A stretch of DNA of 63,552 nucleotides, filler included, from Perkinsus chesapeaki ATCC PRA-425 (taxonomy: Eukaryota > Protista > Perkinsozoa), in NCBI GenBank assembly GCA_013115145.1. It is 3 parts of 3 records of this genome, joined end to end, with 100 filler letters (N's around TTAATTAATTAA, not from the genome) between each part and the next. Parts side by side here need not be neighbours in the genome. Positions count along the whole stretch, not along the records: positions 1 to 30,167 come from JAAPAO010000441.1; positions 30,268 to 56,183 come from JAAPAO010000516.1; 1 more part is not named here. The stretch is one strand, 5' to 3'. Shown piece by piece: positions 1 to 63,552 of the stretch. How positions within the stretch are numbered: position 1 is the stretch's first letter; each line of letters begins with the position of its first letter. Position numbers and translations under genes: made by a program. Below the pieces are notes generated by a model. The model was given only the letters and a program-made list of their open reading frames with translations. It did no database searches and was not told the DNA's origin.

Positions 1-777
1 CGCATTCGAATGTATTATTTTTTTGCTTTTAGAATTCTACGCAAAGCCCTACGGTGTATGTACTCTATCGGCCGGTAAGGTTCACGGCTGTTCGTGCACG
101 TATGGCAGTGAACCTGTCGTTTTGGTAAACGTGAGTTAAGAGTTTACACCCCTCAACATCTTAATGACTCAGAATGGTTATTCTATTGATGCTGTATGTG
201 CACCCGGCCGCTGCAGGAGCTACGCCGATTGCCCACCTCGCCTCACTGTGTCCGCGTGCGCTGATGGAATATGTTATCTCACTTGTCAGAAGGTAAACTT
301 CCTTAAGCAAGCCTTTACCGACCATCACGTGTCCGCCCTTCCGTAGCTCATGTGTTCAAACGAACTGCAACCTTAGAAGGCCGACAGCACTGCTCACGTT
401 CAGGATTGCTCGTGCTCCGTTATCAGTGTCCTTGGCCAGGGAGATGCGAGAATGCTGCTGTGATATGAGAAGTCTGTTTTTCCCTCTATGGAGCGGAATG
501 AATATGGTCCTTTAGTCTCTGGCTCCACTTCATAAGCACTGATCTCGTGGCGTATCATGCGTTGGTGCGGGACTCCTTTTAGATCTTCTAAAGATCGTTT
601 AAGATGAACTCATTCCATTCGGTTCACTCATTATCAGAGTTTCAAGTGTTTCTGAATAACTCAATGCGGGAGAGGAGTTTGATGTCTATGAGACTACATG
701 CAATACTATGTGGCACTATTTTTACATACAAGTGAAGTGGTAGGAACTTCATTAAGCGAACTTCATAATGAAGTCTT

Positions 778-1072
778 CATTAGCCTCTTTATACTGGACG
801 GGCCTNNNNNNNNNNNNNNNNNNNNNNNNNNNNNNNNNNNNNNNNNNNNNNNNNNNNNNNNNNNNNNNNNNNNNNNNNNNNNNNNNNNNNNNNNNNNNNN
901 NNNNATTATTAGCCTCTTTATACTGGACGGGCCTTTATTAGCCTCTTTATACTGGACGGGCCTTTATTAGCCTCTTTATACTGGACGGGCCTTTATTAGC
1001 CTCTTTATACTGGACGGGCCTTTATTAGCCTCTTTATACTGGACGGGCCTTTATTAGCCTCTTTAGACTGGA
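778..1072. repeat. 29-bp tandem repeat interrupted by an assembly gap
   Basis: Unit TTATTAGCCTCTTTATACTGGACGGGCCT. One copy before the N run, five full copies 906-1050 and a partial copy after. True copy number unknown. Confidence 0.95.
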
Positions 1073-2603
1073 AGCGCCTTTTTCGCAGTGGGCGAGTGCT
1101 CCATTCTGTTGCTTCTAGTTCCCCTTCCAAGCATTGTTTCTGTCGGTCCTTTATTGTATTGTGCCCGTCAGCATATACGAGTAACACGTCCTTTCCAGAA
1201 GGCTTAGCCTAGCTGTATTCACAGGTTCCTACAGCAAGACAGCAGTCGCATCTTTCATTTGTCGACCACTTTCGTGAGGCCCTTTTTTCGAATGTGATCT
1301 TTGCGTATTATCTAATACGAACTTCCTAGCAAATGCCGCGCCGCCTTCCTTGTAGTGATGGAGCTTGTCCCTTGATGATTAGTTTCACATCTGCCAATGA
1401 TATTCATCGGACTCCTCTCAGTCTTCGTCCTCCTCACATTTGCATTTCCTGCAATTATTATTCTGGGCGTATTAGGTCTACTAGATGGGTAAAGTGCATT
1501 AGTAGCTTCCTCTACTCATTGCCTCTCCATTGGTAGGCCTCAAGAACCGTATCCTATACGATCTCATTACCCAAGCCGTGGAGGTGAGCTTCTTCGTGGT
1601 ACTTGCCCATGGTTTTCTCGCAGAAAACTACGGGCAGCCTAGAGGGGTGTGTACTTACAACAATGGAGCTATGACCGGTTGCTTCTGCACCGCGTATCGA
1701 GCTGATCCTGTTGTCCATATCCAAGTAAGGCGCACTTCATTAGGGATCTATTGTTCGCTCTACTAGAATGGCTATTCTACGGGGGCTATATGCGCTCCTC
1801 GGACACGGTTCCTGACATGCCCGTCGGCTCAAATGTTGCGGACAGATTCACTGATCACATACGTCAAAATTGATGGCCGATGCTACGTCAGCTGCACAGG
1901 GGTAAGAAAAATAAGTAAAGTGAGCTTCAATGTACCATCCTTTCAGAATAGAAACTGCCCATGGCCGAGTCGCTGTGAAAATAACGCTGTGCTTGGTGAA
2001 GTGTGTTTTTACCCCCAATGGACGGACTGACACAATTTGTCCCCATCTTTCCATCAGCTCTAGCTTGATGATACAATGACCATTTCAACTGGTGATCCCA
2101 CCTTTTCTAATAGATTTCTGTTACTTGACTGTTGTAATCGGTATCATCTTTTCGTTCACGTTAATTAATAGCTAAAGTCCGTAATGGATCGCAGACAGCA
2201 CGTCAGTCGTTCACTGGAGTCATATTGCCTTTCACTGTAGACTAGGGATTGTGTTCTCGCTAAGGAGGCTGCCTATCTAACAAGCGCGGGAGGAGTGGTA
2301 TGCACGCGCGCGCTAGTTGTGCACGCATGCGCACGACCTTGGCAAAGTTACTGATAAGCTGTCGAGGGGCGACCACAACACCTCAGTCAATAAAATACTG
2401 CGCTTGTCGCATCTTGGCCATTTACAATAAGATGCCAAAACCCGCTAAATCCGCAGGAGCGAGACATCGAAACGGTTTCAACGCAGAAACTCCAAATTGG
2501 CGTGCGTCTACTACATTACGGCTTCACCACCATCTCGGTTTCACAGGGCTTTATTGGGCGTTAAATGTCCTGTGCAGCAGGAGGTGTCATCGGTTCGAGC
2601 GGT

Positions 2604-5600
2604 ATGGGTCGAGGAGGAGGCTCCGCAGCGGCGGTCCTCTCTGATCTGTGGACGAGCCTCGACACAGTGTAAGGGTCGTTGGAGGCATGTGTCAGGCACT
2701 TTGCCGTCAGATACTTCGCAAGCATTCCTCAATCTCATGATTTAGTCCACGTCCTGCAGGCCCGCCTCAAAGATACACCAGCGGTTGAGGCCTCAGTCAG
2801 GTGGGGAACACTTTCGGAAGGGGTGATACAAATCTCAGCAGTTCCGACAGCGTGTCCGAGTCAACGTCCTGCACCGCTGAAATGAATGCCGAAAGCTTTG
2901 AGATGAGGTGGGCGCGAACGCTTCCCGAAAAGGTTAGGTCTCCTGATCAGGTTCGACGTTTGCTGTGACGATACTTCTCCAGCTGAATCCGAAAGTGCAA
3001 GCGCGAGCGCGCAGACCGGGAAAACCGCGCTAGGTAGATTTGCTTCCGGAATGCGGAGAACTCCTATCAGACGATCGCCGTCGAACCGTCTTGGTGAACT
3101 TCTCCACCTCGCAAGACGCGGAGAACGGAGGCGATCGGTGGGACACCGCGGTAGGCCGCTCAGGGTCGGGGTTGGCTCATGGAGCGGTCGAGGTTCCGAG
3201 GCTCTTGTACGACAGCAAACCGGGGCGACAGTGGATCATGCCGGAGCCGCCGCTGCCGATTAGTGCCTCTCACGAACATGAAAGTACCCCACCGAACGTC
3301 CAGGCGGTCTTGCGCATTTCCAGGGAGTTAGGGCGACGACCTTCGGTGACCTGTACCGAAGTTATAGAAGTGGAGCCGATAAGGGATGGCAGGGCGGATC
3401 GGGGAAAGGAGGGTAAATCTGGCGAAGATGAGGCTTCGGCGCTCCGAGGTGCGCCGGATGATCATGGACGTGTGCGGACAATCTCGCATTTCAGCGCTTC
3501 TGGCGAAAATCGAGGCGAGAAAGAAAGAGCTTTTATGTCCCGTCTTGGAGGCAATAAAGGTTGATCAGAATGTAAGCGACTGCAGCCTGTTGGGGAATGA
3601 TGGGAAGTCGAACGGTGACGAATTTGCATGTGCGGTGGTGAAGAGCCGTGGGGGGGCAACTTGTATCGGTTCTACGCGACGCAGAAGTTTAGATGGCGAA
3701 CGCCCAGAAGCGTTGTTTCCTCGCGTGCTGGGGCATTAAACTCCATATCCTTCTAGAACTCAAAGTGAACTAATTCGACTTCCCAGCCTCCCATCAGGCG
3801 GGCGTCTAGGTTGTTGATTCCGATGCATTGTGGCTCAGGACCGCCCAAATCGGCAAGCATGGTTCGATGCTGACAAGGTCCTTTTGAACTCGTAAGAATG
3901 AATCTCACTGAATTGCCCATGGCTCCAGCTAGTTACGAGGCGAGTCCTCCTCCAACTTCACACAGTGCTTCGGCATCCGCGGTTCACCAGCCCGCACCGC
4001 CGGCGACCAGGTTGTCGTCTCGAAAAAATATCAGCACGCGAGGAGGGAGCACCGCGATAGACCTGCCGGCCTTGGATGAAGCCTTTCTGGCCAAGCTAGG
4101 CCGAGCTCTTAGAGATGGCGAGGAAGTACCCCCTCCTATGGATGGACAGGACACCGAAGTTGATCTTTGCTGTAAGGGGCGTTGGATAGCACCGCCGAGG
4201 GGCTGTGGTTGGGTTGGCTGTGAAGTGCTCCAAAGGGCTTTGACTGTGTGTTGGTTGCAAGGTTCCATATGCGGGGATGGAGATGTAGATGACGATAATG
4301 CTATTCTAATCTGCGATGGCTGTCACTTTGCAGCGCACCAGAAGTGTTATGGGGTCGGAGCAATCCCCGAGCAAGAATGGTGAGCATTTCATAATTTACC
4401 AAAATTCCATCAGAAAATACGCACGAAAGACTGCGGCCTTGGCAATGTAGACCAACAGCGCCTACGACCTCTCCATCTTCCTCAACTGCGTTGTCAAACT
4501 CCCCCGGGGTTCGCCTTGGAAATGCAAACCTTAGCGTTGGTAGCAGGGAGCCATCTAACTCCACTGAAATGCAGTTCTCGGGCGCCAATAAGTGCTGCTG
4601 AAATATGTGGTTCCTAGACTGATGGAAACGTGAAGTGCATTCCTTCCGGGACTAACATCTGCTGTTCCTTTATGACGCCCTAGTAGGAAGGTGGTGAAAA
4701 AGCCGACCAGAGCTCCATGCAATATTTCCTCGCCATTTTCCAAAATTCATCGTAGGTTCTGCCGAAGCTGCTCAGTGTTCCCTCGGGACGCCAATGATCG
4801 GCCCACTGGAGACCGGCCCGTTTGTGTAGGGAACCTTGTGAACTTCGCCACTCCAGCCTGAATCAGGTCCTCTGTGGCCGAGACTCGGAGTTTGTTGGAG
4901 GTGGACTGATGAAGCCAGCAGTGGTCTCAATGCCCGGCAAATCTGGTGCTCGCTCGGGTACGTTCCAAAATGCAAGATGTGGGAATCGAACCTGAGACCT
5001 TTCGCAGACCTAATGCTGGCAGGCAGCACTCCCAGTCCGACATCCCCCTCCAACGGTGCTGCCTCTAATGCGTCCCTCGGCGCATGGGCGCATGTAAAAT
5101 GTGCAGTGTGGATCAGAGAGTGCTCGATTGATAACCCCACCACTGTGATGGAGCCCATAAGAGCCGTTGTAAGCTACCACCCCGCACCGCAGTCAAGATT
5201 TGAGAACCTCTTCAATAAACCGTATTACTTCATACGCCTGCCAACCCGATTTGGCGGGAAAATACTCTATTTGTGGCTGCGGAATTGCTCTCAACTGGAC
5301 ATTTAAAAGGCATATGATTTCATGCCTAACTTAACCCTTGCCAGTGCTCGTGAGCTCAGATTCATCCATCCCGTCGAGACCTAGTGTGTGGAATTTGCAA
5401 GTCCAAGGCAGGTGCGAAGGTCCAATGTGCCTTCGGGAAATGTAGGCCAGGGGATCGACCGGGTCGCCGTAATCGTATCTTAGGTCAGAACTTCTATCAT
5501 GTCAGCTGCGCTGCACGGTACGGTTTAGTTACTGAAGGAACGAGCGGAAATGCCGCTTGGGTGGGTGGTTTGGTGAAGCCGCAGGTTCGATCCCCGGTTA

Positions 5601-8600
5601 CGGCATTTTTAGGCCATTTACTGTCCAAGACACTCTAAACAGCAACAGAAGCAAGGGAACGCTCTCCTTGCGAGACTTAAAGCCTGGCGGAAGTCCGAGC
5701 ATTTCACTCGGCTCTGCCAGGACAAATTTGTAACTCACAGGTTCGATCCCCGGCAGCTCCATTTTATGTTGTCAGATCGCCCCCTATGACCCTCGACTAG
5801 TGACCGCAATGGGGTTCGACGAAGACTGCCGCGATCCCTCTTTGACACTCCAGTGGAAGTTTGACTCTGAAGAGGCTTGTCTTCGTACCACTCTTCCTTC
5901 AAATCATCCACACATTCCCACCCTAGGCCACCTCCTCGAGCCTGTTGAACGTCTTTGCCTCAACGACACTGCCAGAGCCTTGCTTCCACCTATGATACGT
6001 GATGCTCGAGGGGACTGTCCTCTTCTATATCCAGCCCAAACTGGCGGGGCCACCTCAACAGCGACCACATCAGGCGCTGCGCCCGCTGGTGAGTCTCTGC
6101 TCGACCCCCTGTCCGATGGCCTTGACAGGGTCATTGGCTCGGGGAGTAGGAGCGTACGGAATGCACGTTAATACAGCAGTTGGCTCCACCGCGGGGGCTA
6201 CTAGTCAGACCGATGACTACCCTGGTACCCCTTCAATCCTCCTTGGGCAATTCCCGAATCTTAGGTGTCCTCTATCCGGAGAAAGTAGAGGTTCAGTCGG
6301 CCGAGCAGCTCCGGACGCAAACTCACGCAGCGAGCGGTAGGCCTATTGGGTGCTCTCTGGTGCGAAGACACAATGGAGACTTCGACTTCGGCAAATGCGT
6401 TCTTAGCTGAGCACCAGCCCATTTGGGAAGAAACGTTAAATACGCTTACTCCGGAGCCAGTATGCTCTCATGCTCCTGCACAACTTCCGTCTGTCAGTTT
6501 GCGGAAGATGCAACGAATGCCTCATGAGGGCCAACGATGACGGAGCTGCTGCCCGACGCGATGACATGGGGCGACTGGTGTAAGTCGCCGAATGGCCACC
6601 ATGGGACTTGCCGTTCTTCAGGGCTTGCCAGAACTGCGGGCTCACCGTCCATTGGCGATGCTTCCTCCGGCCGGGGCTGCCCCCCTTGAATGTTGTGGAC
6701 TACGAGGACCCCAAGGTGAGGAAGGCACTTCCTTCAGGTGCTTCCAAGTTCGCATCTCTCGTCGTTTTGCAGTTCACTTCGTCAATGTATCATTGCCCTT
6801 ACCCTTTGGCCGCACGCAACCAAGCGGGGCCATTCCTGTGTGAACGATGCAAGTATGTGAAGCAGTTTGGGGCTGCGGAGGAGGAGATGAAAGCGACGGA
6901 AGGGTTCGAGTTAAATGATCAACACGACAGCGACAAGATAACGCATGTAACTGCCGAACCATGCTGGAATACCGTATTTGCAATCGGTCAAGAGCTTTCG
7001 GCCGAGATCACCAGACAGAGTGTTCGTTCTCCTGTTAAGATTATAAATTTCCTTCAATTTTTTGGCCTTCGGTGAGCACATTCGAAGCTAGACCGTTTCG
7101 GTACCGCAAATACTGTCAGCCCCGATAAGATAGATTATCAGTGTTATGTTGTTGAAGATACAGTGTTAGAATCCCTTCTTCTTGTGTGTTTCCCTCAACA
7201 ACTTGCATACCATAACTTTAACCAAATGACGTGCTAGATTATGATGAACCTTGATAGGGCCAAGTCAAACGATTCGCGGTGGTTCAGGTCCAAGAAGACT
7301 CCAGCAACAACAACCACCGTTGTGATCTGGTGAAGTTCTCTGAGACCTGCTGTATCTTGTGCCAGCAGCTTGGTGGTCTCCTAGTTCGAGTCGAGAACCC
7401 AGACGAGCGTCAATGGGACCCCCACGGATTCTGGGTAAGTCACGCTTTGGTGATGCGTCTATCACTCAGTCGTGTCAGGTTCACCCACGGTGCGTTTACT
7501 GGTTACTTCCGACACAATCTCTGAGCCTCAATATGACCACCACACCAATTGACATAAATTCTCATGCACTCATCAAATCGATTCCCAAGGACGTGCGCAG
7601 TGGCGGGCGCGTGCGTTGATGTTACTCGTCACTTAGGCACACTTCAGTTTGTGCTGGATATGTGGCCAGCGTTCCGGTTGCACTGTGAAATGCGCCAAGT
7701 CAGGCTGCTCGTAAAGATCAGGGGAGACAGTCGCCGCTCAAATCGCTGTGTGTTTCAGTCGACGGTTTCATGTGTCGTGCGGCTGGTACACAGGATGCCA
7801 TTTCGTCATCAAAAACTCCTCTGGAGTGGTACGATAATCTGCACGCGTGCGCACGCTATGATTCTACGAAGGTTCTCGCGGGCTCAGCTTGCCGCCCTAC
7901 ATGCGGTGGTCCTGCTACTGCGAGCCAGAATCCAGCGATCGATAAACAAGTGCAGGAGGCTCTGAGAAACGGTGAGTTCCGATCAACACAACTTCGCTCG
8001 ACTCGGTCTCATCAGAGCGAACCCCTTTGAAGCGATACGCCTACTGTTCGGCACACCGGCCACCGAGGCTGACCGGACGGAAGCTTTCGAATGCGGCGGG
8101 TGCGCTTGTGGACGAGTCCAGAATGCTGTCGTTACCGCACTGTAAGGACCCTTCTGGCGATTGTGCAAATTGTCTCCCCTTCAGATGAAAGCCCTCTGCA
8201 CATGCAATACGCAAACGTTGTTAGAGCTCGAGTGGTAAGGTTATCTGTAGAAGTCGGACTTAACCATCTCGTTAGAATCCTACGAATTTATTCGTGCCGC
8301 TCAACCCGGAGGCTGGAATTGCCGCAGACCAGCGGAAGAAGCGAAAGTTGCCGTCGAACGCGCCTGTGCAGACACCGAAAAGTGAGCAACGGCTGTGGTG
8401 GGATTCATCGGCCGAACGATTGCGCCAGAATCTGCCAAACGCAAAGCCAAACGGCGGCGAGTTAAGAGAGACTCCCATGAGACCTCTCCACCGTTGGTGG
8501 CCAGCAGCATCATCAACCGTGATGGCATAAGTAGGCCGACGATTGGAACCAGTTTCACAGTGATGCTGTTCATGCAGCGGAAGTTGTGGACGCGGACGAC

Positions 8601-8893
8601 TGGACGGGATTCTGCCCCGCATGCGGTGTTGCATGGGACCCCAATGATCCGGGCATGCTAATAGGCTGTGACCAGGTTGGCATGATTGAACTGTAGTCGG
8701 TAAATGTGTTGGTCTTCAGTGCGACAGCTGGTACCATCTGCCATGCGTTGGTTTGGTGTCTGATTTACCGGGAGAGTGGTATGAGCTTGGATTGCGTCCG
8801 AGGCAGTTATCGTTGCACAGGTTCTGTCCCAACTGCACACAGGAGAAGAAAACACCTTCCCGAAAGCGGTCACAGTCCAGCAGCAATCAATAG
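2604..8893 (+). CDS. Multi-exon PHD-finger chromatin reader with two PZP (PHD-Zn knuckle-ePHD) modules and a C-terminal PHD; BRPF/JADE/AF10-like domain content
   Basis: Module 1: ICGDGDVDDDNAILICDGCHFAAHQKCYGVGAIPEQEW, GGLMKP, WAHVKCAVWIREC..MEPI, CGICKSKAGAKVQCAFGKC..FYHVSCA..AIYCPRH. Module 2: CQNCGLTVHWRC..FLCERC, CCILCQQLGG..HPRCVYW, CWICGQRSGCTVKCA, RFHVSCG. Final PHD: CPACGVAWDPNDPGMLIGCDQCDSWYHLPCVG..FCPNC, stop 8891-8893. The start at 2604 and whether 2604-3900 belongs to the same gene are uncertain. Confidence 0.8.
4967..5004 (-). other. tRNA 3'-end-like module, antisense in intron 4958-5007
   Basis: Minus strand reads CGAAAGGTCTCAGGTTCGATT CCCACATCTTGCA TTTT. Removing the intron joins GGLMKP..GARS to DLMLAG..WAHVKC in frame. 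Confidence 0.8.
5581..5610 (+). other. tRNA 3'-end-like module, sense, abutting the 3' splice site
   Basis: GCAGGTTCGATC CCCGGTTACGGCA TTTTT AG. The next exon restores AIYCPRH, the end of the ePHD. Exact donor is ambiguous. Confidence 0.75.
5737..5765 (+). other. tRNA 3'-end-like module (Ala-like end), sense in intron 5730-5775
   Basis: ACAGGTTCGATC CCCGGCAGCTCCA TTTT. Splicing gives QDKF|IAPYDPRL in frame. Confidence 0.8.
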
Positions 8894-9754
8894 TTTTGCA
8901 ATATCATAAACTGCAACAATCACGTATTAAAGTATTATTTACAATTGCAGCAATCTGATTATATGATTGTCGAGTTACCCAGTCCGGAATCGGAACCCAC
9001 TGCCAATTCACAGTATCGAGTATAACCCCATCCCTTACGCGTAAAAGCTGCCCATACCGGAGCATAGGTGTAGACAGCGCTGCTACCTAATGCACGCGAG
9101 GAACTACTTTATCTAGTCGCTAGAATTGATCATTTGTAGAGCCAGGGAAACATAGCTCAGCAGCACAGCTTCGGAAATGCGAATTCATCCGTCTTCGACC
9201 GCCTCCATAACAGATCCGCCCTCAACTATAATGACACTATTTTCAATTTCCCCTTGGTGTAACTTCCAAGCTCACTATCAAACCCAACTCTATCACGTAG
9301 AAACATCCCTTGCAAAACACTTCTATTTCTTCCGGAGTTTCCCACTACAGTCCCCATATATCGAAGCGCTACGTCGGCTTTACGATACCTTCGGGGTGGC
9401 CGGTCTTCAAAAATCTGTTCCGCAACACCTCAAGGAATACTCCGACGTCGAGATATTACTGATTAACACAAAACCGTGACTTTTCTTGTTTTCTAAGAAG
9501 CCGCGCCATTATATTTCCGAGTAATTATTATCGTGGTACTTATAACTATCGCTACTTAACGTGTGAATAGTAGTAGACACAGTAAACTTGTGAAACTTCT
9601 TCCAGTACAACAACCAACATCGCAGGAAAACTTCGGGCCAAGCATCTTTAACAAATGATGAATACTTGTCTTATATATACAATGACAAACAATTACTATA
9701 AGTCATATTCAACAAGACGACACTATCACCACTTGGTGGACGATGACGGAAGGC

Positions 9755-10333
9755 TTAATTGGGGCAGTCTCTGGCGAAATGGCCGGTCTGACCGCACTTG
9801 AAGCAACTCTTTCCCTCGGCGCCTAAGATAATAAAGCAAATCCAAACTGACCGAAGCTTCAAGGGGCATTACCGCGGCCACGGGGAGCGCGCTCAGCCTC
9901 GGGCCTGGTGTCCTCGTTGGGGCAGTCACGAGCGAGATGACCGGTCTCACCGCAACGGAAGCAGGCGCGAGTATCGGGGGCGGTGCAGTCCCTAATAACA
10001 TACGCTATTATTATACAGCAAAGCAACGAGGCAATTACCTGGCGAAATGGCCGACCTGGCCGCACTTGAAGCAAGGCCTCTGGTTAGTCTGCTCGTTGGG
10101 GCAATCACGAGCGAGATGGTCGGGCTTGCCGCAGTTATAGCAGTTCATGGGGCGGCGACCAGAAGGCTGAGAAATACACATTACCGAATTTAAGGTGGCG
10201 TATAGCCTACGCGAGTGCTTGAGGCCTGGGGGCAATCTCTGGCGAAGTGACCAGGCTCGTTGCAGATAAAGCACTTTGAAGAAGAAACATGCTCGGTTGT
10301 TGTAGTGGTGGGAGTGGCAGCGGTATCAGTCAT
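9755..10333 (-). CDS. CNBP/GIS2/UMSBP-like protein with five CCHC zinc knuckles
   Basis: CFICNEPGHFARDC, CYNCGKPDHLARDC, CFKCGQVGHFARDC, CFRCGETGHLARDC, CFKCGQTGHFARDCPN*, joined across short GT-AG introns. ATG at 10333. Confidence 0.9.
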
Positions 10334-10493
10334 TTCGAGAAAACGTATGATAACAGGACCCTGACGATGACAGCAGTACACAATCTTCTAAGCTTGGATA
10401 GCGCCCTCGAAAACGAGTTCGAAATCAAATAGATCAGCACGGCGAGCGCCAGTTACAAATATCTTGTGACTATAGCCATAGCGGAGCGAGAAA

Positions 10494-10529
10494 AAGGTCG
10501 CGGGTTCGAACCCCGGCCAGGTCACTTTT
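10494..10529 (+). other. tRNA 3'-end-like module (Trp-like end) between two minus-strand CDSs
   Basis: AAGGTCGCGGGTTCGAAC CCCGGCCAGGTCA CTTTT. Lies in a 56-nt GT..AG-bounded minus-strand segment whose intron status is unproven. Confidence 0.7.
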
Positions 10530-10656
10530 GCATAATGGTAAATGTAGCACTGTTGAAGACAACGCAATAGAGGGGAGAAACTGATCACTTATGGGGCAAG
10601 TATAACAATATGAATTCACAATGCACTACGTATGATACACACCAGCACAAAATAGA

Positions 10657-11529
10657 TCAAAACCGAACCGAGTGCATTTCTCTTTTCAAAAGAATCTCCA
10701 TCAGTTCTAACGGCAGTATCTCGGCACCGTGCGTTTTGGGAACATGACAGTCCCGGGCCACGAGCAAGGCCCGGATAGTCTCTTCGAGCAAGCGGGCACC
10801 ACTGAGCACTGTGGAGCGATCGCTCGACGCTAACATGTGCATGGGGTCCCCTTCGCTCTTGTCAAATCCGAACGGCACACCCAAGATGTAAGATACCATG
10901 CTGGTTAAGTGTGCAAGATACAAAACAGCTACACTCGGGAACTGGTCCATAGCTTGAGGCTTCATCGCCCCACCAATGCCTGTTATCATCGGGAAGCCTC
11001 GAATGGTGCGGTAGCGACCGCTGCAATTCTCGATCGGGTACAGCTCGTTGGTGATCTCCTTGAGCATAACCAGCCGTATGTAGTATCGGCAAAACACCAT
11101 GCTCCTCAGCGCTCTCTCCAGCTTCTCAGCGTTAGCCATTGGCTTCATCTTAACACGGTAGCCCAAAGACTGCAACTGTCGCTCGGCCACCTTCACAATA
11201 CTGTCGTTGCATTCATCCTTGTTCAGTTCCACTGACCTCAGCTTCCGTTGCAAACCGTCACGTTTCGTCTTCTCGGCGTGGATGGCTAAGGCGAGCTCTT
11301 GCCTGCGCGTGCGCAGCCGCTCTATCCGGATCATGCGTTCTCGTCGAGGATCCCTCTTCATAATGTCGTCTATTTTTTCGCACACAACAGAGGCCCTATT
11401 CGTCACTGCCAGATACTGTCGGTAAAGCTCCCACGTAGCTTCAACTTGAGCGATCAGAGCGTCGATGGACACGGACCGCACTTCTCCTTGGTAGGCTCCA
11501 CCGTGGAGACCAGAGGGGGCGGAAGCCAT
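10657..11529 (-). CDS. UVRAG/VPS38 (ATG14-family) coiled-coil protein, PI3K complex subunit-like
   Basis: Open frame with a coiled coil followed by LVMLKEITNELYPIENCSGRYRTIRG and AVLYLAHLTSMVSYILGVP, resembling the UVRAG/VPS38 domain. Start assumed at MASAPSG; the frame is open to 11949. Confidence 0.6.
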   Translation of the reverse strand: MASAPSGLHGGAYQGEVRSVSIDALIAQVEATWELYRQYLAVTNRASVVCEKIDDIMKRDPRRERMIRIERLRTRRQELALAIHAEKTKRDGLQRKLRSVELNKDECNDSIVKVAERQLQSLGYRVKMKPMANAEKLERALRSMVFCRYYIRLVMLKEITNELYPIENCSGRYRTIRGFPMITGIGGAMKPQAMDQFPSVAVLYLAHLTSMVSYILGVPFGFDKSEGDPMHMLASSDRSTVLSGARLLEETIRALLVARDCHVPKTHGAEILPLELMEILLKREMHSVRF

Positions 11530-13024
11530 TAGAAACGGCAGACACAAGCAACATGCCTTCCACGGGCAGAAAAAAAGATAGGAAAGCAAGACCAGAAGTC
11601 CGTTGATCCCGTTCAAGTATCTCTCCCGCCCAGCGGTAGAAAAGTTAGTAGAAATTATTCTTCTAGTGAAAGAAGAATCAAGATAAAAATTTCCTGTGGC
11701 ATCAACATTTGATGCTGCCCCACTGCGGCTCCTAGTGAACCACTTTGCGAGAATCACAGTGAAGGTATGAAACCCTGTCGATGAACGACTGGCGCATTTA
11801 ACTTCAGCTCTGGACTCCCTCGATTCACTAAACGCTAAAACTAGTAACGAGCTTCCCCGAGCCGTGACATTGCTAACAACACAACACTGAGAGTTTGCCC
11901 GATTCTTACTGTAAGCCAAAATGAAACGACGACCGACTCGAAGAAGCAATAGTAGCGTTAACGATGCTTACAGCACACCAAGCTTCTCTGAACACTAAGG
12001 TGTCTAAACGGCTAGAGGTGTCAGAAAACTACAGGCCCTACCAAGCACAGGGCCCCTTGGTGAGTAATCATCTGCTACGGAAGGCTCCAAGAGAACAGAC
12101 AAACTCCAAGTGATATTGGTGCAGCCATGAGATAGTAACAACAAACTACATCCAAGGCGATGACCAGCGTCACCATATAGCTACTACAGAAACTGATGCT
12201 ACTAGATGGAGGAAGTGTCAATACGGCGGCGGTGATAGTGGCACAGAACAGTGGTAATGGAGGAGGGCCTTAAGGTACGGTACTACTTCACAAACCCTTA
12301 AGAGAAAGACAACAACAAAGGGAAGCAGCTACTAGCAGCAGTAGTAGAGCAGCAAGAAACGAGACAACAGAGCAAGCTTAACGGTCTCCTGTGTGCTGCC
12401 GTACCAACACTATAATGCGGCGACGGCCGCCACCGATGCCACACGCTACAAACATCAAGCCACCTTTGATGAATAAACCACACTGATAATACATTGGCCT
12501 TTAATGGAATAACTGGAGCAGTCATCACAAAGGAGGAGAGGTACAGAACCATCATAACCGTTGTAGTGATGACGACTGAGTGCATCCATTCAACGGGCAC
12601 TGACACTAGCATAAAATTTTAATATTTCCAAGCAATATTGCGGAGCTGGTTACGCCGAACGATGAGAAGTACAATAGAGAAGACTCCTCAGAGCGAGACG
12701 ACAAGGTGAACTAGGACAGGGAAGGCTCGCGACCTTCCCACGAACTAATAACGTATCACTGCACTGTGTAGAGGAGATGGACTCGATATGAAGTACAGAA
12801 ATGGCGGCCAACAACAGACGATAAATATGGTATGATACAACTGATTACAATTGATAAGAATTGGGCAAGCTTTACTGAATCTGCCGTCGCTTCGAAACCA
12901 CGACTACCACCAGCAGCAGCACGACTTTACATACATAAGAAACTGTACATAGGACAGATGAAGATAATAATAACAACAACGACAAAAACACGCAGAAGGG
13001 CCGCCGCCGCTGCTTTGAGATGAA

Positions 13025-16000
13025 TTAGTCCGCGCGATTGCCGCTGGTGGCGCTTCGCTGATTTCCACCACCTGCCGCAGCCTCCATGGTCACATACAGC
13101 GCATTCGAAGTGCTATGGCGAAGGGACGACAACAGACTTCGCTGGTGATGATGGTGCTGCTGCTGCTCTGCTGTGGGGCCCTCGGTGTATCGACCAGAGA
13201 AGTGAGAGGGGGAGGATATGGACGATTCACGAGGAACGTTACCGAGATGCTCTGATGCGACGGAATCTGAAACAAAGCATGCGATCCGAGGCCGTGGCTC
13301 GGGAGAACGACTTCGGAGAGATTTCGGAGAAAATAGATCCCCAACAACAGAAGTAGCCCCAGACAAGATTGTTGCTATACATTTCACCCTTCCCCAGTTC
13401 CTAATTGCCGGAGCGCTGTAGAAATGCGAAAGAGGTCCCAAATTCCTCCCCTGAGAACTACTGCAGACACTACTGTCCTGTCATATAAGGCGCAATGTGA
13501 CGCAGAAGCCTAATCCCCTCGAAATCCTCACCTTTAGCATCGTCAACATCAAAGCTATCAGGCAACTTAATACTGGGGGTGCACGACAGTGAGAACAATG
13601 TGCGGCCAACCTGATCATGGACATATAATAGTACTATTTGGCGGACCATATAGATACGAGCATACAGCAACCAAGTAAGAACTTTCGATGTGATGCCATG
13701 TCTCACCTGAATAGCAGTCGGTGCTCCATCAGCCGGCAGAGGTATTTCATTTCCACGGACAGCAACTAGAGTACCAAACTTCGACATGAGGTCCTGAATA
13801 ACAACAAACGCATCATCACACAATTTCGTGGCGCGCGAGAATCACCTGGATGAATACATGACCGTTCTCATATCGGAGACTTGCGTGCTTGCGGGAGATT
13901 GAGACCTGAATTAGCGAAAAAATATCATCCGCGTCTGCTGCCATAGAGTCAAGAGCCCTTCCAATATACTAATAATTTCGCTCTAACATCCCCACATTGT
14001 AGTGCGGTTTCCTGAAGCATAAACTGTAAAGAGGATAACTTTACGGGAAAAGTTCGAGACCTCCTCTCGGCTTCCCGATCCTATCGCTAAGGAGCTTAGT
14101 TACTTGGTGCTCCACGGAGAAAGTGAGCACTAGGAAGATTACAATAGAATATTACGGATCAGTAAACCCATTAAAACGGTGAAATTGAAGCCACTAGAAG
14201 CTCCGAACTGTTCTATAAGGATTGGTAATTACACACTAAATCGATCCCTGCTTCATCTGGTCGGCGTCATGACGTCGAGCCCCCGGACTTACATCAGTAA
14301 TCCTAACCTGGCTTTCATGCCCTCTACCAATAACAACGGGAGTGTTATCAGCTAAACTGATAACATGTAGACCAGAAGGGGTAAGGGAGGATGTCGAAGA
14401 CATGGAAGTGGGGTCTGAAGTAGTAGATGATGATACCACACAACGAACCAATTCAATTTCGGGTCCCAATGAAGTGTAACAAAATTAATCAACAAGTCAT
14501 TTGTTCCTAGACGCAATGCATTTAATGTTGAAGTTGGCTCTAGAGACATATTTGAAATATTCGGAATTTCCGCATTGAGAACACTTTTCGATATCCGAGT
14601 AACACATTTCAGGCCACCACCAGCAGGTCAGCTTACCAGCATTCTCCTCGTTGCAGGCAAGAGACTCCAATACAATAATGGGCGCGCGAAGTTGGGGTAC
14701 TTCTACTAGGGTGGTGAGACTGTTGGAATTAGGCAACTTTACCTGTTAAAGATAATACGATCAGATAGCGAAGAATTACATCGGGCATGGATAGAGTGCG
14801 TAAAAAAACCAGAAAAACATCTATCACGAACGAAAGGATTTCGAAGGAGAGTTGCCAAGTGATACTTGCCGGGCAGCTAAGCACCCGAAAGATGCTAATC
14901 TGACGCAAATTCCATCAGCATTGGAGACAAATCTCACTCGAGATAGCTTCTACAAGAGCGAAGAAGATGTTCAATCCAAGCCGAATGTGAATATAAAATG
15001 AGACTAAGCGAAGTCTATCAGTACGGATAGTGTGGTATAGGGTAGTGTCAGGCAGAGCAGACCAATATACGGTTATACGAGGTACGAGTTATAACAAGCA
15101 TTATAATACAAATATATTCTATAAAGAAATTAAATTAAGATATTAAATTAAGATACTCTATAACGATATTAAATTAAGATATCATATAAAGATACTTAAT
15201 AAAGTTGTTCTATAAAGATATATAAGACATGCATCGCTTCCTTACATATGTGGGATAAACTTGTTTGCAGAGTTCACAAGATAACTGCTTGTAGAAAAAA
15301 TGACAAGTAGCGAGAGCATCAGATTCATCCGGCAAATCCAGACGACCGTTAATCCAACGCCTTAGGCATGACAGATGAACGTATCTAAATAAACAGCCGC
15401 CGTGGAAATGCGAAGGTCCTCCAAACCTACCTGATACTGCCACTGCAATTGCACGGGGCAATCATCGGGTCGTCATCCTCGGCACCTAAGAGCACAGTTC
15501 ATTTACGAAAACTTTACGGGGCGGGAGATTTTCCAACGAAAAAAAGTTGAGAATGGACGACAATGCTAATGCACCCTTGGCCATTGGTACCCGAGACGTA
15601 ATCGCACAGCTAGATGAATCTAGGGTTGAAGCGAGAGAGTCCGAACCGATTGCCGAACCCCAAGAGCAACCGTGGAATCTGGGAGATCCTGCATTGTCGA
15701 ATTTAATAACTTGAGCACGTTTGATAGGGCGAACTTCCGAGTTGGAGGATACTTCGTTATTTTTCAAAAATTCCTTACCGATGACAAAAGCCTACCGGGG
15801 ATTCGCATATACATTGTGTCCGTCGCGGCTGATTCCCGTTGTATCGAGCAAAGCATATCTCACCTTCCATGAGGCATATTTTGCAAACAAGTTTCTTGCT
15901 TTCTTCAGTGCCACCTCCAACAGCTACCACAACTGATGAACCTAAGATACCTCACGTACTTGATGATACGTTAATACACATACTGCACTGGCAACATAGG

Positions 16001-17691
16001 ACATGAAGGGTGTTTCAATTTCACACACAGCATACATTTTACCGCATCTTTTTGATCAGGACCGAAGTTCAGCTCCTAAGACTTCAGTCCAATATGTAAA
16101 ATGGTGTGCATAAGTTTTCGAATCACGCCATCTATTTGATTCGAGGACCCTAGAAATAGCGCTCACTCTTCGCGAGCATTTTTCATTCAAACGTATCCAC
16201 TTGATAAACCCCTGCTGCTGCTCACCGCTGTTTTTCCCGGAGAGCTCAATCTCATCCTGGCTAACGGTCCTCGAAGGACGGCGATTGGAAGGGCCGCTCT
16301 CGTTACCTCTAGACGAGCAACGGGAACCTATACGAATGAAAATAGTCACGCGCCGCGAAATTATAGTACTACTCCGACGGAAGGACCGGCTTAACTGACG
16401 CTTTCTCTGACGGTAAGTGCGCGCCAAGTTGAGCGAGGGCCACTGAAAATGGGAGCAATGAACAGGCGCAGGTTCGATTCCCAGCCCCGGCATACTGCGT
16501 CTTCTTCGTCCTCGGTTCCCATACAAGTCTCGGCTGAATCCGAACGATAGGCCAACGAAGAGGCATCACTGGAGGCGTCATCGTCCAGGATTATCTGACG
16601 GCGAATATTCCATGCATGTGATCGCCCGAGAAAGACTTTCTATGAAATTCACCATCTATTTGGAACGCATGGAGCTCGATGCATGATTCAAGAGAGGGGA
16701 GATTCAATTAATCATAATTTCGATAATTTCTACCATTTCTATCAATTGAGGTGAGATTTAGAAGCACAAAAGAAAAATAACCAACTTATCGATCAATATG
16801 ATTTCAATATCCCAAAAAGAGTAACCGAAGGAATATCCACGACGGCCTGTGCAATTGGGGGGCAATTTCTGATTTACGCAAAGGCAAACATTTTAATCCT
16901 GAGGAGCTTTGGAGATAAGAAGAACTAACTTACCTGTTTCACGAGCATTTGATAACGACCAAGCTTGATGAGATCTCCTTCATGAAGGCAATAACCAGTG
17001 GGGGCAGAATGACGGACCACCACCCAGGAATGGAGCTCGTCATCATTAGCGCCGACTGAGACCATAGCGACTAGATGGTCTAGCAGTTAAAGGAGTTGCT
17101 TGGTAAGCAAACAATCCCTGGGTCGATTCTTGCAGCTAGCTATTTACTTACTGGGAGCTCTTCTATGGACGGTCTTCGCAACAAAGCCATCATCAGTTTC
17201 ATTCCTGAAGGGAAACTCTCTATTAAAAACAAGACTCCTCTACTATATATAACGCCTCCAATAATATAACCCTAACTTCTGAAAATAATTATCTCTGAAG
17301 CAACTCCAGAAGCCAGGACAGGCAAAACGGAGCTGGGATTATATTCGCAAGCACATGTCCTTAATATCTGTTTTATATATTTTCAGCGGGCCGATAAATG
17401 CAATGCGCCTTTTCAATCATATCTGTCATCGAGACCCACTCGGGGATAGCCGGCATCCTCCAAGAGTAATTTCGCGTGTCCATACAGAATACATTTTTCT
17501 CACAATCTCCACCCTTACTACCTGGCCAGACGCAGCAAAGGCATTCTGTCATCGGGATGGGACGGATCTCTAACAGCGAGCGCCACTTCAGATTTGGTAG
17601 GGTCGGCCAGGGGACTGTCCGCTCGGACGAACTTGGCGTCTGAGACAACATTGTGCATAGGAAATTCGAAGGTCACTACTACCTGCGGCAT
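13025..17691 (-). CDS. Multi-exon FHA-domain + RINGv (MARCH-type) E3 ligase-like protein
   Basis: RINGv: DDPMIAPCNCSGSIR|YVHLSCLRRWI..CELCKQVYP. FHA: VVIGRGHESQVRITDVS and ENGHVFIQ|DLMSKFGTLV. Ends approximate; an upstream exon near 17927-18127 is possible. Confidence 0.8.
16464..16492 (+). other. tRNA 3'-end-like module, antisense to the FHA/RINGv gene
   Basis: AGGCGCAGGTTCGATT CCCAGCCCCGGCA, inside a 53-nt GT..AG segment (16443-16495) on the minus strand. No oligo-T. Confidence 0.65.
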
Positions 17692-19974
17692 CTGCGGGGA
17701 TTGTGAACCGATTATAAGTAACGTGCCTGACGGTGGGGGAGGTGGAGTAGACAGTGACAAATAGTAGGGAGATTGTAATAGTAAATTGCAGCAAGTTTGA
17801 GACATCATTCGACTGCATATATAACGCTATTACATAGACGCTAGTGAATATGTAACCATAGAAAGTAGAATGCAGCTTTAATGGTTTAACAAGATAGAGA
17901 ATACTGCTCGTTATAACCATATAGTATTACCTTGACTCGTAGTCAAAGAGATCGTGGGAATCTCTCATCCACGTAGTCGCTACGACATCTACACAGTTCT
18001 CATGAGCCCCATCTGAGGTACCATCGAGGCAAGAACATCCATCAGAGGTCATCTCTGATTGGAAACGGTCAACCCGGCCTGATGCTGAAGTCATATGTTG
18101 CTGCTGCTGCATTGATGACGACAACAATAAAATAGAGCGTTTATAAGAAGTATTTAGACTGTGACAATTGTGACTGTTATACCAAGGAATAACACGCCTG
18201 CTAGGAATAGCTAGAGGTGTCAGAAAACTGAACGCCGCTAGCCGGTTGCCTATCCATGAATTTCAAGCTCAACCAAGTTACACTCCTCAAGTGTAACCGG
18301 ACCTCAACGGGGCCGTTAAATAAGCAAGAGATCCGATGAAAGAGAATCGATAGCCTTCGAGGAGAATTTGTCTAAAATATATCGTCACCGAAAGACTAGC
18401 GTGCGCCGAAGTAATCGATTTGCGCAGTTGGATGGCCGCAGTAGTAGCAGTGGAGACTCGCTGATGCAGAACGTGCGGAAGCCTTATGATGATGAATGGC
18501 ATAACGTTTGGAAGGTAAATATTGGGATGGATATAATGGGTTGAATTCTCGGTGAAAAATGGCAAAAATATCGTGATTCTAAATGGAACAATTTTGAACT
18601 TACTGCCAGTGAGTTACCGGCAGTTCACGAGATACATATAATTGGCTTTTACACGAGGATTCCTAGTGGAAGTAGGATTATGTCGGAATCTGAGAAACCG
18701 GGTAACATTGATAATCAGTTCCACGGTATGCGTAGCACTTACACAAAGATTGGCTATTATTAATTTTGTTTGTAATCCCAGCCGCAATATTCTTTATAGC
18801 ATAAACTGTCCATAATATATTCACTGTTCATAATGTCCGAATGTATACTGTATAAAGTACTACTCACAATGTCTGTATGTGCTCTATAGATTACTGTTCG
18901 TAATATCTCTATATGCTGTACGAAAGCCGGTTCATAATGTATTTATCTACCATATAATATACCGTCTATGTTGTTCTCATAGACCGTATGAAATGCTGTT
19001 CATAATGTCTTTATATACTTTATGTCTCTTTAATATTGCTCGTAGTAGTCTCTGCGCTGTCGGATGATAGGAGACTCTATTAAGGAGAGTGCAGCGCTTT
19101 GAGCGCTATTATGGTCAGTGCTAATAAGTCGTAAATAATAACTACCCGTTTAAGTTATGGCATACATCGTTATAGTTTCTCTCCCAGTCTCTCCCACACG
19201 TAATCCTTAGGTCACCACCCTAGGACTCCGAGACGACGACAAAGCCCAGCGGATGCTTCAGAGCGCAGCCCAGTTAGTAATTCCTATTATGAAAAAACGG
19301 AGATGGTAATTTGTTTCCTGACGGCATGAATACTACACGAAGATACGCTTTAGGAGAGTTGCCCATATGATGGAATTCGTCCCCAAGAATAACAGGCTAT
19401 TAGGGCTCAATGTCAACAGGGGATTAGCGGTTAAAATTCGATTGAGACGCAATAGGGAGCCTGGCCACTTCCTATCGTATATGGATATACTAGGTAGTCT
19501 CGCGGGCGGTGGAAAATTAGCAACTCTGCGTATCTTCTTGTATTGAATCTTAGGTAGGATAACCAACGGTTATTAACTATTGTTCCTGCATGCTCTGTCT
19601 GGCTCTCTCCTTTGGCCACAGAGGTTGCGGTTCTTGGGGAGCGTATACGTATAGTCCTCCTCCATCGTTCATGATACACTTATGGCTCCGCATCCGTTTG
19701 CTTACTCCAAAAATCATTCCATGCCCAATAGTGACACTAGAGCTTTGCGTATTTTGCGGGCAGGCAGAGGTGCGCCACCTTGCAAGCTCGAGAGGCAACC
19801 TGCTGGTGCCTCGATCGCAGGTGTCCCTTGTGTTTGCGACATAGACGTAGAATAGTTACAATGCGATGGTTATAGACCATAACGATTCTATCGTAACTAT
19901 TATAAGCTTAACCTACGGCGATGGTTTCGAATGTATTTCAGCAGGCTTCAATTGTGATTTAGACTACTCCGCGT

Positions 19975-22100
19975 TTGTTCGACTGTGAAGATGCTCCGAA
20001 TAAGACCGTCAAACCGTCATTGCGGAGGCCGCGTGCCCCACGTGGCCTGCCAGCGAGTTCTTGGACTAGTTCATGGATGGCAATAGGGCCGAGCAGTCGG
20101 AAATATCGGGGGCATAAGAATAATTTTAGTCACCTCCCGTGCCGGATCGTTGATGATGAGGGGGATGAGAATCATTACTCCTTTGCACGCTATATTTAAG
20201 GATACAACGAAGGAGAGAATCTGGGTGATGTGTAACTTCCGGCATTCTGGTATGAACCGGGACATCAACATGAAGACGACCACGACGTTACCAGGCTTAC
20301 CGCGAGCTAGCTAGAAGGCGATGGTAGAACGTCCCTTCTAAGTTATTCCGCTAAAGAATGCATATCGCATTTTCACAATATGATATGAAAATTGGTCTCT
20401 GATTAAGCCCTTTGAGCTCGCTGAGGCAAATAGTTCAATAACTACCCTACTTATTAGTGCTATGATAACGTCCGGTCTAAATCTTAGCGTGTGGCGTATG
20501 GTCGTATTCTGCGCCTCTATCGCGGCAAGCGGAACCCGCTTGAGCTTGCACGCGGATATCGTCCCTTGCTATGATCGGATATTGTCAGACAATCGATGAA
20601 ATTCGACCGAAGCATTAATTATCTCGGTCGATTTTCTGCTTGCATGTCTATTGCTGCCCTCATTGCGTTCCCGGTGGACCTATGCTTATGTGCTCCGTTG
20701 TGCCTTTACTGCATATTCTATATCTTTCATCTTAGCAGACCGTGGGTCCCGACTAAGAGGGGGAGTGTACTTTCAAGTAACGCATCTAACATTGTCGAGT
20801 ACACTGAAGTTCACTATGGTGAAGCGGCTTCACTGAAGCCACCTCGTTGCTTCATCTCTATGTCGGGAGTTTCTTTGTTCCAAGATATTTGAAAATTACC
20901 CGCTAGCTAGCATGAATTTCGTTCGTACTTTTTCATATTGAATCATTTCTATCAGGTACCGTGCTCCACGAGCTCGTTCACAACTCTTACGGTCCTCATA
21001 ATGCGGCTTTTTATAAGTGTCTAGATAGCATCAAAGCCGAATGCGAGGTTCTTATTTTGGGACACCCATTGTCATCAGAGCTGTTCAATCGGAAGGCTCA
21101 CAGGCCTGATGGTAATTCGCGAAATGATTTCGGTTGAGCATTTTTCTAGTCTCAGAGAGTGCGTCTACATCGTCTGATAAGTTGGTTGAATTTAGTCCTG
21201 AAGTCGGTCAAAGGAAGCCGAGAAAGGCCAGAACGCCTAGAATTAAACGTGGAAGAGGAAGGAAGCTTGGCGGGGATAAGAAGGCATATGCTGAGCTACC
21301 ACAGAGGGAACTGGCTAGGTAATGGGGAAGAGAAGATGTGGGATAAGATATTTACGGACACTTCTATGGAGCTTACATCACTTGCTTGTCTATTGCCGAC
21401 GAAAAGAACGTCGGTAAAATCTTGCGAAACTTCGGTCGAGTTTTCGAGCAGTCGCAAGCAGTCGGTGAACTAGAAAGAGCTCAGGTATTCCAGCACTATA
21501 CAGAATGTTTCGTACTATGGATTGTTAATTTTTATAATATCTCATCGACTACCGGGCGCTGCGTCCTGAGAGCCGCGGGGCAAGTTCCTGTTATTTTCAG
21601 AATGGCAGCGGAGCGACGCATGAGAGATGCACAATTATGTGACACTCATGATGATGGTCCTGATGATTCACCTCCAGTGGAGAGCAGCTCGAGCGAGAGG
21701 GAACATAAAAGGAAGAGGATAAAACCCAATAATGGTGCGCTGTATTTAGGATCTCATCACAGTATTCTAATATATCTTCGTAATAGTTCGAGGCTCTATA
21801 TTGCGCGTTTGTGATTATCGTTTATAGTATCTGATGACGAGAACCGAACCATAGCAGGTATACTGTGGATTGTCACCATTGTGAGCATGTGAATCGGTTA
21901 ACTCCAGTACGCCGAGTTTAACGATGTATTTGAAAACCATGCGGATCGATTTTCGCTCAAATAACTACCGAAGAGGTTATTTTCCCATCCCTAGGTGACG
22001 TGTGTATCCCAGCTTCAAGCTCAACTACGACTAAGCCGGCCAAGAGTTCCAGAACGAACGATAGAGAGGAACGTAAAATAATAGAGTTGTCGGACAGCAG
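19975..22100 (+). CDS. Hypothetical multi-exon protein
   Basis: Chain of exon-like frames (20596-20892, 21134-21322, 21386-21814) with GT/AG boundaries and K/R-rich segments. No domain recognised. Confidence 0.35.
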
Positions 22101-22953
22101 CAGCAGCAGTGATGAGGATACGAAGGAGGAAGGCGTCAAGTGCCCTTGGTGTAATATATTAGGAAATATAATATCTAATACGTATTGGAATAAAATAATA
22201 CTATATACTGTATGTGACTGTGATGAGGTAAAAATAGAGTAGTTGCAGCACAATAATTATATTTTCATTATGGTATTCATGTGTGAAATTTGACGTTATG
22301 AAACATATTGTCTACGGAGAACTCGGAAAGATATGAAGTATCTCAATTTGTTGCCCCGGGCTGTACTAATGCCGGTTTTCTCGAAATGTTTTTATAGAGG
22401 TTCGATTTAAGCTGTGACATCATCACAGTTGATATCAGTATTATTAAAAGTGAATCTCACCAAAAGCTACCCGACACTCAATTCCTTAGCGTGTTACTAT
22501 ATCGTGAAGGAGTTAACGTAATGAATATAGTTAACTGAGAGAGTGGGCACTAGCAGCCTCGACATGCACATACTCACGAGTTCGTTGCACTTCGTCTTGA
22601 ATAGGTCGCCTGACTGAGAGCTCGTGCTGTTGCATATTTGATCAGTCACACTAAGCTAGTTGTAGTATCACTTCCCCGACCCTCAGGTTCGCTACCGATT
22701 CCACAGAGCTCCTGGCGGAAATGTCCGGCCTGTGAGGGTCCAAATCCGGATCGTTTAGATGGTGACTGACCCAAACTGGATCTGCTGTTAATGTATAATA
22801 ACGTGGACATTTCGGTGTAAATTTGGTATCATTAATTTAATCACAGCACGTTTCATGGGAAAAGTTTGTTGAGTTATGGTGCGTAGGGCGGAGCGAAGCG
22901 ATTCACGAGTGCAGGTTTTCGTTAGTTGGAGTTTTTACTTATTTCTGGTTGAT

Positions 22954-25618
22954 ATGTCTTTGAAAGTAAGATCGCATCTTGAGCTTGAGCGTGCAGAATG
23001 CATATCTGGTCAACGCTCGTATTGGTGTCTGTTTTAGTCTCGAGAGCAAAAGCGACTTAATAAGGAGCTCGAGGATATCCGTTCACAGTCGGAGGAAAGC
23101 TCTATTGATGCCGACACTGTTGGTGATGACTTGACACATTGGAAGGTAATACTCTTGGGCGGCGGGACGGAATGGAATCTGGGTTTTCGCTTGAATGTTT
23201 GGTGGATAGAAATTTTCACCGAGGTAGATTCTATTGAACATTGGCAAACTTCATGAAAGCAGCGATTCGTTGCATTATGGTGCGATAGGAGCCTTTGCAT
23301 ATATTGATTCTCCTGCCGATTGCGGCGCCCCACTTCACAGTGGGAAAATTTAAGAGTCCGTTTATGCAGACGATTATGTTTGTCGCGATTGGGGTTATGG
23401 CAAATAACTTCCGTCACCGACATGCCATATATTGATCCGTGAGAGCCGGATGAATGGTTCTCCGATGCCCGACACAATTTCAGAAACCGAGAGGAAACTT
23501 GGCCGAACTCCCGGTTAGCATTTTCCAGCTCTTTATAAATTGCAAGGTCACGATGATATAGTGACGGTTCGATATGAGAGGAATCTACCTTTCAACCGAG
23601 GCAGCTACCGCAGCTGCTCACAGTGCAGTGCGTTCGCGTTTGTAGGGAAAGGTGATTAGAATGTATGATAGTTATTATTTATTATTATTAAATTATACCA
23701 ACTGGATATTACAATTGATTAACATATTATTATACAATTATTAATAATACAGTTCTTTAATCGTAAAATAATATTATATTAATATATATGATTAATTATT
23801 AATGATATTAATTATTATAATTATTAATAATACAGTTTTTCTTTGAATTAAATTTCACGATGGAATTATTTATTGTACGTTATTCTTCAGGGTACAATAG
23901 AAGGCCCTCCCGGCACCCCGTATGAAGGCGGCCATTTCATCATAGACATTACCATCCCTCCCGATTATCCGTACGAATCTAATAACAGTTCCTTTGGGAT
24001 TCTGGGCATCAGGTACACCCCTCCGAAGATGCAGTTCGACACCAAAATATGGCACCCTAATATTAGCTCACAAACCGGTAGGATTCTTCGGGGCCAGATT
24101 TTTTTATACTAATGCGAGGTGCATCATAGAGCACGTGTTTTTCAACTGTGCAGCTTGGATGGCTGAGCGCTCGTACTTGGCGAAAAAGGCTTTTCCTTGG
24201 CATCCCGTCGATAAGTTTTGGAACCCGGTAGCATAGCGTGGATAAGCGTATCTAAGCTTTTGCAAGACACGGATTTTTTTTATTGGCTGAAGCCGAAGCT
24301 CATTTCAAAAAAAGTTGCCGAAAACGGCCCGCGTTTGGCTCGAAATACATTTTGCATTACTGATGTTGTGTATTTTGTTAGGCGCTATCTGCTTGGATGT
24401 TCTTGGTAAGGAATGGTCACCAGCCTTGACGATTCGTACCGCTCTCTTGAGTATTCAAGTAAGAATTGGGGTATACCTCACCCAGGCTTTGCGAAGGTGT
24501 TCCGCACATTAGGCGGGAATTGGTAGAACTTCGAATCGAAATGATGAATTTCCTATCGGATTTTGCTCAAGAATGCGCCTTCATCTATCATAAAATTGTG
24601 TATCGCCGAAGTGCGGGGCACACTTTATTATCGCTGGAGAAGTATCTTCGCCTCATCTTTCGCTTTCGTTAATAAAGCTTTACATCGTTATTGGGCATCT
24701 GTACAGTGCGAACCAAACCGTTATGCAAGTTCGTTTTTTTTGGTATAACTTTTTTAATTTTACGACTTAGAGCATGAAACTTGGGAGATTAAATTTAATT
24801 GAAGAATAAAGATTCTTGAAAGACTATAATAGTCCTTCACTTCACTTAGTATTGTCATATAGCTGCCAAAAGCCATATCACCTCATCGATCGGTATTATT
24901 TCAGGCTCTCTTGTCATGCGCTGAACCGGATGACCCGCAGGATGCCGAAGTTGCTAATATGTAAGCTGGCAATATCTCCGCGCGGATCGCTGGGGGAAAT
25001 CATCCAGTGGAGTCTCCTAAGGAGAAATATTCTATCAATACTAAAAGATGTGTGACGTGCATTTGTTTATGGCCGGCCTAAATCTGGAACTTATTTTTTC
25101 CCTATCGCCATTGCCGGTCCGAGTATCCCACATTGAGCGGAGTTTTGCCAAAACACCACTTGGATGCTATTTGTAGGTACAAATCGGATAGGGAGTTGTT
25201 CAATAAAACTGCTAAATACTGGACGGCTACTTTCGCTTGCGTAGAGGCTCAAGCACCGCATGAGGAGAAGGTATCACCGATCAAGGCCAAGGTTGAGCCT
25301 GGATTTTAGCTTCATTCTTATGTTGAGTATTTCGCCGTCTAAGATTCGGTAATTCAGTGTCATAGTTTTCCCCTCCAAATTTGTGGACTTCTGTCGGTAT
25401 TGTAAGTCCTAAGAAAACCTTGGTAGATACAGACCGCCGATCGAGTAGTCATTTCCGTTTTGTTTATATTCTCTCTTCTTTCGTGTCTCGTAGGAGGCCA
25501 TTCTATTCAGATAAAGAATATGTGCGATATGGGTTTCCCTCGCGATCAAGTAGTGAAGGCTCTGGAGGCTCACAACTGGGATGAAACCGTCGCTCTGAAC
25601 AGCCTTCTGGAAGGTTAG
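22954..25618 (+). CDS. UBC1: Ubiquitin-conjugating enzyme E2 with C-terminal UBA domain (UBC1/UBE2K class)
   Basis: MSLK|[17 protein letters not shown]|[21 protein letters not shown]|[22 protein letters not shown]|[25 protein letters not shown]|[20 protein letters not shown]: [29 protein letters not shown]. Confidence 0.93.
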
Positions 25619-25855
25619 ACTGTGACAGGTCGGCCTCGTTACAGCCAGCAGCTGCCTGATGACGAGCTTGAGTTGTTGCTTTTGTATCATTGGGTTGAAT
25701 AAGACTGTTGCGGTTGTCCTTTTGAGCTCGACTGTGTGCTGGTCTTTGCGTTTTGTTAATAAGGAAGGAACGGTGGATTTCAGTGGAATATGTTCTCGTT
25801 TATTTTCGGGTCTCCGGAGGAGCGAAACTCTGAGCAGGGCGATGAGCCAAAGGGA

Positions 25856-28700
25856 AATGAATCCGTCGGAGTCGGCGAAAAAGGCGGCGGTCCTGAGATG
25901 CAAAATATGGAGGAAGAGCGAGCGCGGTAGGAACTATGCAGTATCGGAAGCATCCAGCTCAAATTGCGAGTCCAGTTAAGAAATTTCAGGACCGGACTTT
26001 CATGCATGACACATGGTTGTAGAATGTCAAAATGACCACGTCTTCCGCGCTGGCCCGTTTCGGGATTCGAGGACTGTTTCCTGTGAGAGGGACAAGAAGT
26101 GTTTTTTTTGTTATTTGAAACTCTACATATTCTCAACGGTTGTAGATTCACGGTATAACCTCTTCAGTGGAAGTCTCGTAACATTGAATCACCGCGGATA
26201 ACTTTCCTTCTCACAGGCCAACACTTGAGACACTATCACCGATCGGTTACGAGAAGGCGTCATCACCAAGCTTTGGTGGGGACATTCGAGGAGGTGATGA
26301 GGAAGCCGAGGACACTTCACCCTTATCACGGACGGCCCCAGGGGGGCCTTCACGGACGGCGAGCATCTATGATGATCTAAGTTCATTAAGTGAGGGAATG
26401 GATCGTCGCTGTTGCTCACGCTGGTTCCCACTGTGCGAGCTGCTTGAGTAAGATATTCCGCTATTTGCTCTCGGTGTCGTATATTCTGTTATAGCTTTGG
26501 AAGTAACGTTTCGTGATGAGCAAAAGTTTTGCTCCAAAACGTGAGAGAATATTAAGGTCTTTTACGAGCTTAGTAATGCTGGATGAAGCACGCGCTGAGA
26601 AAGCGTGGAAACTACAAAGAGGGGCAATTACAAGAGCGAATAAGGTGTGGGAAATAACAATTCCTCGAACAAGCCAGCGTGAATTTTCTTTTTATAAACA
26701 TTCTTCGCGCTACAGTGCGTTTGTTAGTGACGGTCGAAATATAGCGGCATCACACAGCACGACAGACCTGTTTTACGGGAAAAGATTTGTTGACAAGAGC
26801 GGTGTGGTTCGTTTCAGGCACGATAATTTCGAGAGATCTCCGGTTCACCGATGACATGTCGAGCGATGCGGCGGCAGCCACGGTTTTGCAGAAGTTAGAG
26901 AAACAGAACAAATGGCGATTTAGGAGTACTGGATGTCGATTGAATATCTTACTAGGTGAGGTCTGGTCAGTCTCTGAAAGGGAAGTCTCGTTTGGTCCCT
27001 TTTGGAACGTGTTTTCCTGAAGATTGGTTGATATCATATCTCTGCATTGGGAATACTGTCCGACCTTCTCCATGGGAGGCTAGATGAATTCTTGGTTACA
27101 TAACTTCAACGTTTTTTCACATTTGGCCTCCACATTTCTTATCCTTCCAGTTGGTCGGCCAGGCGTGGGTAAATCTACTCTACGTGACAAGATGATGCGT
27201 TCGGTAAGCCCCGAGGGTCTCAGGGACGTGCCCATTCGTTTCCCGTCAGTGGGTTGAAGTCGGGTCTCGACAAGGCTCGTTGGGTTTGCAGAGGATATAC
27301 CAGGTCACCGACAAACCTGCGGCCTTCAGTTTCCAAGTCACAATAGTGAGCTCGAATCACCACCTCACTCGATTGGTAATGAGATTCCTCAGACTGAATC
27401 TCCAGAGGTGTCCCAGCAGCTGGTTGAGAATTTGGAGATGTCTCTGCTGGCCTATCGTACTCGACGTCGACGACTCAGGCGAGATCAGAACCAGCGGAGA
27501 TTGCCGACGCTGGGAGACTGCAGTGCAGGCGACCAGGCCTTTCCGGACGATAGAATCCATGTGAGTTTCGGTGAACCTGATGGTGATTCGGATGGTGACA
27601 CAGGTGTGCCTGTTTATGATGCGAGCGGCTCCGTTGGGTAGCATGGACCTTTCACTGGATGTGATGAAGGGAATATCTAAGCTGACAAATCTGGTGGGCA
27701 GATCCAGTGGCTTTATTTAAAGAGTGCTGTTGCAATTACAGATACCGGTGTTAAGTAAAGTCGACCAAGTTAGCCGATTCGAGCTTTCCATGATAAGAGC
27801 TTCCGTGCGGCAATCGATTCTGGCAGCGAAGGTATCGATTACTCGAGTGTCGTGTTGGGATGCATGCAAGCGGTCGCCTCGTACAGATATTGCAAAGAAA
27901 ACTTTCCGGAGCTCGCTCGGCTTTTCACTATTGTGGTGATTCAGTGAGAAAATGCCATAGTTCCTGTGACGCCTTTGAGCGAATATTCCTTCACATTTTC
28001 AGAGCGGCGCAATTTTCATGGGTTTCTTCTGGAAACGCTGATGTTTTAGATTGCATTGTTCGAAGACTGGTACGGCTTTCGGTCGACATTAGCTCCTTCC
28101 ACTGGCGACTGCGACAACGGTGCATTGTCAGTGTACGCTGGCTATGGTGCCCTGGGTGCATCGACTGATACTTCCCAAGGTGAGGCATGGATCGACTTGG
28201 AGTAAATCCGGGAAACCTTCGAGGCCAGTGCGACTTTGCCACTTACGCAGGGACAAGCGAAAATGGCCAGAGCGACGGCAAAAGCTGCGAGGGAACCAAC
28301 GGGGATTTCTCCCCGGCCGATTCGTCAGCCTGCCCAACGCCGGTGGCAAAAAACCCTTTGTTGGCAAACAGTGGCGTGGCCGATGGCAGTAAGTCCTTCA
28401 ACGGTGAACTACCGACCAGCGGCTGCCTTCAGCACTTTACAATGGAGAGCTTCTCTACGGATTTTCACCGTTTTACGTACCGCCGTTCAACCCTCATGGC
28501 AGCAGCACCAACGGCAGCAATCGAGCACCGAGGCCCGGGGCTACATCGAGCCGCATGTGCCTGCTGCCTCATCCGGATCTATCGGTGAGTTTCGCTCATG
28601 GTCAAATCGATGTGTTACCTTCAGTTACACCAGCTACTGGAGCGCGAGCCAACGGCTGAATGTAGCAGTCAAATTGACGAGTTTCACACTTATATTAGGC
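25856..28700 (+). CDS. Hypothetical multi-exon protein (one or two genes)
   Basis: Successive exon-like frames bounded by GT/AG (for example 26787-27020, 27408-27641, 28187-28588). No domain recognised. Confidence 0.35.
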
Positions 28701-29670
28701 CAGCGCGCGGTGAGGATATCAGCTTAGAGAGTTCTCGTTAAAAGTTAGAAAGGTACTCGTGATATCACGGTAGACGAAGTGACACTTGAAGGTCGGCGAG
28801 AGGAAGAAAAATCACATGAAGTGATTCTGGTGACGGAGGTATTGGAGAAAGTGCTACTCTCAGAACCCATCTGAGCATCTGGCATCTATAACGCCATCTA
28901 GCTCCAACGTAGCCATAGCTGAGTCGGCTGTAGCTAGGCTACAAGGGCAGGTAAGACATGAATCTTGTCGAGGACGGGGTACTGGGGTTATACCGTAGGT
29001 GTTGCAGTCACCGTTAATATTGGATCAAGCGAGCACATATGACGAGCAAGACTTGCGGTAAGTGCTCGATGGCGAGGGGGAATAGAGCTGGAACGGTCAG
29101 AGAGAAAGTACTTGAATTGCTCCAGAAGGCGCGTGCTCAGTTGCTCAACAGTAGTGGGCGTTAGTCAGGGGCAGAAGCATTCGTGCGATGGTGCTTCGTC
29201 CCCTCCCAAATGTCGCATTTCCAGAGAAATGCCTGAAGAGCAACTGGGCGGGATGGGTGAGAAAACACTTTTCTGCCACTATACCGTTGATCTTTCCTCC
29301 GCGCGCCCGGTTCTGAACCTACGCAATTGTTGTTTGCATGGCGAATTCCTCCAGGCAACGTATGTGTAGAGGATACGGCCACTGATCAGCAGCTCCTGTC
29401 GTAGGAGCTGCTGATCAGTACACTGTACTGCTGACATACGAGTCCTATGGAGGCTGCTATCAGCAAGGCTTGTGGCCCTGATCTGAGTTTGCCACGAGTC
29501 CTGGTGGCCCAGGACCAAAGTACTGCCAAACTGTGGTCCCACTGAACTGTGTGTCTGTTCCATATCTCGGATAACAGAGGAAGTAGCTAAGCTACTGTAG
29601 CTTATAGCTATTGTCGCCTTGTCGTGATTCGTAATCATACAATAACGATAATCTCATTTCGCCTAGCATC

Positions 29671-29743
29671 TACCCCACCGGAGGATCGAACTCGGGATCT
29701 CCACCCTAGGAGGGTGGCGCCTTATCCATTAGGCTAGCAGGGC
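29671..29743 (-). tRNA. tRNA-Arg(CCT), array copy 1
   Basis: GCCCTGCTAGCCTAATGGATAAGGCGCCACCCTCCTAGGGTGGAGATCCCGAGTTCGATCCTCCGGTGGGGTA. Cloverleaf with anticodon stem CCACC/GGTGG and CCT anticodon. One T-stem mismatch. Confidence 0.85.
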
Positions 29744-29830
29744 TGATAAACGCAGAAACTTGCAGGTATTTTTGTCGCCTTGCCATGTTTTTAAGACAAC
29801 AACAACAATTGTCTCACATCGTCTGGTATT

Positions 29831-29903
29831 TATCCTACCCGAGGATCGAACTCGGAATCTTCACCTTAGGAGGGTGGCGCCTTATCCATTGGGCCAGCAG
29901 AGC
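29831..29903 (-). tRNA. tRNA-Arg(CCT), array copy 2 (possibly defective)
   Basis: Same cloverleaf 160 bp away, with a C:A mismatch in both the acceptor and anticodon stems. Confidence 0.8.
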
Positions 29904-29990
29904 TGATGAATTAATGACATGGTGGATTTCCCGGCGTCCTGCTAGCCTCTAAGGCAAGACAACGACAAATCTCTCACATGCTCTGGCGTC

Positions 29991-30063
29991 TACCCTACCC
30001 GAGTATCGAACTCGGAATCTCCACCTTAGGAGGGTGGCGCCTTATCCATTGGGCCAGCAGCAC
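29991..30063 (-). tRNA. tRNA-Arg(CCT), array copy 3
   Basis: Same cloverleaf, with a G:G mismatch in the acceptor stem and TTCGATA in the T-loop. Confidence 0.8.
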
Positions 30064-30150
30064 TGATGAATTGATGACATGGTGGATTTCCCGGCGTCCT
30101 GCTAGCCTCTAAGGCAAGACAACAACAATTGTCTCACATTGTCTGGCGTC

Positions 30151-30167
30151 TACCCTACCCGAGGATC
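30151..30167 (-). tRNA. 3' end of a fourth tRNA-Arg copy, truncated by the assembly gap
   Basis: TACCCTACCCGAGGATC at exactly the next 160-bp position, followed by Ns. Confidence 0.7.
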
Positions 30168-30320
30168 NNNNNNNNNNNNNNNNNNNNNNNNNNNNNNNNN
30201 NNNNNNNNNNNTTAATTAATTAANNNNNNNNNNNNNNNNNNNNNNNNNNNNNNNNNNNNNNNNNNNNCAAAAGGCAGATATACTGAAACCTACATAACTT
30301 ATCATCATAGCTCGTCATGC

Positions 30321-32388
30321 CTAGTGGGCACACGACATCAACATAATTAAGTGGCGCGCGGTCGAAGCCAAGGCGGCAGTACCTCCGCCTGAAGCCTCTT
30401 CCTTATCAGGTTGAGCTTCAGGAGGAGAACCTCGCGATGGTGACAAGGATATTTCAAACCAACCTGAACGAGTATCATAGCTCCACGCGTGCACATCACT
30501 ACTGCTGCGGCGCTGCGATGATCCTCTCCGGCGAGATACCTTACGCGGCGACCCTGCAGGCGGGCCATCTGAAGTTAAAATGTCCTCACTGGGAATCGAA
30601 CCTGTGTCTTCTTCACCACTATCAGGTCTTTCTTTCCTTCGCTTGTCGTCGGATGATCTCCTCTGTTTCGGACTTACCGGACGAACACCTCGTGGCTTCT
30701 CCCGCTCGAATCTATCTGAAGCAAATCGTCAAAGTAACATTTTCAACATCAGTTCGAGGAATAGTAAGCAACTTAGTTTGGTTAATCAGTTAGCATCCTA
30801 ATAGGAAGGCAATTTTCTGCTCACGAGAGATCGAATCTGAGTCAATGCTTCCGAAAGCCTCTCGCGGGCGAAACTTGGCGCCCATTTCGGAGAGCCCCCA
30901 AAGTTGGAGACTACAGGTTAACCAAGTTAAACCCTTTCACTTGAGGACGTCTCCCGATTGAGTTGGCACGCGCGTCCACCAGTATGTATCGTTTGGATAT
31001 TAATGGGCGAGCGAAATTGGTTTCTCTGACTGTGAGCAAAACTGAAGTTATTCGAGTTGTTAAAGTTGTTTTAGTTTATTTCGCTGAAGAAATCTGCTCG
31101 ATTTCTTAAAACGCGTCAAATAGGACTTTCAAACAAGTCGAAGGTGAGGTCAACTTTCGATTCACCGCTAGGGTGTTGGACAGCTACATGTATTCAAACA
31201 CTATTAGATGCCGTGCGTATCTCCCTTCAGTGTGAAATGCATGCATGAAGCTCTCACCTCTCGAAGACGGTGGACGCTCTATCTGTCTTTGTCTAGGTCC
31301 AGCTTGAGCATCGTCACGCGCCTTCCTCCAAGCATCGATATCTTTTGCATCCGACCGACGAGAGGCTGACCAAGAAAATTCAAGTCGATCCAGAAAGATA
31401 CGCCTCACTCCGCTTTGGCGATGAAGTTGATGATCTCCTCTCACGAACAGGCTCCTTTGATGATCGGCGACGACTCCTAGCGAAAAATACCGAATCGATC
31501 GCGTGATCGATTTACCTGCTCGGGCTTCTACTACTGTCCGAAGAGCTACTGCTGCTGCTATCACTCTCACTACTGCTGTCGGAATCAGACTCGCTATCAC
31601 TTGACGATGAAGAGGACGAGGACGAGGAAGATTCCGAGGGCGACCTTCGCCGACTTCGTTTAGTATCTCTCACTTTTGCTCGACCTCGACCATTGACTAA
31701 ACAGACGTCCTCCGCAAAACAGTCAATAGTCGTGAATAGGAGAGCTATTCAGATGATTTACCTAATCCCTCGGCACGCCTATTCAGATGATTTACCTAAT
31801 CCCTCGGAACGCCTTTGGAGGCGAATACTGACAGTTTCCGTGACACCATCGCCAACACATATCATTTGCAAGACACCTCATAAAAGTTGAATCCCGAGAA
31901 AAACCATTGAAATTAATTTCGTGGCGCGCTAGAAATGCGCCATCCAACAGCTCACCTTTCCTCTTTGTCGCATCAGCAGGCATTTTCGCATCCTTCATTT
32001 CACCTCTTTCTCTCTCTCCAAACCGTTTCGTGTCGTACAGAAAATTATTCCTGAAATTCGGAAATTTCTCGGAAATTTCTGGAAATTTTCCCTCACTTTG
32101 GAACGTCCGGCCCAGGATCCTCGTTAAACTTCGGCTGGTACTTTTTGCTCCGAATTTTTTGCATCTAAAAACGTCAGATGCCGGAATCGAACCCGCCACC
32201 TTTGACTTACCCGAGACATCCTGCTGGCATTCTTCGGAGGGTTCTTGCACTCATAACTCCAGTGACCGTACTGAAAAACGGCAAACATGCAACGAAAAGA
32301 GGGCGGAGCGAAGCACGCCTACCTGGAGGCAATTTTGGCACAAAATATCTTCCTTCGCCTTTGACGTTGCAGTTGAGAGTTTCAACAT
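30321..32388 (-). CDS. ZCCHC10-like zinc-knuckle protein with a Ser/Arg-rich tail
   Basis: MLKLSTATSKAKEDILCQNCLQ|YGHWSYECKNPPKNASRMSR|MQKIRSKK, followed by a long poly-Ser/Asp and RS-rich region. 3' end tentative. Confidence 0.7.
30577..30605 (-). other. tRNA 3'-end-like module, sense
   Basis: ACAGGTTCGATT CCCAGTGAGGACA TTTT AACTTCAG. The candidate 48-nt intron is in frame, so splicing is not proven. Confidence 0.65.
32167..32203 (-). other. tRNA 3'-end-like module (Asn-like end), sense in intron 32165-32210
   Basis: GTAAGTCAAAGGTGGCGGGTTCGATT CCGGCATCTGACG TTTTT AG. Splicing restores RMSR|MQKIR. Confidence 0.85.
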
Positions 32389-32711
32389 CCTGCCAAAGGT
32401 AACCAACCCAACCTACAAAATATCTTCATCCGTCACTGCGCCACAAAATCCTTCCGTTTGCTTGAGTAAATAAGCAGACATTGAAATTTCCATTCCAACT
32501 TCAACCCTTCCTATCGCCAAGACCTAATTCTGACTCTGATAGGGATATGTTCTGAACAACTTCCCTAATTAACAACTCCCACAGCTTTAATCACCACGTC
32601 CGATGACATAGCCCTTCTACTTCTCACTCCCCCCACTCTGAAAAACTTCAACTCAATAACGTTGAACTACTACTAACAATAATAATAATAATAATTATTG
32701 CGTGCATGCAT

Positions 32712-35700
32712 TCATCCATTTGATTCGTCAGAGTAAGAAGAGTCGCTGTCATCTTTTTCCTCATGGCCTTCCGAGGATCCTTCAGAGGAGCTATCGATGC
32801 TCTGATAATCCTCCTCTTGCCGGCGGCGATGAGTCGACCGATCTCGGCGAGAATAAGCAGCCCCGACGTTATCTTCTTCGTCTAACAATCGAAAGGCCGT
32901 CGGGTCAAATCCCACGGCGAGCATTTACATGATGACGAAGCCACTTGAGTAGTTCCTTCTGGATTGAGCTTGGCAATCTCGACACCAAGACGATGGATTA
33001 TTTCCTGAATTAAAATGCCTCTACAAAGAATCGAACCTGTGCCTCCAGTAGCCCACATCGTCGGGAACACACAGCAGTGAACACCAATCCGACACCGCGC
33101 GCTCGTCTTCGGAAGAAAATCTATAGATTCGGTCGGAAGCCTCTCCCTCGCTCGCAAACCTCTGTTCCTCACGCAACCGAAACGCTTCCATCCACGCGGA
33201 GACCTGAATATCCAAATCGATCACGTGATCGATTTCATCATTCCTACAAATATGTCATCAACGCCCATGTTGTTCCTCCTCAAAGATGGATCGGCGTCAC
33301 ATTCTTCAACAAGGAAATGCGTCATTTCAAAGTCCAACAAACCAACGACCAGATTCAGTGCTGGCGTCATACCTAACAATCGAAAGGTCGCGGGTTCGAA
33401 CCCCGCCGGCTCCATTTTTCACCTGCTGTTCCCACTGGACAGTTGACAAGATTCCTTACCGCTTCGGGACCATGTCTCTCGCGCATCTGGGAAATTTTCC
33501 GTCAAAAAATCGGAAAAATGTTGGAAAATTTCCTTACCGCACCGAGTAGTATTTTTGCAGCACTAAACTGACGAACATCAATGGCGATATCAGCTGCTGT
33601 GCAACCTTCCCGATTGGGAACACCGGCATCCGCACCGTGACCTAGAACGTAAAACATGAATCGCTTCGCTCCGCTAAACCACTCATTCCATTTCTGCCGT
33701 TATATCGATCACTTAAGCTCGAAGTCGACTTGTGCAGAGTAAGCCGTTTGTGAATTGATAGAGAGTATTGCCAGCGAGCTGTCGCGAATTAACTTAAATG
33801 CCATCATCCGTAACGATAAGAAGATCGCGTCATCAAAAATCGATTCCCCCTGACCAATATGGACTATAGTCATCGAATGCATCGGTCAACATCAGATAGA
33901 CGATATCATCTTATTTAACAAAATAAAACATAATACCAATTAATCTACTGTCGGTAATAATACCTCAGCCAGGGATCGAACCCACGATCTTACCCAGGAG
34001 AAACGAGATGAGCTCCACTCCGCCATCCGGTCGTCCAGCCACTCTATGCAGTGGAGTTTCGCCGGTCTTAGGATTTACGTAGTTCACATCCGCCCCGAAA
34101 TCTTCTACGCAAATCCGAACCATCGAGATGACCGACTCCTCCATATTTCGGCACACCTGACCGGAAGGAAAGGTGGGAAATATATTAACTGTTGATTGCA
34201 CACACTATAATTAAAGTTTTCAGAAAATTTTTTTTTGTCACGCAGGAAAATTTCCGATAAATTAATCGTCAAACTTATTATTTTCCCCCCGATAATATCG
34301 TCCATAAATTGCCCCTCTCTCCAACTTACTCTCATCAGCGTCGACTCTCCAGTATCACTCGCCACGGCATTAGCCTCTGCTCCAGCCTTCACCAACACAT
34401 CGAGGATACTCTTATCGACGCCCATCTCAACCGCCAACTGAAACGGTGTGGCCTTTCTGTTCGAAAAAGTATCAACCTGGCAAAAGTCTTAGCGGAGCGA
34501 AGCACCATTTTTTTCACTTCGGCGCCGGCCGCCAGCAGCAATCTGACCACGCCAAGGCGGTTGGAATCTTCCGGTCCTCGCAAAGCTCCGAAGAGCGCCG
34601 TCTCACCACCGGCGATTTTCTTGTTGACCTCCGCTCCGCTGTCAATAAGAAGTTTGCAAATTTCAATATCACCCTTTTCGGCTGATAAATACAAGACGCT
34701 CTTGCCGTTCCAAGGCACCAAATTCGGCTTCGCTCCGCCTAAAAATAAACGACAAAATTTGTAAAACAAACAGAACCACAAAGACGTATCGATACGGAAA
34801 CGAATACGTTTCGCCCCTCCCCGCAACCAACGCATTCCGACTCCCTCGAAGATCCGAGACTCCGACGAAATTCTGAATCCTACCAGGTAAAGCCTCTCAA
34901 CATCACAACGCCTCCTGCCATTTCTCACGCGCCACGAAACTCCTCACCTGCAAGCAGTATTTTCGATAGCTCGTAATGTCCTTTCTCGACAGCGGTGTGC
35001 AGCGGAGTGACGCCAGTTTTCGGATGAGGTAGGTCCAACTCCGCTCCGCTCTCGATCGCCATCTTGCACGCTTCAATATCATTTCTCCTGACAAAAATCG
35101 ATTCCATTGCTGAAGAAGAACACTAACTCATCCTCAACCATCTCCTAACGTTCCCCAACAAAAAAGCCTAAAATTTTTCAAAAATTTCAACTTTTCATTT
35201 CAAAAATTTTCCTCCACTTACTCAGCTGCCGAGTGTAAATCCATAGCCTTCAGCAATGCCTGAGTCTGTGCATCCTCGGTCATCTCCATCAACGTCCTTC
35301 CATTAGCATCCGTCACATTCAATTGCGCTCCATTAGAAACCAAGCACTTTATCTAAATCTTGCTAATCTTACTAAATCTTGCATTTCCTCAACGCTTTCT
35401 CACCATGTCCCTATCGTCCGCTGCCACTGCTATCATCAATGACGTGTCCCCCTCTGGTCCAATGACATTCGGGTCTGCCGAGAATTCCAACAACACCGAC
35501 GCCATTCCCACAGAGCACCCATTCTTAACAGCCTAAGAACGCCCCTCTTCAAGTAGAATCATTTTGCACGCATGCGCACGCTACCAGGATGAGCAATGGT
35601 TCGCTTGTAGCCTCATCCACCAAAGTGGCTTCGACACCGTTTTTGAGGAGAGACCGCATGCTGCTCACAGCGTCACCAGAAGCTTCATTTGGCGTCATAG

Positions 35701-37581
35701 ATGCCGACCGCTGTAGAAAATGCGACTAAAAATGACAGGTGCCGGGATCGAACCCGCGACAACTACGACAAACCTTCTTTCCTCCATTAGCAACTCCCAG
35801 GGAGCCGAACGAGGCGTTCCTGAGATGAGGCAATAATTTTGAGGCGCGCGGTCACTGCTACCTGCTGAAGTGCTTTTCAACATCACTACTACCGCTGCTC
35901 GCACGTAGTGCTGAGAGACTTCCAGAGGAGTCCGATGAGGCATCGGACGAGGTGTCATCGTATATCTCATCATATTTCTCGCCGAATCTACCAATCAAAT
36001 CGATCATTGAACGCATGCACACGACGTGGCTCGCAAGCTGAGCTATTTTGTATCTTTTCAAACCCACCTTGCTAAAGCAATCGCCAAAATATTCCGAATT
36101 TCCAACACAGCATTGGCCACTTCAGTAAACTTCTCAGTGGTATCTTAGGTCGACGCATGCAAGATACACAAAAGGTCAACAGCCTTACTATCTCCTCCTA
36201 AACCATCAAGAGACCTTACACTTCCCGTTAATGATCTGGACCTTCCCTTCTTCCCCTCAATTGCCGTGGTCATCAACCCGCTCAACTTCGCAGTCTCCCT
36301 CCGCCTCAGCGATTTACTCTCCACCATTATCTCTGATGACGGGAGTAGTATTCACACTTTCGCACGAACTCTGTTCCCAAATATATTTTACAAAGTTCTG
36401 ATCTCCTCAGATCTGTGAATCCCACCAAATTTAAAAAACGGTACAACTGCAGATAATAAGCTACCGATTCATTGCTACCTCACTCATTTACGGCCTTCAA
36501 ATTGGCTTATATCCAAATCGCTCATTTACAGTTAGTTTGCTCGTATTTACTTGGAGATGAATCCACCGAACACGTGTCATTCGGGAAGACTCGATAAGCG
36601 CAGAAAGTAGCAAGGTAACATCCAAGAGTAGTACGAGTTGTCGGATTAAGACAGCTGCTGGTTGTTCAGTAGCATACAAATTATACTCTACCGATATCCG
36701 ATGATATCTATAATGCTGCAGTGCCATGTAGTGTAGATTCTATGTTGAGATATTATTAGTATTCAGGCAACCCATTATTTTCATCACTACTATTTATACC
36801 GTCCCCTTTTTCTTACTTAATCCACTGACGTCGAATGGTGAAGTCGCGTAGTTAATCGCTGTCAAGTTGGACTCGTCCATTATCAAAGGATTCGCTCCGC
36901 CATCCAAAAGATACGAAACAATATCAACCTTCAAATCCTTGATTGCAACATGCAAAGGCGTACCTAAAACACTAGCTATACCCAAATCGATCGCGCGATC
37001 GATTACGTTGATCCACTGGACTTATTGTATTCACCGCAACAGACTCAATTTCAGTCATCACATCTACCGCTGCATCCCTTCCCCACCGGACCGCCAACAT
37101 CAGTAACGTGTCTCCGGTTTTCAGCTCATCAATTGCGAACGGAGATACCACCTCGTCCGCAATAAGGTCGATAAAACTCTAAAAAGCACCAGCCAGGAAT
37201 CGAACCCACGCCCTTTCCAATGGCAGCCTACATCCATATCGTTCTTAGTTATACAATACACCGCTTTTGCCTCCATATAAAGCGTCACCGACTCCGGACT
37301 ATTTGATATTCGCTCCAATAAATCATCCCTCTTCAACTTAACCAATTCAGTGAACGATCCGCACAACCCAGTAGCGTCATAGTCACCCTGACACACATTT
37401 CTTGCGCGCCACAAAACTCTTCACATACCGCTATAAATAGGTATTCCTCACAAACGTAATCGTCGGCCTTCAGACTCCTAACCTCCTCCGAGACGACTTC
37501 CTCCTCCTCATCGGCGCTCTCGTTGCGGATCTTCCTACTTTGTGGCGATCGTTTTGTAACATCACTGAGGACGATCACCAT
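32712..37581 (-). CDS. Multi-exon ankyrin-repeat protein
   Basis: Ankyrin repeats: TPLHVAIKDLKVDIVSYLLDGGANP, GDTSLMIAVAADD, TGVTPLHTAVEKGHYELSKILL, GETALFGAL, TGETPLHRVAG..LISFLL|GHGADAGVPNREG, GMTPALNLVVG. Acidic Ser-rich C-terminus ends at 32712. Start approximate. Confidence 0.85.
32882..32926 (+). other. tRNA 3'-half-like module, antisense, filling intron 32882-32928
   Basis: CTAACAATCGAAAGGCCGTCGGGTCAAAT CCCACGGCGAGCA TTT. Degenerate T-loop; shares 15 nt with the 33372 copy. Confidence 0.7.
33012..33044 (-). other. tRNA 3'-end-like module, sense
   Basis: AGGCACAGGTTCGATT CTTTGTAGAGGCA TTTT AATTCAG at the 3' end of an intron. Confidence 0.65.
33372..33419 (+). other. tRNA 3'-half-like module (Val-AAC-like loop), antisense, filling intron 33373-33422
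   Basis: CCTAACAATCGAAAGGTCGCGGGTTCGAACCCCGCCGGCTCCA TTTTT with a perfect T-stem GCGGG/CCCGC. Splicing gives PVGTA|GMTPAL. Confidence 0.85.
33959..33991 (-). other. tRNA 3'-end-like module, sense, at the 5' end of intron 33642-33993
   Basis: GTAAGATCGTGGGTTCGATC CCTGGCTGAGGTA TT. Confidence 0.75.
35728..35760 (-). other. tRNA 3'-end-like module, sense in intron 35726-35773
   Basis: GTCGCGGGTTCGATC CCGGCACCTGTCA TTTTT AG. Confidence 0.8.
37181..37226 (-). other. tRNA 3'-half-like module (Gly-GCC-like), sense in intron 37179-37231
   Basis: CTGCCATTGGAAAGGGCGTGGGTTCGATT CCTGGCTGGTGC TTTTT AG. Both the CT-GCC-A loop and the TGC end are Gly-like. Confidence 0.8.
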
Positions 37582-38063
37582 TCCACGCCATGTTCGCCGT
37601 CTATATTTTTTGAGAAACGGTTTATGCCACTTATGCATTGACAATACGTAAAAACTAATATATTAAAAAACTAAATGTTAAGAATGTAAAAGAATACAAA
37701 TACATACAGAATTATATAGAATATAAATAAATACTTAGAACTCTTCAATGAGAACTCTAAAAAGTGGATGCATGAGAGCACCTGTTGAAAGTTCAACCGT
37801 CTTTAGATGACCGGTACTGCATGCAAATTGCAGTCAAAGCATGAAACCGTCGATGATCGATATCTCGATATCGATTAGCTTCTCCATACATTTTTGGGCT
37901 TAAAATTTACCAGATTTTCCCCCACAGGATGGATTAAGTTATCAAACAAGAAATACTCTAGCACTTTTCCACGAATGCAGAATATTATTTCAATCCCTAA
38001 AATACTTCTTCATAAAATCCTCTATTTGATTAAAAAATGACCGCAGCGCCACGAAATTAAATC

Positions 38064-41000
38064 TCACTTGGCACTCATGTCCATCGTCGACCTGTTGGTC
38101 ATATCTCCGGTACTCTTAACCACACCACTCGTCACAACGGCAACCAGCGTGATCTTCCCTTTGCGGACAAAATACCTGAAAAATACCCTCGCCGAGGTTC
38201 GAACCTGCGCCTGCTTCTCCTTACATCCCGTCAGCTGGTTCTCCCTGATAGAACATGACGTCTCCAGGCGCACAGAAAACGTGACTGCAAGCCATGCAGA
38301 TCCGAGCTAGCAGCTCCTCTCTAATGCACGTGAAAAATTTATACCTACCAAGCAGAGGAACTCTAAATAAAACAACCTGTCCTAGAAATACGAGATTGAC
38401 GATTGGCCTAACTTCGATGATACGAGGCGACATCAGCGGGGATCGAACCCACGACCTTTCGCTTACCGTCTCAGTAACTTCCCCATCAATGTAAGCTGCA
38501 TTTCATTCTTCAGCGACTCTGATAACTGAAAGCCATGCCTTCTATTATCTTATACCTTCTTCACTTTTACCATCGTCATCAGCTCTGCCTTCGCTTTACT
38601 CTCAAACTGATTGTCGAGCAAGTTCTCAATATAGCGCCGAACGCGCAACTGAAAAATCATCATCAACTTCGAAGTGTCAATACTTTATCGATCGAAGATA
38701 TGAAGTATAACTCCAGCGGTTGTGCGAGGCGACGGAAGCGACCGCCGATGATCTCCACTAGAGCACGTATTTTGCTTTTTTCCGAAAGAGGACAGAAAAG
38801 AGGAATAGACAACACACTCCGTCGCCACCGAGATGCCAGAGATTCCCTGAGCGCATCGAGCTTTAGAATGCGATGAAAATAGTGTACTTTCACCATCAAC
38901 TATGCCTCCTACAGGGACATGCGCATGCGTGCAAAATTGCACAATCGTCTGTCTACCTGTAAATGCGGCCCAACATTATTGGCTCGCATAAATTTCATCG
39001 CTCTCTTCATCCTCTGTCTAAACTCAGTTTTATACTCGCCAAATGATACCACAAGATTCGTCACCGATCCTGATAATAATTTCCTGGCGCGTGACTTTTC
39101 CGCATCTACCCTACCGACAACCACGGCAAAAATGACCCCAGCAGCAAGCATCAACAACATAGTGAAGTTCCTTTCGCTGTTATTTTCCGCCGCAACCGGA
39201 CCATACATCGTCGACACCACCGAGACCGCATAAAATAAAGAGCGGACGTACCTGGGTGAAATGGGCAAAAAGTTAAAAAACGGAAATTTCTGAAAAAAGC
39301 CAGGAAAATTTGGTAGAAACAAAGAGGATAAGTCCGGGACTTAAGTCCCGGATGAAGGGGACTTAAAGTCCCCTTTATCATGAAGGGTTTATGCAATGTC
39401 CGTTGAGGTTCCCACGGGTTCACGGTTCATTTCTGCAAATCGTCTCGCTACCGCCTCGATTTTGGAGCCGAGGAGGCAGCATCCACCGTCATAGAGAGTT
39501 CGGAATATCGTCCCTACTGTTGAATTTTTTGTGGAAAAGCAAGGGAATGAAAAGAGTGGAGAATTCTTAATGTTACTCTGGAGAAGAGATACTCTTAACA
39601 AACTGTGAGGATTCGAAAACAGTTTTAACTGATGAAGGCCAACATGCTTAACAAGGACTAACAATGCATCCATAAAAAATACCCAACTTAAGAAGATCTC
39701 CTGCGAATACCGACGAACCTCAACCGGGTTTTCGGGTTTTCGGGTTTCGGGTCTTACTTGTCATAAAGTGCTCCTTCAATATCTAAACTATTTTCTCTAA
39801 CCCAATTATCCTCTGAATCAATCTGTGCCTCACCAATGGCCCACCAGCAGCATGCTATCCAGTGGCTGAAGCACATTAACCCGAGGAACATCTTGAACAT
39901 GGTGAACGCCACAAGCCAAACATCAGACTCGATATGCTCCTCCATTTTAGTAAGGAGAGGTCGAAGTCGAACCAGACGGAGCAATCTCGCCAGTCCTGAA
40001 GAGAACGCTTGCCTGCGATTGACTTTTCGGCGGTTTCGTTTAAATGTAGGAATTTTTCCCCTTATTACATTTTTTATACAGCTCAAGACATACAAATTTT
40101 CCGAAGAAAAATAGAGGAAGAAATTTCTAGGATTGCGGAGCGAGCGATACGTAGTATCTTCTCACTTTGTGCATGCGTACAAATGATCCAGCAGTTAGAC
40201 GATGATGATCTACAAGTTGTACACCACTTTGGGGACACTGGAAGTGATACGAAAAGCGGGTTCTGATTGTATCTTGAAACTTAGCGAGCAAAAAAGCTAT
40301 TTTGTGCAGAAAAATGACAGGCCCGGGGATCGAACTTGCGACCATCTAACAGATTCAGTGATGATTCCGTTCCTTCGCCAAAAAAGGCCAAGTAGGAATT
40401 TTCCACCCTAAAAACATATTTGTTTTCCACTGAAAAATGAAGCGCATGACGCATAAGTGCTTAAGAGAGCATGAATTCAGTCGTGTCTCCTCCTCCTCCT
40501 CCCATTCTTACTCATTATCCTCGAGATGCCTACGATGGCGGATGCTCCCATATGACTGTGGGCGTCATCTACAGCAAACACGCACATTTTTACACAAATT
40601 TACAGAAATTTTCCCGGAATTTTTTCTCTCTAATTCGCATAAAAATACCGCAACGGTGATTAACCGTTTTTTCCCCGCAATTTTTCCCATCTTCCCGAAA
40701 TTTCCCAAATTTTCCTTTTTTTCCGAAAATTTTCTGCGGATTTCCTCTCCCAATATTACGTCCCGCCAAGAGCCAGCTGAATGGCGTTGATGCCATCAAG
40801 TCGATTAGGAACCAAGTGCTGGTGTAGTTCGCAATAATCGCCCGATGCTCTAAATTAAGCTCCTAAAGAAGCGTTGAGGAAATGCAAGATTTGCCAAGAT
40901 ATTACACCCCTGGACCAGAAACCCGTGAAGAAGTTGAGGACAAGATCTGTCATAAAAAAGATATCGACGCATCGATCGACATCCAGCAGCAAATTCTTAG

Positions 41001-43449
41001 GTTCGGCGTCAAAGGTTAGAAGATACGGCACCTGGACAAGAATGACACACTTTACGCTTATACTGCTGCGATCACTTCGGAAAGACTTATACCAGTCCTG
41101 ATAACCTTACAGTAGGGATTCCCTACTATAAAGCTATCGGGACTGATGAATGATCCCTACTAGGGACTATGACTTGACTGGTGAAGGATGACGAGAGCTG
41201 GGGATAATTCAACATATTTAATATAATTTATGAAGATCAATATTAATATATATATTTTATAGAATACCAGACTTGCTCGGTGGAGGGACGGAGTACAGAG
41301 GACCGCAAATTCTGTTGGACGGGCGCAAGTTCGATCCTCAGGTCTGTAATTTCTCTGCGTAAAATCGTTTTCAGTACTCCAGAGTAAGAGCTATGATAGC
41401 TCAGCTATCAAGTGGTGCACGGCAGGCGACTGTAACCTAATCTCTAGATCATCGAGCTGCTGGGTAATTTGAACGCATGCACAAAGTGTTAGAAATGCGA
41501 CAATACACGCTCTGCTCTGTCCGCAATTCGGAGTACGAACGTTTCTCAGCACGAACACAAAGAGGGAAGGACTCTCCCGAAATACTACCAGAAATGATTG
41601 ATAGGCGATGAACAGGAGGCCGATGAAGTCCCAAAATAATCGGAATTTACGATCCGGATAAACAACCCATCTCGCTGAAGAACCTGGAACAAAATACCTC
41701 CACCAGGAATCGAACCTCCGCCTGAGCTCACTTCTATCGTCGGAGAGATTCCCGTTAATGCTGGCCATTCCGGGCTTCGTCTGATGAGCGAATTTCGATA
41801 AGGATTTGGTCGACAGCCGCTCGCCCTGATGATAAAACCCATGAAAAAACTTTTTGGAAAATTTCCATCATATTTCCAGCTTAGTGAAATCTCCTCTGAC
41901 ACGAGAGTGTGGGATAGGAGGAACACAGCGGGTGATGGAGTCGATCCGGTTTGGTCGGAAACCGAGGGACAAACTATCAAACTCTAGTCTGTTATGACCG
42001 AACTCTCGGGACTAGTAGTCATAACAGACTCAATAAAATAATCAACCTATGCCAGCGGTACATTTCTGCTCCGCGTGAAACATGGTTGTTGGCAACAGCT
42101 TCGTGCTCGTCATATCGATCGGCGTCGCTGAGATATTGCACGCATGCGACCGACAGGTTGTGTCGAAACATTGCGCGTGCGTGACGGGGCATCGGGTGTT
42201 TCACTCTCTTGATCTTTCGTCGATTTCACCACCGCAACGCTCCGCTATGCTTTCAAGAAAAAATTCCAGAATTTCCGAAATTTTCCGCATTTCCCCACCA
42301 CTACAGATGGTCGAGATTTCCGCTGCAGTGAGGAGGATCTCTGAGACGTCCCGAAGTTGGAGCCTGAACTGGGGGTATCCAAATCGATCAACCGTTTCAT
42401 AACTTACCGCGGTCTGTCATGGCGGCGTTATAACTGGCAACAAGCAAATTCAGGGCACCTTTAGGTGACGAGTCGTCCGTGGTTTCAGCGTGCAAAACAA
42501 CCTTCACTGGCTCAACTGCGAAACAATCTCACAGTATCTTAGCTTCAACCGTGCATGAACTACCAGTAACTCCTTTTTGATTATCATCAACCTTTCCCGA
42601 ATCTTCCCCGACAACTGCGATGTCTTCAGTAAGATCGTTACCTGCCATTTAACAGTCGAAAGGTCGCCGGTTCGATCCCCGCGTCCGGCAATTTTACTCC
42701 AGAACGCCTTATGTGAAGACTCATTGGAGATCTGAGACACCCCGCTTCTCGACCTCCTCACTCTCTTCTTAATTTCTCCAGTCTAACAGCAATTTCCTGG
42801 CGCGTGACGGAACTACCAAAACTACATTGCTGACACTGCCCGGTAAGTCCAGAAGACTGCCCCTCGACGATCTTCGATTTTCATCCTCAGTTTTTCCAGG
42901 TGACATCGATCTGCTCAGAACTGGCAATTCCTCCGCAGCTCGGTCCCTCAAATCTTGAAGCCCCGGGGACGAAGCAGCATCCTTTGCTCGACTGTGCAGT
43001 CGTTTTCTTCCGGGTGCGATTCTGCGAGTATCCAAAACCGTCGGACATGGCAAATCTTCCGCTGGCTCAGCTTCCGTGCACGCTGGAACTTCAACCTCCA
43101 CATCCTTGGCTTCCCCGGGTGATAGCCCCGCGATGATCTCTCTAACCTGTTCCACAATCGATCTGTGATGCTCCGCCAAATCCTGCGCGAGCGCCTTAGC
43201 CAACCCAATTTGCATCTTTTGAATTTCAAGCAGCATATCCTGAGGAGACATCTCCACCGTCCCACCAAGACCGTTTCCGGCAAAAATCTTCGAAGGTCCA
43301 AAGATATCTTGCTCCGAACCACCCGGAATCTGTCGATTTTTCCGCGGGCTCGACCCGACCCCACCGGCGGAAGGCACAGCTAGAGACTGCACCCGTCTAA
43401 AAGATGCCTTCTTCTGCGGGCGAGGCGAGACATCTGCCACGATGACCAT
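38064..43449 (-). CDS. Cyclic-nucleotide-gated / EAG-type cation channel (6TM + cNMP-binding domain), multi-exon
   Basis: S1: WVVYPDRKFRLFWDFIGLLFIAYQ. S4: LARLLRLVRLRPLL. S5: FSHWIACCWWAIG. Pore: YVRSLFYAVSVVSTMYGPVAAENNSER. cNMP: PGDVMFYQGEPADG|MYFVRKGKI. Ends approximate. Confidence 0.88.
38179..38212 (-). other. tRNA 3'-end-like module, sense in intron 38176-38224
   Basis: AGGCGCAGGTTCGAAC CTCGGCGAGGGTA TTTTT CAG. Splicing restores the cNMP motif GEPADG|MYFVRKG. Confidence 0.85.
38428..38462 (-). other. tRNA 3'-end-like module, sense, at the 5' end of intron 38345-38466
   Basis: GCGAAAGGTCGTGGGTTCGATC CCCGCTGATGTCG. No oligo-T. Confidence 0.75.
40310..40345 (-). other. tRNA 3'-end-like module, sense
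   Basis: ATGGTCGCAAGTTCGATC CCCGGGCCTGTCA TTTTT. Shares CCTGTCATTTTT with the 35728 copy. Confidence 0.7.
41691..41723 (-). other. tRNA 3'-end-like module, sense in intron 41684-41731
   Basis: AGGCGGAGGTTCGATT CCTGGTGGAGGTA TTTT GTTCCAG. Splicing leads in frame into SARWVVYPD. Confidence 0.8.
42649..42695 (+). other. tRNA 3'-half-like module, antisense in intron 42642-42697
   Basis: TTAACAGTCGAAAGGTCGCCGGTTCGATC CCCGCGTCCGGCA ATTTT. Confidence 0.8.
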
Positions 43450-43596
43450 ACCGACAAAGCTGATAAGACAAAGTACGAAAAACGATTTTCCGATTGACAA
43501 TTCCGTTCAAATACTTCCAGTGATGCCTTCATCCTCATTATCGAACTCGAGATTAGTGAACTCGTCATGGAAACGAATCAACCTATTTCGTATCTT

Positions 43597-44742
43597 TCAA
43601 ATCCTGCTTCTAGCTTTTGGTAATACAACCACACCAGCTTTCACTGCTTCCTTCGTCACATCATCATTAATAAGATCATTTAAAATCTTCGCAGTGCGTA
43701 AAGATATCTTTCCAACATGATCATAATTGATGTCATCCATATGAGGCGACGGTCTCGGTATAACCTCAGCCTCATTAAACAGTTCCCTCCCGAACTTGAA
43801 TTTATTATTTCTAGCATCCTCGATCGTCAACACTGGCGACACACAAGACTCTTTAAGGTCGAAGATATTAATCCATTCCTTCAGTGTTTTCTTTTTTATA
43901 ATTTTTTTTGTCCTATCAATCAACATTGGCCACAATTTTGAATCAGCGTGTCCCTTTATAAAATCTGTATCACCTTCCACTTCCATACCTTCCAAAAATT
44001 TATTATAAAATTTTCGTTCCATCGCCCCAACTGCCAGAAAGCGCCCATCGAGCGTTTCGTAAGTGTTATAAAAATGACTTTGAAATCGCAGAACTCCACC
44101 ATCTTTATTGTTTAGTATTTGATTGTCATTTGATAGCATCATTTGATAAATGAAAGACGATATATAAGCCACGCCATGAGCCATACTGCAGTCCACCACT
44201 TCACCCTTGTTAGTTTTCTCCCTCCTTCGAAGAGCCATGAGAATGCCCAAGGCACACAAAAGGCCGCCAGCAGCGAAATCTCCCAGAATGTTGATCGGCG
44301 GAAGTCTGTTCGGTAGAGTATCCAGGATGCCACTGTAGGATAAGAAATTAATGTCATGACCGGCATAATTTTCGATTTGATTATTTTCATCAGATTTCGG
44401 TTGTTGGCCGTATCCTGTTATTCTGGCAAAGATAAGTTTCGGATTGACTTCGTTCAATATTCTATCTGGTCCCAAACCGATCGCTTCAAGCACACCGGGG
44501 CGGTAGGAGTCGATTAGTACGTCAGATGACTTGATAATATTAATTAATACTTTTTTACCAACATCATCTTTAATATCTAAATTAATATTTATTTTATTGC
44601 CTCTGTCCAAGACATTATAATTATCATTGAGTTTATTAATATGAATAACAGTGCTACCAAAGTCGCTGAGTAACATACCGCAAAAGGGTGTCGGTGCCAA
44701 ACCACCTAGTTCGATAACAGTGATGTCTGCTAATGGTAACAT
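43597..44742 (-). CDS. AMACR: Alpha-methylacyl-CoA racemase / CaiB-BaiF CoA-transferase family III protein, intronless, 381 aa
   Basis: LADITVIELGGLAPTPFCGMLLSDFG, SDVLIDSYRPGVLEAIGLGP, LIFARITGYGQ, YAGHDINFLSYSG, PPINILGDFAAGG, YNTYETLDGRFLAVGAME. C-terminal SRI resembles a PTS1. Confidence 0.92.
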   Translation of the reverse strand: MLPLADITVIELGGLAPTPFCGMLLSDFGSTVIHINKLNDNYNVLDRGNKININLDIKDDVGKKVLINIIKSSDVLIDSYRPGVLEAIGLGPDRILNEVNPKLIFARITGYGQQPKSDENNQIENYAGHDINFLSYSGILDTLPNRLPPINILGDFAAGGLLCALGILMALRRREKTNKGEVVDCSMAHGVAYISSFIYQMMLSNDNQILNNKDGGVLRFQSHFYNTYETLDGRFLAVGAMERKFYNKFLEGMEVEGDTDFIKGHADSKLWPMLIDRTKKIIKKKTLKEWINIFDLKESCVSPVLTIEDARNNKFKFGRELFNEAEVIPRPSPHMDDINYDHVGKISLRTAKILNDLINDDVTKEAVKAGVVVLPKARSRI

Positions 44743-46231
44743 ACACGAGTCCCGACGGCCTAGGAGGAGAAGGCAAGGGAGGGAGTCAACTTTTCGAATA
44801 GATGCGTTTTTGACAAATGGCGGCGCCAATAGCGCGCGCCCAGTCATCCGTTCTGACCTTACGCAGTGAGGGTGCATGTCGAGGTGAATAGCACGTGCAA
44901 AACCTTTACACATTAATACGCACTTGAATGAGAATAGAGGTACGACTGGAAAGAGTCTAATAGTTACAGCGATAAGTGTGAATTGCTACCACCGTCTGAT
45001 GATACAACCTACTAAGATACTGCCTTACTTGTTCTCAGTCTAATTGAGCTTCAAAGATACTTTACCCAAAGTCATAGGCACAATAGCACAACTACATAAG
45101 CCATAGGCGGCACTCTATAGAGGGGTTACTAATCACTGGCGATTCACTCGAAACAACAGCACCTTCTGGTGACAGAGGAGTTGGTCGCTCACTGAACGAC
45201 TCTCTGTGCAACTGTGTCGTCGTTGAGTCGACTCTAAGGTGGAGAGTCGAGATGCATTGCAAGTAATAGTCAGCTTGAAAGGTCCAGCATCTTGGGTATT
45301 TTAATATCACTTCACCAATGAAAGCGAAGAATAGATAAAAGAGAACAACAGTGCCGAGTTGCCCGCTGCCCGTATTATTGACCAAACGGTTATGATAGTA
45401 GCTGTTATCCCTAAGGATGTCGTCATCGTCCGCTCAAGCTCATGCAAGAGCATTGGTGAGGCAAGCAAGAGCAGCAGTGGAGTCTGGTGGTGGAGGAGGA
45501 GCAACGAACAACGCTCCTACCAGTATAAGAGGAGTATCTTTGTGTAATAAGGGCATCTTGAGGTTGAGATGGTAAGATACGAAAGAGGTTAACATGAGAT
45601 GTAGTGTAGAGATATCTCGGACGTCGGAGACTGGACTGGAGTGCTTGTCGTTGGAAGTTCAGAACTGTACCGCAATGTGAAAAAATATATAGGTGCATCT
45701 TGAGGTTGAGCTAGCAAGATGCAAGCTAGGTGGGACTCTGTGATATGCATGAGTATTCGAGAGCAGTCTTTCGTATATATCGAACTCTTCATGTCACACT
45801 CAAAATTCTCGCGAACTCGGCCTCAGCGTATCTTGAGGTTGACCAAATAAGATTCATATCAGGTCAGCTTTCTTACCATTCAAGGTACCCAAATTCCTGG
45901 TGTCTCTGATGCCGTTATATGTGTGCTTTGTAAGAAGCGAGTGAAGACTGGTAAGATGTGGTTCATCCATTCTCGGACACCACAACACCAGCACCTCCTA
46001 CAAAGACTCGAATTGGTAATTGTGTAAGTCACGCTCGACCTCAAGATACGCCTCCATCAGGCGCTAGTGTCTAGGGAAAGTCAACCAGCTGCCGCTGCCG
46101 AACACGCTGAGCCATCGAGCCAGGAAAATAAGGACGAGGCGGAAAAAACCGAGGATAAACCGTCAGCAGCAGCTGCTGATGGTGGTGGAGTAATATTACA
46201 GTGCATTCTCATAGGCACTTGAAAATTGCAC

Positions 46232-46399
46232 ACACGCGAAGCTGGGTTAGGGCAGCTACCGGTGCGTGTCACGACACGCGAAGCTGGGTCAGGGCAGCTA
46301 CCGGTGCGTGTCACGACACGCGAAGCTGGGTTAGGGCAGCTACCGGTGCGTGTCACGACACGCGAAGCTGGGTTAGGGCAGCTACCGGTGCGTGTCACG
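46232..46399. repeat. 42-bp tandem repeat, four copies
   Basis: Unit ACACGCGAAGCTGGGTTAGGGCAGCTACCGGTGCGTGTCACG, with one T>C variant in copy 2. Confidence 0.95.
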
Positions 46400-46639
46400 A
46401 TTCCGTCAGAACATCTCCTTGACAGTTCTAGTAGTGTTACGAACAGCAATAGAGATGACACTCAATAACTGATCTTATGCTTGTGATTGCTGGTACAGTA
46501 AGTATCCCCAGTGTCTCGTTTTTGGAGACAGTTGTAACAGTGTTAAATTTCTTTGGTATATCAACCATAATGATACTCACTTAGAAATCTCAGATAAGTG
46601 GACAGATCCGCCGCACTACACTGATAGTCATTTTAGCTT

Positions 46640-49074
46640 TTGGGTGCCGCTTACAGCGATGACGAGGAGTCATCATCTGACGGGGAGTCTGAGACAAAGG
46701 AGAAGGAGGAACCAAAGAGAGGGAATGACGTGGTTGTCCCGCCATTGCGCAAGGTAGTACTTGCCAATTGCCCCCCAAATACGGCCGAATTATGTTCGCT
46801 TTGTCCAAATACTGATCCGGGGGGAAGCATACATTTTGGGTCAACGGTTTCCACCCACTGCAGACATATTATTTTGTGCTTCGAAGTTTGGACTTGAGAT
46901 CGATTCAAGGACATCTCGATTTTTAAAGTCGTTTCCACTTTCGGCGTCTTCTTTATGTGAACTGCCGCTTCCAGGGTTCTTAATGCCAATCTTCAGCCAT
47001 CGAAGACCGAGCCGATTGGGCCGATCCCGTCGAATGAAGACCTATTAGATTCAGATGACATCCGGAATTACGTTACAGCAGAATTGGCTGGTCTTGTAGT
47101 CTCTGGAACAGAGTAGTAGGGGAGGAAGTGATAGAAGGCAATCAAATCTGGGAGAAATCGACATGGGTTTCTGTGCCGGTTTTCGCCCTGGAAATGACCG
47201 GATTCCTTAACGCTTCTAGATCGAAGTTCTGGTGCGGGCTGCGCAAGAGTAGCAGCGCATTTTGCCGAGTGTAGTACATCCCTCCTAAAGTCTGATAACG
47301 ATAGGAGCTTGCTGTAGTACATCCCTCCTAAAGTCTGATAACGATAGGAGCTTGCTTGAGCTTTGGTGAACTTCGCTTGATTCCCATTCATAATACCATT
47401 TGTTAACAAGACTCTGCTTTAGATATGAGTATGATGTGGAAGATGATGGGCAAGGGAAGAAAAGGAGACGTAGGCCTCCACCACCTGCAGCCAAGAAGAA
47501 AGGTAATGACCGCTGGGGGGGCTGCTCGAGGAGGAGGAGGAGGTCTGCACGCTTTTCTAATTAATAAGTGGAATTCATCGCCGGTGTGGTGGAGGTCACT
47601 TGAAACCCTCCTTACTGGAGCAATCCTGTGTAAAACGAAGAAGGCACGGCCCATAGAGGGAGATGGAAGAGGGGTTGTCGTTGTTCCATTTACAATCACT
47701 TATTTCACAATTGGCACCGGAGTTCCTGAAACTTTACACCATTCCCTGTTGAACGGCTTGTAGATTCGTCGTGGCGATCGGACGGACAATAGTAACTAAT
47801 TTTTAAGTATAACTGTAGCTTATTTTGTTCTATACGTGAACTATTGAATAGTTTATCGGCAGCCACGGGACTCGGGTTGTGATTCAACTGCTCTATCGGG
47901 CATGTTTGGTATAATCATTCATTTCACTAAATGTTTGAACTCCCGCGTCGATCTTGACTTTTCAGTATTGGCAACTTCGGCGCTTCCAGCGGGTTTCTTC
48001 GATGACGAGGACAAGGCAGCTGAAGTGTTCGGAAAGGGTATGTTATGATTGCAGTATACTGAAGGCGAGAGACAATCACTTTCAGAAGCACCAAGCAAGA
48101 GGAAAGCGAAGGAGATTCAGAATGATATGCGCAAGTGATCCCTTACGAGCAAACTCCCTTGCGTGGGTGGCATTTTTAACCCTATGGACCGTCTTGGAGT
48201 GCATAATTTTTCAAGGAAGGCTTGCGCCTCCAGCGCCTCCGAAATTCGGTTCTACTGGAGAGCTGTCCGCGTCGACGTCGTTGAGTTTGAACGTTGAGAT
48301 TTTACTCAGATTGGAGCTCGAACTGGACGCGGGTGATCGTCGACGGCTGGTGGAGGGGAATGTGCGATATGAGGAAGATTCGGAGGTTATCACTGATGAG
48401 TGAGTCCACTCGTACACTTCAAACTTACATTCAAACGATATGAAATTAGTAATAGCTCCCTGATAGTACGTAATTGCTTATTATTAGCAGTATATAGTAT
48501 TTTCTATGTTCTTCATCAACAGCTGAGCTGAGCTGTTACATCAGCTACTCCATGGATCAGCAAGGCCAAAATATCATTACGGGGAGGATAATTTCGAGGG
48601 GATTTTGGCATTGCATGCTCCGCCGTCGTAGCTGGCCAGAGTTAACGTATTTGTAGGCGTTCGGCGAACAGACTATCGGTTTCCAAAAGCAGCTCTGGGT
48701 CAGCTTGATCGCGGATTGAAATGATCAGATACGTCCGATCACTTCATCATGATCAAGAGGAGCGAGAAAGGCATCTGGATGATATTCGAGACAAGCGTCG
48801 TCGAGTTCACGAACGCCACGAGCTTCACCTTCCTCCGCCGGCCGAGGAGTCCTCAGCAATCGATACGGAAAGCTCGAGCGACGTCGACATTGCATCACCA
48901 GAATCACCGCGGCGAGGTAAAGGTGCAAATAATTTCGCGGCGCGTGACTTCATCGGTCTAGATACTGAGAGTACTGGTCCAGCAAAAGCTGTTACTGTTG
49001 AAGATGAGGAAGATGAAGAAGAGGATTTCGATGAAGATGACTTTGCTGTCAATTGGCGTTCGAAGTCTATGTGA
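46640..49074 (+). CDS. Hypothetical acidic/basic low-complexity protein, multi-exon
   Basis: Exon-like frames with GT/AG ends: SDDEESSSDGESET.., YEYDVEDDGQGKKRRRRPPPP, DEDKAAEVFGK, and a last exon ending EDFDEDDFAVNWRSKSM*. Confidence 0.4.
47271..47356. repeat. Exact 43-bp tandem duplication
   Basis: GTAGTACATCCCTCCTAAAGTCTGATAACGATAGGAGCTTGCT occurs twice. Confidence 0.95.
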
Positions 49075-50844
49075 AAATTTAATAACGTCGTTTCAATGAT
49101 AAAAGTCTTGCGTCGTTAATAAGCCACCACCACTGAGATGATATTCTTCTTGTTGTTGTTGTTGTTGAACTGTTCCGAAGGTATGTGACATTCGCATATC
49201 GAAAAATGACAAAGCCACAGAGCCGGACGTTACAATCCACTCCTTATGGTGATTATGATTAACACTATATCATAGTGTCCTGAGGACGGCAGCACTACAT
49301 GAGTTACTTCAAGTAACTTATAAGTATCATATACTCGTAAGTAACTTACTTATGAGTATATGATCAGTGACACACTGGGTGTACGAGATTTTCAGTAAAA
49401 ACATTTGAAACGGTGTGACATATATATTCTGAATCCCCGTAGTTTTCTGTATCGGATAGTGTAATTAGTTTTCTGTGAGAATTTTTCTGACTTCACCACC
49501 ACCAAAACATACCCTGACTTGTGAGGATTCGTCTCTATATAGCTCGATTACTGTATTCTACTGTTGTGTATGTTAGTGGACCCTAGTATTGGTGGTTCCA
49601 CTAGACTGTTAATACGCCACGCTAAACACAGGATAAAGGCCAAGTCAAGCTCAAGCGCACTAGCTCGGCACATCCCAACTGTAGACTCGTACGTGATAAA
49701 TACATCCTAGGCTTTTTAGCATGGCAATTGAAGAAGATATGTCATCGATATCTTTTGAAGAGGAGACGGAATCTTTTAAGAAGTGAGATAAGCTTCCTCG
49801 ATGAGTAAAATATAAGCATGATCCTCATTAGGTACGGAATACCGGATTGGAGATTCAGAGAGATTGTCATGGCGTTTCGACACCAACTTGAGAAGAGTAG
49901 GAAATATCATCCTATTTCACGACAATGGAGGAAGGACAGATTGATTGACATAGTCAATGAAAGGTGAGCAGCGATGGTGCTACTGTCGGCGAATCCCACA
50001 TTCGGCATTTTCATGGTCACATTTGGTAAGGTTAACATACCAACAAACGACTGCATTATTGATGTCATTTGGGATTCGACCATCCGAGCAGGACCTCGAC
50101 AGAAGGATTAAGAACAATTCCAAACTACAAGGTCTCGGTAAGTAGGACTCAGTGTTGCTTACCTTCGCCACGAGTACCATGGTTTCGACCAAATGCCGCG
50201 AGCAGACTGATCGGACTAGCAGCAGAAGAGCTACTACATTCTTTGCCCTAGTACTGTTTTCTTTATCCTAAGAGAGCTTGGGGAGTAGAAGATTGTGCAA
50301 AGGAAATGTTGACATCGTCGAGTGGACAGTATTTGAGGAATGAGAGCTGTGCAATTGTATCAGTAATTTGATTATTCTGGTGAAAGTTTCACCGTGAAAC
50401 AATATTGCATAGCACGGCGAAAAGTTTTTGACAGGACTGGACTAGTAATTTCGAAAACAGGCTGCGACCGAGTTAATATAATACAGTATTTCACGTTGCA
50501 CGACCACTGTATTACACAGTCTGTGTAACAGAATGTCCCTGGGGCACTGTCCCAATATTGCCGTGCCGTGCCGGGGGGTCGTACTTGTGGCAACGTAATT
50601 AGTAGCGGACTTCTGTGGATAGTGTAGTAGTTATAGAAGTGACAAGGGCCTCGTAGGAAGGACCAAGTACGCAGATACAATGATAAGACTAGCGATCTGG
50701 CAGTAGATTCTACCAAAACCGCCTAAATCTGTCTAATCTCTCAACGGGACCTACGCGTACAAGTAGCGCGATCGATTGTGGACAGACGAATAATTAAAGG
50801 GCGCGTGGGAAAGCTCATGCTATGATAGCATTGTTGGGATAGCA

Positions 50845-51480
50845 TTGCTATCCCCACAGCAGAGTGTTTTCACCGACGCTAACGCCATCCTGACAGGAGG
50901 CAGTATACCTGGCCAAAGCTTGAATACTTGTATAACAGATTCGGCCAAGCACACGCGTTTGAGTCTTGATCAAGTCGTTGTTCTCCTCAACGAGTTGCAA
51001 CCTGTCGATGGCCTCACGAGCAAGTAAGCGGCTCGAACGTAGCCAATTCAGGATTAGCATCTTTGCGACTCCGCATTCTTAGACTGTTGGAGGCATTCCG
51101 ACATGAGGACGTAATGGAGAATCGTCGCGAGCCGAACCGTTTATCGTCCGTGATGCCCGGGAAGGCTTCCACAAGAATGGGGGGAGATAAAGGCGTCAGT
51201 GCCATGAGCAGGAGGAGACGAAGTTTACCCAGCTCAACTAAAATAGGAAGGTAAGTCCGGAGTATCTGAGAGGAAATATCCGAATAACTCTTCGACGACT
51301 TGATGCTCAATAATCTCGGTCTGTTGTTTTAGTGATGAAACCCATGGACCTTCGGGAGTTGTGAAAATCGATGACATAGCCGAGACCCTGGGGGGCTGGA
51401 AGATGAAGCCGGAGGAGATTAAGGAGGCCTTCCGAGGCCATCTTACGTCTGATGGTGAGATGAGAATTGTGATGCCATTC
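50845..51480 (+). CDS. Exons of a hypothetical protein
   Basis: Three frames (50845-51027, 51063-51254, ~51333-51454) ending at GTAAG/GTGAG donors. Full extent not resolved. Confidence 0.3.
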
Positions 51481-53479
51481 CGAGCCCGCCGAAAAATTGT
51501 ATCCTCACAATGAACTAATGATGTACTCTTGCGCACCAGGTAGCCCATTCAAAGTATATCGTTTGCATTCTTGGTGTTCGTGTGATAACCACCGAGTCGC
51601 TTGGAGGATGTATCATTTCAGGGAAACTCGATTATCCTCGATTTCTCGAAAGTATGTTATGTACCGAGATAACCCTTACGAATGTCATATGATGAATTGG
51701 ACATTGTTATGTCACTCAAAGAGTCTCGTGTTTTCATAGTACTGCCTTAACGATGGCAATAACGGCACTGTTGAAATCGATATCACAGTGTCATAATAAT
51801 TATGGTTGCGGAAACAGTTACTGAGTAACTGCTCTTTGAAGTGAAATTAGCATTCTACAGGGTGTTTGAATGTCATATGGCGAATACATTATTACACGAC
51901 GTTTAATACACGTATGGTACGTGACGTATCTATTCCGATGCATGCATATTAATGCATGGATATAATAAGAACCGAACCGGCCAGGCCGGTTCATCAAATC
52001 TCTTTGGTTTGCGGGCGAGCCAAGTTTTCAGGAACCTTAAAGGCGTAAATGCTTGCCGAGGTGGATAAAGCCGTTGATCAGGGCGATCGTACTGCATGGT
52101 CAAAGATTCTCCGCTCCTATTAGCACGGCTAAGTGTTGGTAACATTAAACGGTTATCCTGTTCGCAATGTTTGTAGACTTATGGCTTGAGCTTCAAGCCT
52201 TGAAGTACTGAGGAGATAATGGCACGAGTTTACGCGTGCGTGCATACGTACGTAGTGGTGGATCCATTCATAGCCTCATTGCCACGATTTTGTCATTCTC
52301 ACGAGAATCCTATCCGGGTCCGTTTCCGCGAAATTCCTGGACAAAGAGGAGCCGTCACCAAAGAGCTCGACCCCGGACCATTTAGGATCCGTCTCCTATG
52401 ACTCGTTTTTGGCCTGGTGCTCTTTGCTGAATACTATCGAGTAGCTGAGTCGAACTCCCACCGAAACTGACAAGACATCGTACCAGGTGTTACGAAGTGA
52501 AAACGGCGCTCAGAGGTTCTTGCAATTTCGAGCTTCGAAGATTCGAACACAACGTGGCTATTATATGCAACCTATACGAACTCTTAAACACAACCTGATG
52601 GCGTCTAACACAGTATACACATAACAGATATCACGAAGCATGAGTGGTGCTGCTGCAATACTAAATGTAGATGTTTAGTACGATCGAGCAGCGAAGCTAA
52701 ATCAGTATGGTTGGTCACGGTTACCGCCAAAGCAGCCGAGCAAGCAAGGTAGCTTCTTCTTCTTCCCCTTTTTCGTCTTCTCGTCCTTCTTCAACGTCTC
52801 ACGTCCCTTTGGTATACGTCTGAGTTGAGCTGAGAAAAAGCAAGGAATTTATACCATGAATGAGCACTTGTTCGAGCACTGAAATCTTGATTATCTTGAA
52901 TTCACATATGACTTGAATGTTGTTATTATTATCACTATGGTATGAACTATGCTTCAAGATGTCGTTAGGGAGTGTCGATCCTACCGCGTAGTATGCAGGC
53001 TCAGATAATAGTTATTGAATGAAAGTTATAGTGATTTTCCGATTCGTGATGGATTGTAGCTGACCACGAATACCGAGTGTAACAGTCCCACTATCATGAT
53101 GGTGGGATTCTATCTCAGAATCGGAGTTCCGGGCTCCAACCTCAGTACTTTTCTTCCCACTTACTAATACTACTTTCCTCAGAGGTTGTCATTGAAATAG
53201 TAAAGTCAATCACAGATCTCTAGTATCACACTAGACAGAATAGAAGCTACTAGAAGTAGGATAACAAGAGCTGAGCAATACTAGCGCACAAATGAATAAT
53301 CGATCACGTGGGTGAGCGAGATATAGTCTGCGCAGATACACTATTAGTCACAGTATTAATACGATGTACAGGCGACATAGCAATTTGGCTTGCAATGAGC
53401 ATCGTAACATTTAAGAACGCGCATGCAGGGACTAGAGTGCAGGTCATCTTGTATATATTTCAGCACTTCTGGAAAGGCT

Positions 53480-54345
53480 TTAGTCCAATATCTCACACCC
53501 GTAACGAGTCAGTCGCAGATATGACTTACAACAATCAACGATACAAAATTTCTTGTCAGGATCATCTGCCAGATGGGCATAAGACCCGCTCAACCAGAAG
53601 TCTGTGGTCCATGGAATAGCTATCCTCGCAATTGAGCGTGTGTACACTATCATATTCTCTTTGAGTTCTTCAATGGTTCTCAGTCGAATGAACTCCGATG
53701 TTGAAGCATCGTAAACGCGTTGTGGAGTTGGAACCATGAAGGAAAGACAGGCATCTCTCAGGTCGTTTTCGGTGACTTTATTGAACTTCGGGAGTCGTCC
53801 ATTTCCTATCCTTTCAATCTCTTTTAGTGAGCTGATATTCAAGTCCATTTCAGACAGAGGACTAACCTTACTGCACAAGGGAAGTTGAAGTTAAGCAGCT
53901 GGCAATTTCACCTGGTCAGCTCCCAGTAGGACTTGAATTCAATCGAAGATATCTTGAAGCCCCCTGCAGGATTCGTCATGGTCAGATTCAGTCTGTATTC
54001 TGCTTCTCGATACTTCTTCTGAAAAGCACAAAGGGATCTTCCGCGAATAAAACAAAAGACCGAGCTCTATGTAGTACTAATCCAAAAGAACAGCCGTAGC
54101 TCTTTCTCTCCATCTCATTCACACGCTTCTTGTTCATCTGGAAAGCAGCTCGAGTCGCAGAGCTCTTTAAGGTAGGAACTTTGACTGTTCCCCCTGGGGT
54201 CTCTTGGTGGAAAGTCGGGAGGACGGGAGCAGCTTCCAGAGCAGGCTCATTTAGCAATACCTCCATACTGTACTGTAATCCTTCAGGATTAGACCTACGT
54301 TGAAGGCAAAGAACAACTGTTGCAGCCAGAAGGACGGTCATAGTG
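53480..54345 (-). CDS. Hypothetical protein with a possible N-terminal signal peptide, multi-exon
   Basis: MTVLLAATVVLCLQ.. frame 53988-54345 and downstream frame 53480-53878. 3' end not resolved. Confidence 0.3.
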
Positions 54346-56283
54346 TTCGCGACTCGCTTTCTCACCCTTTGGTATTATATGTCAGTCGGTAGGCTCTCAT
54401 ATAGGCGCGGCCCCTCTGATCGTCAGTCGGGTAGGGCAGTACGATCTGAGAATTACCATTGTATTGCTTTGTATATACATCTATCATGCGTGTTGTTATA
54501 CCATTTGTAAAGCACGAAGAGTTTCAAATCATTGATTTGATATGATACAGTACTGTACGACAACATGATCGTTAATGGTGGAGCGTTTCTTCTTCTACCA
54601 GCGACGGTCTGGTTATGAGGCAACTCGATGTTCTTACTTTTTCGAAATTAGAACCATTATAATAAATGTACTCGCCCCTTCGCGGCCCCTGTAAAACAAT
54701 TACCAATACCACTTAGACCAGTTTGCCTACCTCGGACGACTCAGCTGAAGTAGCCTCGGAGGCGCTCAAGATAGTATAAGACAGACTTACGAGATGAAGG
54801 AATGATGTCAACATTCAATTTGATTAAGGAAAACCAAGTCTGCGAAACCTTGTCACCTTCTGAGTCGAATCACATCTATCGTTCGTCGGGAAGGAAGTGG
54901 CGCTCTAGTAGTGCACGATATCGCGGGGGGAGGTGATCCCCGGTAAGTGGAGACTGTCTCGTTTTTATTAATGTAGCGCTCGCTAGAGTAATCGATGTGC
55001 GGGCTAATTCCGTGACTAGCACGAAATACAGATTTCATATCAGGAGAGGCAGCGGTATGTTCCTACTCATTTGAGCTTTGTTTTGGGATCAAATTGCTCT
55101 GTTAATGAGACCACCCTGCCGAGCTCTCCGGTGTCTACCTCACCGGTCAGGTTGTGACCTATCACTTAGGTCGCAGAGCATGCCTGGCTCGCAGTTAAGA
55201 TGTAGAAGTTTCTTATAGCACCTTATAACTTATGGCATTTTTTGGTTCAGTAATCCTGGCGCTCAAGAGTTGTAGGAGGGAGTATATTGGGTCAATGCGA
55301 TCTGCTGGGATTTGAGTTATTGCTTAGCAAATCTAGATATAACTATTACTCACTCTTATCTAGAATCTTGTGGTGATTCGAGTCACAGCAAGTTTATGTC
55401 ATCAACACTTCAGCATCATCTACTACTGTTCATCATATTGGTGGCTTATGGTTATTCGACAGAAGGTGCGAATGGTTTGACTGATGGTGTTTCGGAAAAA
55501 GTTGCCGTCCGATGTACGGACCGACAGTGTACGGTCCTGTGCCAATAGGCCTCACAGAGGATGTATCAATGACGGTGAAGATTACGATTTTGGTCTTTAT
55601 GAGTTATAACAACTATCTCGTAGTCTTCACTGTAATGCTAATAACCCATTAGCATCCCCCACTCGAATTGCTGAAGCAAGTACGCTAAGCTTGAGTATTA
55701 AGCACTGAACAACTGACCATGGCGTTGTTACCGGGCTTCCCACAGTTGGAGGATAATATTATTGCTAGCATGACGTAAACGCGACTACTTTGTTTTGTAA
55801 TCTGCGAGTCGTATCGCAGTCATATGTTGGCCTTCCTGGCAATGTCGAATGAAATATAACTTATTTATGAAACTTTAGACGCTAGCTGCTCAGGGCTTAA
55901 TTCATTACGTCACAAAACTTGTTGTAAGCAAGAGTAAGATATAACCGATAGAATCTGAATCGCGCTTTTCTTTGTTGGCCCTGAAAATGGTGAATCGGAA
56001 TAAATAACACAAGAAGACTGAAAGCAGTGAAGACATGAGCGCGTGCCTCAAGGTCTGTGGCTTATCATAACTACAGCTGGTCACATAACACAAATGGAGA
56101 TGTAGCTTAGTGTGTTAAGATTTACAACGAAAGTAGACAAGTATACGAGGGTAAAAAACTAAGATGATGAGAAGGAAGGAACCNNNNNNNNNNNNNNNNN
56201 NNNNNNNNNNNNNNNNNNNNNNNNNNNTTAATTAATTAANNNNNNNNNNNNNNNNNNNNNNNNNNNNNNNNNNNNNNNNNNNN

Positions 56284-56845
56284 ACTCTTAAGGTTTCACC
56301 ATAAAAGAAGGCACAACCTCAAACGAGAAATGATACACCATCCACAACTGTGAGCAGTAACATTGTAGGCATTACGAAATGGCCAGCATTTTCCCACTTC
56401 ATGAAACTTTTGTCGCCACGAGCTAGCCAGACTCTTAAGGCTTCACCATAAAGGAAGGCACAGCGTCAAACCAGAAATGATACATCATCCACAACTGTGA
56501 GCAGTACCATTGTAGGCACGACGAAACGGTCAGCAACTTCCAACTTCGTGAAATTTTTGTCGGCAGGGGCTAGCCAGACTCTTAAGGTTTCACCATAAAA
56601 GAAGGCACAACCTCAAACGAGAAATGATACACCATCCACAACTGTGAGCAGTAAAATTGTAGGCATGACGAAACGGCCAGCATTTTCCCACTTCGTGAAA
56701 CCTTTGTCGCCACGAGCTAGCCAGGCTCTTAATTGCTTCACCATAAAAGAAGGCACAACCTCAAACCAGAAATGATACACCATCCACAACTGTGAGCAGT
56801 GACATTGTAGGCATGACGAAACGGCCAGCAACTTCGCATTTCATA
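56284..56845. repeat. 147-bp tandem repeat, about 3.8 copies visible after an assembly gap
   Basis: Anchor (A/G)CTCTTAA at 56284, 56431, 56578, 56725. ACAACTGTGAGCAG at 56344, 56491, 56638, 56786. Confidence 0.93.
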
Positions 56846-56919
56846 CAACTAGTTTACAACTATTAACAATTTATATGGTTGAACCTTACAACACAAGACA
56901 CCTACAATCTGCAGAAATG

Positions 56920-59900
56920 TGTGAATCACTGTGAGTGATTCACTGAACAGGGTGCACGCACTGTGTGTGAGAGTTTATAGTCCAACGCCCGGATAACCCG
57001 GAGACTCTCCGGCGGACAGTGCCCGGATAACAGTTCTAAAAATGCACTGCCTTTGATAGTCCGCACCGCGCACTAAACATTCTCACTGCCTTGACCTTCC
57101 TAAGGCCTTTTGTGAGGGTTCAAACAGAGTACAAAAAACAGACGCGCACTGTGTTTCTCTGGTTGCAGACTGCCACTGGCAGTTCAACACAAACAGAACT
57201 CTATCGTAGCTTTCGTGACTTTACTCGAATAATCATGGCTGATTCACTTGACCCACAGCAGAAAGAGGCTTATGACTGCATAATGAGCAGCATATGCCAC
57301 GAAGAGGATAATCCTCGTCACTTCTTTCTGGCAGGATATGCCGGGTGTGGTAAATCGCATGTTCTACGCATGCTTATCGATAACCTGCCAGGCGACTTCA
57401 AGCCCGTAGTCCTTGCTTGGACTGGGCTGGCGGCAAGCCTGCTTCCACATGGGATGACTGTGATGTCCTTTTGTGGACTCCAGTTCGAGTCGTCTGGTGC
57501 TGTCGGCGATAATGGCTATATGCGCTGCAAGAGTGACTTAGAACAACGTATGGTGGGGTATCTTAGGCGACTTGACGTAGAATGGGGTACGGTGAGACCA
57601 GTGATCTTCCTCGACGAGATCGGCGCCATACATGATACCGTACTTGATGCCTTGTCTGGAGCTTTCCAGCAGCTGCGGCCTCGAAAGTATCGTCAAGAAC
57701 CGTTTGGATCTATTCCGGTCATCGTGAGTGGAGACCCCTGCCAGCTCGGAAGGATCGAATTCTTCAAAGAATCACCAGCGTATCCTCCTGCGGATTATCC
57801 TACTCACCCCTTCTGGTCGAGTTCAACGTGGCGGGCTATGAACCCTATCGTCCTGTATCTGACGAATTTTCACAGGGGTGGCGATGGAGCTTATCTAGGA
57901 ATGCTCTCAGAGATTCGTTCAACTGAACGACGCAAACCTGGGTTACCTTCATTCTCAGCCGAGTCTGTTCGGGTGCTGGCCAAAATACGGGATCGTGATG
58001 GAGGAAAGGTTGCACCAAGGTGAGATACCGGAAAAGAGTTTGTCTGAAAGTTTACAAAGTGATGCTGTGATAGTACGTAATACTGTCTTATCTACAGGCT
58101 CAACCAGTCCGGCTGCACCGTGCAATGCATATTATAAATATGATATTAATGATATGAGTGATATGATATTGCTCTTATAGTTAGAATCGAAGTGGTAAAA
58201 ATCAGAAATATTCTCCCTGGAGCTATTGCATTCCGTATAGAGCTTAATACTCGTATTGACAATTCCATTGAATAAATTAGGTGGCTGAGACTTCAACTTT
58301 GATTACCTAGGATGCTCCTAGTAGGAGTTGTCTCCAACCGGAATCGAAACATGCGTGGTTAGAAACACGAATCCATATCAGCACACACAATCATACACCC
58401 CATATAGACTATATGATATAGTATGGTTCCCACACTACGTAATATAGGCAAAAAACATAGCAGAGAGCTGTTAGCTGATACACTTCAGGTTCTCTCACAC
58501 TATAATCTGCCTCACCAATGCGGAAGTAGATGCACACAATAAGGAGCACCTGGAAGCACTCGCTGGCGAGCTGACCTGCCTTCATGCCGTCGACGAGTTC
58601 TGCAACACACCGGCGAGGTTCAGGCTTCAAGACGTTGAAGCTATGGGATTCAAGAAGACGCTTTATCTGAAGGCAGGCTGCCGTGTCATAGCATCTGCTA
58701 ATGACCCCGCAAAGAGATTCGCTAACGGAATGGCCGGCACGGTCCGGCGCATACAATACATTTCCGACGAGCCTGTGGTTACAGTGCAGTTTGACACGGG
58801 TGCAAACTTGGTGAATATTCGTCGGCAAACTTTTGAGGTCAAAGCTCCTCCCCTTGGGACAAGTGTCTTCACTCGTAGACAAGTGCCCCTGGTCGTGTGT
58901 GCTGCGATGACAGCACATAAGGTAGTCGGTGCAACTCTAGAAGGGGCATGGGTCCATCTGCCCTTTTCTCATGCAACTGAGAGAGATGACGACTTGGTCG
59001 CTGAGTATTGGTCTAGGCCTTGGTTACTCGGTGCGTTGTACACGATCCTCAGTCGGGTTGGAGATAGTTCGAGAATAAAGGTGCACTCCCTGCGTCGCAC
59101 GGATGAACCGGGGCGTCTGAATCCGATATTCTCCATGGATGATGAAGCTCTAAAATTCGATGCCGCTTGTCGGAGGAAAAATTATCTGAAGAACCATTCA
59201 TTGCCTTCGGCTGAGCCAGGCCGTGGCAGCAGCTTGAGATCGCCCAACCATAGTGATCCGCCCCCGATCAGTAGCCAAATGGAAGAGATTAAGAGTAGCA
59301 TCAACAACCTGGGCATCACTTTGCGTGACTCACTCTCCGAGCAATTTCTTCAGTTGGTATTGTCACAGCACTTCTCAGCAGGCCATGGAGCCACTTCGTC
59401 GCAGGGATCCCCGATAAACCCTGTAATGTATTGTCTTATGAACTCTGGCCTGAATACCAAAGTGTCTAAGCTTTCGGTCGGCTCACAGCTCGAGTTCTAC
59501 CAGAAGCTCAGTGAACGCCTAAATGCCTTGGACGGGGCTACGGCAGCAACCGATATCGAGAATATGGCTGACGAAATCCTCCAACGGCAAAGAAGGGAGC
59601 AGCAGGTGAGGTTGGATCCGAGTGACTACGGTCCTCCTGAACCAGCTGAAAGAGTGAGGAGCAACGAGTCAACACCAAGCACGAGGAGTAACGCCGCTTA
59701 CCTGAACCCTGCGAGCATCGAGTCAGATGATCAGCAGCCTCGCGAACATGGCTCACCGGACTCGGGTAGTGCGTCGCCTGCCCAGGGCTCGAACATCGAC
59801 GCGGAGGCATCCCCAGAACAGGCTGATGAGCATGTGCAAGCTGACAATGGCACTGAGATCGAAGAAAGCGAGGCAAGTGACTTCGAGTTGCAAGAAGAAC

Positions 59901-62900
59901 AACCAGGAGATAATATCCCACCGCTGGGTGAAGATGAGTTCGGCGATGTACCATTCCTCGTATATCGAGGGGGTATCTATGACGTCTTGAAGGTCTTCTT
60001 GAAACGGAATAGCTATTTCAAGTTGGCTGGGCGTCGAGCTCTCGAAAGCATGCGATTTGGTCGTTATCGATGCATCTTGTTGTGTAAGCGCACGGCGGTT
60101 TGTCGCAAATGGAGGCGATGGCCGCAGTACCTATGCAAATACGCTAAAGTTCACGTGCGCTCGGAGGGAGGGTATACCTATTTCTACCCTCTCCGCGACG
60201 TCGAAGCTACCCTCCTTGAGTGGAAAACTCACGCCGGGGGGCATCCATATGGCACCGAGCAGTGCCGATCCGACTACGTTCCTCCAGATATAGCGGATCA
60301 CTGGGCCGAAATGATTGCCAAGAATCCAACGGCCTCTCTCAAAGAGCTAAAAGTCGGTACCAATGAGCGCTACATGAGGACCGAGTATTGCGAGGAAACC
60401 ATGAGATTCTTGGCCAATCGCGGTCTGTCTCGGCCAGAAAAGATCCGAGGGCTTTATCGATCTATCAGGGAAAATGGGAAAGCAGGCCTCAGTGTTGCCG
60501 AATTCGTGACGCAGGTCGAGCCAATTCTGCACTCCCATGAAGACCTCGCCACAAAAGTGAAGGATATATTAAAGAGCCTTGGATCTATAGAGAGCGGAGG
60601 AGGCGCGCCTGTTGACTTTGACCGAGTTCCTGATGCTGATCGATGCATACTCCTCGACAATCTGCTTTCCGAGCGAGAGCTTGTTAACGGTAGATATGAA
60701 GTCAGCGAGTTCTGTGCAGTCTTTACAAGTGCTCGCATGTTGCGGAATATGGCGATCGCCACAACTTGGGGAGTAGATGGAACCTACAATATGGTACATG
60801 CTGACCTAGCGCTGATCGTCGTTTGCGCCCTACCCCGAGGATCTACGGCTAGACCGATAGCTACGGCTATTGTACACACCGAGTCCGCTCGGTCTGCAAG
60901 TCATCTTCTCCGGCTTCTGTTAGATGCGGCCAAAGCTCTCGATATGCATGAAGCTGCCACCCCAAAAGAAGTGGTGCTTGATGGTTCGCCTGCCCTGAGA
61001 AATGCAATCATGCAGGCCTTTGGTCCAGAGACGAAGCTAGTAAGCTGCTACTACCACGCAAAGCAGCGAGCTAAAAGAGCGAAGGCTACCGCTAACCTTA
61101 GTCGCGCTATCTGGCGCCAAATTAGCGGTGACCTTGACTTGATGGGAGAAGCGTGGAGTAGGCGAGAGTGGGTTCGACTCAAGAACTTGTTCGTCGAGAA
61201 GTGGGGGTCAGGTGAGCTTGGGTAGAGATTCCGATAACAATAATGTACATCACATGTATATATAGCATAATATACAGCCTGACAAATGATAGTATAATAT
61301 CGCGCTTTTTCGGAAATTCTCGTCTGTATGGGCCCGCCCGTGGTTCAAACTCGGATGGATATTTGGCAGGCTGTATAACCAGTGTATCAACGCAACACTT
61401 AGCCGATTCGGCAATTTCTATATAAGCTAATTACTTGTATCATAAGTTTATATCTGTGAAGTTAATTGAATAGTTCTAACTTGGATCAGTTAGAAGCACT
61501 ATCACCATCTCGTATGATTTATATCACCAAGCATATAATAAATCGTATATTCTCTCAGATCCAGCAGATTCATATCAGTGACCTATTGTATTAACTCGCG
61601 ATATAAATGAATGTATTCAGTATTTCGATAATGAGTTCTATAGAGCATTGTGTATTACTATGTAATAGGATCCCTGTTATAGGAAACTCGACGATTGACT
61701 AGACTCGGTTGTGCTATATAATACAGCTTATATTAACGGTGTGAATAATTCATCTACCAAATTTTCTTCATCATATCTCTAGATTCATGCATGGTGTATT
61801 AGCCCTGATTCATATCATTTTCCTTGGTTACTAAATTTGGTCCTTATATTTCATCTACCTCGCTTTCGAATCAATCAGTCGCTTTCGAATCAAAAGCAGT
61901 GTAGACGCGGCGTTAATATAAATTACATCTATTCATATTATATCATATATTTACATCTACAAACTGTCACCCACAGTTCTCGCATGGTTGATCCTTTCAG
62001 CTGGTACTGCCAACCTCACTCCCTATGAGAGAGAGGGGATACGCATCTTCCTCAAGGAATTCGGAGGTTATCTAGACGAGTCGAGCTGGAGGAGTCAGTG
62101 GGGCCACTACTCGAGCGAGGTTGCCGGCCCGCGCACTAATAATGCCGTGGAAAGATTTAATGGTGAGCTCAAAGCCACCGTGTTACCTTGCCGCTACCGG
62201 AAAACTCTTTCTGATATGGGGGCCTTTCTGAAATGCGGAGCAAAATGGATGCTCCTCTCACAATATGGTCGCGAAGAGCCCAGTAGAGGACAGGGCACCA
62301 GGGAACTGAGGAACACAGCGGCCATTTTCTTCGAGAAGGATTATTATTCTGTGGTACCTCGATCCTGGTGCTCAAGTCGATTTCAAGATACGGCACAGCA
62401 TGAGAACCAGTGGCTTTTTCTAAGGAATGTGAAAGGGAAATTGCCTTCTGGTGCAACGTCCCTGAGAGATGTTGTATTCAGCAGTGACAACTCAGATGCC
62501 AAGAAGTTTGTCGCCAGTGACTACAGTTCACTGGCCGAGGCAAGGCAGCTGAGAGCCCTCTACTCTATTGTGACCTATCGGGAGACGTCCGACTGGTCAG
62601 TGGCGCCGCCGGGCGGGCCTTGGTGTACATGCCAAGCCTGGCACAAGGCCTTGGTATGTCCGCACGTGATGTGTGTCTCTTATGTTACTGGAAAAGATGA
62701 CTCGCCAGCTGCGCGAAAGGATTGGGCTATTTTGCGTACCTATTTCCCCAAGCCTCCCCAGCGGCGTCGGAGGGACGGTCGCGTAGACGATCAACGACTA
62801 CCGAAGGACGTTCGATACGGTCTTAATGCACCTAACAAGAGAGCTAAGAAGCGGCATCAGCAGCCTTCGAGTACCACTACTACCGATCAACCAGAAGTGC

Positions 62901-62950
62901 CAGCTTCCGCGGCTTCCGAGGTTAGGGGCCATAGTGATGTCACTTCATAG
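56920..62950 (+). mobile_element. Mutator-like (MULE) DNA transposon carrying a PIF1 helicase; termini not defined
   Basis: Encodes the fusion ORF listed below. Hairpins and short direct repeats occur at 56921-57032. No inverted partner end or TSD found inside the window. Confidence 0.7.
57235..62950 (+). CDS. PIF1 helicase - MULE DDE transposase - SWIM fusion, 1485 aa; exons 57235-58019, 58489-61211, 62001-62950
   Basis: PIF1 motifs: GYAGCGKS, AWTGLAA, IFLDEIG, VSGDPCQLG, CLTNAEVDAHN, LYLKAGCRVI..FANGMAGTV, QVPLVVCAAMTAHKVVGATL, LYTILSRV. MULE motifs: WGVDGTYN, VVLDGSPALRNAI, SCYYH, RTNNAVERFNGELK. SWIM: CTCQAWHKALVCPH. Both GT-AG introns are phase-matched (2 and 1); spliced length 4458 nt with no internal stop. 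Confidence 0.88.
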
Positions 62951-63552
62951 TTCGGGATGGCCTTCCTGATACCTGATCTGTGAATGGAGGTTAGAGTTTA
63001 CAGCGGCTTTGCAGCACCTATTAATTCAGTTTCTAGTATTATTATCGTCTAAGCAGAGTTTTACTAAGCAGGGTTGAGGAGACTAGATCTAGCCTCCCAG
63101 GCGGCTATAAGCCAGTTGGAATCTCACGGTTTCGCTGCAGGCTAACGACAATCTCTCATGTTTTTTTCTGTATTCGGAAATCACACAGTAATTCAGAGAT
63201 CATTTTCGCATATAAAGGTATCATATTCACGAATAGGGACATGAATTCATCAAAACATGAAACTCATTTCTCAATTAGGCCGCACAACTCGGGCCATCAG
63301 TGGTAACCCACCACCGTCAAATCGATAACTCGTGAATATAATGTCGCTAGTAGGGATCCCGTATTCGCGAATGTGACGCTGTATTACGGCGGCCGTGACG
63401 ACGTCGTGGATGTCTTGGGAAATAAGAGCCTTTCTAGGTTTCTAAGCTTCTAGATTACGGTACATACGACGTAGGAAGTTCGGCTGAGAAGTGAGGAGAA
63501 TTTTCGGGAATTTCAGTAGATCTGCGGCGAGAAACTTATAACCCAACGAGGC

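Follow-up and report, generated by a model that had tools for sequence, protein, structure and literature searches.

Perkinsus chesapeaki is a clam parasite, and the Perkinsus lineage is the sister group of the dinoflagellates. In the stretch of its genome analysed here (63,552 nt, or 63.5 kb, hereafter the window), which protein matches at 100% assign to this species, short pieces that read like the 3' ends of tRNA genes recur within protein-coding genes, mostly in introns, which raises the question of what these modules are and what keeps them there. The earlier note listed 18 sites. All are present, and one more, 41329(+), can be added, bringing the total to 19 modules, of which 18 have a perfect B-box core. 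The three mapped host genes, the whole tRNA genes used as an in-window control and the modules (34 nt each, tRNA positions 44-77) are given below; intron maps were built from protein matches, not RNA reads.

2565..8890, + strand: host gene 1, encoding a multi-PHD-finger protein; matches P0138 exactly when its 34 introns are spliced out
30384..32609, - strand: host gene 2, zinc-knuckle/SR-rich protein; model P0288, 9 introns
32715..43449, - strand: host gene 3, ion channel that binds cyclic nucleotides and has ankyrin repeats; P0121 gives 29 introns, and 9 more were hand-mapped against P0135
29671..30063, - strand: 160-bp tandem array of three complete tRNA-Arg(CCT) genes, with A-box but no oligo-T following position 73
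4967..5000, - strand: module, antisense; 50-nt intron 4958-5007 of the PHD-finger gene
5576..5609, + strand: module, sense; 52-nt intron 5561-5612
5732..5765, + strand: module, sense; 46-nt intron 5730-5775
10495..10528, + strand: module 10504; candidate minus-strand GT-AG intron 10470-10525, end of the T-run just outside; host gene unmapped
16463..16496, + strand: module 16472, without T-run; candidate minus-strand intron 16443-16495; host gene unmapped
30577..30610, - strand: module 30601, in an annotated coding exon of P0288; an in-frame 48- or 51-nt GT-AG intron is possible (30569-30616 or 30569-30619)
32168..32201, - strand: module, sense; 46-nt intron 32165-32210 of the zinc-knuckle/SR gene
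32894..32927, + strand: module 32903, the sole decayed B-box; antisense; hand-mapped 47-nt intron 32882-32928
33012..33045, - strand: module, sense; 52-nt intron 33005-33056
33385..33418, + strand: module 33394, the most tRNA-like (T-stem intact, anticodon-loop-like 33373-33379); antisense; fills 50-nt intron 33373-33422
33957..33990, - strand: module, sense; 5' end of 352-nt intron 33642-33993
35729..35762, - strand: module, sense; 48-nt intron 35726-35773
37181..37214, - strand: module 37205, sense; 53-nt intron 37179-37231; loop (GCC) and end (TGC) are each Gly-like
38180..38213, - strand: module, sense; 49-nt intron 38176-38224 (GEPADG/MYFVRK); positions 61-73 match the local tRNA-Arg at 11/13
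38424..38457, - strand: module 38448, without T-run; sense; 5' end of 122-nt intron 38345-38466
40311..40344, - strand: module 40335; middle of 516-nt intron 39996-40511
41320..41353, + strand: module 41329, inverted paralog of 40335; inside intron 41157-41588
41691..41724, - strand: module, sense; 48-nt in-frame intron 41684-41731; 15/16 residues it would add are absent from the sister protein
42661..42694, + strand: module 42670, antisense; 56-nt intron 42642-42697

The shared motif covers 32 bases (tRNA positions 46-77), lies in either orientation and has the approximate consensus G-N-C-G-C-R-G-G-T-T-C-G-A-T-Y-C-C-C-G-S-N4-K-N-Y-A-T-T-T-T. GGTTCGANYCC has 16 matches in the window, equal to 14 sites because two sites are palindromic doubles, and the count of 14 reported earlier is borne out against shuffles (mean 0.16, maximum 1). 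The 13-nt spacing after the T-loop also stands, with A73 in 15 of the 18 perfect-core modules, as does the register of the T-run, T being found in 15-16 of the 18 at each of positions 74-77. Of all 32 sites in the window with a perfect core, 13 have a TTT beginning at position 74 and 14 have one beginning at 75, compared with 0-2 at offsets 63-73 and 77-84. A CCA end was sought in every module and none has one, in line with the original description. C48 occurs in 17/18 and G46 in 16/18; position 65 is G or C and position 70 is G or T in all 18, unlike in real tRNAs. Positions 66-69 are random (mean pairwise identity 25%), so isotype labels carry no signal, and the Ala, His, Gly, Trp, Asn and Arg parents formerly read from the 13-nt ends are not supported. 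One further site, 5460(-) in intron 5442-5483, was dropped, with a mismatch at T54, its A-TTT in the exon and too low a flank-matrix score.

Modules occur in 16 of the 81 introns (about one in five) of the three mapped genes. The intron versus exon check proposed earlier gave 16 of 17 in-gene modules as intronic (p=1.6e-4). The claim that nearly all lie in GT-AG introns holds for these 16, but 30601 is annotated as coding, and 10504 and 16472 lie in candidate segments only. The description of the introns as short fits 12 of the 16 (46-56 nt), whereas the other four measure 122-516 nt. Orientation relative to the host gene is as first counted, 12 sense to 6 antisense, or 12:7 with 41329 (p=0.36 against an even split). 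Stretches of the window at 17-29 kb and 44-63 kb are module-free; Pfam on 57 further ORFs named a single domain, a zinc knuckle. A search of metagenomes with the channel gene turned up no relative and no Perkinsus DNA. Another recurrent motif, GCGCCnnGAAA, is intronic in 8/8 in-gene cases.

The 12 short introns consist mostly of module, a point in favour of intron seeding, in which 3' fragments of tRNA genes would insert in exons, be tolerated for the splice signals they bring and so create introns. The signals would be the T-run plus AG in sense copies, and an AG from the reverse complement of C32-T33 in antisense copies. The 3' AG does lie at positions 79-81, right behind the T-run, in five sense copies, and is the complement of positions 32-33 in modules 33394 and 32903. 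Copying is visible in the pairs 33394/42670 (14/16 identical at positions 32-47) and 40335/41329 (49/61 identical), and over 500 tRNA genes, of five types, are known in P. marinus (PMC3706591). Nevertheless, the short module introns have no fixed ends, beginning at tRNA positions 25-42 and ending at 78-87; the signal of a target-site duplication is absent (repeats at the junctions measure 0-4 nt; the mean for 58 other introns is 1.67), and the splice sites show the usual consensus. Two modules lie in the middle of an intron, and two others are placed at the 5' end of a long one. The greater length of short module introns, by 5 nt (49.8 vs 44.6 for other short introns, p=1.3e-4), equally fits the filling of existing introns, and the undecayed B-box is left unexplained. 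Terminal inverted repeats were not seen by eye in the 12 short introns. Alleles lacking a module were sought among contigs of run X1 and none was seen, but X1 may be the source of this very DNA and contigs drop variants, so this carries no weight. Seeding is rather unlikely as the explanation, and it may coexist with the docking reading given below as the route of origin.

Introners and introner-like elements similarly provide a recurrent sequence that forms whole short introns in either orientation (PMC9860276, PMC12130899), whereas the modules lack shared element ends and a target-site duplication signal; the main text of those two papers mentions neither Perkinsus nor tRNA. Dada DNA transposons target and break tRNA genes in the same genus (P. 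marinus), but are kilobase elements with 6-7-bp duplications, three families duplicating TAGCTC in the A-box (PMC3706591). An insertion at that point would leave 3' pieces far longer than the modules. A direct origin of the modules from these transposons was rejected.

A control bears on the connection with tRNA genes: matches to the class-I pattern in prokaryote (81) and viral (1) records lay inside whole tRNA genes in 76 of 82 cases, which makes the pattern a tRNA signature; of the other six, three resemble archaeal genes that are masked or lie at a contig edge. Of the proposed origin from tRNA genes or pre-tRNAs, the B-box identity and a tRNA-gene-like register are supported, while a pre-tRNA trailer loses ground locally, as the tRNA-Arg genes of the window itself show no TTTT behind position 73. 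The earlier statement that no 5' half or A-box accompanies the modules was confirmed: an A-box lies upstream of 1/18 modules (0.8 expected) and of 3/3 tRNA-Arg genes, and ARAGORN (introns up to 3000 nt) with Rfam found no whole tRNA in the window other than these three. A tRNA-derived SINE carries a head with A- and B-boxes, followed by a body and tail common to its copies. The modules have no A-box, and similarity between them is confined to 31-46 nt bar one 61-nt pair; the view that this is not one SINE family stands.

The tRNA fold has been lost. Outer T-stem pairs form in 24/54 cases, against 26.9 when 5' and 3' halves are permuted among modules; the same pairs reach 100, 79 and 100% in 29 distinct real tRNA 3' halves, a control of prokaryotic sequences whose 5' strand is dictated by the pattern used to choose them. 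The consensus itself is mispaired (G49·G65 and A51·C63), and with pairing at the shuffled level the modules do not fold as part of a tRNA would. The T-stem is broken in 16/18 modules, and 1/11 folds better than shuffles. Split or permuted tRNA genes with 5' halves elsewhere would be consistent with the intact T-stems of 33394 and 38448 and with anticodon-loop-like heptamers found in register in a few modules. Given the broken stems, the whole tRNA genes present in the window and the partner search, in which tRNA-Arg genes recovered their own 5' halves while modules found at most 6/7 pairs within 1.5 kb, in unrelated sequence, such genes are highly improbable. At a relaxed threshold ARAGORN made 22 calls across the whole window, 19 of them weak; some of these joined modules to distant 5' halves across coding exons and were rejected.

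The same evidence bears on a role at the RNA level, in which intron RNA would yield small RNAs resembling tRNA fragments or act as a splicing enhancer. Human nimtRNAs are likewise tRNA look-alikes inside introns and promote splicing, but they are whole cloverleafs of mitochondrial origin that act as RNA and require that shape (PMC7722341), whereas the modules are 3' ends only, with the fold lost. A mild, non-significant sense excess and T-runs at 3' splice sites speak for such a role; the same core in antisense copies (7/19) and the lack of an A-box for Pol III transcription speak against it. We consider it improbable, and the tRNA-fragment source suggested earlier is disfavoured.

The B-box core, by contrast with the stem, is intact. 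Perfect cores followed by a YA-TTT tail number 13 (0.3 expected), against 1 site with one core mismatch (1.5 expected) and 14 with two (12 expected). The modules were initially chosen by their B-box, a bias that a flank-only search removes: at 10 bits or more, the flank matrix gave 32 matches, namely 18 known modules and 14 others, one with two core mismatches and 13 with four or more, and no pool of B-box-decayed copies was found in the window. Neutral divergence of 25% would leave all eight core bases in only 10% of copies. This weighs on the possibility that the modules are neutral relics, decayed tRNA pseudogene fragments that survive in introns only because exons reject them. Abundant tRNA genes in the genus (PMC3706591), an exact tRNA register, the control matches in whole tRNA genes and the initial choice of sites are in its favour. 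Yet the unbiased search shows no decayed class, the core is perfect in 18/19 while stem pairing is at the permuted level, the consensus mispairs cannot derive from one functional tRNA, and no 5' halves with D-arms lie beside the modules. Moreover, the best module (33385..33418) has at least 80% likeness to only 2 other contigs of 93,430, both with non-tRNA flanks, in a search of unstated length threshold that may have missed the parent gene. Relics of this kind appear a poor prospect.

We give roughly even credence to the reading that the modules are an intronic family of 32-base elements, with intact B-box, conserved flanks and no tRNA fold, that would serve as DNA-level docking sites for TFIIIC and be kept by selection, as judged from this one window. 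A docking site on DNA is likelier than an RNA because the B-box is intact but tRNA base-pairing is lost; DNA binding sites, the third of three options in the earlier note, are supported as predicted sites. The sequence would ultimately come from tRNA-gene 3' ends and have spread by copying, about 34 bits being too much to arise site by site; introns are the chief non-coding space of the host genes, and the T-run of sense copies would serve the 3' splice site. As at ETC sites in yeast, tauB would bind without bringing in TFIIIB or Pol III, and the predicted role of the sites is in chromatin organisation.

The extent of the motif, 46-77, is about the stretch contacted by yeast TFIIIC tauB. In PMC11724288, one base contact of tauB falls on the template G at +47 of tRNA-His, which we renumber as standard position 48. 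Bases +44 to +47 influence binding or transcription there, and tau91 touches bases downstream that are conserved at ETC loci. A yeast ETC site is a B-box with a 10-base 3' extension (PMC3395662), and yeast ETC and S. pombe COC sites, which have a B-box plus conserved 3' extension (PMC3395662, PMC11724288, PMC12409998), share the B-box with the modules; positions conserved 3' of the core here are 63-65, 70 and 72-77, a likeness to ETC in extent, not base by base. The modules also lie outside Pol III genes, with no upstream A-box and no whole tRNA. They differ in having a tRNA-like flank at 44-52 and an oligo-T at 74-77; the oligo-T lies outside an extension of 10 bases, and splicing could instead be what preserves it in sense copies. 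The yeast sites are bound by TFIIIC without TFIIIB or Pol III, whereas the modules are known from sequence; they are eight intergenic sites, mostly between divergent genes, whereas here there are 16 in 81 introns (PMC3395662, PMC11724288). Known ETC sets, 8 in yeast and more than 1800 in human, are far sparser than one in five introns, and TFIIIC might get in the way of Pol II where genes are transcribed, which counts against docking. So do the coding annotation of 30601 and the likeness of some copies to tRNA beyond the footprint (33394 and 37205; Rfam E=0.073 for 33363-33417). The extra-TFIIIC sites of C. elegans, like its CeRep3 putative tRNA pseudogenes, are tRNA-related, intron-enriched TFIIIC sites independent of transcription, but they carry both boxes, A as well as B, with 214 overlapping a single repeat family (PMC6950938); the modules, where binding is predicted, have no A-box, form no single family and fill most of the 46-56-nt introns. 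The literature searched, which left out most subscription papers, held no description of the motif, and we found no publication linking TFIIIC with Perkinsus.

More tentatively, tRNA-gene tails may have been turned into a genome-wide TFIIIC lattice, with about a fifth of introns, some created or refilled by such fragments, existing partly to hold a chromatin-organising site. If so, about 43 Mb at the density of this window (19 modules per 63.5 kb) would hold roughly ten thousand sites, placed inside protein-coding genes; introns would have been put to a new use, and their sequence would have a new source. If fragments also create introns, this would be a source of intron gain not found in that same literature. 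If TFIIIC binds, the ETC system would be denser than yeast's by orders of magnitude and lie inside genes, and two questions could be tested by comparing Perkinsus genomes: why tiny introns are retained, and what function TFIIIC sites have when they are independent of transcription. Typical histones are retained in Perkinsus, which stands beside the dinoflagellates (PMC3101222), so such a system would bear on the change of chromatin organisation in that lineage.

The modules, motifs resembling the 3' end of a tRNA (positions ~46-77) in which a B-box core is followed by a T-run, are a real feature of this DNA. The analysis relied on the window, database proteins and the contigs of one DNA sequencing run (X1), which is possibly the window's own source. 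Across the whole window, GGTTCGANYCC gives 16 matches, corresponding to 14 sites (two of them palindromic) against 0.16 in shuffles, which bears out the 14 exact sites counted in the earlier note. All 18 sites listed there were found again, and one more module was added, at 41329(+). As had also been claimed, A73 (tRNA numbering) is present in 15 of the 18 perfect-core modules and an encoded CCA in none of them; T occupies each of positions 74-77 in 15-16 of the 18. The reported orientation relative to the host gene (12 sense, six antisense) holds, and becomes 12 sense and seven antisense in the full set (p=0.36). No modules were found from 44 kb to the window end.

Whole tRNA genes number only three in the window, and form a tandem tRNA-Arg(CCT) array (29639-30167 (-), 160-bp units) that runs into an assembly gap. 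Its acceptor stems are mismatched. The coding strand lacks TTTT throughout, and Pol III would therefore run on across the units or use another terminator.

Two exon queries match P0121 (a cyclic-nucleotide-binding ion channel with ankyrin repeats) and P0288 (a zinc-knuckle/SR-rich protein), both named Perkinsus chesapeaki, at 100% identity. Exact spliced maps comprise 29 introns for P0121, 34 for P0138 (an unnamed protein with multiple PHD fingers) and 9 for P0288. The P0121 model (gene 32715-43449 (-)) ends early and contains a doubtful exon (41076-41156); past its end, the spliced frame encodes further ankyrin repeats, as in P0135 of the sister species P. olseni. This tail, mapped by hand, is open across 451 codons (243/390 identities to P0135) and adds 9 introns, the last one outside the aligned region. 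In these predicted gene models, 81 introns make up 50.4% of 19,287 bases. Modules are carried by 16 of the 81, and all but one of the 17 modules inside genes are intronic (p=1.6e-4). The earlier claim that nearly all modules lie in GT-AG segments is sustained for these 16. The exception is module 30601, which is exonic in the predicted model P0288, although in-frame introns of 48 or 51 nt fit there; a search for a sister protein to settle its coding status found none. Ten junctions were compared with sister proteins, three or four of them in poorly conserved sequence. At each, the alignment continues with a length difference of 0-2 residues, and the segments are therefore non-coding there. Two modules lie in candidate introns only:

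10504, module in a candidate intron
16472, module in a candidate intron

Information along the modules peaks at positions 46, 48-52, 53-62 (the B-box), 63-65, 70 and 72-77. It is about zero upstream of 41 and at 66-69, where pairwise identity averages 25%. The tRNA fold has been lost. The consensus G49 (14/18) faces G65 (12/18) and A51 (10/18) faces C63 (12/18), neither of which pairs. Outer T-stem pairs amount to 24/54, versus 26.9 after permuting the 5' and 3' halves among modules, and to 100, 79 and 100% in 29 distinct real tRNA halves (a prokaryotic, pattern-picked control). Only one of 11 modules folds better than its shuffles, but this test is weak, because a real tRNA-Arg half does no better. 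An A-box lies upstream of 1/18 modules (0.8 expected) versus 3/3 Arg genes, in agreement with the earlier note. The Ala-, His-, Gly-, Trp-, Asn- and Arg-like ends proposed there are not supported, since these labels depend on positions that are not constrained. The earlier interpretation is upheld in part, for intronic placement and the B-box, and not for the isotype parentage of the 13-nt ends. Likeness to tRNA beyond the motif is seen in 33394, 37205 and 38204, the last with 11/13 matches to the 3' strand of the local tRNA-Arg.

A possible explanation is that 3' fragments of tRNA genes seed new introns. Twelve introns of 46-56 nt consist mostly of module, and T-runs frequently adjoin the 3' AG. 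Nevertheless, intron ends are variable (positions 25-42 to 78-87), junction repeats (0-4) are like those of other introns (mean 1.67), and nothing sets the splice signals apart. Long introns hold four of the modules, and module introns exceed the other 40 short introns in length by ~5 nt.

Other sequences recur in the window. The channel-gene short introns 35366-35397 and 40869-40900 have 32 nt in common (91%, opposite orientation, no tRNA likeness), which suggests that other sequences also move between introns. An 18-bp near-palindrome, ATCGATC(A/G)CG(T/C)GATCGAT, fills three short introns (31494, 33216, 36986), two of which are matched by 8-10 other contigs with unrelated flanks. For each of the intronic ~20-nt motifs GCGGAGCGAAGC... 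(33652-33675) and ATCGATCAACCGTTTC... (42381-42400), 8-13 other contigs match, again with unrelated flanks. A second recurrent motif, (TCAC)GCGCCnnGAAA(TT), which we take to resemble E2F-type sites, occurs in both orientations and is intronic in 8/8 in-gene copies (p=0.004).

Sites of (TCAC)GCGCCnnGAAA(TT)
13824, motif site
16350, motif site
31917, motif site
32438, motif site
34929, motif site
35837, motif site
37406, motif site
38046, motif site
39080, motif site
42793, motif site
48933, motif site

Amid these intron-rich genes lies an intronless alpha-methylacyl-CoA racemase (CoA-transferase III) ORF (43597-44985 (-)), best matched in Perkinsus olseni (59%), then by unnamed metagenomic proteins (about 40%). 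Two ORFs, one for a PIF1-like helicase and one with a MULE transposase domain, lie in 57040-61225 (+).

Under neutral decay with chance-level stem pairing, most B-boxes should be decayed, with 10% intact expected at 25% divergence. The cores lack such decay: among YA-TTT-tailed sites, 13 have a perfect core (0.3 expected), 1 has one mismatch (1.5) and 14 have two (12). A matrix built from the flanks only recovered all 18 modules (leave-one-out 6.7-24.9 bits) and, at a threshold of at least 10 bits, 14 additional sites, 13 of them with four or more core mismatches; 32903 is the only convincing decayed copy. The paralog pair 40335/41329 is identical at 49/61 positions overall and throughout 48-61, which hints at selection on the core. 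The modules are, in our reading, probably maintained by selection.

Searched against 93,430 X1 contigs, the best module (33394) matches two others, one of them twice, both with single-copy-like depth and non-tRNA flanks. With 30.3-43.5 kb as query, many contigs match over ~20 nt, both at modules and at further intron motifs. Of 82 matches to the class-I pattern in prokaryote and viral records, 76 fall within whole tRNA genes; orphan copies are thus not the rule in those records.

No published description of such modules was found in the literature searched, and the main text of two introner surveys mentions neither Perkinsus nor tRNA (PMC9860276, PMC12130899). The modules do not fit introners (ends not shared, junction repeats ordinary), SINEs (no A-box), split tRNAs (T-stem pairing at the permuted level) or nimtRNAs (fold lost). 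The Dada transposons of P. marinus, described as targeting the A-box, leave these pieces unexplained (PMC3706591).

The closest known systems are the yeast extra-TFIIIC (ETC) sites, their S. pombe COC counterparts and the extra-TFIIIC sites of C. elegans. The latter are described as intron-enriched, like the modules, and as overlapping CeRep3, but keep both boxes (PMC6950938), whereas the Perkinsus modules have no A-box. Judged by sequence, a B-box with conserved flanks but with neither fold, A-box nor fixed orientation corresponds to such sites, and the module, resembling a working ETC site, is a putative member. Yeast ETC sites are described as a B-box with a 10-base 3' extension (PMC3395662). 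In the yeast structure, as reported, the TFIIIC part tauB contacts a tRNA-His base, at +47. Binding or transcription is tuned by bases +44 to +47, and tau91 touches bases that lie downstream and are conserved among ETC loci (PMC11724288). By our own renumbering, +47 is position 48, a C in 17/18 modules. In Perkinsus, the 3' ends of tRNA genes may have been copied into introns, where the copies would have been retained as putative tauB sites.

Follow-up and report, generated by a model that had tools for sequence, protein, structure and literature searches.

The locus described here raises the question of why a single gene of the protist Perkinsus chesapeaki ATCC PRA-425, a member of a genus of oyster and clam parasites with few genetic tools, should carry both a PIF1-type helicase and a Mutator-like (MULE) transposase. 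Among eukaryotic transposons, PIF1 helicases are mainly known alongside the HUH nuclease of rolling-circle Helitrons. The gene maps at 57235-62950 of the window, that is, the whole 63,552-nucleotide stretch of DNA analysed, and lies on a 7.3-kb contig (JAAPAO010001039.1, positions 56,284 to 63,552). All together, our data make it likely that this contig holds a transposase gene, intact and with three exons, that belongs to a Perkinsus-specific MULE lineage and encodes a complete N-terminal PIF1-type SF1 helicase.

The original prediction joined three ORFs, through two phase-matched GT-AG introns, into one reading frame of 1485 amino acids. The ORFs are found at 57091-58023, 58643-61225 and 61988-62950, all on the + strand, and the coordinates, the phases and the stop-free junctions were all reproduced, as follows:

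57235..58019, + strand: exon 1, aa 1-261 plus two bases of codon 262, coding for the PIF1 N-terminal RecA-like domain
58020..58488, + strand: intron 1, 469 nt, GT-AG (GTGAG..CAG), phase 2, 38% GC, splitting the codon of aa 262
58489..61211, + strand: exon 2, aa 262-1170, a single continuous ORF linking helicase to transposase
61212..62000, + strand: intron 2, 789 nt, GT-AG (GTGAG..CAG), phase 1, 35% GC, splitting the codon of aa 1170
62001..62950, + strand: exon 3, aa 1170-1485 plus stop, with the catalytic E, the SWIM motif and a basic C-terminal tail

The joined exons amount to 4458 nt, corresponding to 1485 codons and a stop, with no internal stops; GC content is 52-53% in the exons and 35-38% in the introns. 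The ATG at 57235 is the first in-frame ATG, none being present further upstream, and no + strand ORF of at least 60 aa was found in the upstream 951 nt. Intron 1 falls between the two RecA-like halves of the helicase; aa 262 is interrupted likewise at loci L004, L006 and L007, and the paralogue gene models cross it without indels. Intron 2 sits between the CxxH motif and the catalytic E, and its junction is exactly identical in the NCBI gene model P0001, annotated on a 96%-identical P. chesapeaki contig; aa 1170 is interrupted too at L003, L004, L006 and L008, by gaps of about 50-400 nt. Both intron positions are kept at 35-45% protein identity. A search of two small listed RNA runs returned no support for the gene.

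Since the ORF of exon 2, by itself 907 codons long, spans helicase motifs IV-VI as well as the D, D and CxxH of the MULE core, the fusion of helicase and transposase is independent of the splice calls. This bears on the idea that two distinct proteins are the main products, arising by alternative splicing, by retention of an intron or by initiation at an internal site, with the fusion as a minor isoform. Read-through into intron 1 would end immediately, at a TGA overlapping the GTGA donor, and a helicase-N-only model of 285 aa is annotated in P. olseni. Exon 1, however, encodes half a helicase, while motifs IV-VI belong to exon 2 and share the reading frame of the transposase; a functional helicase thus requires removal of intron 1 and is necessarily fused. 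Moreover, the linker and the middle region between the two enzymes are conserved in sequence among paralogues, and we regard separate products as very unlikely.

The helicase elements map as follows:

57334-57357, + strand: Walker A (GYAGCGKS), aa 34-41
57607-57624, + strand: Walker B, aa 125-130
57727-57747, + strand: motif III, in exon 1
58490-59143, + strand: helicase 2A/2B with motifs IV-VI, in exon 2
58910-58930, + strand: motif V (TAHKVVG), aa 403-409

Specifically, the fused PIF1 helicase is about 480 aa long with all motifs (I, II, III, IV, V and VI) found intact and conserved among the paralogues. Exon 1 matches the Pfam PIF1 profile (PF05970) at 2e-18, with 67 bits against a cut-off of 25.9, and PIF1 structures align to residues 1-199 of exon 2 in an AlphaFold model (pLDDT 77) with a Z score of 17.6 and an rmsd of 2.0. 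The full N-terminal helicase proposed at the outset is therefore confirmed by profile, motifs and 2A/2B fold. The predicted variant of motif V was also seen, and, as HKVVG departs from the HKSQG consensus, helicase activity is only predicted.

It had also been claimed that Walker A, about 30 residues from the start, excludes a Rep domain. Walker A begins at aa 34 and the Perkinsus paralogues start at the same residue as the protein initiated at 57235, so that no space is left for a Rep; consistently, neither a Pfam Helitron_like_N match nor an upstream ORF was detected. Identity with a Helitron was thus rejected for absence of the HUH Rep domain.

The remaining portion of the protein comprises:

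59279-59614, + strand: conserved helical region, in exon 2
59615-59878, + strand: acidic disordered linker, in exon 2
59900-60331, + strand: Cys/His domain, in exon 2
60488-61210, + strand: MULE RNase-H-like core with D1, D2 and CxxH, in exon 2
62138-62161, + strand: catalytic E, in exon 3, a column conserved in paralogues
62624-62665, + strand: SWIM CxC..CxH motif (CTCQAWHKALVCPH), CTC..CPH, aa 1378-1391
62738-62947, + strand: basic C-terminal tail, in exon 3

The order along the 1485-aa protein is therefore PIF1 helicase, helical region, acidic linker, Cys/His domain, MULE DDE and SWIM. The acidic nature of the linker is evident from its 28 acidic and 4 basic residues at aa 638-745. The expected D..D..CxxH..E set was located at D1025 (WGVDGTY), D1093 (VVLDGSP), C1115xxH1118 and E1220 (NNAVERFN), all conserved across the Perkinsus paralogues, and exon 2 matches the Pfam MULE profile (PF10551) at 8e-11 (42.7 bits against a cut-off of 27.6). 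In the structure model, the closest solved structure to the catalytic core was the ISCth4 transposase, of the IS256 family (Z 9.5, over residues 667-907 of exon 2, and 8.8; Foldseek E 6e-4), and integrase cores scored Z 8-9. Mutator's accepted relative among prokaryotes is IS256.

Two of the proposed assignments stood in part. The Cys/His segment, thought to resemble a MULE DNA-binding finger, carries a conserved block (C..C..WRxW..C..W..H.H..C) and is confidently modelled (pLDDT 89), but was placed in no particular finger class: Pfam searches gave no match to it, and the structural leads, FAR1/FRS and WRKY, were non-significant (E 0.16-0.5). For the SWIM finger, the CxC..CxH pattern was found with Cys/His columns conserved in the paralogues, while the Pfam SWIM model gave no match at E<=0.1; the assignment rests on the pattern, on this conservation and on the UniRef name, SWIM-type domain protein, of the 97%-identical P0001.

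Is the gene an isolated occurrence? Its closest match is the P. chesapeaki contig with 96% identical DNA, and protein relatives at E<1e-30 comprise 23 representatives; ten of these were looked up, among them proteins of P. olseni, P. marinus and P. chesapeaki and two metagenome clusters. The architecture and the two intron positions are common to at least 23 protein clusters of the three species, and helicase and MULE domains occur together in at least 15 gene models. In the helicase tree, the 15 Perkinsus rows form one clade (SH-aLRT 100) against 83 other PIF1s, and the MULE tree likewise contains a single Perkinsus clade (SH-aLRT 84). These separate phylogenies, suggested along with the original prediction, display the same two sub-lineages, a congruence that fits one old fusion.

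These data leave very little room for an artefact, whether a helicase of Helitron origin that lies by chance next to an unrelated MULE or is nested with it, or a chimeric assembly. Such an origin could be suspected from the usual association of PIF1 helicases with Helitrons, and from a short contig with repeats at its end. Nevertheless, the junction lies inside the one unbroken 907-codon ORF holding the C-terminal half of the helicase and the MULE core, which disposes of the nested elements named beforehand as a refutation; the identical architecture recurs in independent assemblies of three species, the two halves yield congruent clades and the Rep domain is absent. In addition, among the 25 most frequent Pfam families of the 64 nearest outside helicases, none (0/25) is a Helitron Rep domain. 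We consider an artefact barely credible.

Mobility was assessed from the ends of the elements. No TIR or TSD was seen in the whole 7.3-kb contig (56284-63552), whose 3' end reads:

62951..63552, no strand assigned: 3' flank, matching the second P. chesapeaki copy (L001) to the contig end, at 92% with indels

Homology to L001 persists as far as the contig extends, which places the 3' limit of the repeated unit beyond it. The proposed search of other copies for TIRs and 8-10 bp TSDs was successful at two loci (positions are those of each locus):

5558-12911 of L002 (P. chesapeaki): element with 115-bp TIRs at 96.5% and a perfect 9-bp TSD, CCTTCACAC
2696-17729 of L004 (P. olseni): 15-kb element with 579-bp inverted arms at 98% and a perfect 9-bp TSD, CTGTTAAAG

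The same scan was negative at three other loci, indicating that its false positives are rare, and neither TIR nor TSD was found at L003, L006 or L008. The L004 element adjoins host genes on either side, and the TIRs of the relatives, of about 100-600 bp, are accompanied by subterminal repeats. A 9-bp TSD is a hallmark of Mutator, and the TIRs together with the 9-bp TSDs indicate that these related elements were inserted by DDE transposition; their proteins share just 26-37% identity with the 57235-62950 gene product.

The main alternative is that the gene, perhaps with the TIR-less L003 and L006 paralogues, descends from a PIF1-MULE transposon but is now a host gene that does not move. It would be kept for a cellular role such as repair or recombination of DNA or programmed rearrangement, and its parallels would be FAR1/FHY3 and the Oxytricha macronuclear MULE genes. 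The latter provide a precedent of domesticated MULEs in another alveolate group (PMC3558436). The frame is intact with every motif retained, the intron positions are old and conserved, copies are few per subfamily and TIRs were unseen in the contig and in L003, L006 and L008; the contig, however, is too short for termini to show. The subfamily of the gene has only two detectable copies with a dN/dS of 0.28 between them, values that fit a host-maintained gene and an active transposon lineage equally, as purifying selection between copies is expected in the latter too. The two P. chesapeaki contigs could be haplotypes. Against domestication, the paralogues occupy unrelated, non-syntenic loci with different neighbouring genes, and relatives possess young TIRs (96-98% identical) with TSDs. 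Truncation or breakage affects many family copies: L001, the sister copy, is disrupted by a frameshift and a premature stop, its homology ending inside the gene, and the Walker A region is missing from the L002 copy, damage which is decay typical of transposons. Between the two options originally left open, a helicase-equipped MULE lineage is therefore favoured by the diverged paralogues in three species and by the TIRs and TSDs of two relatives, and domestication appears rather unlikely.

The helicase-equipped lineage can be compared with known systems. With Mutator-like elements (MuDR, Jittery, Hop, Phantom and other MULE clades) it shares D..D..CxxH..E, a C-terminal SWIM, an upstream Cys/His domain and, in the relatives, TIRs with 9-bp TSDs; its protein differs in having the N-terminal PIF1 helicase, the conserved helical region and the acidic linker. 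A 2019 survey of MULE clades lists accessory domains such as OTU, SET, FAR1, PMD and similar, with helicases and alveolates unmentioned (PMC6446971). No named PIF1-MULE family or helicase-transposase pairing of this kind was found in the published literature that was searched, and the match that was named as removing novelty did not emerge there.

As in Helitrons, the transposon encodes a PIF1-type SF1 helicase in one protein with its transposition enzyme, and the helicase of Helraiser (PDB 7LCC) aligns structurally to that of Perkinsus (Z 13.6). In contrast to Helitrons, the partner is a DDE transposase instead of an HUH Rep nuclease, and the relatives are bounded by TIRs and 9-bp TSDs, neither of which Helitrons are known to possess. 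By sequence, the Perkinsus helicase is closer to cellular and bacterial PIF1 chains (about 1e-9 in a PDB search) than to Helraiser (3e-3).

A precedent for helicase recruitment by cut-and-paste elements is given by AcademH and KolobokH, eukaryotic DDE-type DNA transposons with a helicase (PMC10799480; PMC10045372), whose DEAD/Helicase_C domains are SF2 (PMC10799480). Membership in these groups, as defined in PMC10799480, was rejected, the Perkinsus transposase being a MULE and its helicase PIF1/SF1; the fusion would represent a third, independent case of helicase capture among DNA transposons. A functional analogy, with no homology claimed, exists with MuA/MuB, IS21 IstA/IstB and Tn7 TnsB/TnsC, in which a P-loop NTPase is paired with a DDE transposase; MuB, IstB and TnsC are separate AAA+ target-selection proteins, whereas the Perkinsus motor is an SF1 helicase fused in cis. 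The IS256 family (ISCth4), unlike the Perkinsus protein, is bacterial and devoid of helicase or SWIM. The ISCth4 pathway is copy-out/paste-in.

We propose that the 57235-62950 gene would lie inside a TIR-bounded element with ends beyond the contig. The DDE domain would bind and cleave the TIRs, with the Cys/His and SWIM domains serving DNA binding, and the tethered 5'-3' helicase would provide ATP-driven strand separation, whether at the donor break or at the element ends. The termini could in this way be opened so that synapsis and cleavage can proceed or, more interestingly, the helicase could drive strand-displacement or break-induced repair synthesis and so restore or copy the element, making transposition effectively replicative. 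A stronger version, in which the PIF1 fusion alters DDE movement so that a MULE nick or cut is followed by helicase-driven strand displacement or break-induced, D-loop-type synthesis, and the element is copied, not merely moved, seems doubtful to us; if true, it would be a self-encoded eukaryotic replicative DDE route, independent of Helitrons and of the SF2-helicase Academ/Kolobok lineages.

The joining of a PIF1 motor to a classical DDE cut-and-paste enzyme in Perkinsus, old enough to have diversified over three species and with some copies young and bounded, would offer a natural test case for the contribution of a helicase to DDE transposition, whether in opening the ends, in choosing the target or in replicative repair. 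A set of Perkinsus genes now annotated as 'hypothetical protein', 'ATP-dependent DNA helicase' or 'SWIM-type domain-containing protein' would be recognised as transposon genes, and the 57235-62950 gene and the P. olseni L004 element are apparently intact candidates for an endogenous transposon system.

Finally, the 5' flank of the gene contains a tandem repeat:

56284..56830, no strand assigned: 147-bp tandem array, 3.7 copies, 89% matches, reaching the contig edge

The array stops 405 nt upstream of the ATG and, by analogy with the bounded L004 element, is probably an internal minisatellite of the element. At L004 of P. olseni, a 3.5-kb 32/96-bp array, unrelated in sequence to the 147-bp array, is located directly upstream of the helicase start.

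In the 7269 bases of sequence examined (one contig, at positions 56284-63552), the open reading frames and introns of the helicase–transposase gene are arranged as follows.

57091-58023, forward strand: long open reading frame 1
58020-58488, forward strand: intron 1 (469 nt, GTGAG...CAG, phase 2, splitting the codon of aa 262)
58643-61225, forward strand: long open reading frame 2
61212-62000, forward strand: intron 2 (789 nt, GTGAG...CAG, phase 1, splitting the codon of aa 1170)
61988-62950, forward strand: long open reading frame 3

By joining 57235-58019, 58489-61211 and 62001-62950 we obtained 4458 nt, corresponding to 1485 codons and a stop, with no internal stops. Splice junctions and translation thus agree with the original prediction, in which the three open reading frames were connected through two phase-matched introns into one 1485-aa frame. 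The GC content is 52-53% in the exons and 35-38% in the introns. When the spliced protein was compared by tblastn with seven paralogous loci, both split codons (aa 262 and about aa 1170) were found to be interrupted in paralogues sharing only 35-45% protein identity, with gaps of about 50 to about 810 nt at the conserved positions. In addition, the second junction is used exactly by the NCBI model of P0001, the nearest related protein (Perkinsus chesapeaki, 97% identical), while the first is read across without indel by several paralogue gene models. Both predicted introns therefore have good support from comparison with the paralogues. Rfam and tRNA scans of the contig returned no matches. 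The fusion is independent of the splice predictions: exon 2 alone is a single open frame of 907 codons, in which the C-terminal helicase half and the transposase core's first two-thirds occur together.

Profile searches placed PIF1 in exon 1 (2e-18, 67 bits) and MULE in exon 2 (8e-11, 42.7 bits), both above their Pfam cut-offs of 25.9 and 27.6, respectively. In a PDB sequence search, both helicase halves matched PIF1 structures of yeast, human and bacterial origin. When exon 2 was modelled with AlphaFold from a family alignment of 36 sequences (mean pLDDT 77), residues 1-199 superposed on PIF1 domains 2A/2B (Z 17.6, rmsd 2.0), and the C-terminal part on the IS256-family transposase ISCth4 (Z 9.5) and on retroviral integrase cores (Z 8-9). 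All the motifs listed from the sequence were recovered, namely Walker A (aa 34-41), Walker B, III, V (HKVVG) and VI for the helicase, and D1025, D1093, C1115xxH1118 and E1220 for the DDE/CxxH set. The motif V variant occurs throughout the lineage (HKVVG, HKLVG, HKTVG), a more distant sub-lineage retaining the glutamine (HKLQG), and is therefore a family trait rather than a sign of decay. Walker A and the first in-frame ATG are 34 residues apart, the paralogues begin at the same residue, and no upstream ORF was found 5' of the gene within the contig, which upholds the claim that an HUH Rep domain is absent.

A helical region of ~110 aa (aa 526-637, positions 59279-59614), located after the helicase and before the acidic stretch, is confidently folded, with pLDDT up to about 90, and is kept across paralogues; it has no Pfam match. 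The predicted acidic linker follows at aa 638-745 (28 D/E vs 4 K/R) and is disordered in the model. The Cys/His domain (aa 733-876) reaches a pLDDT of 89 when modelled alone; it has no significant structural neighbours, FAR1/FRS and WRKY DNA-binding domains being weak leads (E 0.16-0.5). As for the proposed SWIM finger, a CxC..CxH pattern is present at aa 1378-1391 and kept in paralogues, and the near-identical P0001 bears a UniRef SWIM-type label, but Pfam gave no SWIM match at E<=0.1.

With exon 2 as the query, an exhaustive profile search retrieved 23 cluster representatives at E<1e-30. Eight of the ten that were looked up belong to P. olseni, P. marinus or P. chesapeaki, and the other two are JGI/IMG clusters, both from metagenome 3300059473. 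At least 15 gene models span the helicase and MULE regions, and conservation throughout the family extends to helicase motifs I-VI as well as to the D, D, CxxH, E and SWIM columns. In the ESM Atlas, all clusters returned were ordinary MULEs, scoring below 0.7.

Two relatives are insertions with clear boundaries. The first, at locus L002 of P. chesapeaki, spans 5558-12911 (7.35 kb) and has 115-bp terminal inverted repeats (TIRs) that are 96.5% identical, with a perfect 9-bp direct repeat, CCTTCACAC, directly outside both ends. This copy is without the Walker A region: its coding sequence begins at Walker B, a short way in from the left TIR. Its terminal motif, GGGTCACAC, is absent elsewhere among the loci searched. 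The second, at locus L004 of P. olseni, spans 2696-17729 (15,034 bp). Its inverted arms measure 579 bp and are 98% identical; a perfect 9-bp repeat, CTGTTAAAG, flanks the element, which lies between two host genes. Both arms contain 42-bp subterminal repeats, a 3.5-kb minisatellite of 32/96-bp units (4318-7864) lies directly upstream of the helicase start, and the PIF1-MULE-SWIM gene is apparently complete (aa 5-1456 matched). These combinations of TIR and target-site duplication (TSD) are not expected by chance, since the same scan returned nothing at three other loci. Long TIRs with 9-base TSDs are the Mutator signature. Together with the shared architecture, they support the first reading put forward in the original prediction, that of a helicase-equipped MULE lineage.

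Two further candidates were discarded: an 8-bp "TSD" in L004 at 2957/17468 is an artefact falling within the long arms, and a 68-nt inverted pair at the P. olseni locus L008 has neither clean ends nor a TSD. L004 also contains, inside its intron 1 equivalent, a 182-nt inverted repeat (8944-9125 / 9202-9383, 93% complementary, 76-nt spacer), which resembles a small insertion of the hairpin or MITE type, and may account for the length of that intron. At L008, several tandem 324-nt units lie 3' of the paralogue (9692-10984); a single unit in opposite orientation, 95-96% complementary, is found 4-5 kb from this array (14692-15015). These units do not lie where termini of the PIF1-MULE gene would be.

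An inverted-repeat search and a TSD+TIR scan of 56284-63552 detected no inverted termini or TSD, and in BLAST searches the 5' flank of the contig matched neither the 7-kb tail of the sister locus L001 nor any other locus. A 147-bp tandem array (56284-56830; 3.7 copies, 89% matches) runs in from the contig edge and ends 405 nt 5' of the ATG, in the same relative position as the L004 minisatellite, to which it is unrelated in sequence. One end of the contig breaks off within this array, and at the other end homology to L001 continues up to the final base. Unseen termini are to be expected if the element resembles L004.

L001 (JAAPAO010000902.1, P. chesapeaki) is the only detectable copy of this subfamily besides the gene at 57235-62950. 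It shares 96% DNA identity with the contig from 59996 to the contig end and, at 133-3711, contains a damaged sister of the gene, with a 1-bp insertion after 60096 and a TAT>TAA change at 62741 (Y1417). Homology to the gene stops abruptly inside it (L001:133 = 59996), and the annotated 547-aa P0001 is the surviving fragment. Divergence between the two copies is 1.2-2.1% in exons, 2.9% in intron 2 and 3.3% in the 3' flank, and the two contigs could be two haplotypes. A dN/dS of 0.28 over 720 codons shows sequence constraint only, which would be compatible with an active transposon lineage or a host-kept gene alike. It thus also fits domestication of this copy, a reading we consider unlikely. The paralogues adjoin unrelated genes at their several loci. 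In our view, the gene at 57235-62950 is probably the intact gene of an element that is mobile or was so until recently.

In the helicase C-terminal-half tree, the 15 Perkinsus sequences are united in a single clade (SH-aLRT 100), apart from the 83 other PIF1-like helicases included; in the MULE-core tree the Perkinsus sequences group again (SH-aLRT 84) and divide into the same two sub-lineages, both trees being quick ones from short alignments with no outgroup. Each half thus forms a single Perkinsus grouping. The trees support a single ancestral fusion in Perkinsus and do not identify the helicase donor. A Helitron source is not supported: the N-terminal helicase half matched solved PIF1 at about 1e-9 and the bat Helitron Helraiser at 3e-3, and the 25 commonest Pfam families among the 64 nearest outside helicases comprise PIF1 and general P-loop/helicase domains, with no Helitron Rep. 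The sole fusion found outside Perkinsus, the singleton P0046 (metagenome 3300059473, 5376-bp contig), is a 1168-aa single ORF with PIF1 and MULE (plus Transposase_mut), 26-27% identical to our protein. In both trees it has a long branch and falls outside the clade of Perkinsus sequences, and it may represent a second, independent PIF1-MULE fusion.

By its catalytic domain the protein belongs to the Mutator/MULE superfamily, as its relatives do also by TIR and TSD. The lineage differs from Helitrons in having no Rep domain, and its relatives in having TIRs and TSDs; from AcademH and KolobokH, as described (PMC10799480, PMC10045372), it differs in transposase and helicase class. A 2019 MULE survey, whose accessory domains include OTU, SET, FAR1 and PMD, mentions no helicase and no alveolates (PMC6446971); the Oxytricha genome paper, which reports 21 P. 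marinus proteins with a MULE domain, one of them with SWIM, makes no mention of a helicase (PMC3558436). Full-text literature searches found no description of a PIF1-MULE fusion; within the literature covered, the Perkinsus family appears undescribed, although both Pfam domains are already recorded on some Perkinsus proteins in public annotation.

This clean combination of PIF1 helicase and DDE transposase is a variation within a known superfamily and offers intact candidates for experiment; the interesting question that it raises is mechanistic. What is shown comprises the architecture, conserved active sites in both enzymes, and DDE-type insertion footprints in relatives. The termini would plausibly be bound by the Cys/His and SWIM domains, with cleavage and joining presumably carried out by the DDE core. 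The helicase might open the DNA in terminal or subterminal regions to allow synapsis and cleavage; it might, in analogy to MuB, IstB and TnsC, be an ATP-dependent partner in target capture; or it might drive synthesis at the donor site, by strand displacement or in a break-induced manner, and thereby keep the element in place or copy it. This last idea builds on the part that cellular PIF1 is known to play in recombination-coupled synthesis and on copy-out, the pathway used by the IS256 enzymes nearest in structure to the transposase core.

Finally, a related 1065-aa single ORF, P0155/P0016 (metagenome 3300059473), shares the Cys/His, MULE and SWIM regions, but these are preceded by an OTU cysteine-protease domain where the helicase would be. 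Its position within the Perkinsus MULE clade (SH-aLRT 89 with the sub-lineage of the related protein P0021) suggests a swap of N-terminal modules, PIF1 versus OTU.
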